Part shown: positions 1 to 64,000 of the stretch, one piece after another | How the letters are laid out: every line of letters starts with the position of its first letter | Position numbering within the stretch: the first letter of the stretch is position 1 | Notes under the pieces: generated by a model | What the model saw: the letters and a program-made list of their open reading frames with translations, nothing else | Told to the model about the DNA's origin: nothing | Database searches by the model: none | NCBI GenBank assembly: GCA_964019335.1 | Contig: OZ025717.1 | Location: 186,001-250,000 of the forward strand | DNA from: Diplonema japonicum | Taxonomy: Eukaryota; Protista; Euglenozoa: Diplonemea | Reading direction: 5' to 3' | DNA length: 64,000 nt | Program-made: the position numbers and the translations under genes

Positions 1-858
1 GTTAAGGGGTGACCCGTCAGCCCACTGCCAGGACGACGTGTCGAGGGGGGCCGTGCGCTTGCGAGAAGAAAAGAGCCCTGGGTAGAAAGAGAGGGTGGAA
101 CCAAAAAGCGAGACGAAGGCATCGTCCCACTTGTTGTGAACAGACATCGGGGTGTGCTTGAAGCTCAGCTCAGAAGTGCACGCGGAAGGGTTCCACGGGG
201 TCGCTGTGGGGGTCACCTCAACACAGTCACCGTCGTAAAAGGCACCCGAGACACATGGCGTGGGGCCGTAGTAAAGTGAAATTCTGCGAAAGAGGAGGTT
301 GGTCGCGGCTTGCATAGAACCTTCTTCACATCCCAGCGACAACGACTCGGGTGTCCCTGCAGCCGTTATGGGGACGGACGTCCGACCATTTACCTGTACA
401 ATAACACCGCTTAAGGACTCTTCGAACAATACAGCCACGTGTGCCCATTCCTTTAAAACGTATGTGAAGAGAATCATGGGTGTTCCCTTTGGGGTTTGCA
501 GTACGAAGTGTCCCTTGAAGACTGTTAGGGACACCGCTCCGTTCTGTGCTTTCCAGGAGACAACTGTTTGGGCAATGGAGGGGGACGATGCCACTTTAAC
601 CCATGTAGTCACTGCTGCGTCGCTGCCAGTGAGAGGCGCAAGGTTTGTAGCCTTGATGCAGCCTTCTCCAGCTCCCCACCCGGCATAAGGATCCATTACT
701 GTATCTAGTAGCCCAGTCATGTCTTTGCCTTGGCCTGTTTCATCTATTCCCCCTGGGTTTCCCCAGTACCACCTCCCTTCTAACCTTGTGGCTTCAGACG
801 ATATGGTACTGTACGTCAGTATCAACGTGAACTGCTTGACGAAGGCACATGGTGCCAT
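1..858 (-). CDS. Partial (runs off window) paralog R0 of the LamG-like + C-type-lectin-like receptor family
   Basis: Not in ORF track because no stop falls in the window. Manual translation from ATG at 858 is open to base 1: MAPCAFVKQFTLILTYSTISSEATRLEGRWYWGNPGGIDETGQG...VTTWVK...WAHVAVLF...VQVNG...SLGC...GPTPCVSGAFYDGDC...SVHNKWDD...WQWADGSPLN. The motif order matches the nine downstream paralogs. Confidence 0.88.
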   Translation of the reverse strand, partial: MAPCAFVKQFTLILTYSTISSEATRLEGRWYWGNPGGIDETGQGKDMTGLLDTVMDPYAGWGAGEGCIKATNLAPLTGSDAAVTTWVKVASSPSIAQTVVSWKAQNGAVSLTVFKGHFVLQTPKGTPMILFTYVLKEWAHVAVLFEESLSGVIVQVNGRTSVPITAAGTPESLSLGCEEGSMQAATNLLFRRISLYYGPTPCVSGAFYDGDCVEVTPTATPWNPSACTSELSFKHTPMSVHNKWDDAFVSLFGSTLSFYPGLFSSRKRTAPLDTSSWQWADGSPLN

Positions 859-2786
859 GGGGGGTTCCCCCTGAAATCAATTTTTTTTTTCGTGGCCTGT
901 GGTAAGGAGGGGTGGGGAAGGTGAGAAATATGAGAGAAATATGTGGGGTGTAGGATAACATTCTTTTTTTTGGGGGGGTATTTTTTTTTTCTCCCCCACT
1001 AGCTACGACTGCATCTATCCTGTGCAGGGGTTGCTTCAAAAAAAAAAATGATTCTTTAATGACTTATGTCCCTTTTTTGTTTCGCACGAGTAAAAAAAAT
1101 CTTTTTTTCTTTTTTTGCCTCGGCACAAGTTGCATAAGGTGGTGAAACCATTTTTTTTCAGAAGAGAAAAAAAAAAAAAACAAAAACTTTGTAGGGAAAA
1201 AAAGGGGGGGGAGGAAAGGATGAACAAAGCAACAAGACGGCTTCCTGCTAAAGTATCTCCCTTCTTTTTTTGGGGGGGTTTTTTTTCCTCTTGCAATTGA
1301 AACAAAAGGGGGGCAAGAAATCGCAGAATAAGGGGACACACGTACAATACTTACACAAACAAAAAAAAAATATAAATATATATTTCTTCACAGAAAAAAT
1401 TTAAAAAAAAAAGGAAAGAACTAGCTGTTGTTTATGTGTCATTGGGCATCAAGTACTTCCACCCAAGTCAAAAAAAAAACCTTTTTTTTTCCTCGTTTAC
1501 TCTTTTACGGTTCAATCATAACAAATCAAACTATAAAACTCAATTCTTTTTTTTTTTGAGGTATGAGCTTCCTAGGCGAGTGAACAAAACAAACGACGGT
1601 GCAAGTTTGAAAAAAAAGGGGGGGGGCTATTCACTCAAAACAGCAAAGTTACGAGTCAAAAAAAAAGAGGGGAAATATAATAATAACCATAATAATAAAG
1701 CCAACATACCGGGGACGCGCGTTATCCGGTCATCAAAAAAAAAAAGAAAAATTTAGCCCCCGATAGATGCCGCCCAACCTAGTTGGGACCGTGAGACTAT
1801 CACGCCTCGGTATTTTGGTAAAACCAAAGTTTAACAACGGATTTTTTTCTTGATTCTTCTTTTTCTTTTTGTTCTTTACCCAAAAGGTTCCTGTTCTTTT
1901 AAGAAGGATGGGAAAGAACTTGACTTGAAGGTGGTGTTATAAGGGCAGGAGCCCAGCCACCGATGGTCATAGGGGGGTAGGATAGTAGAGGGGGCACGAG
2001 TCGGTATATTTTTTTTCCTTGTGACCAAATTACTTTGAGCCCTTTTTTTTTTTGGGAGGCATGTTTCAAAGTGTCACAAAATTGCCACGTGGTATAACTA
2101 TAAAAAAAAAATTTTTTTTTCCCCTTCCCCCCTTAAAGGTTTCCAATAGGCGGAGTCTAAAGAGGTCCTTGAGGGAAAGGGGAGCGGGGGGGGTTTTACA
2201 CCTCTTTTTTTGATTGCATATTTCGCATTCTTTTTGAAAGAGACAGAGCGGCAGGGGATAACAAAGAAAAAAGGGGGAGTCACCATGTTACAAAACATTT
2301 CATAGTATTTTAAGGGAAAAAAGAAAAATGGGGCTTTGGTTGCAACACTATTTGGCATTAAGTGTGCAGCAGGGGAGGGTAAAAAAAAAAAACTTTCAAC
2401 TACCTAGTTTCTTCTTCTTTTTTTTTTTTCAATCCATAGTAGAAAGAAAGTTCACCAAGAAATGAAAATTAGAAGGAGGGGAAGAACACAACGCCACACC
2501 ACTCAAACATATTAACCTAACGCACTTCTGGTTTTTTTTTCTTTTTTTTTTTCTTGCGACTTATGTCATTGTTGCATTATACAAAAAAGAAATATAGATA
2601 AACAACGCTGAAGGGGGGGGTGTCAATAATGCACCTTTACACGACCATTCTTTGTATTTGCCCATCAAAAGATAGCTTTTCGAGAACAAGGGGAGGGAAG
2701 TACCGGTGAAAAACAAAAAATAAAAATAAAAATAAAAAAAAAATCACCTGGCGAAAAAAATAGAAACAAAAAAAAAAAAAGTTTTC

Positions 2787-5700
2787 TTAAATACTGTAGA
2801 CAACTGTAGGCCTCCTACTCCTGCGTGTTGATGAAGAATCGTTCCACTTATCCGAGTCTTCCAAGGTCGGCTTGCTTAAGAAGCTCAAGAGAGGTGTCAT
2901 GTCCACCTGGGAGGCTTCACCAAAGCTTCCAACGAAGGATTGCGGTTCCCGTGATAAGCCGGGTTCCTCATCCGTGCCCACAGAGACCACACTACTGTGG
3001 GGCTGTACCTCGTCCAATTCTATCACTCTAGGTTTTTCCTCTTCTCTTACCTCGCCAGCATTCCCTGCCCTTGCTGCCCGAACAGCATCCCAGCGCCTTC
3101 CTATCTTCACGTCAAGGCAGTACAGGATCAGGTCGTACACTCCTTTGAATATCATCAACAGTGCTGTCAAGAACAGTAGGTACGCCGCCCACTTCATCAT
3201 CACCTCATTCCCACCCACCCCAATCGCTATCGCCATCAGCAGGACAGCCACGAACATCAGCCCGCTCATAGCTGTCCCCGTCACCATGTCAAGTGTCGAG
3301 TTGTAAGGGCGGAGGGTCACAATCGCCAGGAAGTAGAAGAAGAGGACAATCGTGATCGAAGCGTTCCTGAACATGCAGGTGTCGTGGTTATGAGGCTTCC
3401 AGACAGAGGTCAAGGCCAAGGCCAGAATCTGGGTCATCTCCACAAGAGAGAACCAGTGGTAGTTGTATCTGTACTGCTCGAAGAAGAGCCCGTACTGCTC
3501 CACAAAGTAGTCGGGTGCCCCGTCCTTCCGAACCCATACTTCTGATCCGAAGACAATAATGTAAGCAGTGCGCTTCCACCCAGTGTACACTGTCGACATT
3601 GCAATATCTGCTAGGAGTGCCGCGTCACTGTCACTGTTGTATGCCTTCACCATCGCAGCTGCGTCCCAATTGATCTTCGGGTCGAGAACAGTTGTTGCCT
3701 GGAACTTACTTTTTCGCAGAAGTAGGAACCACATCGCAACAGGGAGAGACACACAAAGAGCGAGTGCCAGAACTCCGATGATTGCGACCCAGGCGGGTGC
3801 CCGAGAGGGGAAGAAGGCAAGGTTCGAGGCCGCAATACTGGTCCCCATCAGCAGCCAAATCATTGGGATGTAGACCAGACCAGGTGCCCTGACGTAGAAG
3901 ATTGCCGTTTCCCAAGGTACACTCAGCCATGCCACCTGCACCCATGCTATCACGTAGTTTAGAATCAAGAAGACCACCACAATCCCAAGGTTGGAGACAA
4001 CAGCCCCCAAGAAGTACTTCTGTTTGTGGTCCCCGATCCCGAAGCCAAGGGGGTGGAACTCCCAATCCAGAGGCTCCCCACCCCCAAGGTCGATGTCCTC
4101 AACCTCGCAGTCCATCCCAATCACAGCAGCAAGCTTCGCACCACTAGGGTTTACTGCTGTGGCACCAGAAGTGACGCCTTTCGCTGCATTCTTCTCAGCT
4201 TCAGGGATCACCTGCCCAGGGACTGGTGTCAGCGGGGGGGGAGTCACCATCTCTTTTGGTGGTGCGTTGGGCGAGGAAGTTCCGGCTGCAACCGGTTGTG
4301 ACGTCACGGGGACTGGTGGTGCGCCTGTGGGCGGGGCGATGGGCGTGGATGTGGGCACTGCTGTCATCGGTTGTGACGTCAACGGGGAGCCGGTCAGCGG
4401 GGAACTGGTGGCCGGAATAACTGTCGGTGGTGAACCTGTGGGCGGGGCGGTGGGCGCTGATGTAGGCACAGCTGTCATAGGTTGCGATGTCGGCGAGCTG
4501 GTTGCTGGAGCAGACGATGGCACCACTGTGGGCCCACCTGTGGCAGGGTGCGATGTCGGCGGCACAATTGTATCAGGGAAGGCCGTCGCGGGGGCTGCCG
4601 TGAGCGGTGCAACCGTTCTGGGAATAGGTGTAGCAGGGGGATTCGTAGCAGGGGGATTAGTAGCAGGCGCAGCAGTGTCAGGGAAGGGTGTCGCAGGGGG
4701 ATTAGTAGAAGGGGGCAGGGTAGAGGGTGCATTTGTGTCGGGAAACGGAGTCCACGGGGCCCTGGTGTCCGGGAATGGCGTTGACGGCGCATCAGTGTCA
4801 GGGGGCAACGTGGCAGGCACCTTAGTAGGAGGTGCAGACGTGCTAGGGGACCTTGTTGCGGGTGCACTGGTATCTGGAAGAGGAGTAGGTGGCGCTTGTG
4901 TGACAGGAACAGGTGTTGAGGGTGGTTTCGTGTCAGGGAAGGGTGTGGAAGGAGCAGTGGTGTCTGGCGCCTCGGTAATCATCTGCCACTCATAACACAG
5001 ATGTTTGAAACTATTGGTACAGGCAAGGTCCGCCAGCCCAGGCCCCAGTGTGGGACTGTACCTTGCGCAGGTCGTGCTGACTTCGTTTGGCTGCACATGT
5101 GCTTCGCAACCGTCTTTGCTGTTGTACCAGTCGGCCTGCCGATGCTTCGCGTCACCGCACCACAACAGCTTCAGGTCCATCGGGGTCCCGTCCTCCCAAA
5201 ACCAGTTGGAAGAAGAGGGTTGAGTGTTCGGTCTTGGCCCTGGTGCAGAGATCCCCACCCAACAGTCGGCATTGGGCGACGACCGGCTGTACAGGAGATC
5301 GTCCCAATACGTGTGGATGCTGACAAGCTTCCCGTCAGGACTGCACGCCCCCTTGTCGAAGGCGGACTCGGGTGTGAACCAATGGCATTTACCGTTGTAA
5401 TAAAAATTACCCTGTCCGGAGCAAGGGTAGGCTCCCACATGGAAGGTTGATTTATAGATGAAAGATCCTGGTTGCATTGGAAAATCGATGTTGCGGCCGT
5501 CCTGCTTAGCACACCCGAGGCTGAACACGGTCGGGACGAAGCTCACCGCGAAAGGTATGTTCTTCCCCACACGGTACCCGTTCTGCCAAATATTAACTGC
5601 TGCAGAGGGGGTGAACACGAAGTTGAGATGGTTCCACTGGTCCCCCACATCGGGGAAGGTTTTCTTTAGGTCACCTGCACCGGAAGCACCGTACGTGTAA

Positions 5701-6098
5701 AGAGCTAAATCTGTCTTCCCTGTGGCGTCTCTCTTTTGGATATACAACACAATGGACGCTGCTCCTGAGGACCATGAGAACACAGCTTGTTGCTTTGTGG
5801 CCGAGCTCTTGGCGCGGACCCATATCCCCAGGGTGGTCGTCTGGGCCATTTGAAAGCCTGTGTTCCCGGCGTTGATGGGTAGGTACGAACAGGCCTGTGT
5901 GCTCCCGTCGTGGGTAGCCACATCTGTTCCCGTCCAGGGGTCCTTCACGAACTTCACCCCCCCCATTACCATCATTGCATTCCCCTTACCGCTTATGTCG
6001 TTGCCCGAACCATCCGTGTACCACTCTCCTATTTTTTCCATTGCGAGCGTTGTTTTCAACATGATGCAGGTTGCTAGATAAAGTATCCGCAACCTCAT
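2787..6098 (-). CDS. R1: signal peptide + LamG/ConA-like + C-type-lectin-like + Pro/Thr stalk + 7-TM receptor-like protein
   Basis: 1103-aa ORF with a hydrophobic N-terminus. W..DG..D.SG.GN / WVR / W.H / NG pattern of LamG-like jelly rolls; WVGI, WFWEDG, QPN and D..C......C of C-type lectins; seven hydrophobic segments with YGLFFEQYR..WF and RPY motifs. Confidence 0.9.
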   Translation of the reverse strand: MRLRILYLATCIMLKTTLAMEKIGEWYTDGSGNDISGKGNAMMVMGGVKFVKDPWTGTDVATHDGSTQACSYLPINAGNTGFQMAQTTTLGIWVRAKSSATKQQAVFSWSSGAASIVLYIQKRDATGKTDLALYTYGASGAGDLKKTFPDVGDQWNHLNFVFTPSAAVNIWQNGYRVGKNIPFAVSFVPTVFSLGCAKQDGRNIDFPMQPGSFIYKSTFHVGAYPCSGQGNFYYNGKCHWFTPESAFDKGACSPDGKLVSIHTYWDDLLYSRSSPNADCWVGISAPGPRPNTQPSSSNWFWEDGTPMDLKLLWCGDAKHRQADWYNSKDGCEAHVQPNEVSTTCARYSPTLGPGLADLACTNSFKHLCYEWQMITEAPDTTAPSTPFPDTKPPSTPVPVTQAPPTPLPDTSAPATRSPSTSAPPTKVPATLPPDTDAPSTPFPDTRAPWTPFPDTNAPSTLPPSTNPPATPFPDTAAPATNPPATNPPATPIPRTVAPLTAAPATAFPDTIVPPTSHPATGGPTVVPSSAPATSSPTSQPMTAVPTSAPTAPPTGSPPTVIPATSSPLTGSPLTSQPMTAVPTSTPIAPPTGAPPVPVTSQPVAAGTSSPNAPPKEMVTPPPLTPVPGQVIPEAEKNAAKGVTSGATAVNPSGAKLAAVIGMDCEVEDIDLGGGEPLDWEFHPLGFGIGDHKQKYFLGAVVSNLGIVVVFLILNYVIAWVQVAWLSVPWETAIFYVRAPGLVYIPMIWLLMGTSIAASNLAFFPSRAPAWVAIIGVLALALCVSLPVAMWFLLLRKSKFQATTVLDPKINWDAAAMVKAYNSDSDAALLADIAMSTVYTGWKRTAYIIVFGSEVWVRKDGAPDYFVEQYGLFFEQYRYNYHWFSLVEMTQILALALTSVWKPHNHDTCMFRNASITIVLFFYFLAIVTLRPYNSTLDMVTGTAMSGLMFVAVLLMAIAIGVGGNEVMMKWAAYLLFLTALLMIFKGVYDLILYCLDVKIGRRWDAVRAARAGNAGEVREEEKPRVIELDEVQPHSSVVSVGTDEEPGLSREPQSFVGSFGEASQVDMTPLLSFLSKPTLEDSDKWNDSSSTRRSRRPTVVYSI

Positions 6099-6167
6099 GT
6101 TGGGGGGAAGGGGGGGGGGGAACCTTTTTTTTTTCTTTTTTTTTCTAGAACTGCAAGGAAATAAAAT

Positions 6168-6206
<39 letters not shown>

Positions 6207-7022
6207 CTTGGGAAGAAACAGAAGACCCTCTTTTTTTTTTTTTTAAAAAAAAAGAAAAAAAAAAACCCTGCCAAATTCCAGCCTGTGAATGATTTACTCC
6301 TTTTGTACTCGGCTTTATTTGGACAGTTTCCGGGTCAAGAACCTGGGTCTAGGCTGCGCTCGGGACGTGTCACTCTGAATTATTATTATTATTATTTTAT
6401 TCTTTTTTTTTGCCTGTTGCGCTTAGTTGGAAGCACCGCAGATATCAAAGGACGTTCAGTCCATGTGGAGTTAGATCGGGAAGAAGAAGAAGAAGAAGAA
6501 GAAGAAAGAGGAAGAAAATTCTGTACAAAAAAGTGTTTTGCACCTTAACCCTCAATGCCAACAGCATTGGGGCTACCAACATCATGAATAAAGAAAACTT
6601 TACAAGATTTCTTTTTTATTTTATTTTGCAGATCGTGTACAGAAAATGGCAGAGACGAGCTTTGACTCTGCAAACGCACGGTGAGGGAAGAAAGAAAAAG
6701 AAGGAAAAAAACTGTTTCTTACGCACGAGTGATATTGTTACCTTTTTTTTTTTTTTAGATAAACAAATCACTCATTTGCGCTGTGCCAATGACTAGAAAT
6801 AAAAATTTATTTTCTTTAAAAAGCCTCGGCAAATAGAATTTTCTGTTTAAAAAAATAAAACAAAAAATAAGAAAAAAAATATTATATGGGACAATTATAA
6901 AGAAACCGTCCCTTTTCTTTTTTTTTTTTTTTCTTTTTCTTCATATTGAACAAGGTTTAGGATTTATTTTCTTTTTTTTTTTTCTCCTTCTCGATTACCG
7001 GGGTGAGAATAGTTTTAAAATG

Positions 7023-7065
7023 AAATTCACTATGATAGGAAACGAACTGGCCAGCAGCGGGCCAC
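7023..7065. repeat. Short ~42-bp dispersed repeat (CACTATGATAGGAAACGAA.TGG..AGCA.CGG.CC)
   Basis: Copies at 7023-7065, 7592-7633 and 20082-20120, partial at 31378-31406, all in the same orientation. Confidence 0.7.
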
Positions 7066-8131
7066 TGCATGTGGCGTGCCTACCTTATGATGCCCCCCTT
7101 TTGGGGCCGCTCCGCTGCTACTTAGTAGTGCTTTGCTGACTCTTGATCGCCTGAAGCAAAAAAAAAAAAAAAAAAAAAAAAAACCTGTGTGTATGGAGAC
7201 ATTATTGCTAACACACGGAACAAACAAAAGAAGAAAAAAAACAGGAAAGAAAAAAAAAATCGACAATTCATGAGACTTGGCCAATGTACACAGTTTTTTT
7301 TTTTTTTTTTAATTGGAGAGGTGTCATCACAGACCTATGAACCCTTTAGGAACGTGGTCCTTTCAGCCCACAAAAAAAAAAAAAAATTGAGTGAAAAGAA
7401 AAAAAAAAGAAGAAAGGAAGTTAAGGAAATCCAAAAAAAAAAGAATAGGCGGGTTATATTCTTTGTTTTTCGCGCAAATGGTTTCTTTTCTTTTTCTTTT
7501 TTTTTTTGAGAAGAACTACTTTAAAACAGCTACTGGTGGGTAAGTCTGGATCGAACCTGAGTACCAAACCGCGGAGCCAGTTTTGTAAAAAAAATTCACT
7601 ATGATAGGAACGAAGTGGTTAGCAACGGCCCGCAAAAAGAAAAAAAAAAAAAAAAAAAAAGGAAGTTTAGATGTTTCTAAACTATGAGGGCATCCTCGGA
7701 AACTCCTAAAAATATAATGTAAAACCTGAGTTCAAGCGGCCCAATTGGTGTTTCACCAGGGGCTTTCGGACGCATAAAAAAAAAAAATAAATAAAAAAAT
7801 CAAGAAAATAAGGAAGTAAGATAGGGACATAAAGAGGTTGGTTATTTGTGAAGGCGCATCGCGGAGAAAAAAAATGGCATCCTTGTCCCTCTTTTATTTC
7901 TATTTCTCTTCAACCCCCTTGGAAGGGACTTGAAAAGACAAATCAAGCGAGTAAATCACTTTTCTTTTTTTTTTCCCCCCCCGTCCTTCCCCCTTCTTAT
8001 TCTCACTACCTTCCTTATAACCAAAATTTAAAAGATTCTTTTTTTTTTTCTTTTTTTTTTTCCCTTCTTTCAATATCAACTCTTCTTCGTCTTTAATCAA
8101 ACGTGGCCCCAATTGCACGGGGAAATCGAAG

Positions 8132-8166
<35 letters not shown>

Positions 8167-8732
8167 AGGTGAAACTGCACCAGAAAATTCCTTTAGGTTA
8201 GGTTCGGGGGGGGATAAAATTCCATTCTCTTAAGACCTATGCATCAAAGTCAGAATCGTTTCGAAGAAAAGTGGACAGAAAAATAACAGAGGAATAATTT
8301 GAAAATTTGGAAAGAAACAAGGGGGGGGGGGGGGGGGAAACCAAGTTTTAGCTTTAAAAAGAATTCATATAATGGAGTGTAAATATCGCAACACCCCTCC
8401 CCCCCCGAAAAAAGTAACACCTCATATCTCTGTGGAAAAGCTTTTTTATTCCCGTCCACTCTGTTCACGAGCTTTTAGAGACACGAAGGCGTGCGTACAT
8501 ACCACCACGATACACGCTACAAAAACAAGGAAAGGAAAACAAAGGACAAACACCCGTATTGTTATCAACATACGGTCATCCCAAAAGACAACTCACGCTT
8601 TTTTTTTTTTTTTTTTTTTTTTTTACCTCATCCCCAATTCGGCATATAACACAACTAAAAACCCCAGTTTTTTTAAAAGGGCATAGTTACAGGGTTGGTA
8701 GGTTTCTTCTTTTTCTTTTCTGAATATATATC

Positions 8733-11700
8733 TCACATCGAAATAAGTGTCGCATACTTCCTTCCTTGCCTGGTTGTCACAGGGGACGTCAGGCTTCGCT
8801 TTAGATTCCTGAACTTGTTTTCCGTTGCCACTGGCTGTTCTACATCCATACACGGCCTTCCCAGAAGGCTCAGTAAGGGCTGCATATCCATACGACTCAT
8901 GTCTTCTCCAGTGGTGGTGTTCTTCAGCTCCCTTGACGACAGTACCACAGTGCTGGCGTGCACGTCCATGTCAGGCGTGCCCCCTCTCTCTCCAGGAGTC
9001 TGGTCGCCGTCTACGCTCCAAGAAGCTTTGCTCAACTCACACAGTTCAGTTATAGTAGGCTGCTGTGCTTTCCACTTCTCCACATTCCCTGCCCTCGCTG
9101 CCCGAACAGCATCCCAGCGCCTTCCTATCTTCACGTCAAGGCAGTACAGGATCAGGTCGTACGCTCCTTTGAACATCATCACCAGTGCCGTGAAGAAGAG
9201 CAGGTGCGCCGCCCACTTCATCATCACTGCACTCCCACCCACCCCGATCGCTATCGCCATCAGCAGGACAGCCACGAACATCAGCCCGCTCAGTATCGTC
9301 CCCGTCACCATGTCAAGTGTCGAGTTGTAAGGGCGGAGGGTCACAATCGCCAGGAAGTAGAAGAAGAGGACAATCGTGATCGAAACGTTCCTGAACATGC
9401 ACATCCCATGGGTCCGAGGCTTCCAAGCAGAGGACAGGGACAGAGCGAGGATCTGCACCATCTCCACAAGGGAGAACCAGTGGAAGTTGTGCCTGTACTG
9501 CTCGAAGAAGAGCCCGTACCGCTCCACAAAGTACTCAGAGGCCCCGTCCTTCCGAACCCACACCTCTGACCCGAAGACGAGGATGTAGGCGGTGCGCTTC
9601 CACCCAGTGTACACGGTCCCCGCTTCCATCTTCCCCGTCTCATCAGCCCCGTCAGCAGTCCCGAATCCCTTCACAACCTCTGCTGCATCCTCGTTGATCT
9701 TCGGGTCGGGAACAGTTGTTGCCTGAAACTTCCCCCTCCTCAAAAGGGAGAACCACATCACGATGGGGAAGGCCACACAGAGGGCGAGGACAGCAGCCCC
9801 GATGGTCGACACCCAAGCGGGTGCCCGAGAGGGGAAGAAGGTGAGGTTCGAGGCCGCCATGCTGGTCCCTGTGAGAAGCCACATCATCGGGATGTAGCCC
9901 AGACCAGGTGCCCTGACGTAGAAGATTGCCGTTGACAGAGGAACCTGCAAGAACGCCACCTGCACCCATGCTATCGCATAGTTCAGAATCAAGAAGACCA
10001 CCACAATCCCGAGGTTGGAGACAACAGCCCCCAAGAAGTACTTCTGCGCGTGGTCCCCGATCCCAATCCCAAGGGGGTGGAACTCCCAATCCAGAGGCTC
10101 CCCACCCCCAAGGTCGATGTCCTCAACCTCGCAGTTCATCCCGCTCACGATGGCAAGCTTCCCACCGCCAGTACCCGCAGCAACAGCGGCCCCCGTCGCA
10201 CCACCCGCTACCAAACTCTTCTCAGATGCAGGAATCACCTTCCCAGGGGAAGGTGTTGGAGGGGTGAGAACAGCTTCCTCCTTCGGTGCCTGTGTCGGAG
10301 GAGAGGTGACCGGTACCGTTGTGGGGACAGCCGTCACAGGCTGTTGTGTCAGTGGTGAGAAGGTCCCTGGTACTGCTGTCGAAGGGGCTTGTGTTGGTGG
10401 TGTTGTGGTAGGTGCCTGGGTGTCAGGAAAGGGTGTTGCAGGGGCAGAGGTGACAGGTGGGAAGGTGGCCGGCACTGCCGTCTTCGGAAAAGGAGTTGCA
10501 GGAGCTGAGGTGTCAGGTACCTTCGTATCGGGTGTCGCTGTGTCGGGGAAGGGTGTTGGAGGTGCCACAGTAAGCGGTACCACTGTGTCGGGAAAAGGTG
10601 TTGTTGGTGCTGTTGTTGCAGGAGAACTCGTATCAGGGAAGGGGGTGAGAGGTGCCGTGGTTGGAGGTGAATTGGTGTCAGGGAAGGGTGTTGCAGGGGC
10701 TACTGTTGCTGGTGCCGCAGTAAAAGGTGCATTGGTGTCTGGGAAGGGTGTTGCCGGAGCATCTGTTGGGATGGCGGTGTCAGGGAAGGGTGTTGGGGGT
10801 GCAGCAGTGGTCCCAGGTACAAGTGTTGCAGGTGACAATGTGTCGGGAGCTGGTGTGGGAGGTGATACTGTTCCAGGAAATGGGGTTGCTGGAGCATCAG
10901 TATCAGGGAAGGGTGTTGCAGGGGCTGTGGTTGCCGGGGAAGGGGTCTGAGGTGCTGCCGTGTCAGGGAAGGGAGTTGCTGGTGCCGCAGTAAGAGGTGC
11001 ATTGGTGTCGGGGAAAGGAGTTGCTGGAGCATTTGTTGGGATGGCGGTGTCAGGGAAGGGTGTTGGGGGTGCAGCAGTGGTCCCAGGTACAAGTGTTGAG
11101 GGTGGCAATGTGTCGGGAGCTGGTGTGGGAGGTGATACTGTTCCAGGAAATGGGGTTGCCGGAGCATCAGTATTGGGGAAGGGTGTTGCAGGGGCTGCTG
11201 TTGGTGGAGCATCGGTATCGGGGAAGGGAGTCTGTGGTGCTACTGTATCAGGGAAGGGTGTTGCAGGAGCTGTGGTTGCTGGGAAGGGAGTCAGCGGTGC
11301 TGATGTGTCAGGAAAGGGTGTTGCAGGCGAACTCGTATCGGGTGCATTGGTGTCTGGAAAAGGTGTTGGAGGAGCAAGAGTGTCAGGGAAGGGTGTTGCT
11401 GGAGCATCAGTATTGGGTGCATTAGTGGGTGGAACACTTGTTGCTGGTGACGCTGTGTCAGGGAATGGAGTAACTGGAGCGGTTGTGTCAGGTGCATTAG
11501 TATCAGGAAATGGTGTCGCGGGGGCACCTGTATCAGGAGCGAGGGTCGGAGGTGCGTCAGTGTCTGGGAATGGCGTAGCCGGAGCAGTGGTATTGGGTGC
11601 ATCAGTGTCAGGGAATGGTGTAGATGGAACAAGAGTATCAGGGAAGGGGGTCGACGGAGCCGCAGTTTCAATAGGGTCATAAGTGCACAGGTGAACATGA

Positions 11701-12794
11701 AATTCCGAGCAATCTACATCGAACAACCCAGGACCGCTTTGGTAGTCAAACTTGGTACACAGATTGCTGGTGACACTGCTGGGCTTCGTGGCCGTTTGGC
11801 ATGCGCTCCCTGCATCCCACCAGTCGTACGAAAGGTGGTTGGCGTCACCGCACCAAACTGAGCTGTACCCGAACGGCGCAGGGTCCTCCCATTCCCAGGC
11901 GCGGGTACCCGCCATGGGTGCCTTCAGACCCGACCAGGCAGTGCTTGTGGGATCATGCCTGTTGGCGAATATATCGTCGAGAACATTTTGGATGGAGTAG
12001 GGATGTGCAGTGGCGCGCATAACAGAGCACTGAGAAGGGTCATACGCAGTAGGTGTACTTGTAGTGAAGTGACAGTTCCCATCATACAGCGCACCCACGG
12101 AGCAAGGGTAGGGCCCTGTCTGCATGGTGACCCCGTAGAGGGCCGTCCCTGATTGGATGGAAAGGCTGTTATCTTGCGCCCACGACGTAGAAGTTCTCTT
12201 GCACCCTATAGAGAAGGCAGTCGGGTTGAAGGAGTTGAGATTATAGTTGTAGTTCCCTTTGCGGACACCGTTGACCTCGACAATGATGTTCGAAGTGCTG
12301 GGGTTGATGACGAGGAGGAAGTGAGACCACCCACTGAGGTCAGTTACCTTCACGATATTGGGGATGTAGTTGGTTTTCAGGCGCAATTCGTTGTTGATGA
12401 TGACGAAGCTGACGTGTGTCTCCGTGTTCCCAGCAGTGCCGCTCCAGCAAGCGAGTGTTTGCTCAGTTGAATAAGAATACGATGGCTTCACCCACATGGA
12501 GAGAATGGTCTCGCTCTGCAAACGCACAGCCGCTGGCTGAGCCGTCGGGTACAAGCAAGAGGAAGCCCCGAAACCATTCCCATTCCCATTCCCATTCCCA
12601 TTGCTTTGTGCCACTTTGCCACCGCTCCACAAGTCAGTAGTAAACCTTATGTTATCTGCAGTCAAAACATAACCATTCCCGCTGGTGTCGGCCGTTGTGC
12701 CTGTAAACAGCCACTTGGCCACTATACTGCCTTCGATTTGCGCTGCCAGTAATAGCATGCAAGATATAATGGATACTACTTTCGATGAAGACAT
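8733..12794 (-). CDS. R2: lectin-mucin-7TM receptor-like paralog (longest protein of the array)
   Basis: The ORF track starts at a non-ATG codon (12986). The first ATG, which gives a signal peptide, is MSSSKVVSII at 12794 (1353 aa). Same domain order as R1. Confidence 0.9.
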   Translation of the reverse strand: MSSSKVVSIISCMLLLAAQIEGSIVAKWLFTGTTADTSGNGYVLTADNIRFTTDLWSGGKVAQSNGNGNGNGNGFGASSCLYPTAQPAAVRLQSETILSMWVKPSYSYSTEQTLACWSGTAGNTETHVSFVIINNELRLKTNYIPNIVKVTDLSGWSHFLLVINPSTSNIIVEVNGVRKGNYNYNLNSFNPTAFSIGCKRTSTSWAQDNSLSIQSGTALYGVTMQTGPYPCSVGALYDGNCHFTTSTPTAYDPSQCSVMRATAHPYSIQNVLDDIFANRHDPTSTAWSGLKAPMAGTRAWEWEDPAPFGYSSVWCGDANHLSYDWWDAGSACQTATKPSSVTSNLCTKFDYQSGPGLFDVDCSEFHVHLCTYDPIETAAPSTPFPDTLVPSTPFPDTDAPNTTAPATPFPDTDAPPTLAPDTGAPATPFPDTNAPDTTAPVTPFPDTASPATSVPPTNAPNTDAPATPFPDTLAPPTPFPDTNAPDTSSPATPFPDTSAPLTPFPATTAPATPFPDTVAPQTPFPDTDAPPTAAPATPFPNTDAPATPFPGTVSPPTPAPDTLPPSTLVPGTTAAPPTPFPDTAIPTNAPATPFPDTNAPLTAAPATPFPDTAAPQTPSPATTAPATPFPDTDAPATPFPGTVSPPTPAPDTLSPATLVPGTTAAPPTPFPDTAIPTDAPATPFPDTNAPFTAAPATVAPATPFPDTNSPPTTAPLTPFPDTSSPATTAPTTPFPDTVVPLTVAPPTPFPDTATPDTKVPDTSAPATPFPKTAVPATFPPVTSAPATPFPDTQAPTTTPPTQAPSTAVPGTFSPLTQQPVTAVPTTVPVTSPPTQAPKEEAVLTPPTPSPGKVIPASEKSLVAGGATGAAVAAGTGGGKLAIVSGMNCEVEDIDLGGGEPLDWEFHPLGIGIGDHAQKYFLGAVVSNLGIVVVFLILNYAIAWVQVAFLQVPLSTAIFYVRAPGLGYIPMMWLLTGTSMAASNLTFFPSRAPAWVSTIGAAVLALCVAFPIVMWFSLLRRGKFQATTVPDPKINEDAAEVVKGFGTADGADETGKMEAGTVYTGWKRTAYILVFGSEVWVRKDGASEYFVERYGLFFEQYRHNFHWFSLVEMVQILALSLSSAWKPRTHGMCMFRNVSITIVLFFYFLAIVTLRPYNSTLDMVTGTILSGLMFVAVLLMAIAIGVGGSAVMMKWAAHLLFFTALVMMFKGAYDLILYCLDVKIGRRWDAVRAARAGNVEKWKAQQPTITELCELSKASWSVDGDQTPGERGGTPDMDVHASTVVLSSRELKNTTTGEDMSRMDMQPLLSLLGRPCMDVEQPVATENKFRNLKRSLTSPVTTRQGRKYATLISM

Positions 12795-13016
12795 TTTGTC
12801 ATTTGTTTTCTTGATGAACAGAGGGGAGGAAGGAAGGAAGGAAGGAAGGGGGGGGATCACCTTATTTTTTTGTATTGGTTTCTGTCGTCCAGAGAAAAGA
12901 AAATGAAAAGAAGTCTGGGAAGATAGAAAATGAAGGGCGAAGCGAGATAGTTTTGTTTTGAAAAAGCACGTGGAAAGAAGAAACAAAAGAGTCGGCTGTT
13001 TTGTTTGCGCAAGCCG

Positions 13017-13050
<34 letters not shown>

Positions 13051-14678
13051 AAGAAGAAACCCTTTCAAAACGAAGCAAGATATTGTAGGAAAAAACAAAG
13101 GATAAATAAGAAAGGAAGAAGGGAAATAACATGGGGCGTTGGGAGACCTTTTTTTTTTTTTTTTCGCTTTTCTTTTTTTGCCACAAACATTACTCACATC
13201 TTGGTTATTTTCACAATGGCAATAGTCGCTGGTTTCCGTTTTCTAAAGAGAGAAAATAACATTTAAAAAAAAAAAAAAAAAGAAGGCAGGCAGTTAAAAA
13301 CCTGTTTCTTAAAAATACCATTTGTTTTCCGGGACCACTAGTCATCATGAGATATTAATTATTCGGAAAAGCGCAAGTGGCACAACCTGTCCAAACGTGC
13401 ATTGTCGCTAGCTTATCACCCTTTGGTCGTTTTTTTTTTTTTTTTTTTTTTTTTCTTTTTCTTTTCTCGATAATTTACGGATTTTTTTATTGGCTAGTTG
13501 TAAGAAAAAAAAAAAAAAAAGAAATTGCACAAAAAGGACAAGTATAGGTTAGGGGAGGGCAGGTGCTTATTCACCACGAGTTTTTCTTTTCTTTTTTTGA
13601 GGGATCCTTTGAAAAAGGTCTTCCAGAGCTAGCTTCGAACGAAAAATTAAAAAAAAAACTAGAAAAAACTTTCAGTGTGCATGGGGGGGGGGGGGGGGGG
13701 GGAGTGCTCACTGCGAGCTTTTAGTTTTACATTTTTCGTTATCGAAAGTATAGGAAAACTTTTCTTTGGTTTTTCTAAAAGTACCCAAAAAAAAAAAATT
13801 TTTTTTTCTAAATAAGAGTTCTTCTTTTTTTTAATTCTCTTGCTGCTGCAATAATGGACTGTAAATTGCATGAAGTCGCACAGGATAGCTGAGACGGGTT
13901 GAAGACGTACTCTTACCAAATAAAGTAACCTACACACACCGGTGCACAAAACTCGAAGATTAATAGAAAAAAGAAAAAAAAGCAGAAAAAAAAAAGATTG
14001 AGAGAACTAAAGCATCCGTTTCGCATCGCAAACCCGCAAGGAGCATAAAAAAGCCGGTTTTTTTCCCCCCCTCCAATGCGTCCACCATTTTGAATATGAG
14101 CTCTGCTGGCTCCGTGGTGACTCCTCTAAAAACGGTAAGAGGTGAAGAGTCTTGCAAAAAAAAAAAAAAAAAGAAGAAAGAAGTTCTCTGCACTGAGGTG
14201 TCTGAAAATACTTCAAACAGCGACAGGAAGTTTCAACAAAGTTAGATGGATGTGTTAAAATAGAATAATGGCACGACTCCGCCATTTTTTCCCCCCATTG
14301 CCGTCATTTTATAAGAACGCCCCACATGTCTCTAATTTGTCGAGCTGGTACCCACAGAAGGACTTTTACAAAAAAAACTCAGAAGTGTTGGTTCTTGCAT
14401 GATAAAGAACACTAGAATTCTAAAGACTAACTTTCTTCTCAGCCAACCTTTTTTTTGTCCTAAAATCCCCCATATTGCCCTCAATAAAAGCCCCTTTAGA
14501 GCGACCAGAAGAGTTTTAGAGACTAGGGATAAGGGTGAAATAAATATAAAAAAGTCATGCTGGGGTAAAAAAAGAAAATAAAACGAATATAATTCTTATT
14601 CTCGGGTGAGTATAATCGTAAATATAATAATAATAACAAATCCACGTGAGCAAGAAGAGTGAAATATAGTGTTTCGTA

Positions 14679-17600
14679 TTAGATATGTACCAAAGCAGCG
14701 TACTTCTGGTTCTCAGGTGAGTAAGTCAAGCTTCTCCTCAACTTCCTGAACTTGTTTGCGTGCATTGAAGGTGGTTGGGCTTGCGACTTGACGGAGTCCG
14801 TCATGCAGGGCCTGTTCAGAAGGCTCAGCAGGGGCTTCATGTCGATCTGTGAATCGTCTAGGTTCCCCGCCCTCAGGCCTCTCGACGACAGCACCATCGC
14901 CGTCCCTGCGTGCACGTCCGTGTCGGTCACAGCCCTGCCACCGTCTGCCTTCTTCGGGGTGTGCCCCTCCTCGTCCATGCTCCACGACGCCTCACTGGAA
15001 TTCAACAGCGACATCTCCATCCTGTCCTCTGAGGTGTTCTTCCCTTTCCACTTCTCCACATTCCCTGCCCTTGCTGCCCGAACAGCATCCCAGCGCCTTC
15101 CTATCTTCACGTCAAGGCAGTACAGGATCAGGTCGTACGCTCCTTTGAACATCATCACCAGTGCCGTGAAGAAGAGCAGGTGCGCCGCCCACTTCATCAT
15201 CACTGCACTCCCACCCACCCCGATCGCTATCGCCATCAGCAGGACAGCCACGAACATCAGCCCGCTCAGTATCGTCCCCGTCACCATGTCAAGTGTCGAG
15301 TTGTAAGGGCGGAGGGTCACAATCGCCAGGAAGTAGAAGAAGAGGACAATCGTGATCGAAACGTTCCTGAACATGCACATCCCATGGGTCCGAGGCTTCC
15401 AAGCAGAGGACAGGGACAGAGCGAGGATCTGCACCATCTCCACAAGGGAGAACCAGTGGAAGTTGTGCCTGTACTGCTCGAAGAAGAGCCCGTACCGCTC
15501 CACAAAGTACTCAGAGGCCCCGTCCTTCCGAACCCACACCTCTGACCCGAAGACGAGGATGTAGGCGGTGCGCTTCCACCCAGTGTACACGGTCCCCGCT
15601 TCCATCTTCCCCGTCTCATCAGCCCCGTCAGCAGTCCCGAATCCCTTCACAACCTCTGCTGCATCCTCGTTGATCTTCGGGTCGGGAACAGTTGTTGCCT
15701 GAAACTTCCCCCTCCTCAAAAGGGAGAACCACATCACGATGGGGAAGGCCACACAGAGGGCGAGGACAGCAGCCCCGATGGTCGACACCCAAGCGGGTGC
15801 CCGAGAGGGGAAGAAGGTGAGGTTCGAGGCCGCCATGCTGGTCCCTGTGAGAAGCCACATCATCGGGATGTAGCCCAGACCAGGTGCCCTGACGTAGAAG
15901 ATTGCCGTTGACAGAGGAACCTGCAAGAACGCCACCTGCACCCATGCTATCGCATAGTTCAGAATCAAGAAGACCACCACAATCCCGAGGTTGGAGACAA
16001 CAGCCCCCAAGAAGTACTTCTGCGCGTGGTCCCCGATCCCAATCCCAAGGGGGTGGAACTCCCAATCCAGAGGCTCCCCACCCCCAAGGTCGATGTCCTC
16101 AACCTCGCAGTTCATCCCGCTCACGATGGCAAGCTTCCCACCGCCAGTACCCGCAGCAACAGCGGCCCCCGTCGCACCACCCGCTACCAAACTCTTCTCA
16201 GATGCAGGAATCACCTTCCCAGGGGAAGGTGTTGGAGGGGTGAGAACAGCTTCCTCCTTCGGTGCCTGTGTCGGAGGAGAGGTGACCGGTACCGTTGTGG
16301 GGACAGCCGTCACAGGCTGTTGTGTCAGTGGTGAGAAGGTCCCTGGTACTGCTGTCGAAGGGGCCAGTGTTGATGGCGCTGACGTTGTTGGGGCAGAGGT
16401 GGGAACTGCCGTCGGTGGGAAGGTGTCAGGGGCCGCTGTTGGGTGGGAGGTGGGTGTTGTTGTGGGAACTGCTGTGCTTGGGGAGAAGGTGGGTGGTGCA
16501 GATGTAGTTGGTATTCCCGTTGGAAGCGAAGTAGGGGCTTGTGTTGGTGGTGCGACTGTGGAAGGTGCCTGGGTGTCAGGAAAGGGTGTTGCAGGGGCAG
16601 AGGTGGCAGGTGGGAAGGTGGCTGGCACTGCTGTCTTCGGAAAGGGAGTTGCAGGAGCTGAGGTGTCAGGTACCTTCGTATCGGGTGCTGCAGTAAGAGG
16701 TACCACTGTGTCGGGAAAAGGTGTTGTTGGTGCTGTTGTTGCAGGAGAACTCGTATCAGGGAAGGGGGTGAGAGGTGCCGTGGTTGGAGGTGAATTGGTG
16801 TCAGGGAAGGGTGTTGCAGGGGCTACTGTTGCTGGGAATGGAGTTGCCGGTGCCGCAGTAAAAGGTGCATTGGTGTCAGGGAAGGGTGTTGCAGGAGCTG
16901 CGGTCGCTGGAGCATTTGTTGGGATGGCGGTGTCAGGGAAGGGTGTTGGGGGTGCAGCAGTGGTCCCAGGTACAAGTGTTGAGGGTGGCAAGGTGTCGGG
17001 AGCTGGTGTGGGAGGTGATACTGTTCCAGGAAATGGGGTTGCCGGAGCATCAGTATTGGGTGCATTAGTGGGTGGAACACTTGTTGCTGGTGCCGCTGTG
17101 TCAGGGAATGGAGTAACTGGAGCGGTTGTGTCAGGTGCATTAGTATCAGGAAATGGTGTCGCGGGGGCACCTGTATCAGGAGCGAGGGTCGGAGGGGCGT
17201 CAGTGTCAGGGAATGGCGTAGCCGGAGCAGTGGTATTGGGTGCATCAGTGTCAGGGGCAATTGTATCAGGGGCTACTGTGGGTGAGGGGTCGTAGGTACA
17301 CAAGTGAAGGTGGTTCTCTGTGCAGGCCTCATCAAATAGGCCGGGACCACCGTCTTCGTAATCAAAAATGCTACACAAGTACGAGAATGTGTTGCTGGGC
17401 TTCGAAGCAGACTGGCAATCGCTCCCCGCCCCCGGCCAGTCTGCGACAAGATGCTTGCTGTCACCGCACCACACAGTGGTATAGTCAAAGGCCGACCCGT
17501 CCTCCCATTCCCAGCTACGGGGTGCATTAGGCGCCTTTAAGCCAGACCAAATGGCCTCATCGGTACTGCGCTGGTTGGCAAAGACATCATCAAGTGGGGA

Positions 17601-18383
17601 GTGAATGGAGAAGGGTTGGGCAGTGCCTTGTACAGACGAGCATTGAGAGGGATCGTAAACAGTGGGTATCGGTGTGAGGAAGTGGCATCTTCCCGCATAG
17701 AGAGCACCGGAAGGGTAGGGGCCTGTCAGCATGGTGACTTCGTAGAGGGCGGTCCCCGACTTCATGCTGTCTTCATTTGTGGAACTGCTCCCGAAAAATG
17801 ACGACTCCTTCCTGATGCAGCCCAGAGCGAAATTGGTTGGATTGAAATATTGTAGGCCGTAGTTGTAGCTCCCTTTGCGGACACCGTTGACCTCGACGAT
17901 GATGGTGGAAGTGGCGGGGTTTATGACGAAGAGAAGGTACACCCAGTCTTCACTGTCATCAGTGACTGTCTTGAGGTTGTTATCAGAACTAGTTCGCAGA
18001 CGAATCTCATCATTGTACACAGCAAGGCTGAGGTGCTGGTTGGTAAAAGAAGAGGATGCGGACCACGAGAAGAGGGTGCGCGGCTGATACGATGTTCCAT
18101 AAGAAGGATTCACCCACAGTGAGAGGATCGTCTCGCTTTGGAGGAGCAAGGCACTTGCTTGGGTATTCGGATACAAGCAAGATGATTGCTGGGAGCTACT
18201 CACAGCACCTTCCGCCCCACTCCAGGCGTCGACTTCAAATTTCATGTTTTCCGGTTTCAAGCCGTGCCCGTTCCCACTACTATCGCCCCATGTCCCGTCG
18301 GAAAGCCACTTTGCCACCACACTGCCTTCCACTCGTGCTGCCAAGAAGCATAGCAAGGTAGTTAATATTTTGTGGGCTGACAT
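14679..18383 (-). CDS. R3: lectin-mucin-7TM receptor-like paralog
   Basis: 1234-aa ORF with signal peptide MSAHKILTTLLCFLAARVEG. The TM domain is essentially identical to R2 and R4. Confidence 0.92.
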   Translation of the reverse strand: MSAHKILTTLLCFLAARVEGSVVAKWLSDGTWGDSSGNGHGLKPENMKFEVDAWSGAEGAVSSSQQSSCLYPNTQASALLLQSETILSLWVNPSYGTSYQPRTLFSWSASSSFTNQHLSLAVYNDEIRLRTSSDNNLKTVTDDSEDWVYLLFVINPATSTIIVEVNGVRKGSYNYGLQYFNPTNFALGCIRKESSFFGSSSTNEDSMKSGTALYEVTMLTGPYPSGALYAGRCHFLTPIPTVYDPSQCSSVQGTAQPFSIHSPLDDVFANQRSTDEAIWSGLKAPNAPRSWEWEDGSAFDYTTVWCGDSKHLVADWPGAGSDCQSASKPSNTFSYLCSIFDYEDGGPGLFDEACTENHLHLCTYDPSPTVAPDTIAPDTDAPNTTAPATPFPDTDAPPTLAPDTGAPATPFPDTNAPDTTAPVTPFPDTAAPATSVPPTNAPNTDAPATPFPGTVSPPTPAPDTLPPSTLVPGTTAAPPTPFPDTAIPTNAPATAAPATPFPDTNAPFTAAPATPFPATVAPATPFPDTNSPPTTAPLTPFPDTSSPATTAPTTPFPDTVVPLTAAPDTKVPDTSAPATPFPKTAVPATFPPATSAPATPFPDTQAPSTVAPPTQAPTSLPTGIPTTSAPPTFSPSTAVPTTTPTSHPTAAPDTFPPTAVPTSAPTTSAPSTLAPSTAVPGTFSPLTQQPVTAVPTTVPVTSPPTQAPKEEAVLTPPTPSPGKVIPASEKSLVAGGATGAAVAAGTGGGKLAIVSGMNCEVEDIDLGGGEPLDWEFHPLGIGIGDHAQKYFLGAVVSNLGIVVVFLILNYAIAWVQVAFLQVPLSTAIFYVRAPGLGYIPMMWLLTGTSMAASNLTFFPSRAPAWVSTIGAAVLALCVAFPIVMWFSLLRRGKFQATTVPDPKINEDAAEVVKGFGTADGADETGKMEAGTVYTGWKRTAYILVFGSEVWVRKDGASEYFVERYGLFFEQYRHNFHWFSLVEMVQILALSLSSAWKPRTHGMCMFRNVSITIVLFFYFLAIVTLRPYNSTLDMVTGTILSGLMFVAVLLMAIAIGVGGSAVMMKWAAHLLFFTALVMMFKGAYDLILYCLDVKIGRRWDAVRAARAGNVEKWKGKNTSEDRMEMSLLNSSEASWSMDEEGHTPKKADGGRAVTDTDVHAGTAMVLSSRGLRAGNLDDSQIDMKPLLSLLNRPCMTDSVKSQAQPPSMHANKFRKLRRSLTYSPENQKYAALVHI

Positions 18384-18759
18384 TTTAACATATATGTTGG
18401 GGGGGGGGGGGGTTGTTTGCGTGTTCTTCCCACCCTCCCCCTTTTTTATATGCTTCTTGCTAGAGTTTTTTTTTGGGGGGGGTGAAAGAATGAAAGAAAA
18501 GGGAAAGAAAGCACGGGGCGGACTGCTTTGATGGTTCTATTATTTCTTTTTTGTTTCGGAAGAGGGATGAGGGATCACACCGCAGGTGGCATGGTTGCGG
18601 TGGTGATTCCCACGAATCGAGGTAAAAACTATTCTTTTAAGGTGTGCGTTTTTGCGCTCACCGGCCGCGCTGTCCTTGGTAAACAATCCTGCAAAAAAAA
18701 AAAAAAAAAAAAAAAAATACAGTTAGAAAAAAAAAAAAAAAAAAAGAAGAAAAAAAAGA

Positions 18760-19239
18760 CATTTAAGGGTACCTGCGGTATGTGGCAGGACGCCTGAAGA
18801 GTCTCAATCTATCTCTTGATCGAACCTTTCTGCTGTGGTGTGGCCTTCGGCCCCTCGTTCGCCCTCCTCGGTACCTTAGGTATAAAACCCTCAACCGAGT
18901 TGGTAAGGACACAATAGTTGTACAGTTGTTTCTCAAGGATATGGCGGGTCGCCGGGGAGGCGAATACCGGTCTAGAGGAGTAGCCCCTTATGGAGCCGTT
19001 GTAGTAACCCAACGTGCGTAGGGAGTGGACAGAGTCTACCGAAGCAGCTGGAATGAGGGGCGCTATGCGCTTATTGGTGTGGATGCGTTCTAGTGCCGCT
19101 ATCACCCGGCCTATGACACGCGCGCTCTCCTGGATGTCCTCACCCTCTCCACAAGGCGAGAGTCCCTCTGTGGCAATGAAGTCCACGGCCAGCTCAAGCC
19201 TGGAGACCTGTCCACCTGTTGTGTCCCAGTGAAGGGCCG
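18760..19239 (-). mobile_element. Relic A of a probable non-LTR retroelement 3' end
   Basis: Open frame LHWDTTGGQVSRLELAVDFIATEG...ARVIGRVIAAL...VHSLRTLG...GYSSRPVFA, homologous to relic B. Bounded by A-runs on both sides. Confidence 0.45.
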
Positions 19240-19571
19240 AAAAAAAAAGAGAAAATAACAGGAAAAAAAAAAAAAAAAGAAATTCACACTTAATCGCATC
19301 GTGCTGGGGAACTGAACTACTACTGTTTTGAGGAGAGTAAGTTTGCTCCTAACATGGCACAGTTCCCTGCTGGAAGAGGATTGCATTATTATCATCCCCC
19401 ACTGTTCCTTCCGGGGATGTGACGTGTATGTCAGCGTTCTATCTACTTGACCTCAAGTCTCCAAAAATGCCCCAACTAGGGGGACACTTTAGGTCACCCC
19501 CATCCATCCCAAATGATGGATGAAGCCGGAGGTGACAGAAAAACTACCACAGGGGCGTTCATAGCGACGTT

Positions 19572-19603
<32 letters not shown>

Positions 19604-21285
19604 ACCTAGACAAGCAGAATTGTCGTGAGACAGGTTGGTTTTACCCTACTGATGGAGAGAGAGCCCATCGGGCCAGCGTATCTCAACAGCAATATGGGGG
19701 AGGCCTTGGATATATCTCAAACAAAGGGGGTTGATTTTTTGAGCATACTCCTTGGGGTCAAGCTAGCAGTTTTCTCTCTTTTTTTTTTTTTTTTTGCGCT
19801 GGGAAAATATTGCACACTCGAGATTATCACCCCCTATTCATATTAAACAAACAAAAGAAAAAAAGAAAAATTCTTCTGTCACAGCCATTTCCTCATTCAC
19901 GTCAAGCAGCTACATAGCAAAGAGGAGGGGTATAGGCTGTGAACAGGTAGATCTCAGATCGGACATGTCGTGGCTCCTCTAGGTGCTGCCTGAGGCGAAG
20001 CGCCCTTCAAGGGCCTCTGGCGTCCGGGGTTAGAGAGCTCTGTTGGCCACGGCCACAGGAAAAAAAAGAAGAAAAAAAAAACCACTATGATAAGAAACGA
20101 AGTGGTTAGCAACGGCCCACCAAAAAAAAAAAAAGAAGAAGAAAAAAAAAGAGATGAGACAAAATAAGGAGATTTCTTTTTTTTTTTTTTTTTTTTTTTT
20201 TTGAAATGTTTCCCCTCTTTGTCTTTACTAATCTACTAGAAAAAAAAAATCGTCTTTTTTTGTCCCCCCCTTCCCGCGAGACTTTCCTGAAATGACTCGC
20301 TTATTACGCACGTAGACCCGGCCAAAGGTCTTGCTGCCAGATAAAACCACTTTGTGATTTTCTTTTTTAAATTACTCGAGGCTGTGGAACAAATAGCTAT
20401 TTTCTCTTTTTTTTTTCCGGGGGGAGGGTTTAGCTTTTATGGCAACGATGAGTAGCGTCATAATACTGAAAAAACCCCTAGTGAGAAGAATGACAAAAGG
20501 CGAACGTTATATTTTTTTTTGACTTCTTGTATCTTTCTGTTGCACGATCAGAAAACTTTTTAAAAGCACATAGTAATAAAGTCCTTCTTTTTTTTTTAAA
20601 AAGATGAAAGGGTTAAAATTATACGTTTTGAACAGTCCACCGGAATAACTTAAATGACAGTTTTTTTTTCCTTCTTTCCCCCCCCCCCCCCCTCCAACAT
20701 AAATTATAATTTATTGGTCATTTTGGTTGGCCCGGTATAAGTATAGGGATAAAACTGCATGCCACTTTTTTTTTTTTTTTTTTTTTTTTTTGCTCTCTTA
20801 CAAAAAAACTGAGAGCATTGTAAAATACATAAACAACAAAAATAAAATAAAAAAACGAAAACAATAAACTTAAAGGCACACGAAGTCATACATGCCTGAA
20901 AACCATAGTAACATATAGGGAAAGCTGGTTGCAAATTTAAACAGCATCAGCTTGCTGGGGAGGGAGGGGGGGGGAGAGGGTTTCATTCTTTCTTTTAAAT
21001 CCATGCTTTCTTTTAAGAGGCAGGAAGGGGGTGTGGGGTATGAAGAATTATATCATATCAACTCTACCCCCCACACCATTATCTCTTTCTTTCTTCCTTC
21101 ATCTGTTTCGTTGGGTTGTATTCCATTCTGGCTTTTACACTTTTTTTCTTTTTTTTTCATCCTGCATTCCAAAAATAGTTGACATGCTTTATCTTGTTCT
21201 CAGGTGTGATTGAATTCACGTAGGTAGCGGGTAGTAGAAATGTGTTTCGTATTAGATATGTACCAAAGCAGCGTACTTCTGGTTC

Positions 21286-24200
21286 TCAGGTGAGTAAGTC
21301 AAGCTTCTCCTCAACTTCCTGAACTTGTTTGCGTGCATTGAAGGTGGTTGGGCTTGCGACTTGACGGAGTCCGTCATGCAGGGCCTGTTCAGAAGGCTCA
21401 GCAGGGGCTTCATGTGAATCGTCTAGGTTCCCCGCCCTCAGGCCTCTCGACGACAGCACCATCGCCGTCCCTGCGTGCACGTCCGTGTCGGTCACAGCCC
21501 TGCCACCGTCTGCCTTCTTCGGGGTGTGCCCCTCCTCGTCCATGCTCCACGACGCCTCACTGGAATTCAACAGCGACATCTCCATCCTGTCCTCTGAGGT
21601 GTTCTTCCCTTTCCACTTCTCCACATTCCCTGCCCTTGCTGCCCGAACAGCATCCCAGCGCCTTCCTATCTTCACGTCAAGGCAGTACAGGATCAGGTCG
21701 TACGCTCCTTTGAACATCATCACCAGTGCCGTGAAGAAGAGCAGGTGCGCCGCCCACTTCATCATCACTGCACTCCCACCCACCCCGATCGCTATCGCCA
21801 TCAGCAGGACAGCCACGAACATCAGCCCGCTCAGTATCGTCCCCGTCACCATGTCAAGTGTCGAGTTGTAAGGGCGGAGGGTCACAATCGCCAGGAAGTA
21901 GAAGAAGAGGACAATCGTGATCGAAACGTTCCTGAACATGCACATCCCATGGGTCCGAGGCTTCCAAGCAGAGGACAGGGACAGAGCGAGGATCTGCACC
22001 ATCTCCACAAGGGAGAACCAGTGGAAGTTGTGCCTGTACTGCTCGAAGAAGAGCCCGTACCGCTCCACAAAGTACTCAGAGGCCCCGTCCTTCCGAACCC
22101 ACACCTCTGACCCGAAGACGAGGATGTAGGCGGTGCGCTTCCACCCAGTGTACACGGTCCCCGCTTCCATCTTCCCCGTCTCATCAGCCCCGTCAGCAGT
22201 CCCGAATCCCTTCACAACCTCTGCTGCATCCTCGTTGATCTTCGGGTCGGGAACAGTTGTTGCCTGAAACTTCCCCCTCCTCAAAAGGGAGAACCACATC
22301 ACGATGGGGAAGGCCACACAGAGGGCGAGGACAGCAGCCCCGATGGTCGACACCCAAGCGGGTGCCCGAGAGGGGAAGAAGGTGAGGTTCGAGGCCGCCA
22401 TGCTGGTCCCTGTGAGAAGCCACATCATCGGGATGTAGCCCAGACCAGGTGCCCTGACGTAGAAGATTGCCGTTGACAGAGGAACCTGCAAGAACGCCAC
22501 CTGCACCCATGCTATCGCATAGTTCAGAATCAAGAAGACCACCACAATCCCGAGGTTGGAGACAACAGCCCCCAAGAAGTACTTCTGCGCGTGGTCCCCG
22601 ATCCCAATCCCAAGGGGGTGGAACTCCCAATCCAGAGGCTCCCCACCCCCAAGGTCGATGTCCTCAACCTCGCAGTTCATCCCGCTCACGATGGCAAGCT
22701 TCCCACCGCCAGTACCCGCAGCAACAGCGGCCCCCGTCGCACCACCCGCTACCAAACTCTTCTCAGATGCAGGAATCACCTTCCCAGGGGAAGGTGTTGG
22801 AGGGGTGAGAACAGCTTCCTCCTTCGGTGCCTGTGTCGGAGGAGAGGTGACCGGTACCGTTGTGGGGACAGCCGTCACAGGCTGTTGTGTCAGTGGTGAG
22901 AAGGTCCCTGGTACTGCTGTCGAAGGGGCCAGTGTTGATGGCGCTGACGTTGTTGGGGCAGAGGTGGGAACTGCCGTCGGTGGGAAGGTGTCAGGGGCCG
23001 CTGTTGGGTGGGAGGTGGGTGTTGTTGTGGGAACTGCTGTGCTTGGGGAGAAGGTGGGTGGTGCAGATGTAGTTGGTATTCCCGTTGGAAGCGAAGTAGG
23101 GGCTTGTGTTGGTGGTGCGACTGTGGAAGGTGCCTGGGTGTCAGGAAAGGGTGTTGCAGGGGCAGAGGTGGCAGGTGGGAAGGTGGCTGGCACTGCTGTC
23201 TTCGGAAAGGGAGTTGCAGGAGCTGAGGTGTCAGGTACCTTCGTATCGGGTGCTGCAGTAAGAGGTACCACTGTGTCGGGAAAAGGTGTTGTTGGTGCTG
23301 TTGTTGCAGGAGAACTCGTATCAGGGAAGGGGGTGAGAGGTGCCGTGGTTGGAGGTGAATTGGTGTCAGGGAAGGGTGTTGCAGGGGCTACTGTTGCTGG
23401 GAATGGAGTTGCCGGTGCCGCAGTAAAAGGTGCATTGGTGTCAGGGAAGGGTGTTGCAGGAGCTGCGGTCGCTGGAGCATTTGTTGGGATGGCGGTGTCA
23501 GGGAAGGGTGTTGGGGGTGCAGCAGTGGTCCCAGGTACAAGTGTTGAGGGTGGCAAGGTGTCGGGAGCTGGTGTGGGAGGTGATACTGTTCCAGGAAATG
23601 GGGTTGCCGGAGCATCAGTATTGGGTGCATTAGTGGGTGGAACACTTGTTGCTGGTGCCGCTGTGTCAGGGAATGGAGTAACTGGAGCGGTTGTGTCAGG
23701 TGCATTAGTATCAGGAAATGGTGTCGCGGGGGCACCTGTATCAGGAGCGAGGGTCGGAGGGGCGTCAGTGTCAGGGAATGGCGTAGCCGGAGCAGTGGTA
23801 TTGGGTGCATCAGTGTCAGGTGCAGTGGTATCAGGTGCAGTGGTCGGTGGTGCGACAGTGTCTGGAAACGGAGTCACAGGGGCAGGAGTCAAAGGTGCAT
23901 TGGTATCGGGGAAGGGTGTAAGAGGAGAAGAAGTCGCGGGTGCTGTTGTGATAATACTTAATGGGTCATAAGTACAAAAGTGAAGGTGAGTCTCAGTGCA
24001 CGCTTCATCAATCAGACCAGCACCAGTCGTGTAGTCGAAGATGGTGCATTCCACGGACGAGGTGCTGGGCCTTACGAAACGTTGGCAAGCTCTCCCTGCC
24101 CCCCGCCACTGTGAGACAAGATGTTTGCTGTCACCGCACCACACTGTGTTGTAGTTAAAGGCCGACCCGTCCTGCCATTCCCAATCACCCGAGATGTCGA

Positions 24201-25056
24201 AAATCAAGCCTGACCAAGTGGCGGACGTGGATAAAGAACTGCGTAAATTGGCAAACATGTCATCAAGGGGGGAGAGGACAGCAAAGGGGTGGGCAGAAGC
24301 TTCTACAGAAGAACACTCCGAAGGGTCGTACGTTGTTGCAGTGGGCGTGAGGAAGTGACACCCCCCTCCGTAGTACGCACCATGTGAACAAGGGTAGGGG
24401 CCGTCCAGCATCGTGTAACCGTAAAGGGAGGTCTGTCCCAGGATGGAGAACTGGTTGCGCTGTTGTTGCAACCATCGGCCGGTCTTCCTGCAGCCTATGG
24501 TGAACGAGGAGGGTTGGAATGAGCGTAAGCCGTAGTTGTAGCTCCCTTTGCGGACACCGTTGACCTCGACAATGATGGTGGAAGTGGCGGGATTGATGAA
24601 AAAGAGGAGGTAGAGCCAATCATCATCTTGCGTAACTGTCACGATTTTGTTAACCTTACTGCTTCTCAAAAATATCTCAGATGAAATTGCAAGTTCGAGA
24701 AAGGTGGAGCCAGTTTGCCCTCGAGTCCACGAGAAGAGGACCTGCTGGGCAGTGGTGTAGGAGGGCTTCACCCACATGGAGAGGGTGGTCTCACCATTCA
24801 AGTGTAGTTCCCTTTTCTGATTGGTAGGTCGGATGCATGGGTCTCGTCCGCCTGCAGCTCTTCTTGTTACATAAGTCAAGCCACCCCAAGGATCTGTGCG
24901 GAACCTCATTTGTTCCGGCGTCAATTGGTTGCCATTGCCGCTGGCATCGTTCCAAGTCCTGTCGAAGAGCCACTCTGCCACCACACCGCCTTCCACTTGT
25001 GGTACAAGTATAGCCACATAAAATATAATACTTACTGATTTGCATGTGGGGGGCAT
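21286..25056 (-). CDS. R4: lectin-mucin-7TM receptor-like paralog with frameshifted cytoplasmic tail
   Basis: 1256-aa ORF. Stalk, TM and tail DNA match R3 except for an 8-bp deletion near 21415 that shifts the last ~42 codons. The ancestral stop is still present at 21252-21254. Confidence 0.88.
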   Translation of the reverse strand: MPPTCKSVSIIFYVAILVPQVEGGVVAEWLFDRTWNDASGNGNQLTPEQMRFRTDPWGGLTYVTRRAAGGRDPCIRPTNQKRELHLNGETTLSMWVKPSYTTAQQVLFSWTRGQTGSTFLELAISSEIFLRSSKVNKIVTVTQDDDWLYLLFFINPATSTIIVEVNGVRKGSYNYGLRSFQPSSFTIGCRKTGRWLQQQRNQFSILGQTSLYGYTMLDGPYPCSHGAYYGGGCHFLTPTATTYDPSECSSVEASAHPFAVLSPLDDMFANLRSSLSTSATWSGLIFDISGDWEWQDGSAFNYNTVWCGDSKHLVSQWRGAGRACQRFVRPSTSSVECTIFDYTTGAGLIDEACTETHLHFCTYDPLSIITTAPATSSPLTPFPDTNAPLTPAPVTPFPDTVAPPTTAPDTTAPDTDAPNTTAPATPFPDTDAPPTLAPDTGAPATPFPDTNAPDTTAPVTPFPDTAAPATSVPPTNAPNTDAPATPFPGTVSPPTPAPDTLPPSTLVPGTTAAPPTPFPDTAIPTNAPATAAPATPFPDTNAPFTAAPATPFPATVAPATPFPDTNSPPTTAPLTPFPDTSSPATTAPTTPFPDTVVPLTAAPDTKVPDTSAPATPFPKTAVPATFPPATSAPATPFPDTQAPSTVAPPTQAPTSLPTGIPTTSAPPTFSPSTAVPTTTPTSHPTAAPDTFPPTAVPTSAPTTSAPSTLAPSTAVPGTFSPLTQQPVTAVPTTVPVTSPPTQAPKEEAVLTPPTPSPGKVIPASEKSLVAGGATGAAVAAGTGGGKLAIVSGMNCEVEDIDLGGGEPLDWEFHPLGIGIGDHAQKYFLGAVVSNLGIVVVFLILNYAIAWVQVAFLQVPLSTAIFYVRAPGLGYIPMMWLLTGTSMAASNLTFFPSRAPAWVSTIGAAVLALCVAFPIVMWFSLLRRGKFQATTVPDPKINEDAAEVVKGFGTADGADETGKMEAGTVYTGWKRTAYILVFGSEVWVRKDGASEYFVERYGLFFEQYRHNFHWFSLVEMVQILALSLSSAWKPRTHGMCMFRNVSITIVLFFYFLAIVTLRPYNSTLDMVTGTILSGLMFVAVLLMAIAIGVGGSAVMMKWAAHLLFFTALVMMFKGAYDLILYCLDVKIGRRWDAVRAARAGNVEKWKGKNTSEDRMEMSLLNSSEASWSMDEEGHTPKKADGGRAVTDTDVHAGTAMVLSSRGLRAGNLDDSHEAPAEPSEQALHDGLRQVASPTTFNARKQVQEVEEKLDLLT

Positions 25057-25586
25057 TTTTGCATTGTTTCGCCTTTGTGTGTATGGGGGGGGGTTCCCAC
25101 CCCTTTTCGCAAGAAAAACAGAGAATAAGACTTCTCATAGCGAGATAGCAACGAGAGGGGGGGGCAGTGTTTTAAGGGCAAATCCCACTTGAAGATCACC
25201 AAAACATAACAAAAAGGAGCAATGATGGGCACATCTGCACTTATTTCATATAAAATATAAAATCTTTTGTGAGAAATAGAGGGGGGGAGGTGTCCCTCGC
25301 TCCTGTATAAACAAGAAGGCAACAAAAATAGGCATTTCTTTTTTTAAAATTATTATTTCACCGCTGTAGCCAAAAATTGTTTGAGTGAGAGGTAGACGAA
25401 GGGGAAAAAAAAAAAGGAGGGGAAATATTCAAGCTTCGAAGCGATAGAAAAAACAGAGGGCTTAGAAACTTGACTGTGGTGCCCCCTCCTCCCTTTCCCC
25501 CCTTTTCTTTTTGCGGTATGCTAAAACTACAGATCAACTACAATACGGATGGAGGGAAGGTTTAAGAGGAAATAATAAAAAAAAAT

Positions 25587-25830
25587 ATGGGGCTTTGATT
25601 GCAACACTAGGTGGCGTTAAGCGTGCAACGAAGCACGAACTACCTACTTGATTACAGGGGGCGCTCCTCGGCCGAGCAGTAGCTTCTTCTGCGTTCCGCG
25701 TCGTGTCCTTCTTAATGCGTGCGGTGTGCTCAACCCTAGCCGGGGCGTCCCGGGTAACCAAGATTCTGCGCTCGTGCAGTTTGCTGCCTGTTCGTCACCC
25801 TGAGGTTTATTTCATGTTATCCCCACCACC
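25587..25830. repeat. Dispersed ~330-bp repeat family, internally deleted copy
   Basis: Near-identical to 49523-49737 and shares the terminal CATGTTATCCCCACCACC. Lacks ~85 bp present in the other copy. Confidence 0.85.
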
Positions 25831-25903
25831 TTAAAAAAAGAAAGAAGAAAAAGCGGAACTGTTACTGAATATGTACCAATCGCACAACCCACCACTTTGC
25901 TGG

Positions 25904-25940
<37 letters not shown>

Positions 25941-26549
25941 TCCGAAGACAAGAAAGTCTACAAAACTCAAAGTGCAGGACAAACCCCCTCATAGAGAGGG
26001 GGTCGCTGGTGTGCCCCTTCAGCAGGACTGTGTTTACAGCGGCGGGCGACCGTCCACGTCAACAAAAAAAATTGTGAGGTTTAGTACCCGCTCCAAGTTC
26101 CTTCTCACTGACCCGCTTAAGGGGAGGTACCGCCACACTTGAGACCTAAGCCCGAAGACTTGGTCCCGCTGCCCCTAAAAGACCACACCTACGAGAAAAA
26201 AAGTGATTCTTAATGACTTTGTCATTCCTGTTCGCGCAAGCAATAAATAAAAAAAAAAAAAAGGTTTCTTTTTAGAAAAAGCTGCTAGAGTTTTTTTCTA
26301 GGCACAAAGTTGCATAAGGTAATAATAATAATAAATCTTTTTTTTTTTTTTTTGTAGTGTAGTATTATAATGAATATAATTATTTTTTTTTTCTTTCTTG
26401 AAAAAGATAAAAATCTTTTCGTAATTTCTTTTCGCACAAATCTTTTTTTTGAGAAACCCGCAAAAAGGAAGAATAGAGGGAGAGGATACAGTTGTGCGTG
26501 GCATCACAGCACACACACATTAATAGCAATTAACTGAAAGGTGAATATA

Positions 26550-29500
26550 TCACAAGGCCACAATAGTTGCGTACCTCTTGTTAGCACGCGGCGTGTAAGT
26601 CTCGCTCAGGCCTTGTGGTGGGCAAGGCCTATTTAGAAAGTTCAGTAGGGGTTGCATGTCTATACTGGTGGTTTGTGACATAACGCATAAATCACTGTCT
26701 GTGTTCCCTCCCTCCGAGCCACACGAGGCCTCAGGTAGCGGCAGGGCCGAGCTCTTCTGCACACTGGGGTGCTTCCCTTGCCACTCACCCACATTCCCTG
26801 CCCTTGCTGCCCGAACAGCATCCCAGCGCCTTCCTATCTTCACGTCAAGGCAGTACAGGATCAGGTCGTACGCTCCTTTGAACATCATCACCAGTGCCGT
26901 GAAGAAGAGCAGGTGCGCCGCCCACTTCATCATCACCTCACTCCCACCCACCCCAATCGCTATCGCCATCAGCAGGACAGCCACGAACATCAGCCCGCTC
27001 AGTACCGTCCCCGTCACCATGTCAAGTGTCGAGTTGTAAGGGCGGAGGGTCACAATCGCCAGGAAGAAGAAGAACAGAACAAGGGTGATCAAGACGTTCC
27101 TGAACATGCACATCCCATGGTTGTGAGGCTTCCAAGCAGAGGACAGGGACAGGGCGAGGATCTGTGTTATTTCCACAAGGGAGAACCAGTGGAAGTTATT
27201 CCTGTACTGCTCGAAGAAGAGCCCGTACTGCTCCACAAAGTAGTCGGGTGCCCCGTCCTTCCGAACCCACACCTCTGACCCATAGACAAGGATGTAAGCC
27301 CTGCGCTTCCACCCAGTGTACACTGTCGCACCTTCCTTGATTTCGGTGCCATCATGCCCGAACCCCTTCACGATCTCTGCTGCATTTTGGTTTACTTTTG
27401 GATCGGGGACAGTTGTTGCTTTGAACTTGCTCTTACGCTGAAGAGTGAACCATAAAAAGAAAGGAAGCGACAAGCACAGCAAGAGCACGACGGCCCCAAC
27501 AACAGCAACCCAGGCGGGTGCCCGAGAGGGGAAGAAGGCAAGGTTCGAGGCCGCAATTGAAGTCCCTGTGAGAAGCCAAATCATTGGGATGTAGACCAGA
27601 CCAGGTGCCCTGACGTAGAAGATTGCCGTTTCCCAAGGTACACTCAGCCATGCCACCTGTGCCCATGCTATCGCATAGTTCAGTGCAAAGAAGACCACCA
27701 CAATCCCAAGGTTGGAGACAACAGCCCCCAAGAAGTACTTTTGTTTGTGGTCCCCGATCCCGAAGCCAAGGGGGTGGAACTCCCAATCCAGAGGCTCCCC
27801 ACCCCCAAGGTCGATGTCCTCAACCTCGCAGTTCATTCCAATCACAGCAGCAAGTTTCGCACCACCAGGGTTCACTGCCGTGGCTGCTGAAGTTGCATCT
27901 TTGGTCGTTTTTTTCGCAGATGCAGGGATCACCTTCCCAGGGGTAGGTGTCGGAGGGGTGAGAACAGCTTCCTCCTTCGGTGCCTGTGTCGGAGGAGAGG
28001 TGACCGGTACCGTTGTGGGGACAGCCGTCACAGGCTGCTGTGTCAGTGGTGAGAAGGTCCCTGGTACTGCTGTCGAGGGGGCCAGTGTTGATGGCGCTGA
28101 CGTTGTTGGGGCAGAGGTGGGAACTGCCGTCGGTGTGAAGGTGTCAGGGGCCGCTGTTGGGTGGGAGGTGGGTGTTGTTGTGGGAACTGTCGTTCTCGGA
28201 GCGAACGTCGGTGGGGCAGCTGTGGGAGACAAGGTAGGGGGCTGGGTGGGAACTACTGTTTCAGGTGCGCGGGTGTCGGGGGAAAAACTGGGCGGTGAAT
28301 TAGTTTCAGGGAATGGAGTTGCAGGAATGTAGGTGTCGGGGAAGGGTGTTGGAGGTGCTGCAGTAAGAGGTGGCACGGTGTACGGAGGTGTTGTTGGTGC
28401 CACCGTTGCAGGAGCGCTCGTATCAGGGAAGGGGGTGAGAGGTGCCGTGGTTGGAGGTGCATTGGTGTCAGGGAAAGGTGTTGCAGGGGCTGCTGTTGCT
28501 GGAGCATTCGTATCAGGAAAAGGAGTCGGTGGAGCACCAGTATCGGGTGCCTTTGTGTCCGGGAAGGGTGTTGCAGGGGCTGTGGTTGCTGGGAAGGGAG
28601 TCTGTGGTGCTGCAGTGTCAGGGAAAGGAGTTGCTGGAGCATTTGTTGGGATGGCGGTGTCAGGGAAGGGTGTTGGGGGTGCAGCAGTGGTCCCAGGTAC
28701 AAGTGTTGAGGGTGACAATGTGTCGGGAGCTGGTGTGGGAGGTGATACTGTTCCAGGAAATGGGGTTGCTGGAGCATCAGTATCAGGGAACGGTGTTGCA
28801 GGGGCTGTGGTTGCTGGGAAGGGTGTCTGTGGTGCTGCTGTGTCAGGGAAGGGTGTTGAGGGAGCTGTAGTAGTGCCAGGCACGGGCATGGGTGTTGCGG
28901 GAGCATTGGTTAGAGGTGCATTCGTATCCGGGGATAGCGTTGCAGGGGCACTCGTGGAAGGTGCATTTGTATTTGGAAATGGTGTTGCGGGGGCATTGGT
29001 GAGAGGTGCATCTGTATCCGGGGGCGGCGTTGCAGGGGCACTCGTGGAAGGTGCATTTGTATCTGGAAATGGTGTTGCGGGGGCATTGGTGAGAGGTGCA
29101 TTCGTATCCGGGTATGGCGTTGCTGGTGCACTCGTATCAGGAACAGGCGTCGCAGGTGCAATGGTGTCGGGAAACGGGGTTGGAGGTGCAATAGTACTCG
29201 GCACCAATGTGTTCGGGAATGGCGTAGGGGGTGGGTTCGTATCAGGGAACGGAGTCGAGGGTGGGTTTGTAGGAACAAGTGTGATGGGTGCGGTGGTGGG
29301 TGCCGCAGTGTCTCTAGGGTTGTAGGAACACAGGTGAAAGTTGTCCTTCAAGCAGCTCGTGTCGAATAGGCCAGGACCCTCCTTGAAGCGGAAGGTGCTG
29401 CACAGCGTATGAGAGCTGTCGGGCTTCTGGAACGACTCGCAAGTAGACCCAAACCCTTTCCACTCGGACACTCGGTGGTTGGAGTCACCGCACCACACTT

Positions 29501-30401
29501 TGGTGTATACAAAACTCGAATTATCTTCCCACCCCCACGTTCGGGGTGAAGGGGAAGCTCGTAACCCCGACCACGCGACCCCAGAGGGACTAGAAGAACT
29601 GAGCTTGTTGCCGAAAATGTCGTCAAGCGCACTATGTACTGAGAATGGCTGCGAGAGGGGGTGCTCGCTAGAACACCTTGAAGAGTTGTAAGGCGCAACA
29701 GATGACGTGATGAAATGACAGTTCCCATCATACAGCGCACCCACGGAGCAAGGGTAGGGCCCTGTCTGCATGGTAACCCCGTAGAGGGCAGTCCCCGTTT
29801 GAATGGTGTTGGAAGCAACGTTGCTAGAGTACCTGCAGCCCAAGGTGAAGGTGGTAGGGCTGAACAATGTAAGAGTGTAGCTCCCTTTGCGAACACCATT
29901 CACCTCGAGGATTATGGTGCTTGCGGTGGGGTTGAATATAAATACAAGGTGCGCCCACACCTCAGATGTGACAACACGCGCAAGGCTTTTAGAAGTACTT
30001 GTTTGCAAACGGACTTCATCAGTAACGACAAGCTCCAAGAACTCAACCTTAGTATTGGCTGCCCCTGGGCCCACCCATGAGAAGATTGTCTGTTCCACAG
30101 TGGATACGGGTATTGCGGGTTTCACCCACATCGATAAAATAACTTCCTGCGAAAGGAGCATCACATCTGGCTGCACGGCGGCAGGGTGCAGACAAGCGTT
30201 GCTCCCTGAGGAATCTGCTTGCGCCACTTGTTCGGAGTTCCAGAGTTCTCTTTTAAATTGCATGTTTTCAGATGTCCAGTTGTTCCCGTTCCCTGTTGCA
30301 TCGTTCCAAGTCCCGTCGAAAAGCCATTCTGCCACCACTCTGCCTTCTGTTTGTGTTGTCAACAGGCATGCGACGATACTTAGCAAGTTGAAACGAGACA
30401 T
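26550..30401 (-). CDS. R5: lectin-mucin-7TM receptor-like paralog
   Basis: The ORF track starts at GTG 30458. The first ATG (MSRFNLLSIVACLL, signal peptide) is at 30401. Same architecture as R1. Confidence 0.9.
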   Translation of the reverse strand: MSRFNLLSIVACLLTTQTEGRVVAEWLFDGTWNDATGNGNNWTSENMQFKRELWNSEQVAQADSSGSNACLHPAAVQPDVMLLSQEVILSMWVKPAIPVSTVEQTIFSWVGPGAANTKVEFLELVVTDEVRLQTSTSKSLARVVTSEVWAHLVFIFNPTASTIILEVNGVRKGSYTLTLFSPTTFTLGCRYSSNVASNTIQTGTALYGVTMQTGPYPCSVGALYDGNCHFITSSVAPYNSSRCSSEHPLSQPFSVHSALDDIFGNKLSSSSPSGVAWSGLRASPSPRTWGWEDNSSFVYTKVWCGDSNHRVSEWKGFGSTCESFQKPDSSHTLCSTFRFKEGPGLFDTSCLKDNFHLCSYNPRDTAAPTTAPITLVPTNPPSTPFPDTNPPPTPFPNTLVPSTIAPPTPFPDTIAPATPVPDTSAPATPYPDTNAPLTNAPATPFPDTNAPSTSAPATPPPDTDAPLTNAPATPFPNTNAPSTSAPATLSPDTNAPLTNAPATPMPVPGTTTAPSTPFPDTAAPQTPFPATTAPATPFPDTDAPATPFPGTVSPPTPAPDTLSPSTLVPGTTAAPPTPFPDTAIPTNAPATPFPDTAAPQTPFPATTAPATPFPDTKAPDTGAPPTPFPDTNAPATAAPATPFPDTNAPPTTAPLTPFPDTSAPATVAPTTPPYTVPPLTAAPPTPFPDTYIPATPFPETNSPPSFSPDTRAPETVVPTQPPTLSPTAAPPTFAPRTTVPTTTPTSHPTAAPDTFTPTAVPTSAPTTSAPSTLAPSTAVPGTFSPLTQQPVTAVPTTVPVTSPPTQAPKEEAVLTPPTPTPGKVIPASAKKTTKDATSAATAVNPGGAKLAAVIGMNCEVEDIDLGGGEPLDWEFHPLGFGIGDHKQKYFLGAVVSNLGIVVVFFALNYAIAWAQVAWLSVPWETAIFYVRAPGLVYIPMIWLLTGTSIAASNLAFFPSRAPAWVAVVGAVVLLLCLSLPFFLWFTLQRKSKFKATTVPDPKVNQNAAEIVKGFGHDGTEIKEGATVYTGWKRRAYILVYGSEVWVRKDGAPDYFVEQYGLFFEQYRNNFHWFSLVEITQILALSLSSAWKPHNHGMCMFRNVLITLVLFFFFLAIVTLRPYNSTLDMVTGTVLSGLMFVAVLLMAIAIGVGGSEVMMKWAAHLLFFTALVMMFKGAYDLILYCLDVKIGRRWDAVRAARAGNVGEWQGKHPSVQKSSALPLPEASCGSEGGNTDSDLCVMSQTTSIDMQPLLNFLNRPCPPQGLSETYTPRANKRYATIVAL

Positions 30402-30818
30402 ATTCGCATTGTTTTTGAAGTTAAAAATCTGTTTTAAAAAGGGTGTTGTGAGATACACAAAATCAGAGGAATGAAGACGAGATAGAGGGACAAAAAAAAG
30501 GGGGGGGGTAGGGTATCGATGATCCGAGGGGGGAGGGGGAACATTATCTTTTTTTTTCTCTTGTTTTTGATAATTTGTGATGTCTCACCTAAAGGAATAA
30601 TAAATATTGAAGAAAAAAAAAGAGAGTATGCAAGACAACACACAAGCTGCCAGTACCGTTGAGGTATCGAGTAAGAGTGAAGAACAAAAAAAAAAAAAAA
30701 AAAAAAAGCAGCACTTGGAACGAAAACATCGCAAGGATAACGCATAAAAAAAAAGGAGAAAAATACTGTAAAAAAAAAATGTCTTTGAAGGGGACCTGCA
30801 GTGACAGGATCGCTACGC

Positions 30819-30852
<34 letters not shown>

Positions 30853-31036
30853 AAGCTAATATCTATTATTTTTCGCTCCCTCCTCTCTCAATATGTAGGT
30901 TGTTGCATTTCTGCAAACGACATTAACCAAGAAAGGGAAGATGCAACCGGTAAAAAAAAAAAAAAAGTTTCAACAAAATATTTAAAAAAAAAAAAAAAAG
31001 ACATCGTTTCCAAATGGGATAACAACCCGAATGGAT

Positions 31037-31069
<33 letters not shown>

Positions 31070-31107
31070 GAATGGAGAGGAAAATGATTCAAACATGACC
31101 TTAAGGG

Positions 31108-31140
<33 letters not shown>

Positions 31141-32205
31141 GCAAGATGCGACAGGATTAAGAGAGATTAGCGAGTTCACGATTTTCTTTCTTTCTTTTTT
31201 TTTTTTTTTTTTTTTTTTTCGAAACATTTCTTTTCTGAAGGTTTGCGGGGAAATGCGGGTAGGTACACAACCGCAATTTCCCCCTCCCCAGGAGCTCCCA
31301 TTATTCTTCACGGAAAATTTTCTGAGCGTGACTACAGGAAATTAACTGGGCTTGTCGTTTACAACGACACAGAAGATCACTAACTATGTGGGTAGCAACG
31401 GCCCACAGAGAATGGTAAGGTGGAAAATTAGCTGTTAATACTAGTAATGGTACAGATATAAAAAAGAATTAGGTATTTTTTTTTAGGGAGGGGAACGAAT
31501 GGGGGGGGCGGGAAGGAAGGGAGAGGGAACCGGCGCAATGCGTTTCGCGTCCCGCCTCACACACTCTCTCTATCTGACCCTTCTTCTTTTTTTTTTTTTT
31601 TTTTTTTGAAAGCGGAAGAAAAAAAATATTGATTTTCTGCTGCCGTGTTGCCGCGTTGTTGAGAAAAAAAGGAGGGGCATCTTAAAAAGGGGGATCTCAG
31701 GGGGGGGGGGGGGGGGAATTGCTCAACTCTACAAAGAAAAGGTGATTGGGGGAAAGGGTTTTCTTTTTTTTTTTTATAAAGTTTTTCTTCTTGTTCCCCT
31801 AACGGTGATGGGATAACGAGAAAAAAAAATTGATAAATTTCGGTGTGCTCACCGTCAAAAAAAAGGGGGGGGGCTCTACTATCACCTTCCAACCCACGAG
31901 AGTGATGAGGTCAAAAAAAAAAAAAAAAAAAACCCTAGCTACGCTGAATTCTTCTTTATTTTCCTTCAGGCATAGTTGTCAATCAGCTAGAAGCCGACGG
32001 AGTATGGTAAGAAAAAAAAAAAAAAAAAAGAGGGGGAGGAAGCAACAAAGGAATCGAATATCGAAGACGAGCCGTACTAAAAAAAAAAAAAAAAAAAAAA
32101 AAACAAAGCAACCCACCTGATAAGTAGACTATGCACATGAACGCTTACTCACAGAGTATAGTAATACGAAATATCAAAAAAAAAAAAAAAAAAAAAAAAA
32201 CGATC

Positions 32206-35200
32206 CTAGATACTAAAGTACAACTTGCTCTCGCCCTTCTCCTTTCTGCTGCGTCTTGGAGGGCTGTGGCCGGGCCTAGGGGACGGAACGGGGGTAGGGC
32301 TTCCTGTAGAAGACTTCGCACTGAGAGATGGTCTTGGTGAACGCAACATTCTTCTGTTGCTTTTCATATCTTTTAACTTACCCATGTTCAGAGAGTCATT
32401 CATGCACTGCCTGCTTAAAAGCCCCAACAAGGGTTTCATGTCTATCTGAGTGTCCTCACAGCGCACCCTCCTTGTCTCGCCTAGGACATTCACTGCTGTT
32501 CCTACTTGTAGGTCCGAAACAGTTCTGTCGCTCTCAGCCTTGTCACGCAGAGTGTCTTCCATGCTCCATGATGCCTCGCTCACCTCGTACAAGTCTGCTG
32601 CAGATAGCTGCTGTTGTCCCTTCCACTTCTCCATATGCCCCGCCTCAGGTAGCAAAAGGGCCGAACTCTTCTGCACACTGGGGTGCTTCCCTTGCCACTC
32701 ACCCACATTCCCTGCCCTTGCTGCCCGAACAGCATCCCAGCGCCTTCCTATCTTCACGTCAAGGCAGTACAGGATCAGGTCGTACACTCCTTTGAACATC
32801 ATCAACAGTGCCGTGACAAGGAGGAGGTACGCCGCCCACTTCATCATCACCTCACTCCCACCCACCCCGATCGCTATCGCCATCAGCAGGACAGCCACGA
32901 ACATCAGCCCGCTCATAGCAGTCGCCGTCACCATGTCAAGCGGCGAGTTGTAAGGGCGGAGGGTCACAATCGCCAGGAAGAAGAAGAAAAGCAAAACAGT
33001 GATCATAACGTTCCTGAACATGCAGGTGCCGTGGGTGCGGGGCTTCCAAGCAGAGGACAAGGCCAAGACCAGAATCTGGGTCATCTCCACAAGAGAGAAC
33101 CAGTGGAAGCTGTGCCTGTACTGCTCGAAGAAGAGCCCGTACTGCTCCACAAAGTAGTCGGGTGCCCCGTCCTTCCGAACCCATACTTCTGATCCGAAGA
33201 CAAGGATGTAAGCAGTGCGCTTCCACCCAGTGTACACTGTCGCCACTTTTGCCTTCCCTACCTCGCCTTCTTCCTCCTTTCCGAACCCATTCACGATCTC
33301 TGCTGCATCCTCATTGATCTTCGGGTCGGGAACAGTTGTTGCTTTGAACTTGCCCCTCCGCAAAAGGGTAAACCACATCACACAAGGAAAGGACGCGCAT
33401 AGGGTGAGTACAAGAGCACCAACAACAGCAACCCAGGCGGGTGCCCGAGAGGGGAAGAAGGTGAGGTTCGAGGCCGCAATACTGGTCCCCATCAGCAGCC
33501 AAATCATTGGGATGTAGACCAGACCAGGTGCCCTGACGTAGAAGATTGCCGTTTCCCAAGGTACGTTCAGCCATGCCTGCTGAACCCATGCTATCGCATA
33601 GTTCACTGCAAAGAAGACCACCACAATCCCAAGGTTGGAGACAACAGCCCCCAAGAAGTACTTTTGTTTGTGGTCCCCGATCCCGAAGCCAAGGGGGTGG
33701 AACTCCCAATCCAGAGGCTCCCCACCCCCAAGGTCGATGTCCTCAACCTCGCAGTCCATCCCAATCACAGCAGCAAGCTTCGCACCACCAGGGTTCACTG
33801 CCGTGGCTGCTGAAGTTGCATCTTTGGTTGTTTTCTTCTCAGATGCAGGTATCACCTGCCCAGGAGAAGGTGTTGGAGGGGTGAGAACAGCTTCCTCCTT
33901 CGGTGCCTGTGTCGGAGGAGGAAGAGGAGTGGCCGGTGTTGTTGTGGGGACAGCCGTCACAGGCTGCTGTGTCAGTGGTGAGAAGGTCCCTGGTACTGCT
34001 GTCGAAGGGGCCAGTGTTGATGGCGCTGACGTTGTTGGGGCAGAGGTGGGAACTGCCGTCGGTGTGAAGGTGTCAGGGGCCGCTGTTGGGTGGGAGGTGG
34101 GTGTCGTTGTGGGAACTGTCGTTCTCGGAGCGAACGTCGGTGGGGCAGCTGTGGGGGGAGACAAGGTAGGGGGCTGGGTGGGAACTACTGTTTCAGGTGC
34201 TGTTGTGCCAGGGAAGGGCGTCACGGGTGAATCGGTGTTCGGAAAAGAAGTTGGCGCAGTGGTATCAGGTGCGCTTGTGTCAGGGAAGGGTGTTGCAGGG
34301 GCTGTGGTTGTCAGTGGTGCTGCTGTGTTGGGAAACGGGGTCAAAGGACTACCAGTGTTTGGGAATGGTGTTGCAGGAAAAGGAGTGGAAGGAATTGCTG
34401 TATCGGGGGTAAGAGTAGCAGGCGGGTTTGTCACTGGTGCAGTCGTACTAGGGAACGGGGTCGCGGGGGCACTCGTATCAGGAGCACTGGTGTCTGGTGC
34501 TATTGTTGGTGGTGCGACAGTGTCAGGGAACGGGGTCGCAGGGGCACTCGTATCAGGAGCAATCGTGTCAGGAACAAGTGTTGGCGGTACAGCGGTGTCA
34601 GGAAAGGGTGTTACTGGAGCAGCTGTGTTCGGGAACGGAGTGGCCGGAGCACTGGTGGCTGGTGCATTAGTGTCCGGAAAGGGTGTTGCAGGAGCAGTGG
34701 TAGCTGGTGCATTGGTGTCCGGAAAGGGTGTTGCAGGAGCGGTGGTAGCTGGTGCATTGGTGTCTGGAAAGGGTGTTGCAGGAACACTGGTGGCTGGTGC
34801 GTCAGTGTCAGGAAACGGCGTAAGGGGCGCATTGGTGTCAGGGAAAGGAGTAGGTGGAACAGCAGTGTTAGGGAAAGGCGTGGGGGGTGCATCGGTGTCG
34901 GGGACAGGTGTCTGAGGAGGGTTCGTGTCCGGAAAAGGTGTAGAAGGAGCAAGTGTGGCAGGTACGGGGGTGTAAGAACACAGATGGTTATGGGTCTCTA
35001 AACAGTTGATGTTAAAGAGACCAGGCCCGTTGCCGAAGTTGTAAAGGGTGCACGAGGACGTAGCTACGGCATCAGGTCTGGGAGCCAGCTGACAAGCGCT
35101 CCCCGCCCCCTGCCAGTCTACGACAAGATGCTTGCTGTCACCACACCACACTGTCGCATAATCGAACACCGACCCGTCCTCCCATCCAAAGGTTTGCGAA

Positions 35201-36051
35201 GCGACGGTAGCTCTCAGTCCCGCCCATGCAGTGGTGCCAGATGTCCTGCGGACAAAAAACAAATCATCGAACGGGGAATGGACAGAGGAGGGGTACGCAA
35301 GGGGGCGCACATCAGAGCACTCCGAAGCGTTGAACTCAGCAGGCGCCGCAGTCACAAAATGACAGTTCCCATCATACAGCGCACCCACGGAGCAAGGGTA
35401 GGGCCCTGTCTGCATGGTGACCCTGTAGAGGGCCGTCCCTGCTTGAATCGAATCTTTTGTAACATAGGAACCCATCTGGTTTGCCTCCCGCCTGCAGCCT
35501 AACGCAAAGCCTGTGGGAGAGATAGACGACACCCCGTAGCTGTAGCTGCCCTTCAGGACACCGTTGACCTCGAGGATGAGGGTGCTTGCAATGGGGTTGA
35601 TGATAAATACCAAGTATGTCCAGTCTGCACTGCTCGTGACACTGACAACTTTGGCATTGCTGTCGGACCTTACGAAAACATCAGTGTTTTCTATTATGAG
35701 TTCTAGGTAGTTGGGGCTTCCGGAGTTGTCCTGCAGCCAAGACATGATGGTCTGTGTTGCAGGCAAATACGTGGGTTTCACCCACAAGGACATAATGGTT
35801 TCGCTACGGAGGAGTAGCTCTCCCCTTGCGGTCATGGGGTGCAAGCATGCAGTCCCCCCACCTGAGCTCTGTGCGACTTTCTTCCCGCTCCATAGGTCTG
35901 TGGTGAAGGTCATGCTGCTCTGTGTGAAGCCATGACCGTTCCCCGTTGCATCGTTCCAAGTCCCGTCGGAAAGCCATTCTGCCACCACACTGCCTTCCGC
36001 TTGTGTTATCAAGAGGCACAACACGACAGTTAATATGTTGTGGGCCGACAT
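32206..36051 (-). CDS. R6: lectin-mucin-7TM receptor-like paralog with chimeric tail
   Basis: 1281-aa ORF with signal peptide MSAHNILTVVLCLLITQAEG. Same architecture as R1. Confidence 0.92.
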   Translation of the reverse strand: MSAHNILTVVLCLLITQAEGSVVAEWLSDGTWNDATGNGHGFTQSSMTFTTDLWSGKKVAQSSGGGTACLHPMTARGELLLRSETIMSLWVKPTYLPATQTIMSWLQDNSGSPNYLELIIENTDVFVRSDSNAKVVSVTSSADWTYLVFIINPIASTLILEVNGVLKGSYSYGVSSISPTGFALGCRREANQMGSYVTKDSIQAGTALYRVTMQTGPYPCSVGALYDGNCHFVTAAPAEFNASECSDVRPLAYPSSVHSPFDDLFFVRRTSGTTAWAGLRATVASQTFGWEDGSVFDYATVWCGDSKHLVVDWQGAGSACQLAPRPDAVATSSCTLYNFGNGPGLFNINCLETHNHLCSYTPVPATLAPSTPFPDTNPPQTPVPDTDAPPTPFPNTAVPPTPFPDTNAPLTPFPDTDAPATSVPATPFPDTNAPATTAPATPFPDTNAPATTAPATPFPDTNAPATSAPATPFPNTAAPVTPFPDTAVPPTLVPDTIAPDTSAPATPFPDTVAPPTIAPDTSAPDTSAPATPFPSTTAPVTNPPATLTPDTAIPSTPFPATPFPNTGSPLTPFPNTAAPLTTTAPATPFPDTSAPDTTAPTSFPNTDSPVTPFPGTTAPETVVPTQPPTLSPPTAAPPTFAPRTTVPTTTPTSHPTAAPDTFTPTAVPTSAPTTSAPSTLAPSTAVPGTFSPLTQQPVTAVPTTTPATPLPPPTQAPKEEAVLTPPTPSPGQVIPASEKKTTKDATSAATAVNPGGAKLAAVIGMDCEVEDIDLGGGEPLDWEFHPLGFGIGDHKQKYFLGAVVSNLGIVVVFFAVNYAIAWVQQAWLNVPWETAIFYVRAPGLVYIPMIWLLMGTSIAASNLTFFPSRAPAWVAVVGALVLTLCASFPCVMWFTLLRRGKFKATTVPDPKINEDAAEIVNGFGKEEEGEVGKAKVATVYTGWKRTAYILVFGSEVWVRKDGAPDYFVEQYGLFFEQYRHSFHWFSLVEMTQILVLALSSAWKPRTHGTCMFRNVMITVLLFFFFLAIVTLRPYNSPLDMVTATAMSGLMFVAVLLMAIAIGVGGSEVMMKWAAYLLLVTALLMMFKGVYDLILYCLDVKIGRRWDAVRAARAGNVGEWQGKHPSVQKSSALLLPEAGHMEKWKGQQQLSAADLYEVSEASWSMEDTLRDKAESDRTVSDLQVGTAVNVLGETRRVRCEDTQIDMKPLLGLLSRQCMNDSLNMGKLKDMKSNRRMLRSPRPSLSAKSSTGSPTPVPSPRPGHSPPRRSRKEKGESKLYFSI

Positions 36052-36053
36052 TT

Positions 36054-36121
<68 letters not shown>

Positions 36122-36750
36122 GAACCATTACATTAGAAAGTTCTTACAACAAAAACAAAAATAAAAAAAGAACAAAAAGGAAACGACGAACTATGGGTTT
36201 TCCCAATGTTGTGAGCACACAGACGGTAAGACTCTGCACTCTTACGCTTGCCAAACAACTGGGTTACTATTAGTCTCGCCTACAGCCTATAGTATTGCCT
36301 ACATCCCGATAATTGCCGGTGGACCACTCATAAATATAATAATCTTCAGCAAGTGGGAGAGAGATAGCATGGGAGGAGAAAACAAAAGAGGGGGGCATTG
36401 TAAATGCCGAAAGTTATATGCTTGAAACAAATTGACGGCCATAGTTCAATTTAGAGAATAGATGGTTTTTTTTCTTTTTTTTCTTCTTTTTTTTTTTAAA
36501 CCGAGGGCTCGTAGGCCTTCAACCTCTGGAAAAAAAAAAGGAAAAGAAAATCGGTTCCAATGAGAGCGGCCAAGTACAAATATGTTCGTGATTTTTTTAT
36601 CTGAATTTTTTTTCTTTTTTCTTTCTTTTTTTTTCCAGAGTCGGGGCAGCGGGGGGGAGGGAGGAGATTGGAAAAAAAAAAAAATCTTTTGACTTCATGT
36701 TCTTTGTTAAATAGCACGGTTCAAGAAACGCAGGTTTTTTTTTTCCTTCT

Positions 36751-36784
<34 letters not shown>

Positions 36785-37101
36785 CAAACGTTTTCTTGCT
36801 CCGGCAAAAAAAGTGCGGTCAAAAGGTTTTCAATTTCTGTTAAAGAGAAACATAAAATTGTGAACTAGTAAAAAAGAAAAAAAGAACCGCTCTTAAATAT
36901 ATAATATATTTAAAAAAGTCTTTCTCAGGTTGGTTGGGGCCCCCTACATTTGCCCGGGGGGAAAAAACCAGTTCGCTGCTACAACTTATTTTTCGCCCGA
37001 GCGTTACCGTTTTTTACCTTTATATTACTCATTGCGCTGCCATCAACTAGTTTTTGGTCCCGACAATAATAAAATGATAAAAAGTTTTTCGTGGGGGAAG
37101 G

Positions 37102-37142
<41 letters not shown>

Positions 37143-37753
37143 AGACGAGCAATAAAAATACAAGAAGAAGGACTTATGTATATATTGCATACACTCAGTC
37201 TCAACTCCTCTTCTTTTATTTGTTTTGTTTTGTTTTTCTCGTTGCCTGATATGATTTGGAGTTTAAAAAAAAAGGGGGGGGGGACTTTGCTTGCAACACT
37301 ATTTGGCGTTAAGTGTGCAACGTAAAAAAGGAGGGAAAACAAAAAAGAAAACTGTATAAAATCAACTGTTTCAACAGATAGAGGAATAGTTTTTTTTTTT
37401 CTTCTTTTCTTTTTCTTTTTTTTCACTGATAACGTTAATACAGAAGAAAGAAGGGGGGGAGGGGGGGAAATGGAGAGGATTTGGTATCGCAAGCAGGGGC
37501 AAGAACAACAACAAATAAAAGAAAAAATTATTTTTGCCCCTCAGCGTTTAACAATTGACGAATAACACATTTGCACACTTTTAAACAAAAAAAAAAAGTC
37601 AGCTTCTTAGCCTCTGGGATTGGGTCTAAGGTGATGCCGCAGAAGGCGTACGGCAGGCTGTGCCTCGTGATCGTAATCCTGTCTAGCTGCCACGATTGAT
37701 CACAGCAGGGCCTAACGCCCCTTGAGTTTTCTCTTCTACTTCTGCCAGGAAAA

Positions 37754-37784
<31 letters not shown>

Positions 37785-38454
37785 GAAAAAAAAAAAATCC
37801 AGTATTTCTTTTTGCTCACAGAACATACGTGAAGAGAGGGAGATAGGTCTCCGTATCGTGTCCTGACATGTTAAGTTAAAATACCAGTTCTTTTCTGCCA
37901 GAAAGATTTGACCCTGCTTAAAGGGCCAAAAGTCTCAATTCCTGGTAAAGCTTACATTTAAAAACTTGCACAGCCCCTGCACTCATTCTTCTTTCCTTCG
38001 CTTAATTATTGCATTATGGGCTGTGCATAGACAGTAGTTACACGCTTTTAACGGGAAAAAATAAATTTTAAAAAAAAAAAAGTGAGGAGGAGTTTTAACT
38101 TTTTTTTTTTTGCACATTTGGCGGAAGTTCCTTTCTTAGAAGGATATTTTTCCGCTTGGTAAGATTCTTTTCTTCTTTCTTTTTTTTTTTCTCTCCTTGT
38201 TTTTCTTTCGTCCAAAATACATAGCCTGCACCGTAACGTTATCAAATTGATATTTTTAAAATACCCCGGTCAAATCCCATACCCGCAAAAAAAAAAAAGG
38301 GGGCCCATAATCTTGTTACGTACCAGTTATATTAATTCGGGCAAATAAATTATTAAAATTACGTTTGATTTTATTCAGCGAATGGTCGATGGTTCCACTA
38401 TGTTACCAAAGACCATGTTCAAATTTCCTTTTTTCAAAATCCCTATTTAAACTA

Positions 38455-39037
38455 TTTTATTTCACTCTTCAGAAATTACTTCACGCACTGGGGGGCCCAT
38501 TACTTCACGGTGAAATAATGGCCTGTTTTCCGTGAAGTAATAGGGGGTTTCCGTTAAATAATATGCCTCGGTAGGCCAATTTTTGCCTCGGTTCGGTTCC
38601 CAGTGGGGCTACTTTTTCCTCTCAGTTTGCTAATTTCCCCCCAGGTTCAGCTCAATTGGCCAACTTTTGCCTCGGCTCAGTTCCAAGTTGGACTACTTTT
38701 CCCTCCCAATTTGCCCATTTTGGCTAGGCCTTGTTCCCAGTTTCTGTCGGTAACTCTTCTGTGGGTAAGGGTAACTTAGTCAGCTTACCCAAGCACCCCA
38801 AAAGACTTCAAAATACCGAAGCAGCAGAAAAAAAGGAGCCAGCGGCCGCGCTAGGTATGGGAAGGCCTGATTAGAGATGGTGACAGTGGCAATGCCAGCG
38901 ACAGCGGCAGCTCTAAGTCAACAAAAGGAGGAAAAACAACTTGTATTGTAACCTTTGTAACCCCTCTCTTGTTGTACCCCTTGTCACCCTGTTGTGCCCC
39001 TCGTGGTGAAGTAATTTCAGAGTGTCGTGAAATAAAA
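38455..39037. mobile_element. MITE-like element with imperfect ~30-bp terminal inverted repeats
   Basis: GAAATTACTTCAC (38472-38484) and GTGAAGTAATTTC (39006-39018), with outer TTTTATTTCAC/GTGAAATAAAA. Also an internal 12-bp IR and a ~63-bp direct repeat. Confidence 0.5.
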
Positions 39038-39041
39038 CCAC

Positions 39042-39170
39042 TTACCTACCGCCAAGTAATGCTTTACCGACCTCTCGGTTCCGCATTTTACCATCTCGGG
39101 CCCTGCGGGCCCTCGACGGTAAAATGCGGAACCTCGAGGTAACGGTAAAGTCATTACTTGTTGGCAGTAA
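39042..39170. repeat. Long imperfect palindrome / hairpin element
   Basis: Symmetry centre 39105. Perfect 16-bp arms 39077-39092/39118-39133, core GGGCCC-TGC-GGGCCC, outer CAAGTAATG/CATTACTTG. Confidence 0.85.
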
Positions 39171-39625
39171 ATAGCTATAAATTCCCGAACTGATTGAAAT
39201 ACCCTATTAGTATAACGTATATGCTATGTAAACAAAAAAAAAAAAAAGAAGAAAATGTATCACCTTCCTGACGAAGGAAGTTGGAGCTGAGGACTGATAC
39301 ACCTGCCACAGATGCCTCATGGCAAGGAGGCCTTTCACCCAAAAAAAAAAAAGAAAAAGAAAAAAAGAAAAAAGAAAGTCGATAAATTGGCGCAAGGGTA
39401 TTTCACCGTTCATCAACTTTCTAATAGGAAAAAAAAAAAAGAAAAAAAAGAGGGAATATATGGAATCAATTTCCTGCATTCCTTTTTTTGTCTCCCTTTT
39501 TTTTTTCTCTTACATTCCGCAAGATCTGAGAGAGGGAGAAGATAAACAAAAAAAAAAGTATAGTAAAAACAAAAAAAAAAGTTTAAGTAGCTCAATAAAA
39601 GCTTTGGCAAAACTTTTTTTTTTTC

Positions 39626-39658
<33 letters not shown>

Positions 39659-39724
39659 AAGGAACACTTGTACGGCCCCACAAGGTAGTATTGGGGAAGG
39701 GAGGGATTCTTAGTAAAATTCAAT

Positions 39725-42700
39725 TCATAATTTTAAGACATTTGTGACTCTTCTTCTATTCGCTGGCGAGCACGTTCGGCTTCGCCTAGTTCTTCTGAAT
39801 TTATTTGTGCCCAGGAGAGGCTGTGCGCCTGATTTCACAGGGTCCTCGTTATAAGGCCTGTCTAGTAGGCTCAGCAAAGGTTGCATGTCAATCTCAGAAC
39901 TACGTGACTTCATACCGGAGTGCACTCTCAGCCCGTATGACAGCACTACTGTTCCTGCGCGTTCGCTGGGATCTGAGGAAGCCTCCGTCTCTGCCTTTTC
40001 CGTCTCATGCAGCACACCCACAGCACTCCAAGAGGTCTCGCTCATCTCATGATGTTCAGGTAAAGCCAGCTGTTGACCTTTCCACACATCAACATTCCCT
40101 GCCCTCGCTGCCCGAACAGCATCCCAGCGCCTTCCTATCTTCACGTCAAGGCAGTACAGGATCAGGTCGTATACTCCTTTGAACATCATGATCAGTGCTG
40201 TGGCAAGGAGGAGGTACGCCGCCCACTTCATCATCACTGCACTCCCACCCACCCCGATCGCTATCGCCATCAGCAGGACAGCCACGAACATCAGCCCGCT
40301 CAGTATCGTCCCCGTCACCATGTCAAGTGTCGAGTTGTAAGGGCGGAGGGTCACAATCGCCAGGAAGAAGAAGAACAGAACAAGGGTGATCAAGACGTTC
40401 CTGAACATGCACATCCCATGGTTGTGAGGCTTCCAAGCAGAGGACAGGGACAGGGCGAGGATCTGGGTCATCTCCACAAGGGAGAACCAGTGGTAGTTGT
40501 ATCTGTACTGCTCGAAGAAGAGCCCGTACTGCTCCACAAAGTAGTCGGGTGCCCCGTCCTTCCGAACCCACACCTCTGATCCGAAGACAAGGATGTAAAC
40601 TCTTCGCTTCCACCCAGTGTACACTGTCCCTACTTCTTCTTTCCCCATCTCAATATCGCCCCCCTTTGTTCCGAACCCATTCACAACCTCTGCTGCATCC
40701 TCATTGATCTTCGGGTCGGGAGCAGTTGTTGCCTTGAACTTGTCCATCCGCAGGAGCAGGAACCACATGAGAAAAGGAAGGGAGATACATAGTGCGAGCA
40801 CGACAATCCCAACAACAGCAACCCAGGCGGGTGCCCGAGAGGGGAAGAAGGCAAGGTTCGAGGCCGCAATTGAAGTCCCTGTGAGAAGCCACACCATCGG
40901 GATGTAGACCAGACCAGGTGCCCTGACGTAGAAGATTGCCGTTTCCCAAGGTACACTCAGCCATGCCACCTGTGCCCATGCTATCACGTAGTTCAGTGCA
41001 AAGAAGACCACCACAATCCCAAGGTTGGAGACAACAGCCCCCAAGAAGTACTTTTGTTTGTGGTCCCCGATCCCGAAGCCAAGGGGGTGGAACTCCCAAT
41101 CCAGAGGCTCCCCACCCCCAAGGTCGATGTCCTCAACCTCGCAGTCCATCCCAATCACAGCAGCAAGTTTCGCACCACCAGGGTTCACTGCCGTGGCTGC
41201 TGAAGTTGCATCTTTGGTTGTTTTTTTCGCAGATGCAGGGATCACCTTCCCAGGGGTAGGTGTCGGAGGGGTGAGAACAGCTTCCTCCTTCGGTGCCTGT
41301 GTCGGAGGAGAGGCGGCCGGTACCGTTGTGGGGACTGCCGTCACTGGCTGCTGTGTCAGTGGTGAGAAGGTCCCTGGTACTGCTGTCGAAGGGGCCTGGG
41401 TGTCAGGAAAGGGTGTTGCAGGGGCAGAGGTGACAGGTGGGAAGGTGGCTGGCACTGCCGTCTTCGGAAAGGGAGTCGCAGGAGCCGAGGTGTAGGGTGC
41501 CTTCGTATCGGGTGCCACAGTAAGAGGTACCACTGTGTAGGGAAAAGGTGTTGTTGGTGCTGTTGTTGCAGGAGAACTCGTATCAGGGAAGGGGGTGAGA
41601 GGTGCCGTGGTCGGAGGTGCATTGGTGTCGGGGAAGGGTGTTGCGGGGGCTGCCGTTACTGGTGCCGCAGTAAGAGGTGCATTGGTGTCTGGAAAGGGAG
41701 TTGCGGGGGCCGCTGTGTCAGGGAAGGGAGTCGGTGGTGCTGAAGTAAGAGGTGCATTGGTGTCAGGGAAGGGTGTTGCAGGGGCTACTGTTGCTGGGAA
41801 GGGAGTCTGTGGTGCTGCCGTAAGAGGCGCATTGGTGTCCGGGAAGGGTGTTGCAGGGGCTGTGGTTGCCGGGAAGGGAGTCTGTGGTGCTGCTGTGTCA
41901 GGGAAAGGAGTTGTTGGAGCATCTGTTGGGATGGCGGTGTCAGGGAAGGGTGTTGGGGGTGCAGCAGTGGTCCCAGGTACAAGTGTTGCAGGTGGCAATG
42001 TGTCGGGAGCTGGTGTGGGAGGTGATACTGTTCCAGGAAATGGGGTTGCTGGAGCACTAGTATCAGGGATGGGTGTCTGTGGTGCTGTTGTATCAGGGAA
42101 AGGTGTTGCGGGAGCCGCTGTGTCAGGGAAGGGCGTCGGTGGTGCTGCAGTAAGAGGTGCATTAGTATCAGGGAAAGGTGTTACAGGGGCTGTGGTTACT
42201 GGGAAGGGAGTCTGTGGTGCTGCTGTATCAGGGAAGGGTGTTGCAGGGGCACTCGTATTGGGAGCATTCGTATCAGGTGCAGTGGTATCAGGTGCAGTGG
42301 TGTCAGGTGCAGTGGTATCAGGTGCAGTGGTATCAGGTGCCTTGGTCGGTGGTGCGACAGTGTCTGGAAACGGAGTCACAGGAGCGCTGGTGTCAGGAGC
42401 ATTCGTTGGTGGTGCGGCAGTGTCAGGGAACGGGGTCGCAGGGACACTCGTATCAGGAACAGGAGTTGTGGGCACAACAGTATCGGGAAAGGGTGTTGCA
42501 GGAGCGGCAGTGTTCGGGAATGGAGTGGCCGGAGCACCGGTGGCTGGCGCATTAGTGTCAGGGAATGGAGTGGGTGGTACTGGGGTCGGGGGTGCAAGTT
42601 TAGCTGAAGGATCGAAAGAGCACATGTGGACGTGGGCCTCGGAACAATCCGCATCAATGAGGCCGGGCCCTCTAGCGTAGTGGTAAAGGGCGCACATGAA

Positions 42701-43708
42701 TCCTGATGAAGAAACAGGCCTGGGGGATGCCTGGCAATCGTTCCCCGAGCTTGGCCAGTCTGCACTACGATGCTTGCCGTCACCACACCACACGGTGCCG
42801 TAGTCGAGCAAGGACCCGTCCTCCCACGCAAAGGGTTGGGACATGGAGCTCACCAAGCCCCCCCAGACAGAGGTCCCGGATGTTCTGTGGATAAAAAAGG
42901 TATCGTCGAGACCGGAGTGGACCGAAGAGGGGGATGCAGTGGGGTGGGTGGCGGAACACACGGCAGGGTTGTATTGCTCGAGGGTCCCAGTCACGAAATG
43001 GCACATGCCTTCATAGAGAGCACTCCGGACGCAAGGATAAGGCCCCGTTTGCATGGTCACCCCGTAGAAAGTGGTGGAACTAATGGAGTTTTCATTGCGC
43101 CAATTATATTGAAGTTTTAGTCTTCTGCAACCCAAGGAAAACATAGCAGCACGAAACGCTCGGCCGTAGGAGTAGGTTCCCACTCGGTTGCCATTAACTT
43201 CATAAATAACGGTTCTTGTTTTGGGGTCCACGGAGAACACGAAGTAAGACCACTCTGCGCTTCGAGTGACAACTACGCTGGCTTTCGAACTGCTTCGGAG
43301 TGAAATTGTGTTGCCAGCTGAGAAAAGTTCGAGAACATTGCTGCTGTCACCGACCCCGTTGTTATCATCTACCCAGGAAAAGATGGTTTGTTCATTTGAG
43401 CTGTAACCAGGACGGACCCAGAATGATAATATTGTTTCATCCCTCAACAGCAATTCTGTTCTGTGGCTGTTAACCGGAAACATGCATGCGCCACCAAAAC
43501 CCGTACTCTCCACCACACGAACACCTATAGGGTCTGACATGAACCTGAGACCTGACCAGCTCAAGTCATGCCTGTTGCCACTGCTATCCTTGAAGGTTCC
43601 GCTGTAAAGCCACTTCGCCACCACACTGCCTTGTGTCAGGCTAATGTTTGCCACTGCGAAAAACATGATAGCTAGTTTATATATATATGCTCCCCATTTT
43701 TTTTGCAT
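39725..43708 (-). CDS. R7: lectin-mucin-7TM receptor-like paralog
   Basis: 1327-aa ORF with the same architecture and the invariant CEVEDIDLGGGEPLDWEFHPLG motif. Confidence 0.92.
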   Translation of the reverse strand: MQKKWGAYIYKLAIMFFAVANISLTQGSVVAKWLYSGTFKDSSGNRHDLSWSGLRFMSDPIGVRVVESTGFGGACMFPVNSHRTELLLRDETILSFWVRPGYSSNEQTIFSWVDDNNGVGDSSNVLELFSAGNTISLRSSSKASVVVTRSAEWSYFVFSVDPKTRTVIYEVNGNRVGTYSYGRAFRAAMFSLGCRRLKLQYNWRNENSISSTTFYGVTMQTGPYPCVRSALYEGMCHFVTGTLEQYNPAVCSATHPTASPSSVHSGLDDTFFIHRTSGTSVWGGLVSSMSQPFAWEDGSLLDYGTVWCGDGKHRSADWPSSGNDCQASPRPVSSSGFMCALYHYARGPGLIDADCSEAHVHMCSFDPSAKLAPPTPVPPTPFPDTNAPATGAPATPFPNTAAPATPFPDTVVPTTPVPDTSVPATPFPDTAAPPTNAPDTSAPVTPFPDTVAPPTKAPDTTAPDTTAPDTTAPDTTAPDTNAPNTSAPATPFPDTAAPQTPFPVTTAPVTPFPDTNAPLTAAPPTPFPDTAAPATPFPDTTAPQTPIPDTSAPATPFPGTVSPPTPAPDTLPPATLVPGTTAAPPTPFPDTAIPTDAPTTPFPDTAAPQTPFPATTAPATPFPDTNAPLTAAPQTPFPATVAPATPFPDTNAPLTSAPPTPFPDTAAPATPFPDTNAPLTAAPVTAAPATPFPDTNAPPTTAPLTPFPDTSSPATTAPTTPFPYTVVPLTVAPDTKAPYTSAPATPFPKTAVPATFPPVTSAPATPFPDTQAPSTAVPGTFSPLTQQPVTAVPTTVPAASPPTQAPKEEAVLTPPTPTPGKVIPASAKKTTKDATSAATAVNPGGAKLAAVIGMDCEVEDIDLGGGEPLDWEFHPLGFGIGDHKQKYFLGAVVSNLGIVVVFFALNYVIAWAQVAWLSVPWETAIFYVRAPGLVYIPMVWLLTGTSIAASNLAFFPSRAPAWVAVVGIVVLALCISLPFLMWFLLLRMDKFKATTAPDPKINEDAAEVVNGFGTKGGDIEMGKEEVGTVYTGWKRRVYILVFGSEVWVRKDGAPDYFVEQYGLFFEQYRYNYHWFSLVEMTQILALSLSSAWKPHNHGMCMFRNVLITLVLFFFFLAIVTLRPYNSTLDMVTGTILSGLMFVAVLLMAIAIGVGGSAVMMKWAAYLLLATALIMMFKGVYDLILYCLDVKIGRRWDAVRAARAGNVDVWKGQQLALPEHHEMSETSWSAVGVLHETEKAETEASSDPSERAGTVVLSYGLRVHSGMKSRSSEIDMQPLLSLLDRPYNEDPVKSGAQPLLGTNKFRRTRRSRTCSPANRRRVTNVLKL

Positions 43709-45217
43709 TTAGGGGGGAAGATTTTCCTGAGAGGGGTGGGTTTCCAAAAAAAAAAAAGGGATTTTCTTTCACATATATTTCCTTTGGTGAACACCAAGAT
43801 AGCATAGGGGGGGGGGGGGGGGGAGGGGGGGGCTAACCCTGACGCTGTTTAAAACGTGGGTGTGCTCCCACCCCCTCACTTTTTTTTTTTGTTTTTTTTT
43901 TTCGAAGAAATATCGCCAGGTTGAGAAGATCACCAGCGAAATTTAAAAATAAAAAAAAAATATTAAAAAAGCGAGGGAGGGGAAGAGAACAAAAAAAAAA
44001 CCCCCCCCTCACTTTAAACACCTTCCTCCTCGTATTTTTTTTTGTTTCCCTGACGAATGGTTTTGAAGGAAAGACGATGATGTGAGAAGCACCACAAGGA
44101 CTCTACAGTCACAACATAACACAGTATAGAAAAACCAAAACAGAAAAGAAAGAAGAAAGAAAAAAAAAGAAATCAAGTAGCAGAGAGTTCACACACTACG
44201 GGAAGGTGAATCAGCCCATCATGATAGGTGAACTGGTAAACGAGAAAACAAGACGAGAAAAAAAAAAAAGTGCATTTATTCACAACAATTATTTTATGCC
44301 ATACAATTCTTTTAACGTGAATAAGAGGTGGTTTTAGTTTACTGTTAATCAATTTTACCCTGTCACCGAAGATATCAAATTTGGCAAAAGAAGTGTCACC
44401 GCCCAAAGTAGGGCGGAACCGTTCTATGAGGCTCACGCCTCGTGCCATGTAACGAGGCATCCCAGGGGGTCAACGGCATACACCGAAGACCGAAGAAATT
44501 GGGATTTTGTGTGAGTGGAACGAAAAATTGAGAAGAGCAAAAATAAAAAACGCAGGTGGGGATGGAGGGGTGGGGGTGAAGCTGTGCCTTCAACCATAAA
44601 TGTTATCGTCACTGGTCAAAAAAATTGAACACAACAATAACTTTTCTTTTTTTTTTTTTTCTTCTTCTCCTCTTTTTTTTTCCTTTCCCAACTTGAGAGA
44701 TGCTGCGAGCAAGAAAAGGAAACAAAAAAAAAGTAGGAGATAGTTTTAAAAAAAAAAAAAAAAACTCCCCTCCCCCCCAGAAGAAGATAAGTAGTAACTA
44801 CTTATCGCGAAACGTAGGGTAGGGTGTACGGGCTTTGACAACAACGAAGGTTCTCTTAGTTGGGGAGAGGAGGAGAGAGAGAGAGAGAGAGAGAGAAACC
44901 GCCCTCGTAGGACTCGAGCCATAGCGGTCAAACATGCATGACTACAAGTTCTAAGCACTCGCTGCACACAGGTGAATAGGAAGAGGGGGAAAAAAATAAG
45001 GGGTGTGCGCACGTATAATAAAAACAGTGCTTTCTTTTTATTTGGGTCAATCAGCTAGCTGACACGTAGCGGGGCTCATTCAAATTCTTTACCCCTGCCC
45101 CATAGATATTCCTTTTCTTTATCACCGCTGTCCAGAGGGGGGGAATCCACAATCGATCGAGATATAAATTTAGGAAAAAAAAAAAGTTCATAATATTTTT
45201 TTTGGGGGGGGAACCAC

Positions 45218-48200
45218 TTAAATGGCTACAATCTTCGCAAGGTTTTTTCGGCTTGACGGGGGGGTGGTGGTCGAACGTAAACTAGACTTTTTTGAACCTG
45301 TCAGCAACAGGGGATCTGCTTTCTTGTACACTGGCCTCGATATAAGGGTTTGCAAAGCTGAGAAATCAAGGTCCGATCCTACTCTTCTCATTTTCCCGCT
45401 GTTGTTCCAGTCCTTTGAATAGATCGAGTTGTGCGTTGCAGCCCGTGGTCCCGTCATGGCACGGAGTGACGCCTCCTCGTCCACACTCCAAGATGCCTCG
45501 CTTGCCACCAGTGACATCTCTAACACCCTTTCGTTTCCTTCCATCCTCCCTTTCCACTTCTCCACATTCCCCGCCCTCGCTGCCCGAACAGCATCCCAGC
45601 GCCTTCCTATCTTCACGTCAAGGCAGTACAGGATCAGGTCGTATACTCCTTTGAACATCATCAACAGTGCCGTGAAGAACAGTAGGTACGCCGCCCACTT
45701 CATCATCATCGCATTCCCACCCACCCCAATTGCTATCGCCATCAGCAGGACAGCCACGAACATCAGCCCGCTCATCACAGTCGCTGTTATCATGTCAAGT
45801 GTCGAGTTGTAAGGGCGGAGGGTCACAATCGCCAGGAAGAAGAAGAACAGCAATATTGTAATCAAAATGTTCCTGAACATGCACATCCCATGGTTGTGAG
45901 GCTTCCAAGCAGAGGACAAGGCCAAGGCCAGCATCTGCACCATCTCCACAATGGAGAACCAGTGGAAGTGGTGCCTGTACTGCTCGAAGAAGAGCCCGTA
46001 CTGCTCCACAAAGTAGTCGGGTGCCCCGTCCTTCCGAACCCACACCTCTGACCCATAGACAAGGATGTAAGCAGTGCGCTTCCACCCAGTGTACACTGTC
46101 GCTACTTCTGCCTTCCCTGTCTCAATCCCGTCGCCCTCTTTAGTCCCGAACCCCTTCACGATCTCTGCCGCCTCCTTATTGATCTTCGGGTCGGGAACAG
46201 TTGTTGCCTTGAACTTGCCCCTCCGCAGCAACGTCATCCACATGACGACAGGGAGGGACAAGCAGAGGGTGAGAAAGACAACCCCAACAACAGCAACCCA
46301 GGCGGGTGCCCGAGAGGGGAAGAAGGTGAGGTTCGAGGCCGCAATGCTGGTCCCCATCAGCAGCCAAATCATTGGGATGTAGCCCAGACCAGGTGCCCTG
46401 ACGTAGAAGATTGCCGTTGACAGAGGAACCTGCAAGAACGCCACCTGCACCCATGCTATCGCATAGTTCACTGCAAAGAAGACCACCACAATCCCGAGGT
46501 TGGAGACAACAGCCCCCAAGAAGTACTTCTGCGCGTGGTCCCCGATCCCAATCCCAAGGGGGTGGAACTCCCAATCCAGAGGCTCCCCACCCCCAAGGTC
46601 GATGTCCTCAACCTCGCAGTTCATTCCAATCACAGCAGCAAGTTTCGCACCACCAGGGTTCACTGCCGCAGCTGCTGAAGTTGCACTTTCCGTCGCCTTC
46701 TTCTCAGATGCAGGAATCACCTTCCCAGGGGTAGGTGTCGGAGGGGTGAGAACAGCTTCCTCCTTCGGTGCTTGTGTCGGAGGAGAGGTGACCGGTACCG
46801 TTGTGGGGACAGCCGTCACTGGCTGCTGTGTCAGTGGTGAGAAGGTCCCTGGTACTGCTGTCGAAGGGGCCAGTGTTGATGGCGCTGACGTTGTTGGGGC
46901 AGAGGTGGGAACTGCCGTCGGTGGGAAGGTGTCAGGGGCCGCTGTTGGGAGGGAGGTGGGTGTCGTTGTGGGAACTGCTGTGCTTGGGGAGAAGGTGGAT
47001 GGAACAGAAGTAGGCGTGAGTGTTGTTGGGGGTGTTGTGTCTGGGGCGGATGTTGGTGAAGCTGTGGGAGTGGCAGTGGGTGCCACTGTGTCAGGAAAGG
47101 GTGTGGAAGGAGCGCTTGTGTCGGGGAACGGAGTTGGCGGGGAAGATGTTGTGGGGGCAGAGGTATCGGGGGCATCAGTGGGAACAGCTGTCGGGACAGC
47201 AGTGCTGGGAGGCAGTGTGGGAGCTGCTGTCGGTGCCAGTGTGTCGGGGGCAGGTGATGGAAGTGCCGTAGGTGTCAGGGTGTCAGGGGAGGGTGTGGAG
47301 GGTGAAACGGTGTCGGGGAACGGGGTGGGCGGCGAAGGTGTGGCAGGTGCAGGGGTATCAGGTGCATTCGTGTCAGGGAATGGGGTGGGTGGAGCACGAG
47401 AGATCGGTGCAGGAGTGTCAGGTGCAAGAGTATCGGGAAAGGGTGTAGCGGGGGCCGGGGTGCTGGGGGCAGGTGTGGTGGGAGCTGAAGTGTCAGGAGC
47501 TGAGGTGTCAGGGGCAGGAGTAACAGGAGCTGACGTATCCGGGGCGGGAGTAGCAGGTGCTGAAGTGTCAGGGGCAGGGGTGGTAGGGGCTGAAGTGTCA
47601 GGGGCAGGTGTAGCAGGGGCTGAGGTGTCAGGGGCTGGAGTGGCAGGTGCTGAGGTATCAGGGGCAGGGGTGGTAGGGGCTGAGGTGTCAGGGGCAGGGG
47701 TAGCAGGAGCTGAAGTGTCAGGGGCAGGGGTGGTAGGGGCTGAGGTGTCAGGGGCAGGTGTAGCAGGTGCTGAGGTGTTAGGAGCAGGTGTACTTGGTGC
47801 TGATGTATCTGGCGCGATAGTGGGAGGAGCCAATGTGTCAGGTGCAACTGTTTGGGGGAGCACCCAGGTGTAACAGAGATGCCGTCTTGACTCACTGCAG
47901 TTTTTGTCCAGCAAACCTGGCCCTTTGCTGTAATCGTACCTGGAGCAAAGGTCATGAAGGGAGTCCGGCTGCTCGTTCGAGTCGCAGGTAGTTTTACCAT
48001 CCTCCCAATCGGTCGATTGGTGGTTCACGTCACCGCACCAGACAAGAGGGTAGTCCATGGTTGTCCCATCGGCCCATTCCCAATTGTAGTGTGACTTATT
48101 GTGACGAATGCTCGGGGAGGAAAGGCCGATCCAGTAGTGGGCATCAACGCGGCACCTGCTGTAGATGAGGTCGTCCCAGATGGAGTGGACGCTGACAAGG

Positions 48201-48976
48201 TTGCCCTTGGGGGAGCAGATGTTGGAGTCGAAGGGGCCAGCGGTCTCAAACCAGTGGCACTTCCCATCATAAAAAAAGTCTTTCTGCCCTGTGCAGGGGT
48301 AGGCCCCCTCGTAGTAGGCGACATCGTAAAAGTAAGACCCGGCGCTCATATGGTTGGTGTCAACTGTGTCGGCAACGTAGTCGTATGCACACCCTACGCT
48401 GAACCCTCTGGGCGTGAAGCTGGTTACGGCAATGTCGTCCTTTTTCATATCACCGTTGAACCATATTGTCATTTCGTTCACTTCGAGGCGAAGGGTGTAG
48501 TGGTTCCACTGCGTGGACCCAACGTCGTTTAACACATAGCTGTTCTGGTTCACGTTGCCACCTATGGTCTGCTGGAATACGGCCACGTTTGTGTTTCCAC
48601 TTGCACCCATGAAGAAGGCCAGTCCAAGACGTTTGCCACCGGTTCCTGACCAGGCCAGTATAGTTTGAGGGGTTATTGTTGCTTGGGCTCGAAGCCATAT
48701 GCTGATGACCGTAACTGCAGTAAATGAAAATGAGCCCCCTGTGCTTCTAACATAAGAGCACGACTGGGGTGACCCGTCATATGCACTTGCAGTCTCACCT
48801 GTCCAAGGGTCAGTGGCGGTGCCGTGACCTGACATGACAGTCATGTCATTGCCATTGCCACTGATGTCGCTGCCTGTTCCGTCCGCAAACCACTCCCCTT
48901 TGAGGCTAATCCCTACTGCCGCTGCAATGATACAATGCAATACACAGAGGACCCCTCCTCCATGGGAGTGTATCAT
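45218..48976 (-). CDS. R8: lectin-mucin-7TM receptor-like paralog (R1-type head, QPD lectin motif)
   Basis: The ORF extends to ATG 49081, but ATG 48976 (MIHSHGGGVLCVLHCIIAAAVG) places the signal peptide at the N-terminus. WIGL, WEWADG and QPD lectin motifs are present. Confidence 0.88.
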   Translation of the reverse strand: MIHSHGGGVLCVLHCIIAAAVGISLKGEWFADGTGSDISGNGNDMTVMSGHGTATDPWTGETASAYDGSPQSCSYVRSTGGSFSFTAVTVISIWLRAQATITPQTILAWSGTGGKRLGLAFFMGASGNTNVAVFQQTIGGNVNQNSYVLNDVGSTQWNHYTLRLEVNEMTIWFNGDMKKDDIAVTSFTPRGFSVGCAYDYVADTVDTNHMSAGSYFYDVAYYEGAYPCTGQKDFFYDGKCHWFETAGPFDSNICSPKGNLVSVHSIWDDLIYSRCRVDAHYWIGLSSPSIRHNKSHYNWEWADGTTMDYPLVWCGDVNHQSTDWEDGKTTCDSNEQPDSLHDLCSRYDYSKGPGLLDKNCSESRRHLCYTWVLPQTVAPDTLAPPTIAPDTSAPSTPAPNTSAPATPAPDTSAPTTPAPDTSAPATPAPDTSAPTTPAPDTSAPATPAPDTSAPATPAPDTSAPTTPAPDTSAPATPAPDTSAPVTPAPDTSAPDTSAPTTPAPSTPAPATPFPDTLAPDTPAPISRAPPTPFPDTNAPDTPAPATPSPPTPFPDTVSPSTPSPDTLTPTALPSPAPDTLAPTAAPTLPPSTAVPTAVPTDAPDTSAPTTSSPPTPFPDTSAPSTPFPDTVAPTATPTASPTSAPDTTPPTTLTPTSVPSTFSPSTAVPTTTPTSLPTAAPDTFPPTAVPTSAPTTSAPSTLAPSTAVPGTFSPLTQQPVTAVPTTVPVTSPPTQAPKEEAVLTPPTPTPGKVIPASEKKATESATSAAAAVNPGGAKLAAVIGMNCEVEDIDLGGGEPLDWEFHPLGIGIGDHAQKYFLGAVVSNLGIVVVFFAVNYAIAWVQVAFLQVPLSTAIFYVRAPGLGYIPMIWLLMGTSIAASNLTFFPSRAPAWVAVVGVVFLTLCLSLPVVMWMTLLRRGKFKATTVPDPKINKEAAEIVKGFGTKEGDGIETGKAEVATVYTGWKRTAYILVYGSEVWVRKDGAPDYFVEQYGLFFEQYRHHFHWFSIVEMVQMLALALSSAWKPHNHGMCMFRNILITILLFFFFLAIVTLRPYNSTLDMITATVMSGLMFVAVLLMAIAIGVGGNAMMMKWAAYLLFFTALLMMFKGVYDLILYCLDVKIGRRWDAVRAARAGNVEKWKGRMEGNERVLEMSLVASEASWSVDEEASLRAMTGPRAATHNSIYSKDWNNSGKMRRVGSDLDFSALQTLISRPVYKKADPLLLTGSKKSSLRSTTTPPSSRKNLAKIVAI

Positions 48977-49440
48977 TTCTTTCCCCCTTCCTGTTTTAGG
49001 TTTCTCCCCTTTTCCCCCCCTCCATGTAGCATGTGATGACCCCAACAAATTACAAATACTTGGAACGGTAATCAACCTCATATAAAAAAAGCGGGGGGGA
49101 GAGGTGAGCTAGCAGCGACTCCACCAAAGAAAATACAAATAAAGAGATAAAGGAGGCCGTTGGTGGTGCCTGCCCTATACAAGCACTGTCTACTTGATTA
49201 CAGGGGGGGGCGCACCTCGGCCGATCTGCATTCCGCGTCAAGAGGGGGAGGAGAGAAACAATTTTATTTTTAGGGAAAGGGAGAATAAACCCAAAAGGTG
49301 CTAAGCATTTCGATTTTGTTTCATCCCCATAAGAACGAAGAACGAGGGCAAAAACGAATCGTGTTTTTTTTTCTCTTCTTCTTTTTTTTTTCCTCTCTTT
49401 TTTTCTTTTTTCCTTCATGAAAAGATAGGAAGTGTGAAGG

Positions 49441-49484
<44 letters not shown>

Positions 49485-49522
49485 ACAGCACACACACGTA
49501 ATGAAAAAAAAAAAAAAAAAAA

Positions 49523-49849
49523 ATGGGGCTTTGATTGCAACACTAGGTGGCGTTAAGCGTGCAACGAAGCACGAAATACCTACTTGATTACAGGGGGCGC
49601 TCCTCGGCCGAGCAGTAGCTTCTTCTGCGTTCCGCGTCGTGTCCTTAATGCATGCGGTGTGCTCAACCCTAGCCGGGGCGTCCCGGGTATCCAAGATTCT
49701 GCGCTCGTGCAGTTTGCTGCCTGTTCGTCACCCTGAGCATCTGCGATACGTTCTTCCACTCGGGCGCTACCGGTGATGACCGACGAGGAGGTCAACAGCG
49801 AACAACACATCTGATGTACTTCTTATATTTCCATGTTATCCCCACCACC
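49523..49849. repeat. Dispersed ~330-bp repeat family, longest copy (SINE-like?)
   Basis: Begins ATGGGGCTTTGATTGCAACACTAGGTGGCGTTAAG right after an A-run. Partial copies at 2328-2368, 37280-37322 and 49190-49238. Confidence 0.85.
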
Positions 49850-51354
49850 AAAAAAAGATATATCTGGTAAAACCAACTCATCTGTCTAAAGAACTGGTGT
49901 TCTTTATTCAGACAAGTTGGGACTAGGTGCGCTAGCCTTTAATTGTGCAGAGTTTTCGCCATTTGTTAGGTACAAAAAAATCTTTTTTGAATTATTGAAG
50001 TCCCCTCTGCAATTTTCCGGCTTCGTATGAGAACGAGAAGAAAAAAAAAGGGGGGGGGGAACTGGTTTACAGAGCCCCTCCTCTGGTAGCTGCTGTGCAA
50101 TATATGGGTCTAGGATACCATTGTGTGCCACCGCCCCGTAACCGCTGCCTTGATGGCACTCGGGAAATGGTGCGGGGACGTCCAGTATGCGCCATGCTAC
50201 AATGGTAGGGTTTGCTGGAGAAATCGACATTAAATAAAAAGATGAAAAGCACTGAAATGCCGCGCAGCTACACTAGCACTCCGAAGTTTCCTTCAGGATA
50301 GCTGGAACCAACAAAGGAGTTACGCCAGGTAATAATAATGATTGGAGGCATTGAGATATCGCTACCTGTTTCAAACTTTAAAGGGCGCACACACGGGGCA
50401 TATCGATTGTACCCTGGACCGCTCCTGGTAAAGAGAAAAAGCTGAGGTTCACCTGAGTGCGTGACCTTTTTGTTTTTTTTTTGAGTCGTTTTGAAAAGAC
50501 ACCCACACAAAAAATATTTCACTACTTTACTCGGAATTTTTTTTTTTTTTTGGAACAAGGAAAAAGGATTATAAAAAAAGAACACGCAAAGAAATTTGGG
50601 GGCGGGGGTGGGGGGGTCATATTAACTTTAAAAACGTCGATAAGTCACTTTTTTTCCAGTTTTGCCATGTATTTTTACTACCCAGAATCCCGTTTTTCAC
50701 CTTTTATAGGCTGTTCGACACATTTTTTAGCAAAAAAACTGAAAAAAAGGTGACTTTATCGACCACATGACTCCCCTAGGATCATGTTGGTAAGGAAACG
50801 CGTTTCCAAGCTTTTTTTTTTTGAAAATAAGGAAACGGAAACGGATACGAAAGATTTTCCCGTTTCTTGCCAACATAGCCTTTGGGGGGGGGGGGGGGGG
50901 GGGGGGGCAACGATGACTTGTTTAAATGCGTTATTGTCGAAAAGCACAGTGTATAAAAGCTTTGTATAAAAAGACAGTTAAAGTCTGTGCAATCAAAACA
51001 AAAATTCGCTTCAAGCCTTTAGTAAGGATTAAAAGAACAAAGCCTTTTTTTTATGAAGGAAATAGTTGTCTTCCATAATAAGGATAAGAAAAAGAGGAAA
51101 AGGAAAGAAGTAGGTGAGGCGATAAGGAGGTCCTCCCCCGTCTCGCCCTGACCACATTGAAAAAGAACGAGGGGGGGGGGGGGGGGGGGGAGAGAATATG
51201 GTTCGGAAAGGGAATAAGGAAAGCGTGGCAGTAAAGTTGTTCGTAAACTTTTTTTTACCTGCTTATGTTGCTACCGAGAGCCAAGTCTTCGGCGGCTTCC
51301 CCGGGATGCAAGAACGGAAAAAACGCAAACCTGAGATGATAGGAAAAAAAAAAG

Positions 51355-51397
51355 GGGAGGGAGGGAGGGAGGGAGGGAGGGAGGGAGGGAGGGAGGG
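51355..51397. repeat. (GGGA)n microsatellite immediately 3' of the R9 stop
   Basis: About ten GGGA units are visible. Confidence 0.9.
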
Positions 51398-51411
51398 GAT
51401 GAAAAATTGTC

Positions 51412-54400
51412 TTAAATCGACACAAATCTGCTGCCGATCGACGTTGTAGAGTTAACAGTGGCAGAATTTCTTGCAGCCCATTTCTGTGGGGAGTTGCTTC
51501 TTGTCCTTCGCACTGGGGGTCTGAAGGACGAGGTGCTCTGATCCAACCCGTCCTTTTCCACCTTTTCATACACAGGTCTGTCGATTAAAGTTTTCAGTGC
51601 TGAAAGATTAAGGTCAGAATCGTGCATCTTGCCGATCGGCTTGGTTTGTCTCTGGCTGCTTGAGAACACAGAATGGTAAGTTGCTGCCCTAGGTACTCGT
51701 ACTCTACTAGGAGCACTTGGTACTATCGGTACTGCTGTTCCTAAGACAGGTACAAGGCCCTCATCCATGCTCCAAGATGCCTCGCTTGACGCTAGTAACG
51801 ACATTTCCAGCGCGCTTTCATCGAAGTCCAGCTTCTTCCCTTTCCACTTCTCCACATTCCCCGCCCTCGCTGCCCGAACAGCATCCCAGCGCCTTCCTAT
51901 CTTCACGTCAAGGGCGTACAGGATCAGGTCGTATACTCCTTTGAACATCATCAACAGTGCCGTGAAGAACAGTAGGTACGCCGCCCACTTCATCATCATC
52001 GCATTCCCACCCACCCCAATTGCTATCGCCATCAGCAGGACAGCCACGAACATCAGCCCGCTCATCACAGTCGCTGTTATCATGTCAAGTGTCGAGTTGT
52101 AAGGGCGGAGGGTCACAATCGCCAGGAAGAAGAAGAACAGAACAAGGGTGATCAAGACGTTCCTGAACATGCACATCCCATGGTTGTGAGGCTTCCAAGC
52201 AGAGGACAAGGCCAAGGTCAGCATCTGCACCATCTCCACAATGGAGAACCAGTGGAAGCTGTGCTTGTACTGCTCGAAGAAGAGCCCGTACTGCTCCACA
52301 AAGTAGTCGGGTGCCCCGTCCTTCCGAACCCACACTTCTGACCCATAGACAAGGATGTAAGCAGTGCGCTTCCACCCAGTGTACACTGTCGCTACTTCTG
52401 CCTTCCCTGTCTCAATCCTGTCACCCTCTAATGCCCCGAACCCCTTCACGATCTCTGCTGCATCCTCATTGATCTTCGGGTCGGGAACAGTTGTTGCCTT
52501 GAACTTGCCCCTCCGCAGCAACGTCATCCACATGACGACAGGGAGGGACAAGCAGAGGGTGAGAAAGACAACCCCAACAACAGCAACCCAGGCGGGTGCC
52601 CGAGAGGGGAAGAAGGTGAGGTTCGAGGCCGCCATGCTCGTCCCTGTGAGAAGCCAAATCATTGGGATGTAGACCAGACCAGGTGCCCTGACGTAGAAGA
52701 TTGCCGTTGACAGAGGAACTTTGAAGTACGCCACCTGCACCCATGCTATCGCATAGTTCACTGCAAAGAAGACCACCACAATCCCGAGGTTGGAGACAAC
52801 AGCCCCCAAGAAGTACTTCTGCGCGTGGTCCCCGATCCCAATCCCAAGGGGGTGGAACTCCCAATCCAGAGGCTCCCCACCCCCAAGGTCGATGTCCTCA
52901 ACCTCGCAGTTCATTCCAATCACAGCAGCAAGTTTCGCACCACCAGGGTTCACTGCCGCAGCTGCTGAAGTTGCACTTTCCGTCGCCTTCTTCTCAGATG
53001 CAGGAATCACCTTCCCAGGGGTAGGTGTCGGAGGGGTGAGAACAGCTTCCTCCTTCGGTGCTTGTGTCGGAGGAGAGGTGACCGGTACCGTTGTGGGGAC
53101 AGCCGTCACTGGCTGCTGTGTCAGTGGTGAGAAGGTCCCTGGTACTGCTGTCGAAGGGGCCAGTGTTGATGGCGCTGACGTTGTTGGGGCAGAGGTGGGA
53201 ACTGCCGTCGGTGGGAAGGTGTCAGGGGCCGCTGTTGGGAGGGAGGTGGGTGTCGTTGTGGGAACTGCTGTGCTTGGGGAGAAGGTGGATGGAACAGAAG
53301 TAGGCGTGAGTGTTGTTGGGGGTGTTGTGTCTGGGGCGGATGTTGGTGAAGCTGTGGGAGTGGCAGTGGGTGCCACTGTGTCAGGAAAGGGTGTGGAAGG
53401 AGCGCTTGTGTCGGGGAACGGAGTTGGCGGGGAAGATGTTGTGGGGGCAGAGGTATCGGGGGCATCAGTGGGAACAGCTGTCGGGACAGCAGTGCTGGGA
53501 GGCAGTGTGGGAGCTGCTGTCGGTGCCAGTGTGTCGGGGGCAGGTGATGGAAGTGCCGTAGGTGTCAGGGTGTCAGGGGAGGGTGTGGAGGGTGAAACGG
53601 TGTCGGGGAACGGGGTGGGCGGCGAAGGTGTGGCAGGTGCAGGGGTATCAGGTGCATTCGTGTCAGGGAATGGGGTGGGTGGAGCACGAGAGATCGGTGC
53701 AGGAGTGTCAGGTGCAAGAGTATCGGGAAAGGGTGTAGCGGGGGCCGGGGTGCTGGGGGCAGGTGTGGTGGGAGCTGAAGTGTCAGGAGCTGAGGTGTCA
53801 GGGGCAGGAGTAACAGGAGCTGACGTATCCGGGGCGGGAGTAGCAGGTGCTGAAGTGTCAGGGGCAGGGGTGGTAGGGGCTGAAGTGTCAGGGGCAGGTG
53901 TAGCAGGGGCTGAGGTGTCAGGGGCTGGAGTGGCAGGTGCTGAGGTATCAGGGGCAGGGGTAGCAGGAGCTGAGGTGTCAGGGGCAGGTGTAATTGGTGC
54001 TGATGTATCTGGCGCGATAGTGGGAGGAGCACCCGTCTCAGGAAGAGGAGTAAAAGGTGCCACAGTATCCGGGAACGGCGTAGCTGGCGCTGCCGTATCT
54101 GGAAAAGGTGTCGCTGGAGCACCTGTATCAGGAAAGGGCGTAGGAGGCGCCGCTGTGTCCGGAAAAGGTGTATCAGGGGCCAAGGTAGTCAAAGGGTTGA
54201 ATGCGCACATGTGGCTGTATAGCTCACTGCAGTCAACATCGATGAGGCCAGGGCCCAGGGAGCGGTCGAGTACTGTGCACATGGTAGAGGAGTTCCCCGG
54301 CATGGGATTGGTTTCGCAAGCACTGCCAGAAGTGCTCCAGTATGCAGTTCGGTGCTGCGCATCGCCGCACCACACTGTAGTATAGTCCAGCGGCGTAGCG

Positions 54401-55275
54401 TCCTCCCACGTGTAGTTCAGAGAGAACGCCGCAGAGACAAGTCCAGACCAAGTGGGCTGGGCAGGACTGAAACCGTTAACGAAAAGATCGTCCCAAGGGG
54501 AGTGGATGGAGACAACCATCGCGAAAGGCTCCACAGAAGCACAAGCCGACACATCGTACACCGCAGCAGCGGGAGAAACAAAATAACACAGATTGTTGTA
54601 AAGAGACCCCGTGGAGCAAGGGTAGGGACCAGTCCGCAGGGCCATGCCGTACAGGTACGTCGTGGTGGCGATCGGCTTGTCCACTATCAAACCATTGTAG
54701 TGGCAACCGATATTGAAAAAACGGGGTTGAAAGCTGTCGTAGTTGTAGCTGCCCAGCCGTACTCCGTTAACTTCAAGTAGAAGTGTTGTGGTGGAAGGGA
54801 CGACGTGCAGTACGATATACGACCAGTGATGCTCTGTTATGTCGAAGGTCTTTTTTACTTGCTTCACACCGAAGACGTTGATGTACGCAAGCGCAGCACT
54901 GGCGCCCTGTAGCTCAACACGCAAACGCTTGTAAGTCGCAGACTCTTGCCATGAAAACAGCGTTTGGGTTGCCCATTGGTAGTCTGGTTTCACCCAAAAC
55001 GAAAGTGTTGTTTCAGTCCTCATCATCAGTTCGTCGGCGTTGCTATTCACAAGCGTGCCACACCCTGCAAAGCCTGTACGGGTGAACGTCTGTTCACCTG
55101 CCCACGCATCGGGTTTGAAACCGACATTGTAAGGGTTCAGAGCGTGCCCGTTGCCTGTCCTGTCCTGCCAATCGCCTTCAAACAGCCATTCTGCTTCGAT
55201 ACCCCCTTTTGTGGGCGAACACCAAGATAAAAGTAAAATGATGATGATGATGGGTTGTGTTGTCCCTGATGCCAT
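51412..55275 (-). CDS. R9: lectin-mucin-7TM receptor-like paralog
   Basis: The ORF track starts at TTG 55314. The first ATG (MASGTTQPIIIIILLLSWC) is at 55275. The stalk is near-identical to R8. Confidence 0.9.
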   Translation of the reverse strand: MASGTTQPIIIIILLLSWCSPTKGGIEAEWLFEGDWQDRTGNGHALNPYNVGFKPDAWAGEQTFTRTGFAGCGTLVNSNADELMMRTETTLSFWVKPDYQWATQTLFSWQESATYKRLRVELQGASAALAYINVFGVKQVKKTFDITEHHWSYIVLHVVPSTTTLLLEVNGVRLGSYNYDSFQPRFFNIGCHYNGLIVDKPIATTTYLYGMALRTGPYPCSTGSLYNNLCYFVSPAAAVYDVSACASVEPFAMVVSIHSPWDDLFVNGFSPAQPTWSGLVSAAFSLNYTWEDATPLDYTTVWCGDAQHRTAYWSTSGSACETNPMPGNSSTMCTVLDRSLGPGLIDVDCSELYSHMCAFNPLTTLAPDTPFPDTAAPPTPFPDTGAPATPFPDTAAPATPFPDTVAPFTPLPETGAPPTIAPDTSAPITPAPDTSAPATPAPDTSAPATPAPDTSAPATPAPDTSAPTTPAPDTSAPATPAPDTSAPVTPAPDTSAPDTSAPTTPAPSTPAPATPFPDTLAPDTPAPISRAPPTPFPDTNAPDTPAPATPSPPTPFPDTVSPSTPSPDTLTPTALPSPAPDTLAPTAAPTLPPSTAVPTAVPTDAPDTSAPTTSSPPTPFPDTSAPSTPFPDTVAPTATPTASPTSAPDTTPPTTLTPTSVPSTFSPSTAVPTTTPTSLPTAAPDTFPPTAVPTSAPTTSAPSTLAPSTAVPGTFSPLTQQPVTAVPTTVPVTSPPTQAPKEEAVLTPPTPTPGKVIPASEKKATESATSAAAAVNPGGAKLAAVIGMNCEVEDIDLGGGEPLDWEFHPLGIGIGDHAQKYFLGAVVSNLGIVVVFFAVNYAIAWVQVAYFKVPLSTAIFYVRAPGLVYIPMIWLLTGTSMAASNLTFFPSRAPAWVAVVGVVFLTLCLSLPVVMWMTLLRRGKFKATTVPDPKINEDAAEIVKGFGALEGDRIETGKAEVATVYTGWKRTAYILVYGSEVWVRKDGAPDYFVEQYGLFFEQYKHSFHWFSIVEMVQMLTLALSSAWKPHNHGMCMFRNVLITLVLFFFFLAIVTLRPYNSTLDMITATVMSGLMFVAVLLMAIAIGVGGNAMMMKWAAYLLFFTALLMMFKGVYDLILYALDVKIGRRWDAVRAARAGNVEKWKGKKLDFDESALEMSLLASSEASWSMDEGLVPVLGTAVPIVPSAPSRVRVPRAATYHSVFSSSQRQTKPIGKMHDSDLNLSALKTLIDRPVYEKVEKDGLDQSTSSFRPPVRRTRSNSPQKWAARNSATVNSTTSIGSRFVSI

Positions 55276-55391
55276 TTCTTTTTTTGCGGGGGGGGTTTTT
55301 TTTTGTTTGTTCAACAGTTTAGCATCGTCTTTTTTTTTATAATCTGTTGTTTCTATGAGAAGGGGGCGGGGGGTGATTGGTTTGGCGCCGT

Positions 55392-55393
<2 letters not shown>

Positions 55394-55432
<39 letters not shown>
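55394..55432. repeat. (TA)n microsatellite
   Basis: Directly visible, ~120 bp upstream of the R9 start. Confidence 0.95.
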
Positions 55433-55437
<5 letters not shown>

Positions 55438-55669
55438 AAAAAAAAAGAAAAAAAAAAACCTTTTCTGAAGGGAACCTGCAGTATTTGACAGGATCGCCTA
55501 ATCCAGCGCAGGGAGTTGGAAGAAAAAAAAAATCCTTATAAAAGGTAGTTTGTCTGTAGTATCGGGAATGGCGTGGTGGGGAGGGAGAAAGAAAGAAGGC
55601 AGGGAAAAGGAACAAACGCCGGACGCGCAAATTTCCACACCCAAGATGTGAAGACCTGAAGAGAAAAAA

Positions 55670-56090
55670 AAACTCAAAGTGCAGGACAAACCCCCTCGTG
55701 GAGCCGCCCTTGGGTGGGTTGGGGGGGCTATCTATTTATACTCCCCTTCTAGAGCATGCTTTCGTGCGTGGAGAGGGTGGCGAAGATGGGCCTCCTGACG
55801 AAACCCATAGCCGTCTTCCCACCTATTGCGATGAGGGACTTCACTCTCTTCTGTTCATCCGATGGGAAGGGGCGTGGCTTCTTCCGTGCCCTGCAAGCGT
55901 TCAGCTTCCTTATCAGTGCTTTGATCTTGCGAGCCCTATCTTCCAGCAGACCTCCTAATTACTTGCCTGTCGTCCATTCGAAATCGATGGCCAATTCCAC
56001 CGCTGACACTTCAGAGCTGGTTTCTTCCTTCACCATCGTAGCTGTGACAACCACTGCAGCAGCGGGTTCAAAAAAACTCGACAAGATTAA
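55670..56090 (-). mobile_element. Relic B of the same protein family (frameshift + stop)
   Basis: PLLQWLSQLRW/fs/...EVSAVELAIDFEWTTGK*LGGLLEDRARKIKALIRKL...VKSLIAIG...GFVRRPIFA. Its 3' flank (55670-55697) recurs at 25963-25990. Confidence 0.45.
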
Positions 56091-56466
56091 ATTCACACAA
56101 ATCAGTTACTGTTCTGCGTTGCTGTCTGGTGCCTGAGGTGGCTGTTTGTCGTGGTGAGACGGGGCATCCGGCGAGAAACATTACATGGGGTCGAGGAAAG
56201 AAGTCAGATTGTTAACCGCCCGGTACTATACAATTAAAGGCCGCTTTAACAAAGACCAGCCAAGAGTCAACGCCACGTGAATGAAAGAAAGAAAAGAGCA
56301 TTTTGAAGGAAGAAATGTAACACGGGGGGAAGACCGCGAGGGACGGATAAAAAGGGAATTCCCCTCTTCATGGCCCTCTGTATCTCCCTTCTTTGGGTTA
56401 CATTTAGTTCATGTTCAAAATATGTACTTCTTCTTTCTTTCTCTTCTTCTTTAGTCAGCAAAAGAA

Positions 56467-56918
56467 AGAGATGAGATAAAGGAGGCTCCTGTTTTGGAAC
56501 GTCCCCCTTGTCTCTACTTATCTACCCCTTTCTCCCTTCTGGGGCCTCGGCCTTCTTTCTTTTTTGACTGTGTTGCCTTTCTCAAAGTATCCTCTCTTTC
56601 TTCTTGCCACTTTCTGCCCAGTTTCTTAAGGCCCTTCTTGGTTTTCTCTGATGCAAAAACTGGCCTTCTGTTCCATCCCTGAAAAGAAAGGAAAGACAGG
56701 AGGGAGAGAGAGAGAGAGGGGGGGGGAGGAAATGAACAAAGGGCAAAGGGTAAGGTAAATGGGAAAGTTTTCCAACAAAATGAGCCCCGATCTCCGCCCA
56801 GATCGAAGTTTTAAAAAATAAACATCCTTCCTTTATTAACCCAAAAGAAAAAAGAAAATAAGAGATGAGATAAAGGAGGTTCCTGTCTTGGAACGACCCT
56901 TGTCTCTACTTATCTACC
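56467..56918. repeat. Pair of ~60-bp direct repeats (56467-56527 and 56861-56918)
   Basis: AGAGATGAGATAAAGGAGG.TCCTGT.TTGGAACG...TTGTCTCTACTTATCTACC occurs twice. Fragments at ~20150 and ~49143. Confidence 0.75.
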
Positions 56919-57056
56919 TTCTGGGTGAAATAAGAGATTTAGGGTTCGGAGGGCAAGTACGCGGGTTGTAGTGAGGTAAAAATCTATATCCCGACAGAAG
57001 ATACTTACATGTAGAAAAAGATGCACCACGTGCCTCGCCGTTGTGCCCCCAACGCC

Positions 57057-58643
57057 TTATTCTGTTTTGTTGTTTTGTGTCACGTCACCGTCGCTGAGAG
57101 CCTTCTTCACATCAGCTTTTCCTTCTGCGACGAGGATGTGTAATGCGTCGGTGTTTCCCTTCTCGGCAGCTATGCAACACGGGGTAGAACCATTGTTGTC
57201 AGCCTTGTTGACATCGGCTTTCCCTTCCGTGACGAGGAAGCGCAATGCGTTGGCGTGTCCATTCTGAGCCGCTATGTAACACGGGGTAGAACCTCTGCAG
57301 TTGGCCTTGTTCACATCAACCTTTCCTTCCGTGATGAGGAAGCGCAATGCGTTGGCATGTCCATTCTGAGCCGCTATGTAGCACGGGGTAGTACCGTTGC
57401 TGTCTGCCATGTTGGCATCAGCCTTTCCTTCTGTGATGAGGATGCGTAATGCGTCGTAGTGGTCACTCTTAGCCGTCATGTAACACGGGGTAGCACCTAT
57501 CCGGTTGGCATGCCCGTTCTTCTCCTTGGCCTTATTCACATCAACCTTTCCTTCCGTGATGAGGATGCGTAATGCGTCAGCGTGCCCGTATTCAGCCGCT
57601 GCGAAGCACGGGGTAGTACCGTTGGTGACCTTGTTCGCATCAGCTTTTCCTTCCGTGATAAGGATGCGTAATGCGTCAGCATGGCCTTTCTCAGCCGCTA
57701 TGCAACACGGGTCATTTCCAGCCATGTTGACATCAGCCTTTCCTTCCGTGATGAGGACGCGTAATGTGTCAGCGTGTCCATTCTGAGCCGCCAAGTAACA
57801 CGGGGTAGTACCTCCGGAGCTTTTCTTGTTGACATCAGCTTTTCCTTCCATGATGAGGATGCGTAATGCGTCAGCATGTCCATTCTGAGCCGCTGTGTTA
57901 CATGGGGTAATATCATACTCCTTGGCCTTGTTCACATCAGCTTTTCCTTCCGTGATGAGGATGCGCAATACATCGGCGTGCCCGTTTTGAGCCGCCATGA
58001 AACACGGGGTAGAACCCTCGTTGTTGGCCTTGTTCACATCAGCTTTTCCTTCCGTGATGAGGATGCGCAATACATCGGAGTGCCCGTTTTGAGCCGCTAT
58101 GAAACACGGGGTAGAACTCTCGTTGTTGGCCTTGTTCACATCAACCTTTCCTTCTATGATGAGGATGCGCAATGCGTCCACGCAGTTGTGTTCAGCGGCG
58201 ACAGAGCACGCAGTGCTGCCAGACGCATCCACCGTATCCGCCGCCAGACTCCCAGAGAGGAGGACATCCTTCAGAAGGTCAGCCCGATTCTTTGCAGCCG
58301 CCGCATGAAGGACTGTCCGCCCTTTACGCCGTCCCTCTTCCTCGGTCGCTCCCCAGAACGTGTCGCCGAGCACCTGTACCACCTTGTCGAACACAGCCCG
58401 TTTGCAAGAACACGCAAGAAGCCCGACACCTGCTGTGTGAAGCTCCTTTGGTACCCCAGCAAGGTCCGCTCCCTTGCTCAGCAGAACTGCCGCACTGTTC
58501 TCGTGGCTCCCGTTCTTGTTCATCCGCAACGCTGCCGCGAGCGAAGCATTGTGGTACTTTTCGAGAATGACAATGAATGGCTGTGAAGTGCGACTTCCAT
58601 CCGAGCAAGAAGGTAACCGTGGCACACGGGTGGTCGCATTCAA
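57057..58643 (-). CDS. Ankyrin-repeat protein (about 12 repeats of ~34 aa); 5' end uncertain, possibly the 3' part of a spliced or decayed gene
   Basis: Tandem G(S/T)TPC..AA.NGH.D.LRILITEGKADVNK units match the ankyrin consensus. The ORF opens on TTG; the first in-frame ATG is at 58523. Confidence 0.8.
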   Translation of the reverse strand: MNATTRVPRLPSCSDGSRTSQPFIVILEKYHNASLAAALRMNKNGSHENSAAVLLSKGADLAGVPKELHTAGVGLLACSCKRAVFDKVVQVLGDTFWGATEEEGRRKGRTVLHAAAAKNRADLLKDVLLSGSLAADTVDASGSTACSVAAEHNCVDALRILIIEGKVDVNKANNESSTPCFIAAQNGHSDVLRILITEGKADVNKANNEGSTPCFMAAQNGHADVLRILITEGKADVNKAKEYDITPCNTAAQNGHADALRILIMEGKADVNKKSSGGTTPCYLAAQNGHADTLRVLITEGKADVNMAGNDPCCIAAEKGHADALRILITEGKADANKVTNGTTPCFAAAEYGHADALRILITEGKVDVNKAKEKNGHANRIGATPCYMTAKSDHYDALRILITEGKADANMADSNGTTPCYIAAQNGHANALRFLITEGKVDVNKANCRGSTPCYIAAQNGHANALRFLVTEGKADVNKADNNGSTPCCIAAEKGNTDALHILVAEGKADVKKALSDGDVTQNNKTE

Positions 58644-58937
58644 TTTAATTCAGGTTGGAACCATGAACCCTTCGGTCCACTCCTTGGTTAGGTATTTCTG
58701 TTTCTTTTCTGAAGCTGAGAAACAAGTGACGCTGGAAACGTCTGAATGCCCCGAAGGAACCCTGGTGCTCAAGAAAAGTGACTCGCCAAGCTTGTCACGG
58801 GATTAGGCTACCTTGGTTAGCCAAAGAAAAAGAATAGTTTTAACTGACAAATTTTGCGGAGCTTGTAAAAGCCTCATAAGTGCTCTTTCCATCCATGCTG
58901 ACCATCTCGTTGGACTGATTGAAGGCTGTTGTGGTTT

Positions 58938-59313
58938 TCAGTGTTGTAGTCGAGTTGGATCGGAGGTCAATCTTTGTCGGCAGGACACTCCCTCGAAGAG
59001 GTACAGGTCGTCGCTCATGTGGGCTGCTGTGATGTTATGTGACTGTCTTACATACCAACAGGTATCAAACGCGAAGCAAACTATCAACGCATCAAGCGCC
59101 GCCATGAAAAGCGAGAACACTGCAGAGCAGATTACTTACGCTACAATCACCGAAAGTATGAACGGGAACGTAGTGGTCTCTGTCTGAACTGGAGTGGTTA
59201 GTGCATCCGTCTGTCGGAAGAGCATCAGTAGGGCTTGTGACGGGAAAGGTTAAACGGAGCTGAAGTGTCGGAAATGGTGACACCGGAGCCGCGGCATCCA
59301 CCAGAGTCACCAT
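58938..59313 (-). pseudogene. Disrupted coding-like segment upstream of the ankyrin ORF (P/T-rich stretch + hydrophobic helix resembling the choline-transporter-like/SLC44 C-terminus)
   Basis: Reads ...TTFPFILSVIVA*VICSAVFSLFMAALDALIVCFAFD with TAA at 59136-59138 and an apparent frameshift near 59210. The family resemblance is from memory. Confidence 0.4.
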
Positions 59314-59514
59314 CGTTTCATCTTGAAAAGACTAAGGTACGTGTGCGTACTAGCTGCGTTCTTCGAAGGCCGCCTACATAGGCCATTTCCCTCTCGAATG
59401 ACGTACTACCGTGTGTACGGGTTTTTTATTCATTCACTGTGCGGGGGGGGGGGGGGGGGAGGGATACTTTTTACTACCCCCCAAAAGAAAATCCAAAAAC
59501 TTGGAAAAGAAAAA

Positions 59515-60750
59515 AAAATGTATGACACATGGTTGTCCCATGCCACGTAAGAGCCTTTTAAGCCATCGAGGCAGGGATAGAATATATGTACCGCAGCAAA
59601 GGGAAAGGGGGTTTGACTCCCCCACCCCTCTGTTGACTTGCTTTACGAGCCGATCAGCGGGGAGCTGTGCACCACGGTGACAAAGGGTGCCTCCCATCCA
59701 AAGATTCGGTCGAGGGTTTTAAAAAAAGTTTTCGATTTGTCTTCGTTTATTAAATGTGATCAAGGAGGCTTCACACGCAAATTGCCAAATTATAAAAGTG
59801 TTGTCATCATTTGTCTGTTGACCCATCAGTCCATTCCCTCGAAGTGTCCCCTGCAAGCACAGCACCTCTGCGACAAGGGCGTGACGAGGGACTGCACAGG
59901 CAGCACTCTCCCGCCAAAGTAACTCGTCGTGTCCTTCAGTACCTTCACATCTTCCCAACGAATCCTAATGGTGTGTGCTACAGGGAAGCACCCCATGGTC
60001 CTGTTGGGTGGCAGAGTACGTTCTTCACTTGCTCACAAAGGATATCAGTCTCGTCTTCTAATAAAAATAATGTGATCAGGAGGCCTGTTGAGGGACTTCA
60101 CACGCAAATTGCCAAATTATAAAAGTGTCGTCATCATCTGTCTTGACCGAGCAAAAAGTTGTATTGTTTTCTCGCAAAGAGGATAGCCTCAGGAAAGTAC
60201 CAATCAACTCTGATGAGAAACCAAGCAGTGCTTTATTTCCCTTCTTCTTGTGGGACAGAAAAAAGCAGGTCTCGCCATCATCGGCGACCAATCACAGTAC
60301 TGCACAGTGGGCTCAGTCAGGCTACGGAAGCAAGTAAGTTTGCTTTTTTTTTAAGTTTAGTTTCATTCTAAAAATGTATGACACATGGTTGTCCCATGCC
60401 ACGTAAGAGCCTTTTAAGCATCGAGGCAGGGATAGAATATATGTACCGCAGCAAAGGGAAAGGGGGTTTGACTCCCCCACCCCTCTGTTGACTTGCTTTA
60501 CGAGCCGATCAGCGGGGAGCTGTGCACCACGGTGACAAAGGGTGCCTCCCATCCAAAGATTCGGTCGAGGGTTAGAGATAGAGATTTGATTTGTAATTTT
60601 TGTTTATTGATGGCTGTCTCTTCCCCCTTTTATTGCACAAAGGATATCAGTCTCGTCTTCTAAGAAAATAAATGTGATCAGGAGGCCTGTTGAGGGACTT
60701 CACACGCAAATTGCCAAATTATAAAAGTGTTGTCATCACTTGTCTTGACC
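59515..60750. repeat. Local segmental duplication
   Basis: 59515-59716 is nearly identical to 60371-60573; 60034-60148 is similar to 60636-60750; a CTTCACACGCAAATTGCCAAATTATAAAAGTGT block occurs three times. Confidence 0.85.
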
Positions 60751-61396
60751 AGGAATGCAATGGGAAACTGGTGCATAGAAAAATACATTTTTCCGTCCGG
60801 GAGTTTTTCGTTTTACAGTAAATAAATAAAATCAAAAAAAGAAAACAAAAGTAGAAAAGGAATACGATGTTTACGTGAAGACAGCCTCACGAAAGGAAAA
60901 GATGCAAACAAGAAGAGGAACAACAACAAAACAGTGACTCGTGTCGCTGTTGGTGTTTTTGCAGTTCCTTCTTTGCTTGTACCCATGAGAGAGGAAGGAA
61001 AAAGTAAAAAAGGGACATTGTAACATTGTTAACCACTTGAATTTTGAGAAGCACTGGGAGTGGGGAAAGGGTTGAAAGTAGAGAAATAAAGCACACAAAA
61101 GGAGACAAAAAAAAAGGGGGGGCCCTTTTGATGAACTGCCAGGTAAATGGACGGCCAACGCTGTTTGCGTTGTGTGGGAAGAGATGGCAGCAGGAATGAA
61201 GCAGTGGGGAAGGGAGGGAGATTGGGTGGACACGAGACATTTTTACCACAAAAAAGAAGAAGAAAAACTCACACTGCTGTGGGGAAGATATACAAACACC
61301 CACCAAACGGGAAAGGGAAAAAAAAAAAAAAAAAGAAAGAAAGGAGGAAAAGAATAAAACTATATATCTATTTCCCACATCTTATTCACACTCTCT

Positions 61397-62824
61397 CTAC
61401 TTCCAAGGAGGGATGACACCACTGCACCTGGAGCTCCCCGGGAGGAGCTTCTTGCAGAGGGCTTGGGCAAGCTGGGTCGGGGTCGCCTGTCCCGCCTCAG
61501 CAGGCTTGTACATCTCCCAGAAGAACCCTCCCGCGTGGGAGGACTGGGTCTGAGAGATGATGCTGTCCATCATCTGGGTGGTGAGGGGAAGCTGGTGGGT
61601 GGGGTCGTGCTTGGGGTCCGGGTAGGCGGGGGTCCCGATCTCGTAGCCGACAGAGGCGGCGATGGGAACCTCCTTGTAGGTGTTCATGTAGAAGGCCACC
61701 TGCTGGTCCAGCTGGCACACCCCGGGCTGCGGGCACTCGTGGTACTGCTCGTTCGAGCTCAGGTCGTAGGTCATCACGTTCACCCCTCCAGAGCTGGGGC
61801 CTCCCGCCATGAAGCTCACCAGGTCAGGGTAGGCTTGGTTCACCTTCAACCACAACCCCTTCAGGTTCCCTCCCCACCAGCTCCCTCCCCACGCCCCCAC
61901 AGCTCCCGCCGCAGTCGACAGCTTCATCTTCGGCGCCACCTTCCTCATCGTCCCCTCCACGTTCTTCAGGATAGCCGCGTACTTGTACACGGTCTGCTGC
62001 AGGTCCCAAGGCCCCGTCCCCGTCTTGAAGGTGTCGGCGTGCCACATCTCCTCGTAGTCGACGTCCACCCCTGCGCACCCCAGGTCCTTCGCCAGGTGCA
62101 CGAGGTCCTCGTAAGGGTTCCTCCCTGCCGACAGGTACGCCGTCATCCCCGGAACCAGGGTCGAGATCCCTGTCTTCGGGTCCGTCCACTGCTGCCCGGG
62201 GATCATGTTCTCGTTCCACTGGGGTGTCGCCGCCCCGTTCGCTCCCGCCTCCACGTACTCCTTCGCAGCCTTCCAAGAAGCAGAGTGCGAGGGCTCAGGG
62301 AAGATGGAGAAGGACTTGTCGAGAGAGGTGTGCTGCGAGGGAGGCTCGCACACGTAGCAGTACTGGTTCCCCTTCGTGCAGCCGCTCAAGCTGCCCCCTC
62401 CGAACTCTTGGATCTTCCAGTAGTTCGGGGTGCTCGTCCCGTAGCCTCCGACCGAGTAGCGCATGTACAGGTAAGGGTAGCAGTTGTAGTTCCACCCTCC
62501 CATCGACAGGAAGGTCTCCACCCCGCCCGCCTCCAGCTGCTTCACGTACTGCTCCACCTCCGCGAACCCACCGTCCGCCGCCGCCGTCAGGTTCAGCCCC
62601 GTCCCGACAAGGGTCCGCGACCCGTTCACGTACAGCATCGTCGGCGACACGAACGACAGCCACATCCTGTTCACAGGGAGGCTCCCAGCCTTGCTCGCAA
62701 GCACCTTCAGCTGCTGCACGTCCTGCACAAGGAGGTACCCGCCCACGTAGTTCTTCCCAGCTCCTTCCGTCCCCGTTGCGAGAAGCAGGGCTGCTGCCAG
62801 TGAACTCAATAACAAGCCTGACAT
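61397..62824 (-). CDS. Secreted glycoside hydrolase family 18 (chitinase-like) protein
   Basis: 475 aa with a signal peptide, LSMGGWNY (SxGG), GVDVDYEE (DxDxE catalytic motif), VNVMTYD and GGFFW motifs in GH18 TIM-barrel order. Confidence 0.88.
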   Translation of the reverse strand: MSGLLLSSLAAALLLATGTEGAGKNYVGGYLLVQDVQQLKVLASKAGSLPVNRMWLSFVSPTMLYVNGSRTLVGTGLNLTAAADGGFAEVEQYVKQLEAGGVETFLSMGGWNYNCYPYLYMRYSVGGYGTSTPNYWKIQEFGGGSLSGCTKGNQYCYVCEPPSQHTSLDKSFSIFPEPSHSASWKAAKEYVEAGANGAATPQWNENMIPGQQWTDPKTGISTLVPGMTAYLSAGRNPYEDLVHLAKDLGCAGVDVDYEEMWHADTFKTGTGPWDLQQTVYKYAAILKNVEGTMRKVAPKMKLSTAAGAVGAWGGSWWGGNLKGLWLKVNQAYPDLVSFMAGGPSSGGVNVMTYDLSSNEQYHECPQPGVCQLDQQVAFYMNTYKEVPIAASVGYEIGTPAYPDPKHDPTHQLPLTTQMMDSIISQTQSSHAGGFFWEMYKPAEAGQATPTQLAQALCKKLLPGSSRCSGVIPPWK

Positions 62825-63381
62825 GTTTCTTTGTGCAAAAAAAGAGGGTTTTCTTTTTGTGTTTCCTTATGTTTTGTTTTGGCAGGGGGGGGGGGGGGGG
62901 GGTTTGCAAGCGGAAAAAAAGAAAAACAATAAAACAAAACGAGGAGAGGAATCAAAAAAAAAAATAGTTTTTTTTAAGCACGTGTCGTAATCCTTCTGGA
63001 GTCCAGTGAATTAAAAAATAAATATAAATATAAAAGGTATAAGTATAAGAGGTTACGTCAAGGTGACGAAGATACGATCACCACAATCGGCACCAAGCCA
63101 TGGCGACTAGCCAAACGACACATTGGAGCGAGCAGGGTGATGTGGGGTCTTTTGCTTTTGCCGGAAGCCAAATGCGATCTATATAGCTGGTGACAGCCGG
63201 TCTCTCTGTTGAGGTCTTCTTGCTGCCCCATAATGGTAATGGGTTAGAGTCGTAGGAGATAGGTGTGGCTGGGAACAAAATACTGTACAAGGAAAGGTTC
63301 CAAAGTAAGATTTGCTCTGTTGAGTTGTACGGGAAAACATCACAATTAAGATTGAGGAATAGTGAGTGAAGAGACGCAGAA

Positions 63382-63420
<39 letters not shown>

Positions 63421-63563
63421 ATAAAAAAAAATTTCTTTTCTGTCATTTCTTTTCCATTTTTATTATTGTTCAGTCACCCGGAATAAAATGAGTTTGCTGC
63501 CTTTTGGATAACATCCACGGGCTACTCAACTTTATTCAAAACATTTGCGGGGAGTTGGTGGGG

Positions 63564-63595
<32 letters not shown>

Positions 63596-64000
63596 AATTC
63601 TTTTAAAACAACAAGTCTTCGTAGTTTTCTTCTTTTTTTTTTCCTCCTTTTTTTTTTTGCTCGGCACACAGTTGTATTTCGTAAGAGAATCATTTTTTTT
63701 TTGTATTGATAAAAAATATTTTTGTAAGGGGGAGGGGAAAAGAGTTCTGTATGCTAACCAAAGAGCAATTTTCTTTTTTTTTTTTTTTTTTTCCCTGTGC
63801 GTTTACAAAATACTGTAAAAAAAGGGAAAAAAAAAAATCACCGGAAGGAAAAATGCCCGGAAGCGGATGATTTTCCTTTCCGGACATTTTTTCCTTTGGT
63901 CTTCAGTGGCCCTGTAAACTTTTCATTGTTGTATTGGCAAGAAAACCAAGACGCACGAGGATCCAAGGTGGTACCCCCAGCCCATGGCACACCCGACCTA

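Follow-up and report, generated by a model that had tools for sequence, protein, structure and literature searches.

The 64-kb stretch of DNA analysed here (the window) comes from a marine protist, Diplonema japonicum or a closely related diplonemid, its HSP90 being 98% identical to that of D. japonicum. It carries intact paralogues arrayed in tandem, each of which would encode a multi-pass cell-surface protein composed, in this order, of a signal peptide, a head pairing a LamG and a C-type lectin-like domain (CTLD), a Pro/Thr-rich stalk, an acidic motif, a seven-helix module and a cytoplasmic tail. The explanation that we consider probable joins a lectin-fold head and a mucin stalk to a seven-transmembrane (TM) module of the DGF-1/bodonin superfamily, the body being homogenised by gene conversion and the proteins serving surface recognition or adhesion. 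The heads would be old, deeply diverged paralogues, and the proximal stalk and TM module would stay near-uniform because neighbouring copies repeatedly undergo gene conversion or unequal exchange, which would place different heads on an interchangeable common body and give rise to mosaics such as G8. At the cell surface, diverse binding heads could be displayed at a distance from the membrane and serve to recognise, or adhere to, prey, particles or substrate, a role like that proposed for bodonin, with the TM module as a common anchoring, trafficking or transducing unit.

Nine complete, intronless and co-oriented open reading frames without internal stops (G1-G9, 1103-1353 codons) lie on the minus strand of the window, with start-to-start distances of 5.3-7.7 kb (Table 1). 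The head of a tenth paralogue, G0, was located by tblastn, the G3 head matching positions 792-1 and the G1 head 828-1; its full ORF (L021:164-3877(-), 1238 aa) has a head matching the head profile at E 4.7e-54 and a TM module (C70:183631-184755) with 70% identity to that of G3. The initial annotation was right in describing at least ten co-oriented paralogues at about 5-7.5 kb, but the "ten-gene" array is longer than it supposed, the contig having 13 genes with this type of head and the whole genome 15. An 8-bp deletion near 21412 shifts the reading frame in the tail of G4 and is visible as a gap in the alignment with G3; among contigs from public runs, those of two runs have these 8 bp and those of two others do not.

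Table 1. Genes of the array and their domains (window positions, minus strand; gene limits given from likely ATG to stop)
Gene	Position	Strand	Protein	Head	Stalk	TM module	Tail	Remark
G0	1..850	-						N-terminal ~280 codons (head) of tenth paralogue; exits at window start
G1	2787..6098	-	1103 aa	4992-6098	4170-4991	3060-4169	2790-3059	
G2	8733..12794	-	1353 aa	11682-12794	10194-11681	9084-10193	8736-9083	first ATG
G3	14679..18383	-	1234 aa	17295-18383	16170-17294	15060-16169	14682-15059	
G4	21286..25056	-	1256 aa	23971-25056	22735-23970	21625-22734	21289-21624	
G5	26550..30401	-	1283 aa	29325-30401	27891-29324	26793-27890	26553-26792	
G6	32206..36051	-	1281 aa	34975-36051	33814-34974	32707-33813	32209-32706	
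G7	39725..43708	-	1327 aa	42617-43708	41204-42616	40094-41203	39728-40093	
G8	45218..48976	-	1252 aa	47870-48976	46679-47869	45566-46678	45221-45565	
G9	51412..55275	-	1287 aa	54202-55275	52969-54201	51856-52968	51415-51855	

Pairwise amino-acid identity among G1-G9 is 27-56% in the heads (mean 40), 79-100% in the TM module (mean 85) and 21-70% in the cytoplasmic tails (mean 35), so that the constant body announced earlier holds for the TM module but not for the tails, which are as variable as the heads. At the DNA level, G2 is 99.7% identical to G3 and G4 over 1333 bp (G2 positions 9068-10400), and G3 and G4 are 99.5% identical over 2605 bp in a block ending at the head boundary, in agreement with the near-identity previously noticed between these three genes (then R2/R3/R4); G8 and G9 share 96.2% identity over 2302 bp. 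The near-identical blocks are sharp-ended, and no alignment is possible between the intergenic sequences. The final 300 nt of the TM module are 91-100% identical among the nine copies, and in most pairs the similarity breaks off at a common codon that follows RAARAGN.

The expected non-uniform divergence between domains was recovered by the NG86 method, dS being saturated (>1.2 or not computable) in the heads and tails and low (0-0.41) in the TM module. For dN/dS the heads (0.16-0.36) and the TM module (0.27-0.52) both give values of about 0.3, although selection on the heads is not measurable at saturated dS. Such different dS at similar dN/dS argues for segmental gene conversion of the body and not only for its stronger constraint. 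The contrast between variable heads and constant bodies is genuine; its cause lies in their unequal age and in the conversion of the body, without demonstrated diversifying selection on the heads. TM similarity is greatest between physical neighbours. The head tree disagrees with the TM tree: it makes the copy on C44 the sister of G8 (SH-aLRT 100), and the head data reject a grouping of G8 with G9 (p-AU 1e-4). G8 is a mosaic, its head being of the G1/C44 type and its stalk and TM module of the G9 type.

Far stronger purifying selection might by itself have kept the body constant, with no gene conversion and with all domains of the same age. The limit of similarity after RAARAGN and the conservation of the TM module across diplonemids (45-57%) point in this direction, and the sharp 3' limit shared at the module end may owe something to constraint and need not simply mark where conversion tracts stop. 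We nevertheless regard constraint as a very unlikely sole cause, since divergence at synonymous sites varies 5- to >100-fold from one domain to another at similar dN/dS, the 1.3-2.6 kb blocks at 99.5-99.7% take in the unconstrained repeat stalk, and neither the dependence of TM similarity on adjacency nor the conflict between trees fits with it. The constant bodies therefore seem to stem mainly from gene conversion. The array order and the near-identical blocks are known from one assembly; the short public-run contigs bridged no repeat, no available read or contig spans a whole gene, and repeat-rich stalks assemble poorly, which could suggest that the blocks or some copies result from mis-assembly of repeats. 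We give this almost no credence: the head, tail and intergenic DNA are unique to every copy, the blocks are not exact copies but carry a few substitutions and the 8-bp indel, and head pieces of G4 and G6 are unchanged in runs from three studies, the G6 head DNA being found in 10 public runs from 3 studies.

The lectin folds initially attributed to the heads were recovered by structure prediction, Foldseek and profile matches. Each head (~340 aa) combines a predicted ConA/LamG jelly roll and a CTLD. In the model of the G6 head (pLDDT 89.4, pTM 0.87), residues 18-230 match AbnA domain 4 (Z 17.2, rmsd 3.1, 187 aa) and residues 217-359 match the langerin CRD (Z 16.2, rmsd 2.3, 119 aa) and 1jzn (Z 16.1); Foldseek relates the head model to ConA-like domains at E 8e-8. 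By sequence, the G1 head reaches 29.0 bits for Laminin_G_3, over the 27.6 cut-off, and the G8 head matches Lectin_C at E 0.0013, while the CTLD profile matches DEC-205 at 2.5e-30 and single CRDs at ~1e-9. The "glycan-recognition repertoire" formerly deduced from these folds is unproven, as only two of the nine heads, G1 and G8, carry residues that would suit the canonical Ca2+/sugar triad (their "EPN" position reads QPN and QPD, respectively) and none of the nine retains an unaltered WND motif. In the G3 head the Cys of PYPC, otherwise conserved, is missing.

The stalks (270-500 aa) are Cys-free and contain 27-29% Pro and 19-24% Thr, a composition that can be qualified as mucin-like, as the initial annotation had it. 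They are separated from TM1 by only ~45 residues, including a short and invariant acidic juxtamembrane motif, CxVEDIDL...LDWEFHP. The G3 TM module, modelled from 17 sequences of one genome (pLDDT 78.7), has seven helices at module residues 51-82, 97-119, 126-151, 240-256, 262-286, 292-317 and 322-356. With basic residues after TM3 and TM7, the predicted topology places the N-terminus outside and the C-terminus inside, consistent with the seven-pass layout first suggested, and makes the conserved TM3-TM4 loop (~85 aa) cytoplasmic. The cytoplasmic tails (80-166 aa), variable overall, keep a conserved, hydrophobic C-terminus and short motifs including D-x-x-x-L-L.

These tails leave some room for an endocytic cargo receptor, whose heads would catch glycosylated or other particles and whose seven helices would be a mere anchor, the acidic di-leucine-like motif driving clathrin/AP-dependent uptake as in CTLD proteins of the mannose-receptor type. 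The sequence D-M-x-P-L-L, which fits [DE]xxxL[LI], is present in six of nine otherwise divergent tails, and the closest CTLD sequences are those of endocytic receptors (DEC-205, mannose receptor, PLA2R). These animal multi-CTLD receptors share the CTLD fold with the array proteins but are single-pass, and the array CTLDs have an additional Cys pair in the long-loop region and lack the canonical EPN/WND residues in most copies. Moreover, short linear motifs can occur by chance, G8 and G9 are devoid of this one, and seven helices with a conserved cytoplasmic loop exceed the needs of an anchor, so that we hold an endocytic role to be possible but improbable.

The TM module appears to belong to the superfamily that includes the C-terminal domain of bodonin and DGF-1 and the fungal Pkd2/Flc "TRP" family PF06011. 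This membership rests on transitive homology, because the window copies have no Pfam match to DGF-1_C and only 14-16 bits for PF06011, under the cut-off of 28.5. Paralogues with 33-40% identity to the window TM module pass both thresholds: L006 (39-40%) matches DGF-1_C with 35.8 bits over profile positions 2-255 of 259 and L007 matches PF06011 with 31.5 bits, among six DGF-1_C and nine PF06011 loci in the genome. PF06011 and PF11040 (DGF-1_C) are also carried by the protein Atlas neighbours of the module, and the juxtamembrane motif and TM3-TM4 loop are invariant throughout the superfamily. The resemblance to bodonin and DGF-1 put forward earlier is consequently one of homology rather than analogy.

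The same data weigh against the adhesion-GPCR layout also put forward, in which the seven-TM body would couple to heterotrimeric G proteins upon engagement of the ectodomain. In general design the array proteins resemble adhesion GPCRs, with a binding head carried on a mucin-like stalk above seven helices and with an outer N-terminus and inner C-terminus, and GPCRs form the top, non-significant Foldseek rows (best E 0.48, TM-score <=0.21). However, no 7tm, GPS or GAIN Pfam match was obtained, the space between stalk and TM1 is short, VIA-align recovered only helical hairpins (Z <=8.6), and homology leads to DGF-1_C and PF06011. Neither Foldseek nor VIA-align found a match of the TM module to any solved fold, those of GPCRs and TRP/PKD channels included. 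GPCR identity of the module was rejected on these grounds, and a GPCR-like function is hardly credible.

Fission-yeast (S. pombe) Pkd2, which we take to be a member of PF06011, inspires another reading: the seven helices might form a Ca2+-permeable channel gated by tension or ligand, opened when the head binds a particle and the stiff glycosylated stalk is pulled, and thereby serve contact sensing. Reconstituted Pkd2, whose ectodomain is N-terminal and whose cytosolic tail is C-terminal as in the array proteins, is stretch-activated and passes Ca2+ on membrane stretch (PMC9727806). Pkd2 and yeast Flc also resemble the array proteins in their general plan, in which a signal peptide and an N-terminal domain on the extracellular or luminal side precede several membrane passes and a tail in the cytosol. 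The invariance of the cytoplasmic loop and acidic motif would suit a channel. Nonetheless, the match to PF06011 is limited to the C-terminal four helices (TM4-TM7) and the preceding loop, above threshold in paralogues but weak in window copies, the head domains are unlike, and the fold of TRP/PKD channels was not recovered, which makes a channel rather unlikely.

Surface recognition or adhesion, the role that we favour, is best compared with that of bodonin. This large family of predicted surface glycoproteins, present in many copies in Bodo saltans, has a variable extracellular domain, a ~7-helix TM domain related to DGF-1 and an intracellular domain, and prey or substrate adhesion was proposed for it (Jackson et al. 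2016, PMC4728078). Compared by description and, via paralogues, by DGF-1_C, the array shares this layout and multiplicity. However, it belongs to a diplonemid and not to a kinetoplastid, and its LamG and CTLD pair on a Pro/Thr stalk differs from the Ser/Thr/Asn-rich repetitive, beta-helix or autotransporter-like ectodomains of bodonin (PMC4728078). The DGF-1 multigene family of T. cruzi has a large ectodomain followed by a C-terminal membrane region of 7-9 helices (bioRxiv 10.64898/2026.07.27.741050); the array proteins differ in having no beta-helix "rib" modules and no evident Ig-like "hat" in their short juxtamembrane segment, and the window copies stay below the DGF-1_C threshold. HMMs for the DGF-1 rib and hat-TM gave no match in D. 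papillatum (bioRxiv 10.64898/2026.07.27.741050), whereas the array-type TM module is abundant in diplonemids.

Our literature search found no paper describing this family in diplonemids, none of the array proteins was in the protein collection, and the search of public runs retrieved no RNA run. The family is widespread in this group. The domain combination, which the initial annotation did not recognise as described, is not unique to this genome and is also present in D. papillatum (DIPPA_33099), Rhynchopus humris and a third assembly. At least 116 TM-module matches were found in the genome, where more than 100 genes carry related modules under many different heads, and worldwide the module forms 1397 cluster representatives, every named one of which is from a diplonemid or a prokinetoplastid.

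Six-frame translation of the window (C70:186001-250000, where C70 is the handle of the contig within the 62.5-Mb assembly of 132 contigs) yielded nine open reading frames (ORFs) of at least 1100 aa, all on the minus strand, and tblastn with their heads placed a tenth head at the window start. These results agree with the gene count, shared orientation and spacing proposed in the initial annotation, which had counted at least ten co-oriented paralogues. With gene starts set at the first ATG ahead of a hydrophobic signal-like segment, the nine proteins (G1 to G9) are 1103-1353 aa long, the start-to-start distance is 5.3-7.7 kb, and spacers of 1.5-3.7 kb have a GC content of 35-41% vs 57-60% in the genes. 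Array order is that of a single assembly; the available contigs of public sequencing runs are short and none bridges a repeat, and pieces of the G4 and G6 heads are unchanged in runs from three studies. The Rfam scan of the window gave no matches. All nine stalks contain plus-strand ORFs of 300-531 aa with abundant Gly, Val, Ala and Ser; these were rejected as genes, being the Pro/Thr repeats read in antisense.

Positions of the array genes and of associated features (window coordinates unless a locus or contig is named)
Feature	Position	Strand	Basis or remark
Tenth head	1-~850	-	tblastn with heads; part of a 1238-codon ORF (locus L021) running upstream of the window
G1	2787-6098	-	ORF
G2	8733-12794	-	ORF
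G3	14679-18383	-	ORF
G4	21286-25056	-	ORF
G5	26550-30401	-	ORF
G6	32206-36051	-	ORF
G7	39725-43708	-	ORF
G8	45218-48976	-	ORF
G9	51412-55275	-	ORF
Stalk antisense ORFs, G1-G5 region	3991-4995, 10015-10950, 15991-17295, 22556-23971, 28333-29325	+	
Stalk antisense ORFs, G6-G9 region	33635-34915, 41595-42680, 46500-47873, 52790-54385	+	
Acidic motif adjoining TM1, G3	16050-16110		
G3 head, site of the first CTLD Cys	17700-17712		
8-bp deletion, G4 tail	21405-21420		
Ankyrin-repeat gene	57057-58643	-	
Gene of 475-aa protein	61397-62824	-	
Paralogue of the 475-aa protein	L017:4776-6242	-	
Reverse transcriptase-like fragment	L017:8742-9998 (C70:258.7-260.0 kb)	-	ORF fragment
L019 gene	L019:2808-7256 (C70:262.8-267.3 kb)	-	1483 codons; LamG+CTLD head E 6e-95

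For comparison by domain, the proteins were cut at the last head Cys, 20 residues before the invariant CEVEDIDL motif, and after RRWDAVRAARAGN. Pairwise identity is 79-100% (mean 85) in the transmembrane (TM) module of 366-371 aa, 27-56% (mean 40) in the heads and 21-70% (mean 35) in the cytoplasmic tails. The picture of variable heads on constant bodies drawn at first reading therefore stands for the TM module but not for the tails, which that reading had left out and which vary like the heads; the constant part of the body spans no more than the proximal stalk and the module up to its last helix. At the DNA level, G2 is 99.7% identical to G3 and to G4 over 1333 bp, G8 is 96.2% identical to G9 over 2302 bp, and G3 and G4 share 99.5% over 2605 bp, in a block running from about 10 nt past the stop codon to the stalk/head junction. 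All nine copies are 91-100% identical over the final 300 nt of the TM module, and no alignment was found between the intergenic DNA of one unit and another.

Nei-Gojobori estimates from codon alignments separate the domains further. In heads and tails dS is saturated or above 1.2, and in the TM module it is 0.00-0.41 overall (0-0.004 among G2, G3 and G4, 0.05 between G8 and G9, 0.19-0.41 in all remaining pairs). The dN/dS ratio ranges over 0.27-0.52 for the TM module and, where computable, over 0.16-0.36 for the heads. The low dS of the TM module, with dN/dS alike in the heads, implies a much younger common ancestor for the TM segments than for the heads, and constancy by selection only is ruled against, since a domain conserved in that way would retain saturated synonymous sites. 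Moreover, the near-identical blocks include the unconstrained repeat stalk, and TM-module similarity tracks physical neighbours. The phylogenies of the two parts are in conflict: in the head tree G8 is sister to a copy on contig C44 (SH-aLRT 100), whereas in the TM tree it groups with its neighbour G9. With both groups chosen once the trees were known, G8+G9 is rejected on the head alignment (delta lnL 71, p-AU 1e-4) and G8+C44 is disfavoured on the TM alignment (delta lnL 22, p-AU 0.051). The best reading is that segmental gene conversion or unequal exchange homogenises the proximal stalk and the TM module, apparently stopping where homology fails. The locus represents a clean natural case of segmental concerted evolution, the middle of the gene being homogenised while heads and tails diverge. 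As dS is saturated in the heads, diversifying selection on them is not readable.

Both lectin folds proposed for the heads were recovered. Against Pfam, G1 is the sole copy above the Laminin_G_3 (PF13385) cut-off (29.0 vs 27.6 bits; 18-25 bits in the other copies), and Lectin_C remains below threshold in the window copies (19.9 vs 22.6 bits, best E 0.0013). The AlphaFold2 model of the G6 head, built on 18 homologues (pLDDT 89.4, pTM 0.87), matched ConA-like jelly rolls in Foldseek (E 7.8e-8) and was resolved by VIA-align into two separate domains. Residues 18-230 superpose on domain 4, the arabinan-binding domain, of AbnA (Z 17.2, rmsd 3.1, 187 aa) and also resemble sialidase lectin domains, CBM40 and the clostridial neurotoxin lectin-like HCN domain, a likeness of shared fold only. 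Residues 217-359 superpose on the langerin CRD (Z 16.2, rmsd 2.3, 119 aa) and on the galactose-specific lectin 1jzn (Z 16.1, rmsd 1.9, 122 aa), with an order of secondary structures fitting a CTLD (beta1-alpha1-alpha2-beta2, long loop region, beta3-5). The profile of the nine CTLDs matched DEC-205 (2.5e-30) and the single CRDs of snaclecs, DC-SIGN, CD23 and NKG2D (1e-9 to 1e-8), these matches being confined to positions ~4-90, the N-terminal two thirds of the domain. By this profile similarity the copies fit the sequence signature of CTLDs (WIGL-like, WxWxDG, conserved Cys framework). The long-loop region holds an extra Cys pair (WCGD...C) and has no sequence alignment to known CRDs.

Confirmation of the folds does not extend to the glycan recognition initially attached to them. 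At the 'EPN' position, as placed by inference relative to the Cys framework, G1 has QPN and G8 has QPD, and the seven other heads have KPS, KPS, RPS, KPD, RPD, RPV and MPG; the 'WND' position, likewise of inferred placement, reads GL[FILA]D, with N in G6. Canonical Ca2+/sugar residues are thus plausible in G1 and G8 only. Most heads resemble non-canonical CTLDs and could have proteins or other surfaces as ligands. The G3 head alone lacks the invariant first Cys of the CTLD, with PYPS instead of PYPCS, which should deprive its long-form CTLD hairpin of one disulphide.

Between head and membrane, the stalk (274-496 aa) has a mucin- or extensin-like composition, with 27-29% Pro, 19-24% Thr and 14-18% Ala; it lacks Cys, has as many as 26 PFPxT repeats and is presumably O-glycosylated. 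The model of the G3 TM module (AlphaFold on 17 paralogues; pLDDT 78.7, pTM 0.76) shows seven long helices, with an ordered segment of ~85 residues, composed of two short strands and three helices, in the interval between helices 3 and 4. The basic residues after helix 3 (RRGK) and helix 7 (KIGRR...RAAR), together with the signal-peptide-like N-terminus and the large ectodomain, predict an N-terminus outside and both the TM3-TM4 loop and the tail inside. An acidic motif of ~25 residues (C-x-V-E-D-[IV]-D-L...L-D-W-E-F-H-P) adjoins TM1 on the outside; it is the most conserved extracellular element in paralogues of only 31-35% identity and is modelled at pLDDT <50. It may act as a Ca2+ site, as a cleavage site or by contacting the helices.

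A mucin stalk followed by seven helices had been likened to the layout of adhesion GPCRs, a comparison that did not hold. Searches for GPS/GAIN Pfam domains returned none at E<=0.1, no 7tm Pfam family was found among 17 members, and ~45 residues of low pLDDT separate the stalk from TM1. No GPCR fold was recovered either: the best Foldseek match of the TM model in the PDB had E 0.48, with TM-scores <=0.21, VIA-align against 48,161 chains retrieved two-helix hairpins only (Z <=8.6), and the TM-module profile had no match among PDB sequences. Membership in the adhesion GPCRs (class B2) is rejected on the GAIN/GPS domain as well as on the seven-helix fold and 7tm_2 profile. TRP/polycystin channels proper, with their six-TM voltage-sensor-like plus pore fold, were also rejected, as no TRP or PKD structure occurs among the Foldseek and VIA-align matches.

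The other comparison made initially, with bodonin and DGF-1, appears, through paralogues, to be one of homology and not of mere likeness. Bodonin is a multi-copy family of B. saltans with a variable ectodomain, ~7 TM helices and an intracellular domain; its TM domain is related to that of DGF-1, and adhesion to prey or substrate has been proposed as its role (Jackson et al. 2016, PMC4728078). The window proteins have the predicted layout of DGF-1_C (PF11040), that is a large ectodomain, ~7 TM helices and then an intracellular domain. Their TM modules have no match to PF11040 at E<=1 (Pfam cut-off 27.3 bits), and the link is made by a paralogue, L006, which scores 35.8 bits over positions 2-255/259 of this profile and matches the G3 module by blastp at E 1e-79 with 40% identity (39% in A3, the alignment of trimmed modules). 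DGF-1_C matches occur at six loci genome-wide, four of them above the cut-off. A second link leads to the fungal 'TRP' family PF06011, whose prototype is Pkd2: the window copies score 14.3-16.4 bits (cut-off 28.5), and the paralogue L007, 32-33% identical to the G3 module, reaches 31.5 bits over profile positions ~272-415, corresponding to TM4-TM7. This family has nine loci in the genome, six above the cut-off, all over the same ~272-415 stretch. A further paralogue, L004, weakly matches both profiles, and in the protein Atlas the module adjoins clusters with PF06011 and PF11040, which serves as a lead only. For the window copies themselves, assignment to DGF-1_C and PF06011 is transitive, by way of these paralogues. 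Homology to the bodonin/DGF-1 membrane domain would put the origin of the module at least in the common ancestor of diplonemids and kinetoplastids, and the second link would tie it to the fungal Pkd2/Flc family.

DGF-1 proper is composed of seven beta-helix ribs, an Ig-like hat and 7-9 helices, and no D. papillatum match was reported for the DGF-1 HMMs of the same preprint (10.64898/2026.07.27.741050). In contrast, the ectodomain in the window is made of LamG, CTLD and a Pro/Thr stalk, and no PbH1 or pectin-lyase Pfam matches were found in the window proteins. We place the array with bodonin and DGF-1, although it belongs to another lineage and its head domains form an undescribed combination. 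Lectins, mucins, DGF and bodonin go unmentioned in the paper on the D. papillatum genome, no paper describing the TM-module family in diplonemids was found, and a preprint on free-living kinetoplastid genomes holds nothing on it.

TM-module matches were found in at least 116 places of the genome, many of them in other tandem arrays (contigs C18, C7, C103, C37, C69, C66 and C49 among them). The LamG-CTLD head occurs 15 times, with 13 copies on C70 (183.6-283.7 kb), one on C109 and one on C44. Sampled members on other contigs (loci L001, L002, L003, L006 and L008-L011) carry other ectodomains: CTLD then LamG in the reverse order, LamG alone, LVIVD repeats, or Cys-rich modules without Pfam match. 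In the reverse-order type, LamG comes after a bona fide Lectin_C (E 9e-14). On C70 itself, the gene at locus L019, one of the 15 with the LamG-CTLD head, joins this head type to a TM module of the same superfamily that is much more divergent (E 1e-26); heads are combined with different bodies. The beta-rich, non-mucin segment preceding TM1 in L019 might correspond to the DGF-1 'hat'. The predicted surface repertoire of diplonemids is thus large and modular, a single kind of seven-helix body being shared by numerous sorts of ectodomain.

An exhaustive profile search with the TM module retrieved 1397 cluster representatives at E<=1e-3, including 140 at E<=1e-30. All the representatives looked up by name belong to diplonemids (Diplonema japonicum, D. 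papillatum, Sulcionema, Namystynia, Hemistasia, Artemidia) and to the prokinetoplastid Apiculatamorpha. A word-based homologue search with the head gave no match; scanning 158 retrieved proteins with the head HMM found head and TM body together in three only. D. papillatum DIPPA_33099 and one ENA-assembly protein have the same head-stalk-body architecture, and a Rhynchopus humris transcript has a Cys-rich, not mucin, stalk. HSP90 of the genome is 98% identical to that of D. japonicum and 72-74% to those of trypanosomatids, and the N-terminus of a D. japonicum transcript is identical to the family member at L008, which identifies the source as D. japonicum or a species very close to it. The retrieved D. 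japonicum transcripts are of the L008 subfamily, distinct from that of the window; the G6 head was not found in runs on record as RNA, and the exact window proteins are absent from a collection of 15 billion proteins. P0064 (KAJ9472212.1), a D. papillatum protein of 5026 aa annotated 'Neurogenic locus Notch protein', has the TM module at residues 1601-1928, which indicates that published diplonemid annotation hides the family under ectodomain-repeat names.

Despite their low identity, the tails keep several islands: VEKWKG, an acidic Ser-rich SEASWSMDEE, a basic stretch and a hydrophobic C-terminus. Six of the nine also have [IV]DM[KQT]PLLxxLxRP, which fits the [DE]xxxL[LI] sorting pattern. 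Compared to G3, the G4 tail has an 8-bp deletion that frameshifts its last ~45 codons and leaves it without this di-leucine island (IDMKPLLSLL..RP). The 8 bp are present in contigs of two public runs (X1, X2) and absent from those of two others (X5, X9); since contigs keep one variant, forms with and without the 8 bp probably both exist, which does not by itself assign the gene carrying each.

The products of the array would be plasma-membrane proteins whose long glycosylated stalks hold up differing binding heads; through these, prey, particles, substrate or other cells would be recognised or adhered to, and the gene-converted 7-TM module would be their shared anchoring, sorting or transducing unit. 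We rank first, by analogy with the proposal made for bodonin, a role of anchor or adhesin. An endocytic cargo receptor, suggested by the sorting motif of the tails and the similarity of the CTLDs to endocytic receptors, comes second, and a stretch- or ligand-gated channel, to which the PF06011 link points, third. Reconstituted S. pombe Pkd2, with its ectodomain out and its tail in, passes Ca2+ on membrane stretch (PMC9727806), and the window proteins are predicted to share this layout of external ectodomain and cytosolic tail. It is conceivable, though we consider it improbable, that they form a new class of contact receptors, in which the pull of a ligand on the head and rigid mucin stalk would gate a Ca2+-permeable seven-helix module of Pkd2/DGF-1_C type, a gene-converted transducer shared by dozens of diplonemid head types (LamG-CTLD, LVIVD propeller, Cys-rich, EGF-like). 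Were this so, the membrane domain of trypanosomatid DGF-1/bodonin would be a channel as well. DGF-1 ranks among the most poorly understood gene families of T. cruzi, and the homology proposed here offers a hypothesis of its function that can be tested.

A gene immediately downstream of the array, likewise on the minus strand, encodes a 528-aa ankyrin-repeat protein (Ank_2 E 1e-64) with many near-identical 33-aa repeats. Further on lies a gene for a 475-aa protein with a signal-like N-terminus, for which neither Pfam nor PDB sequences gave a match. Its GVDVDYEE motif recalls the catalytic sites of GH18 enzymes; assignment as a GH18-like enzyme was rejected for want of support from Pfam or the PDB. 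A paralogue that shares its N-terminal sequence is found ~6 kb past the window end (locus L017). The same locus holds a fragment resembling the reverse transcriptase of a retroelement, which sits between the two parts of the array on C70.
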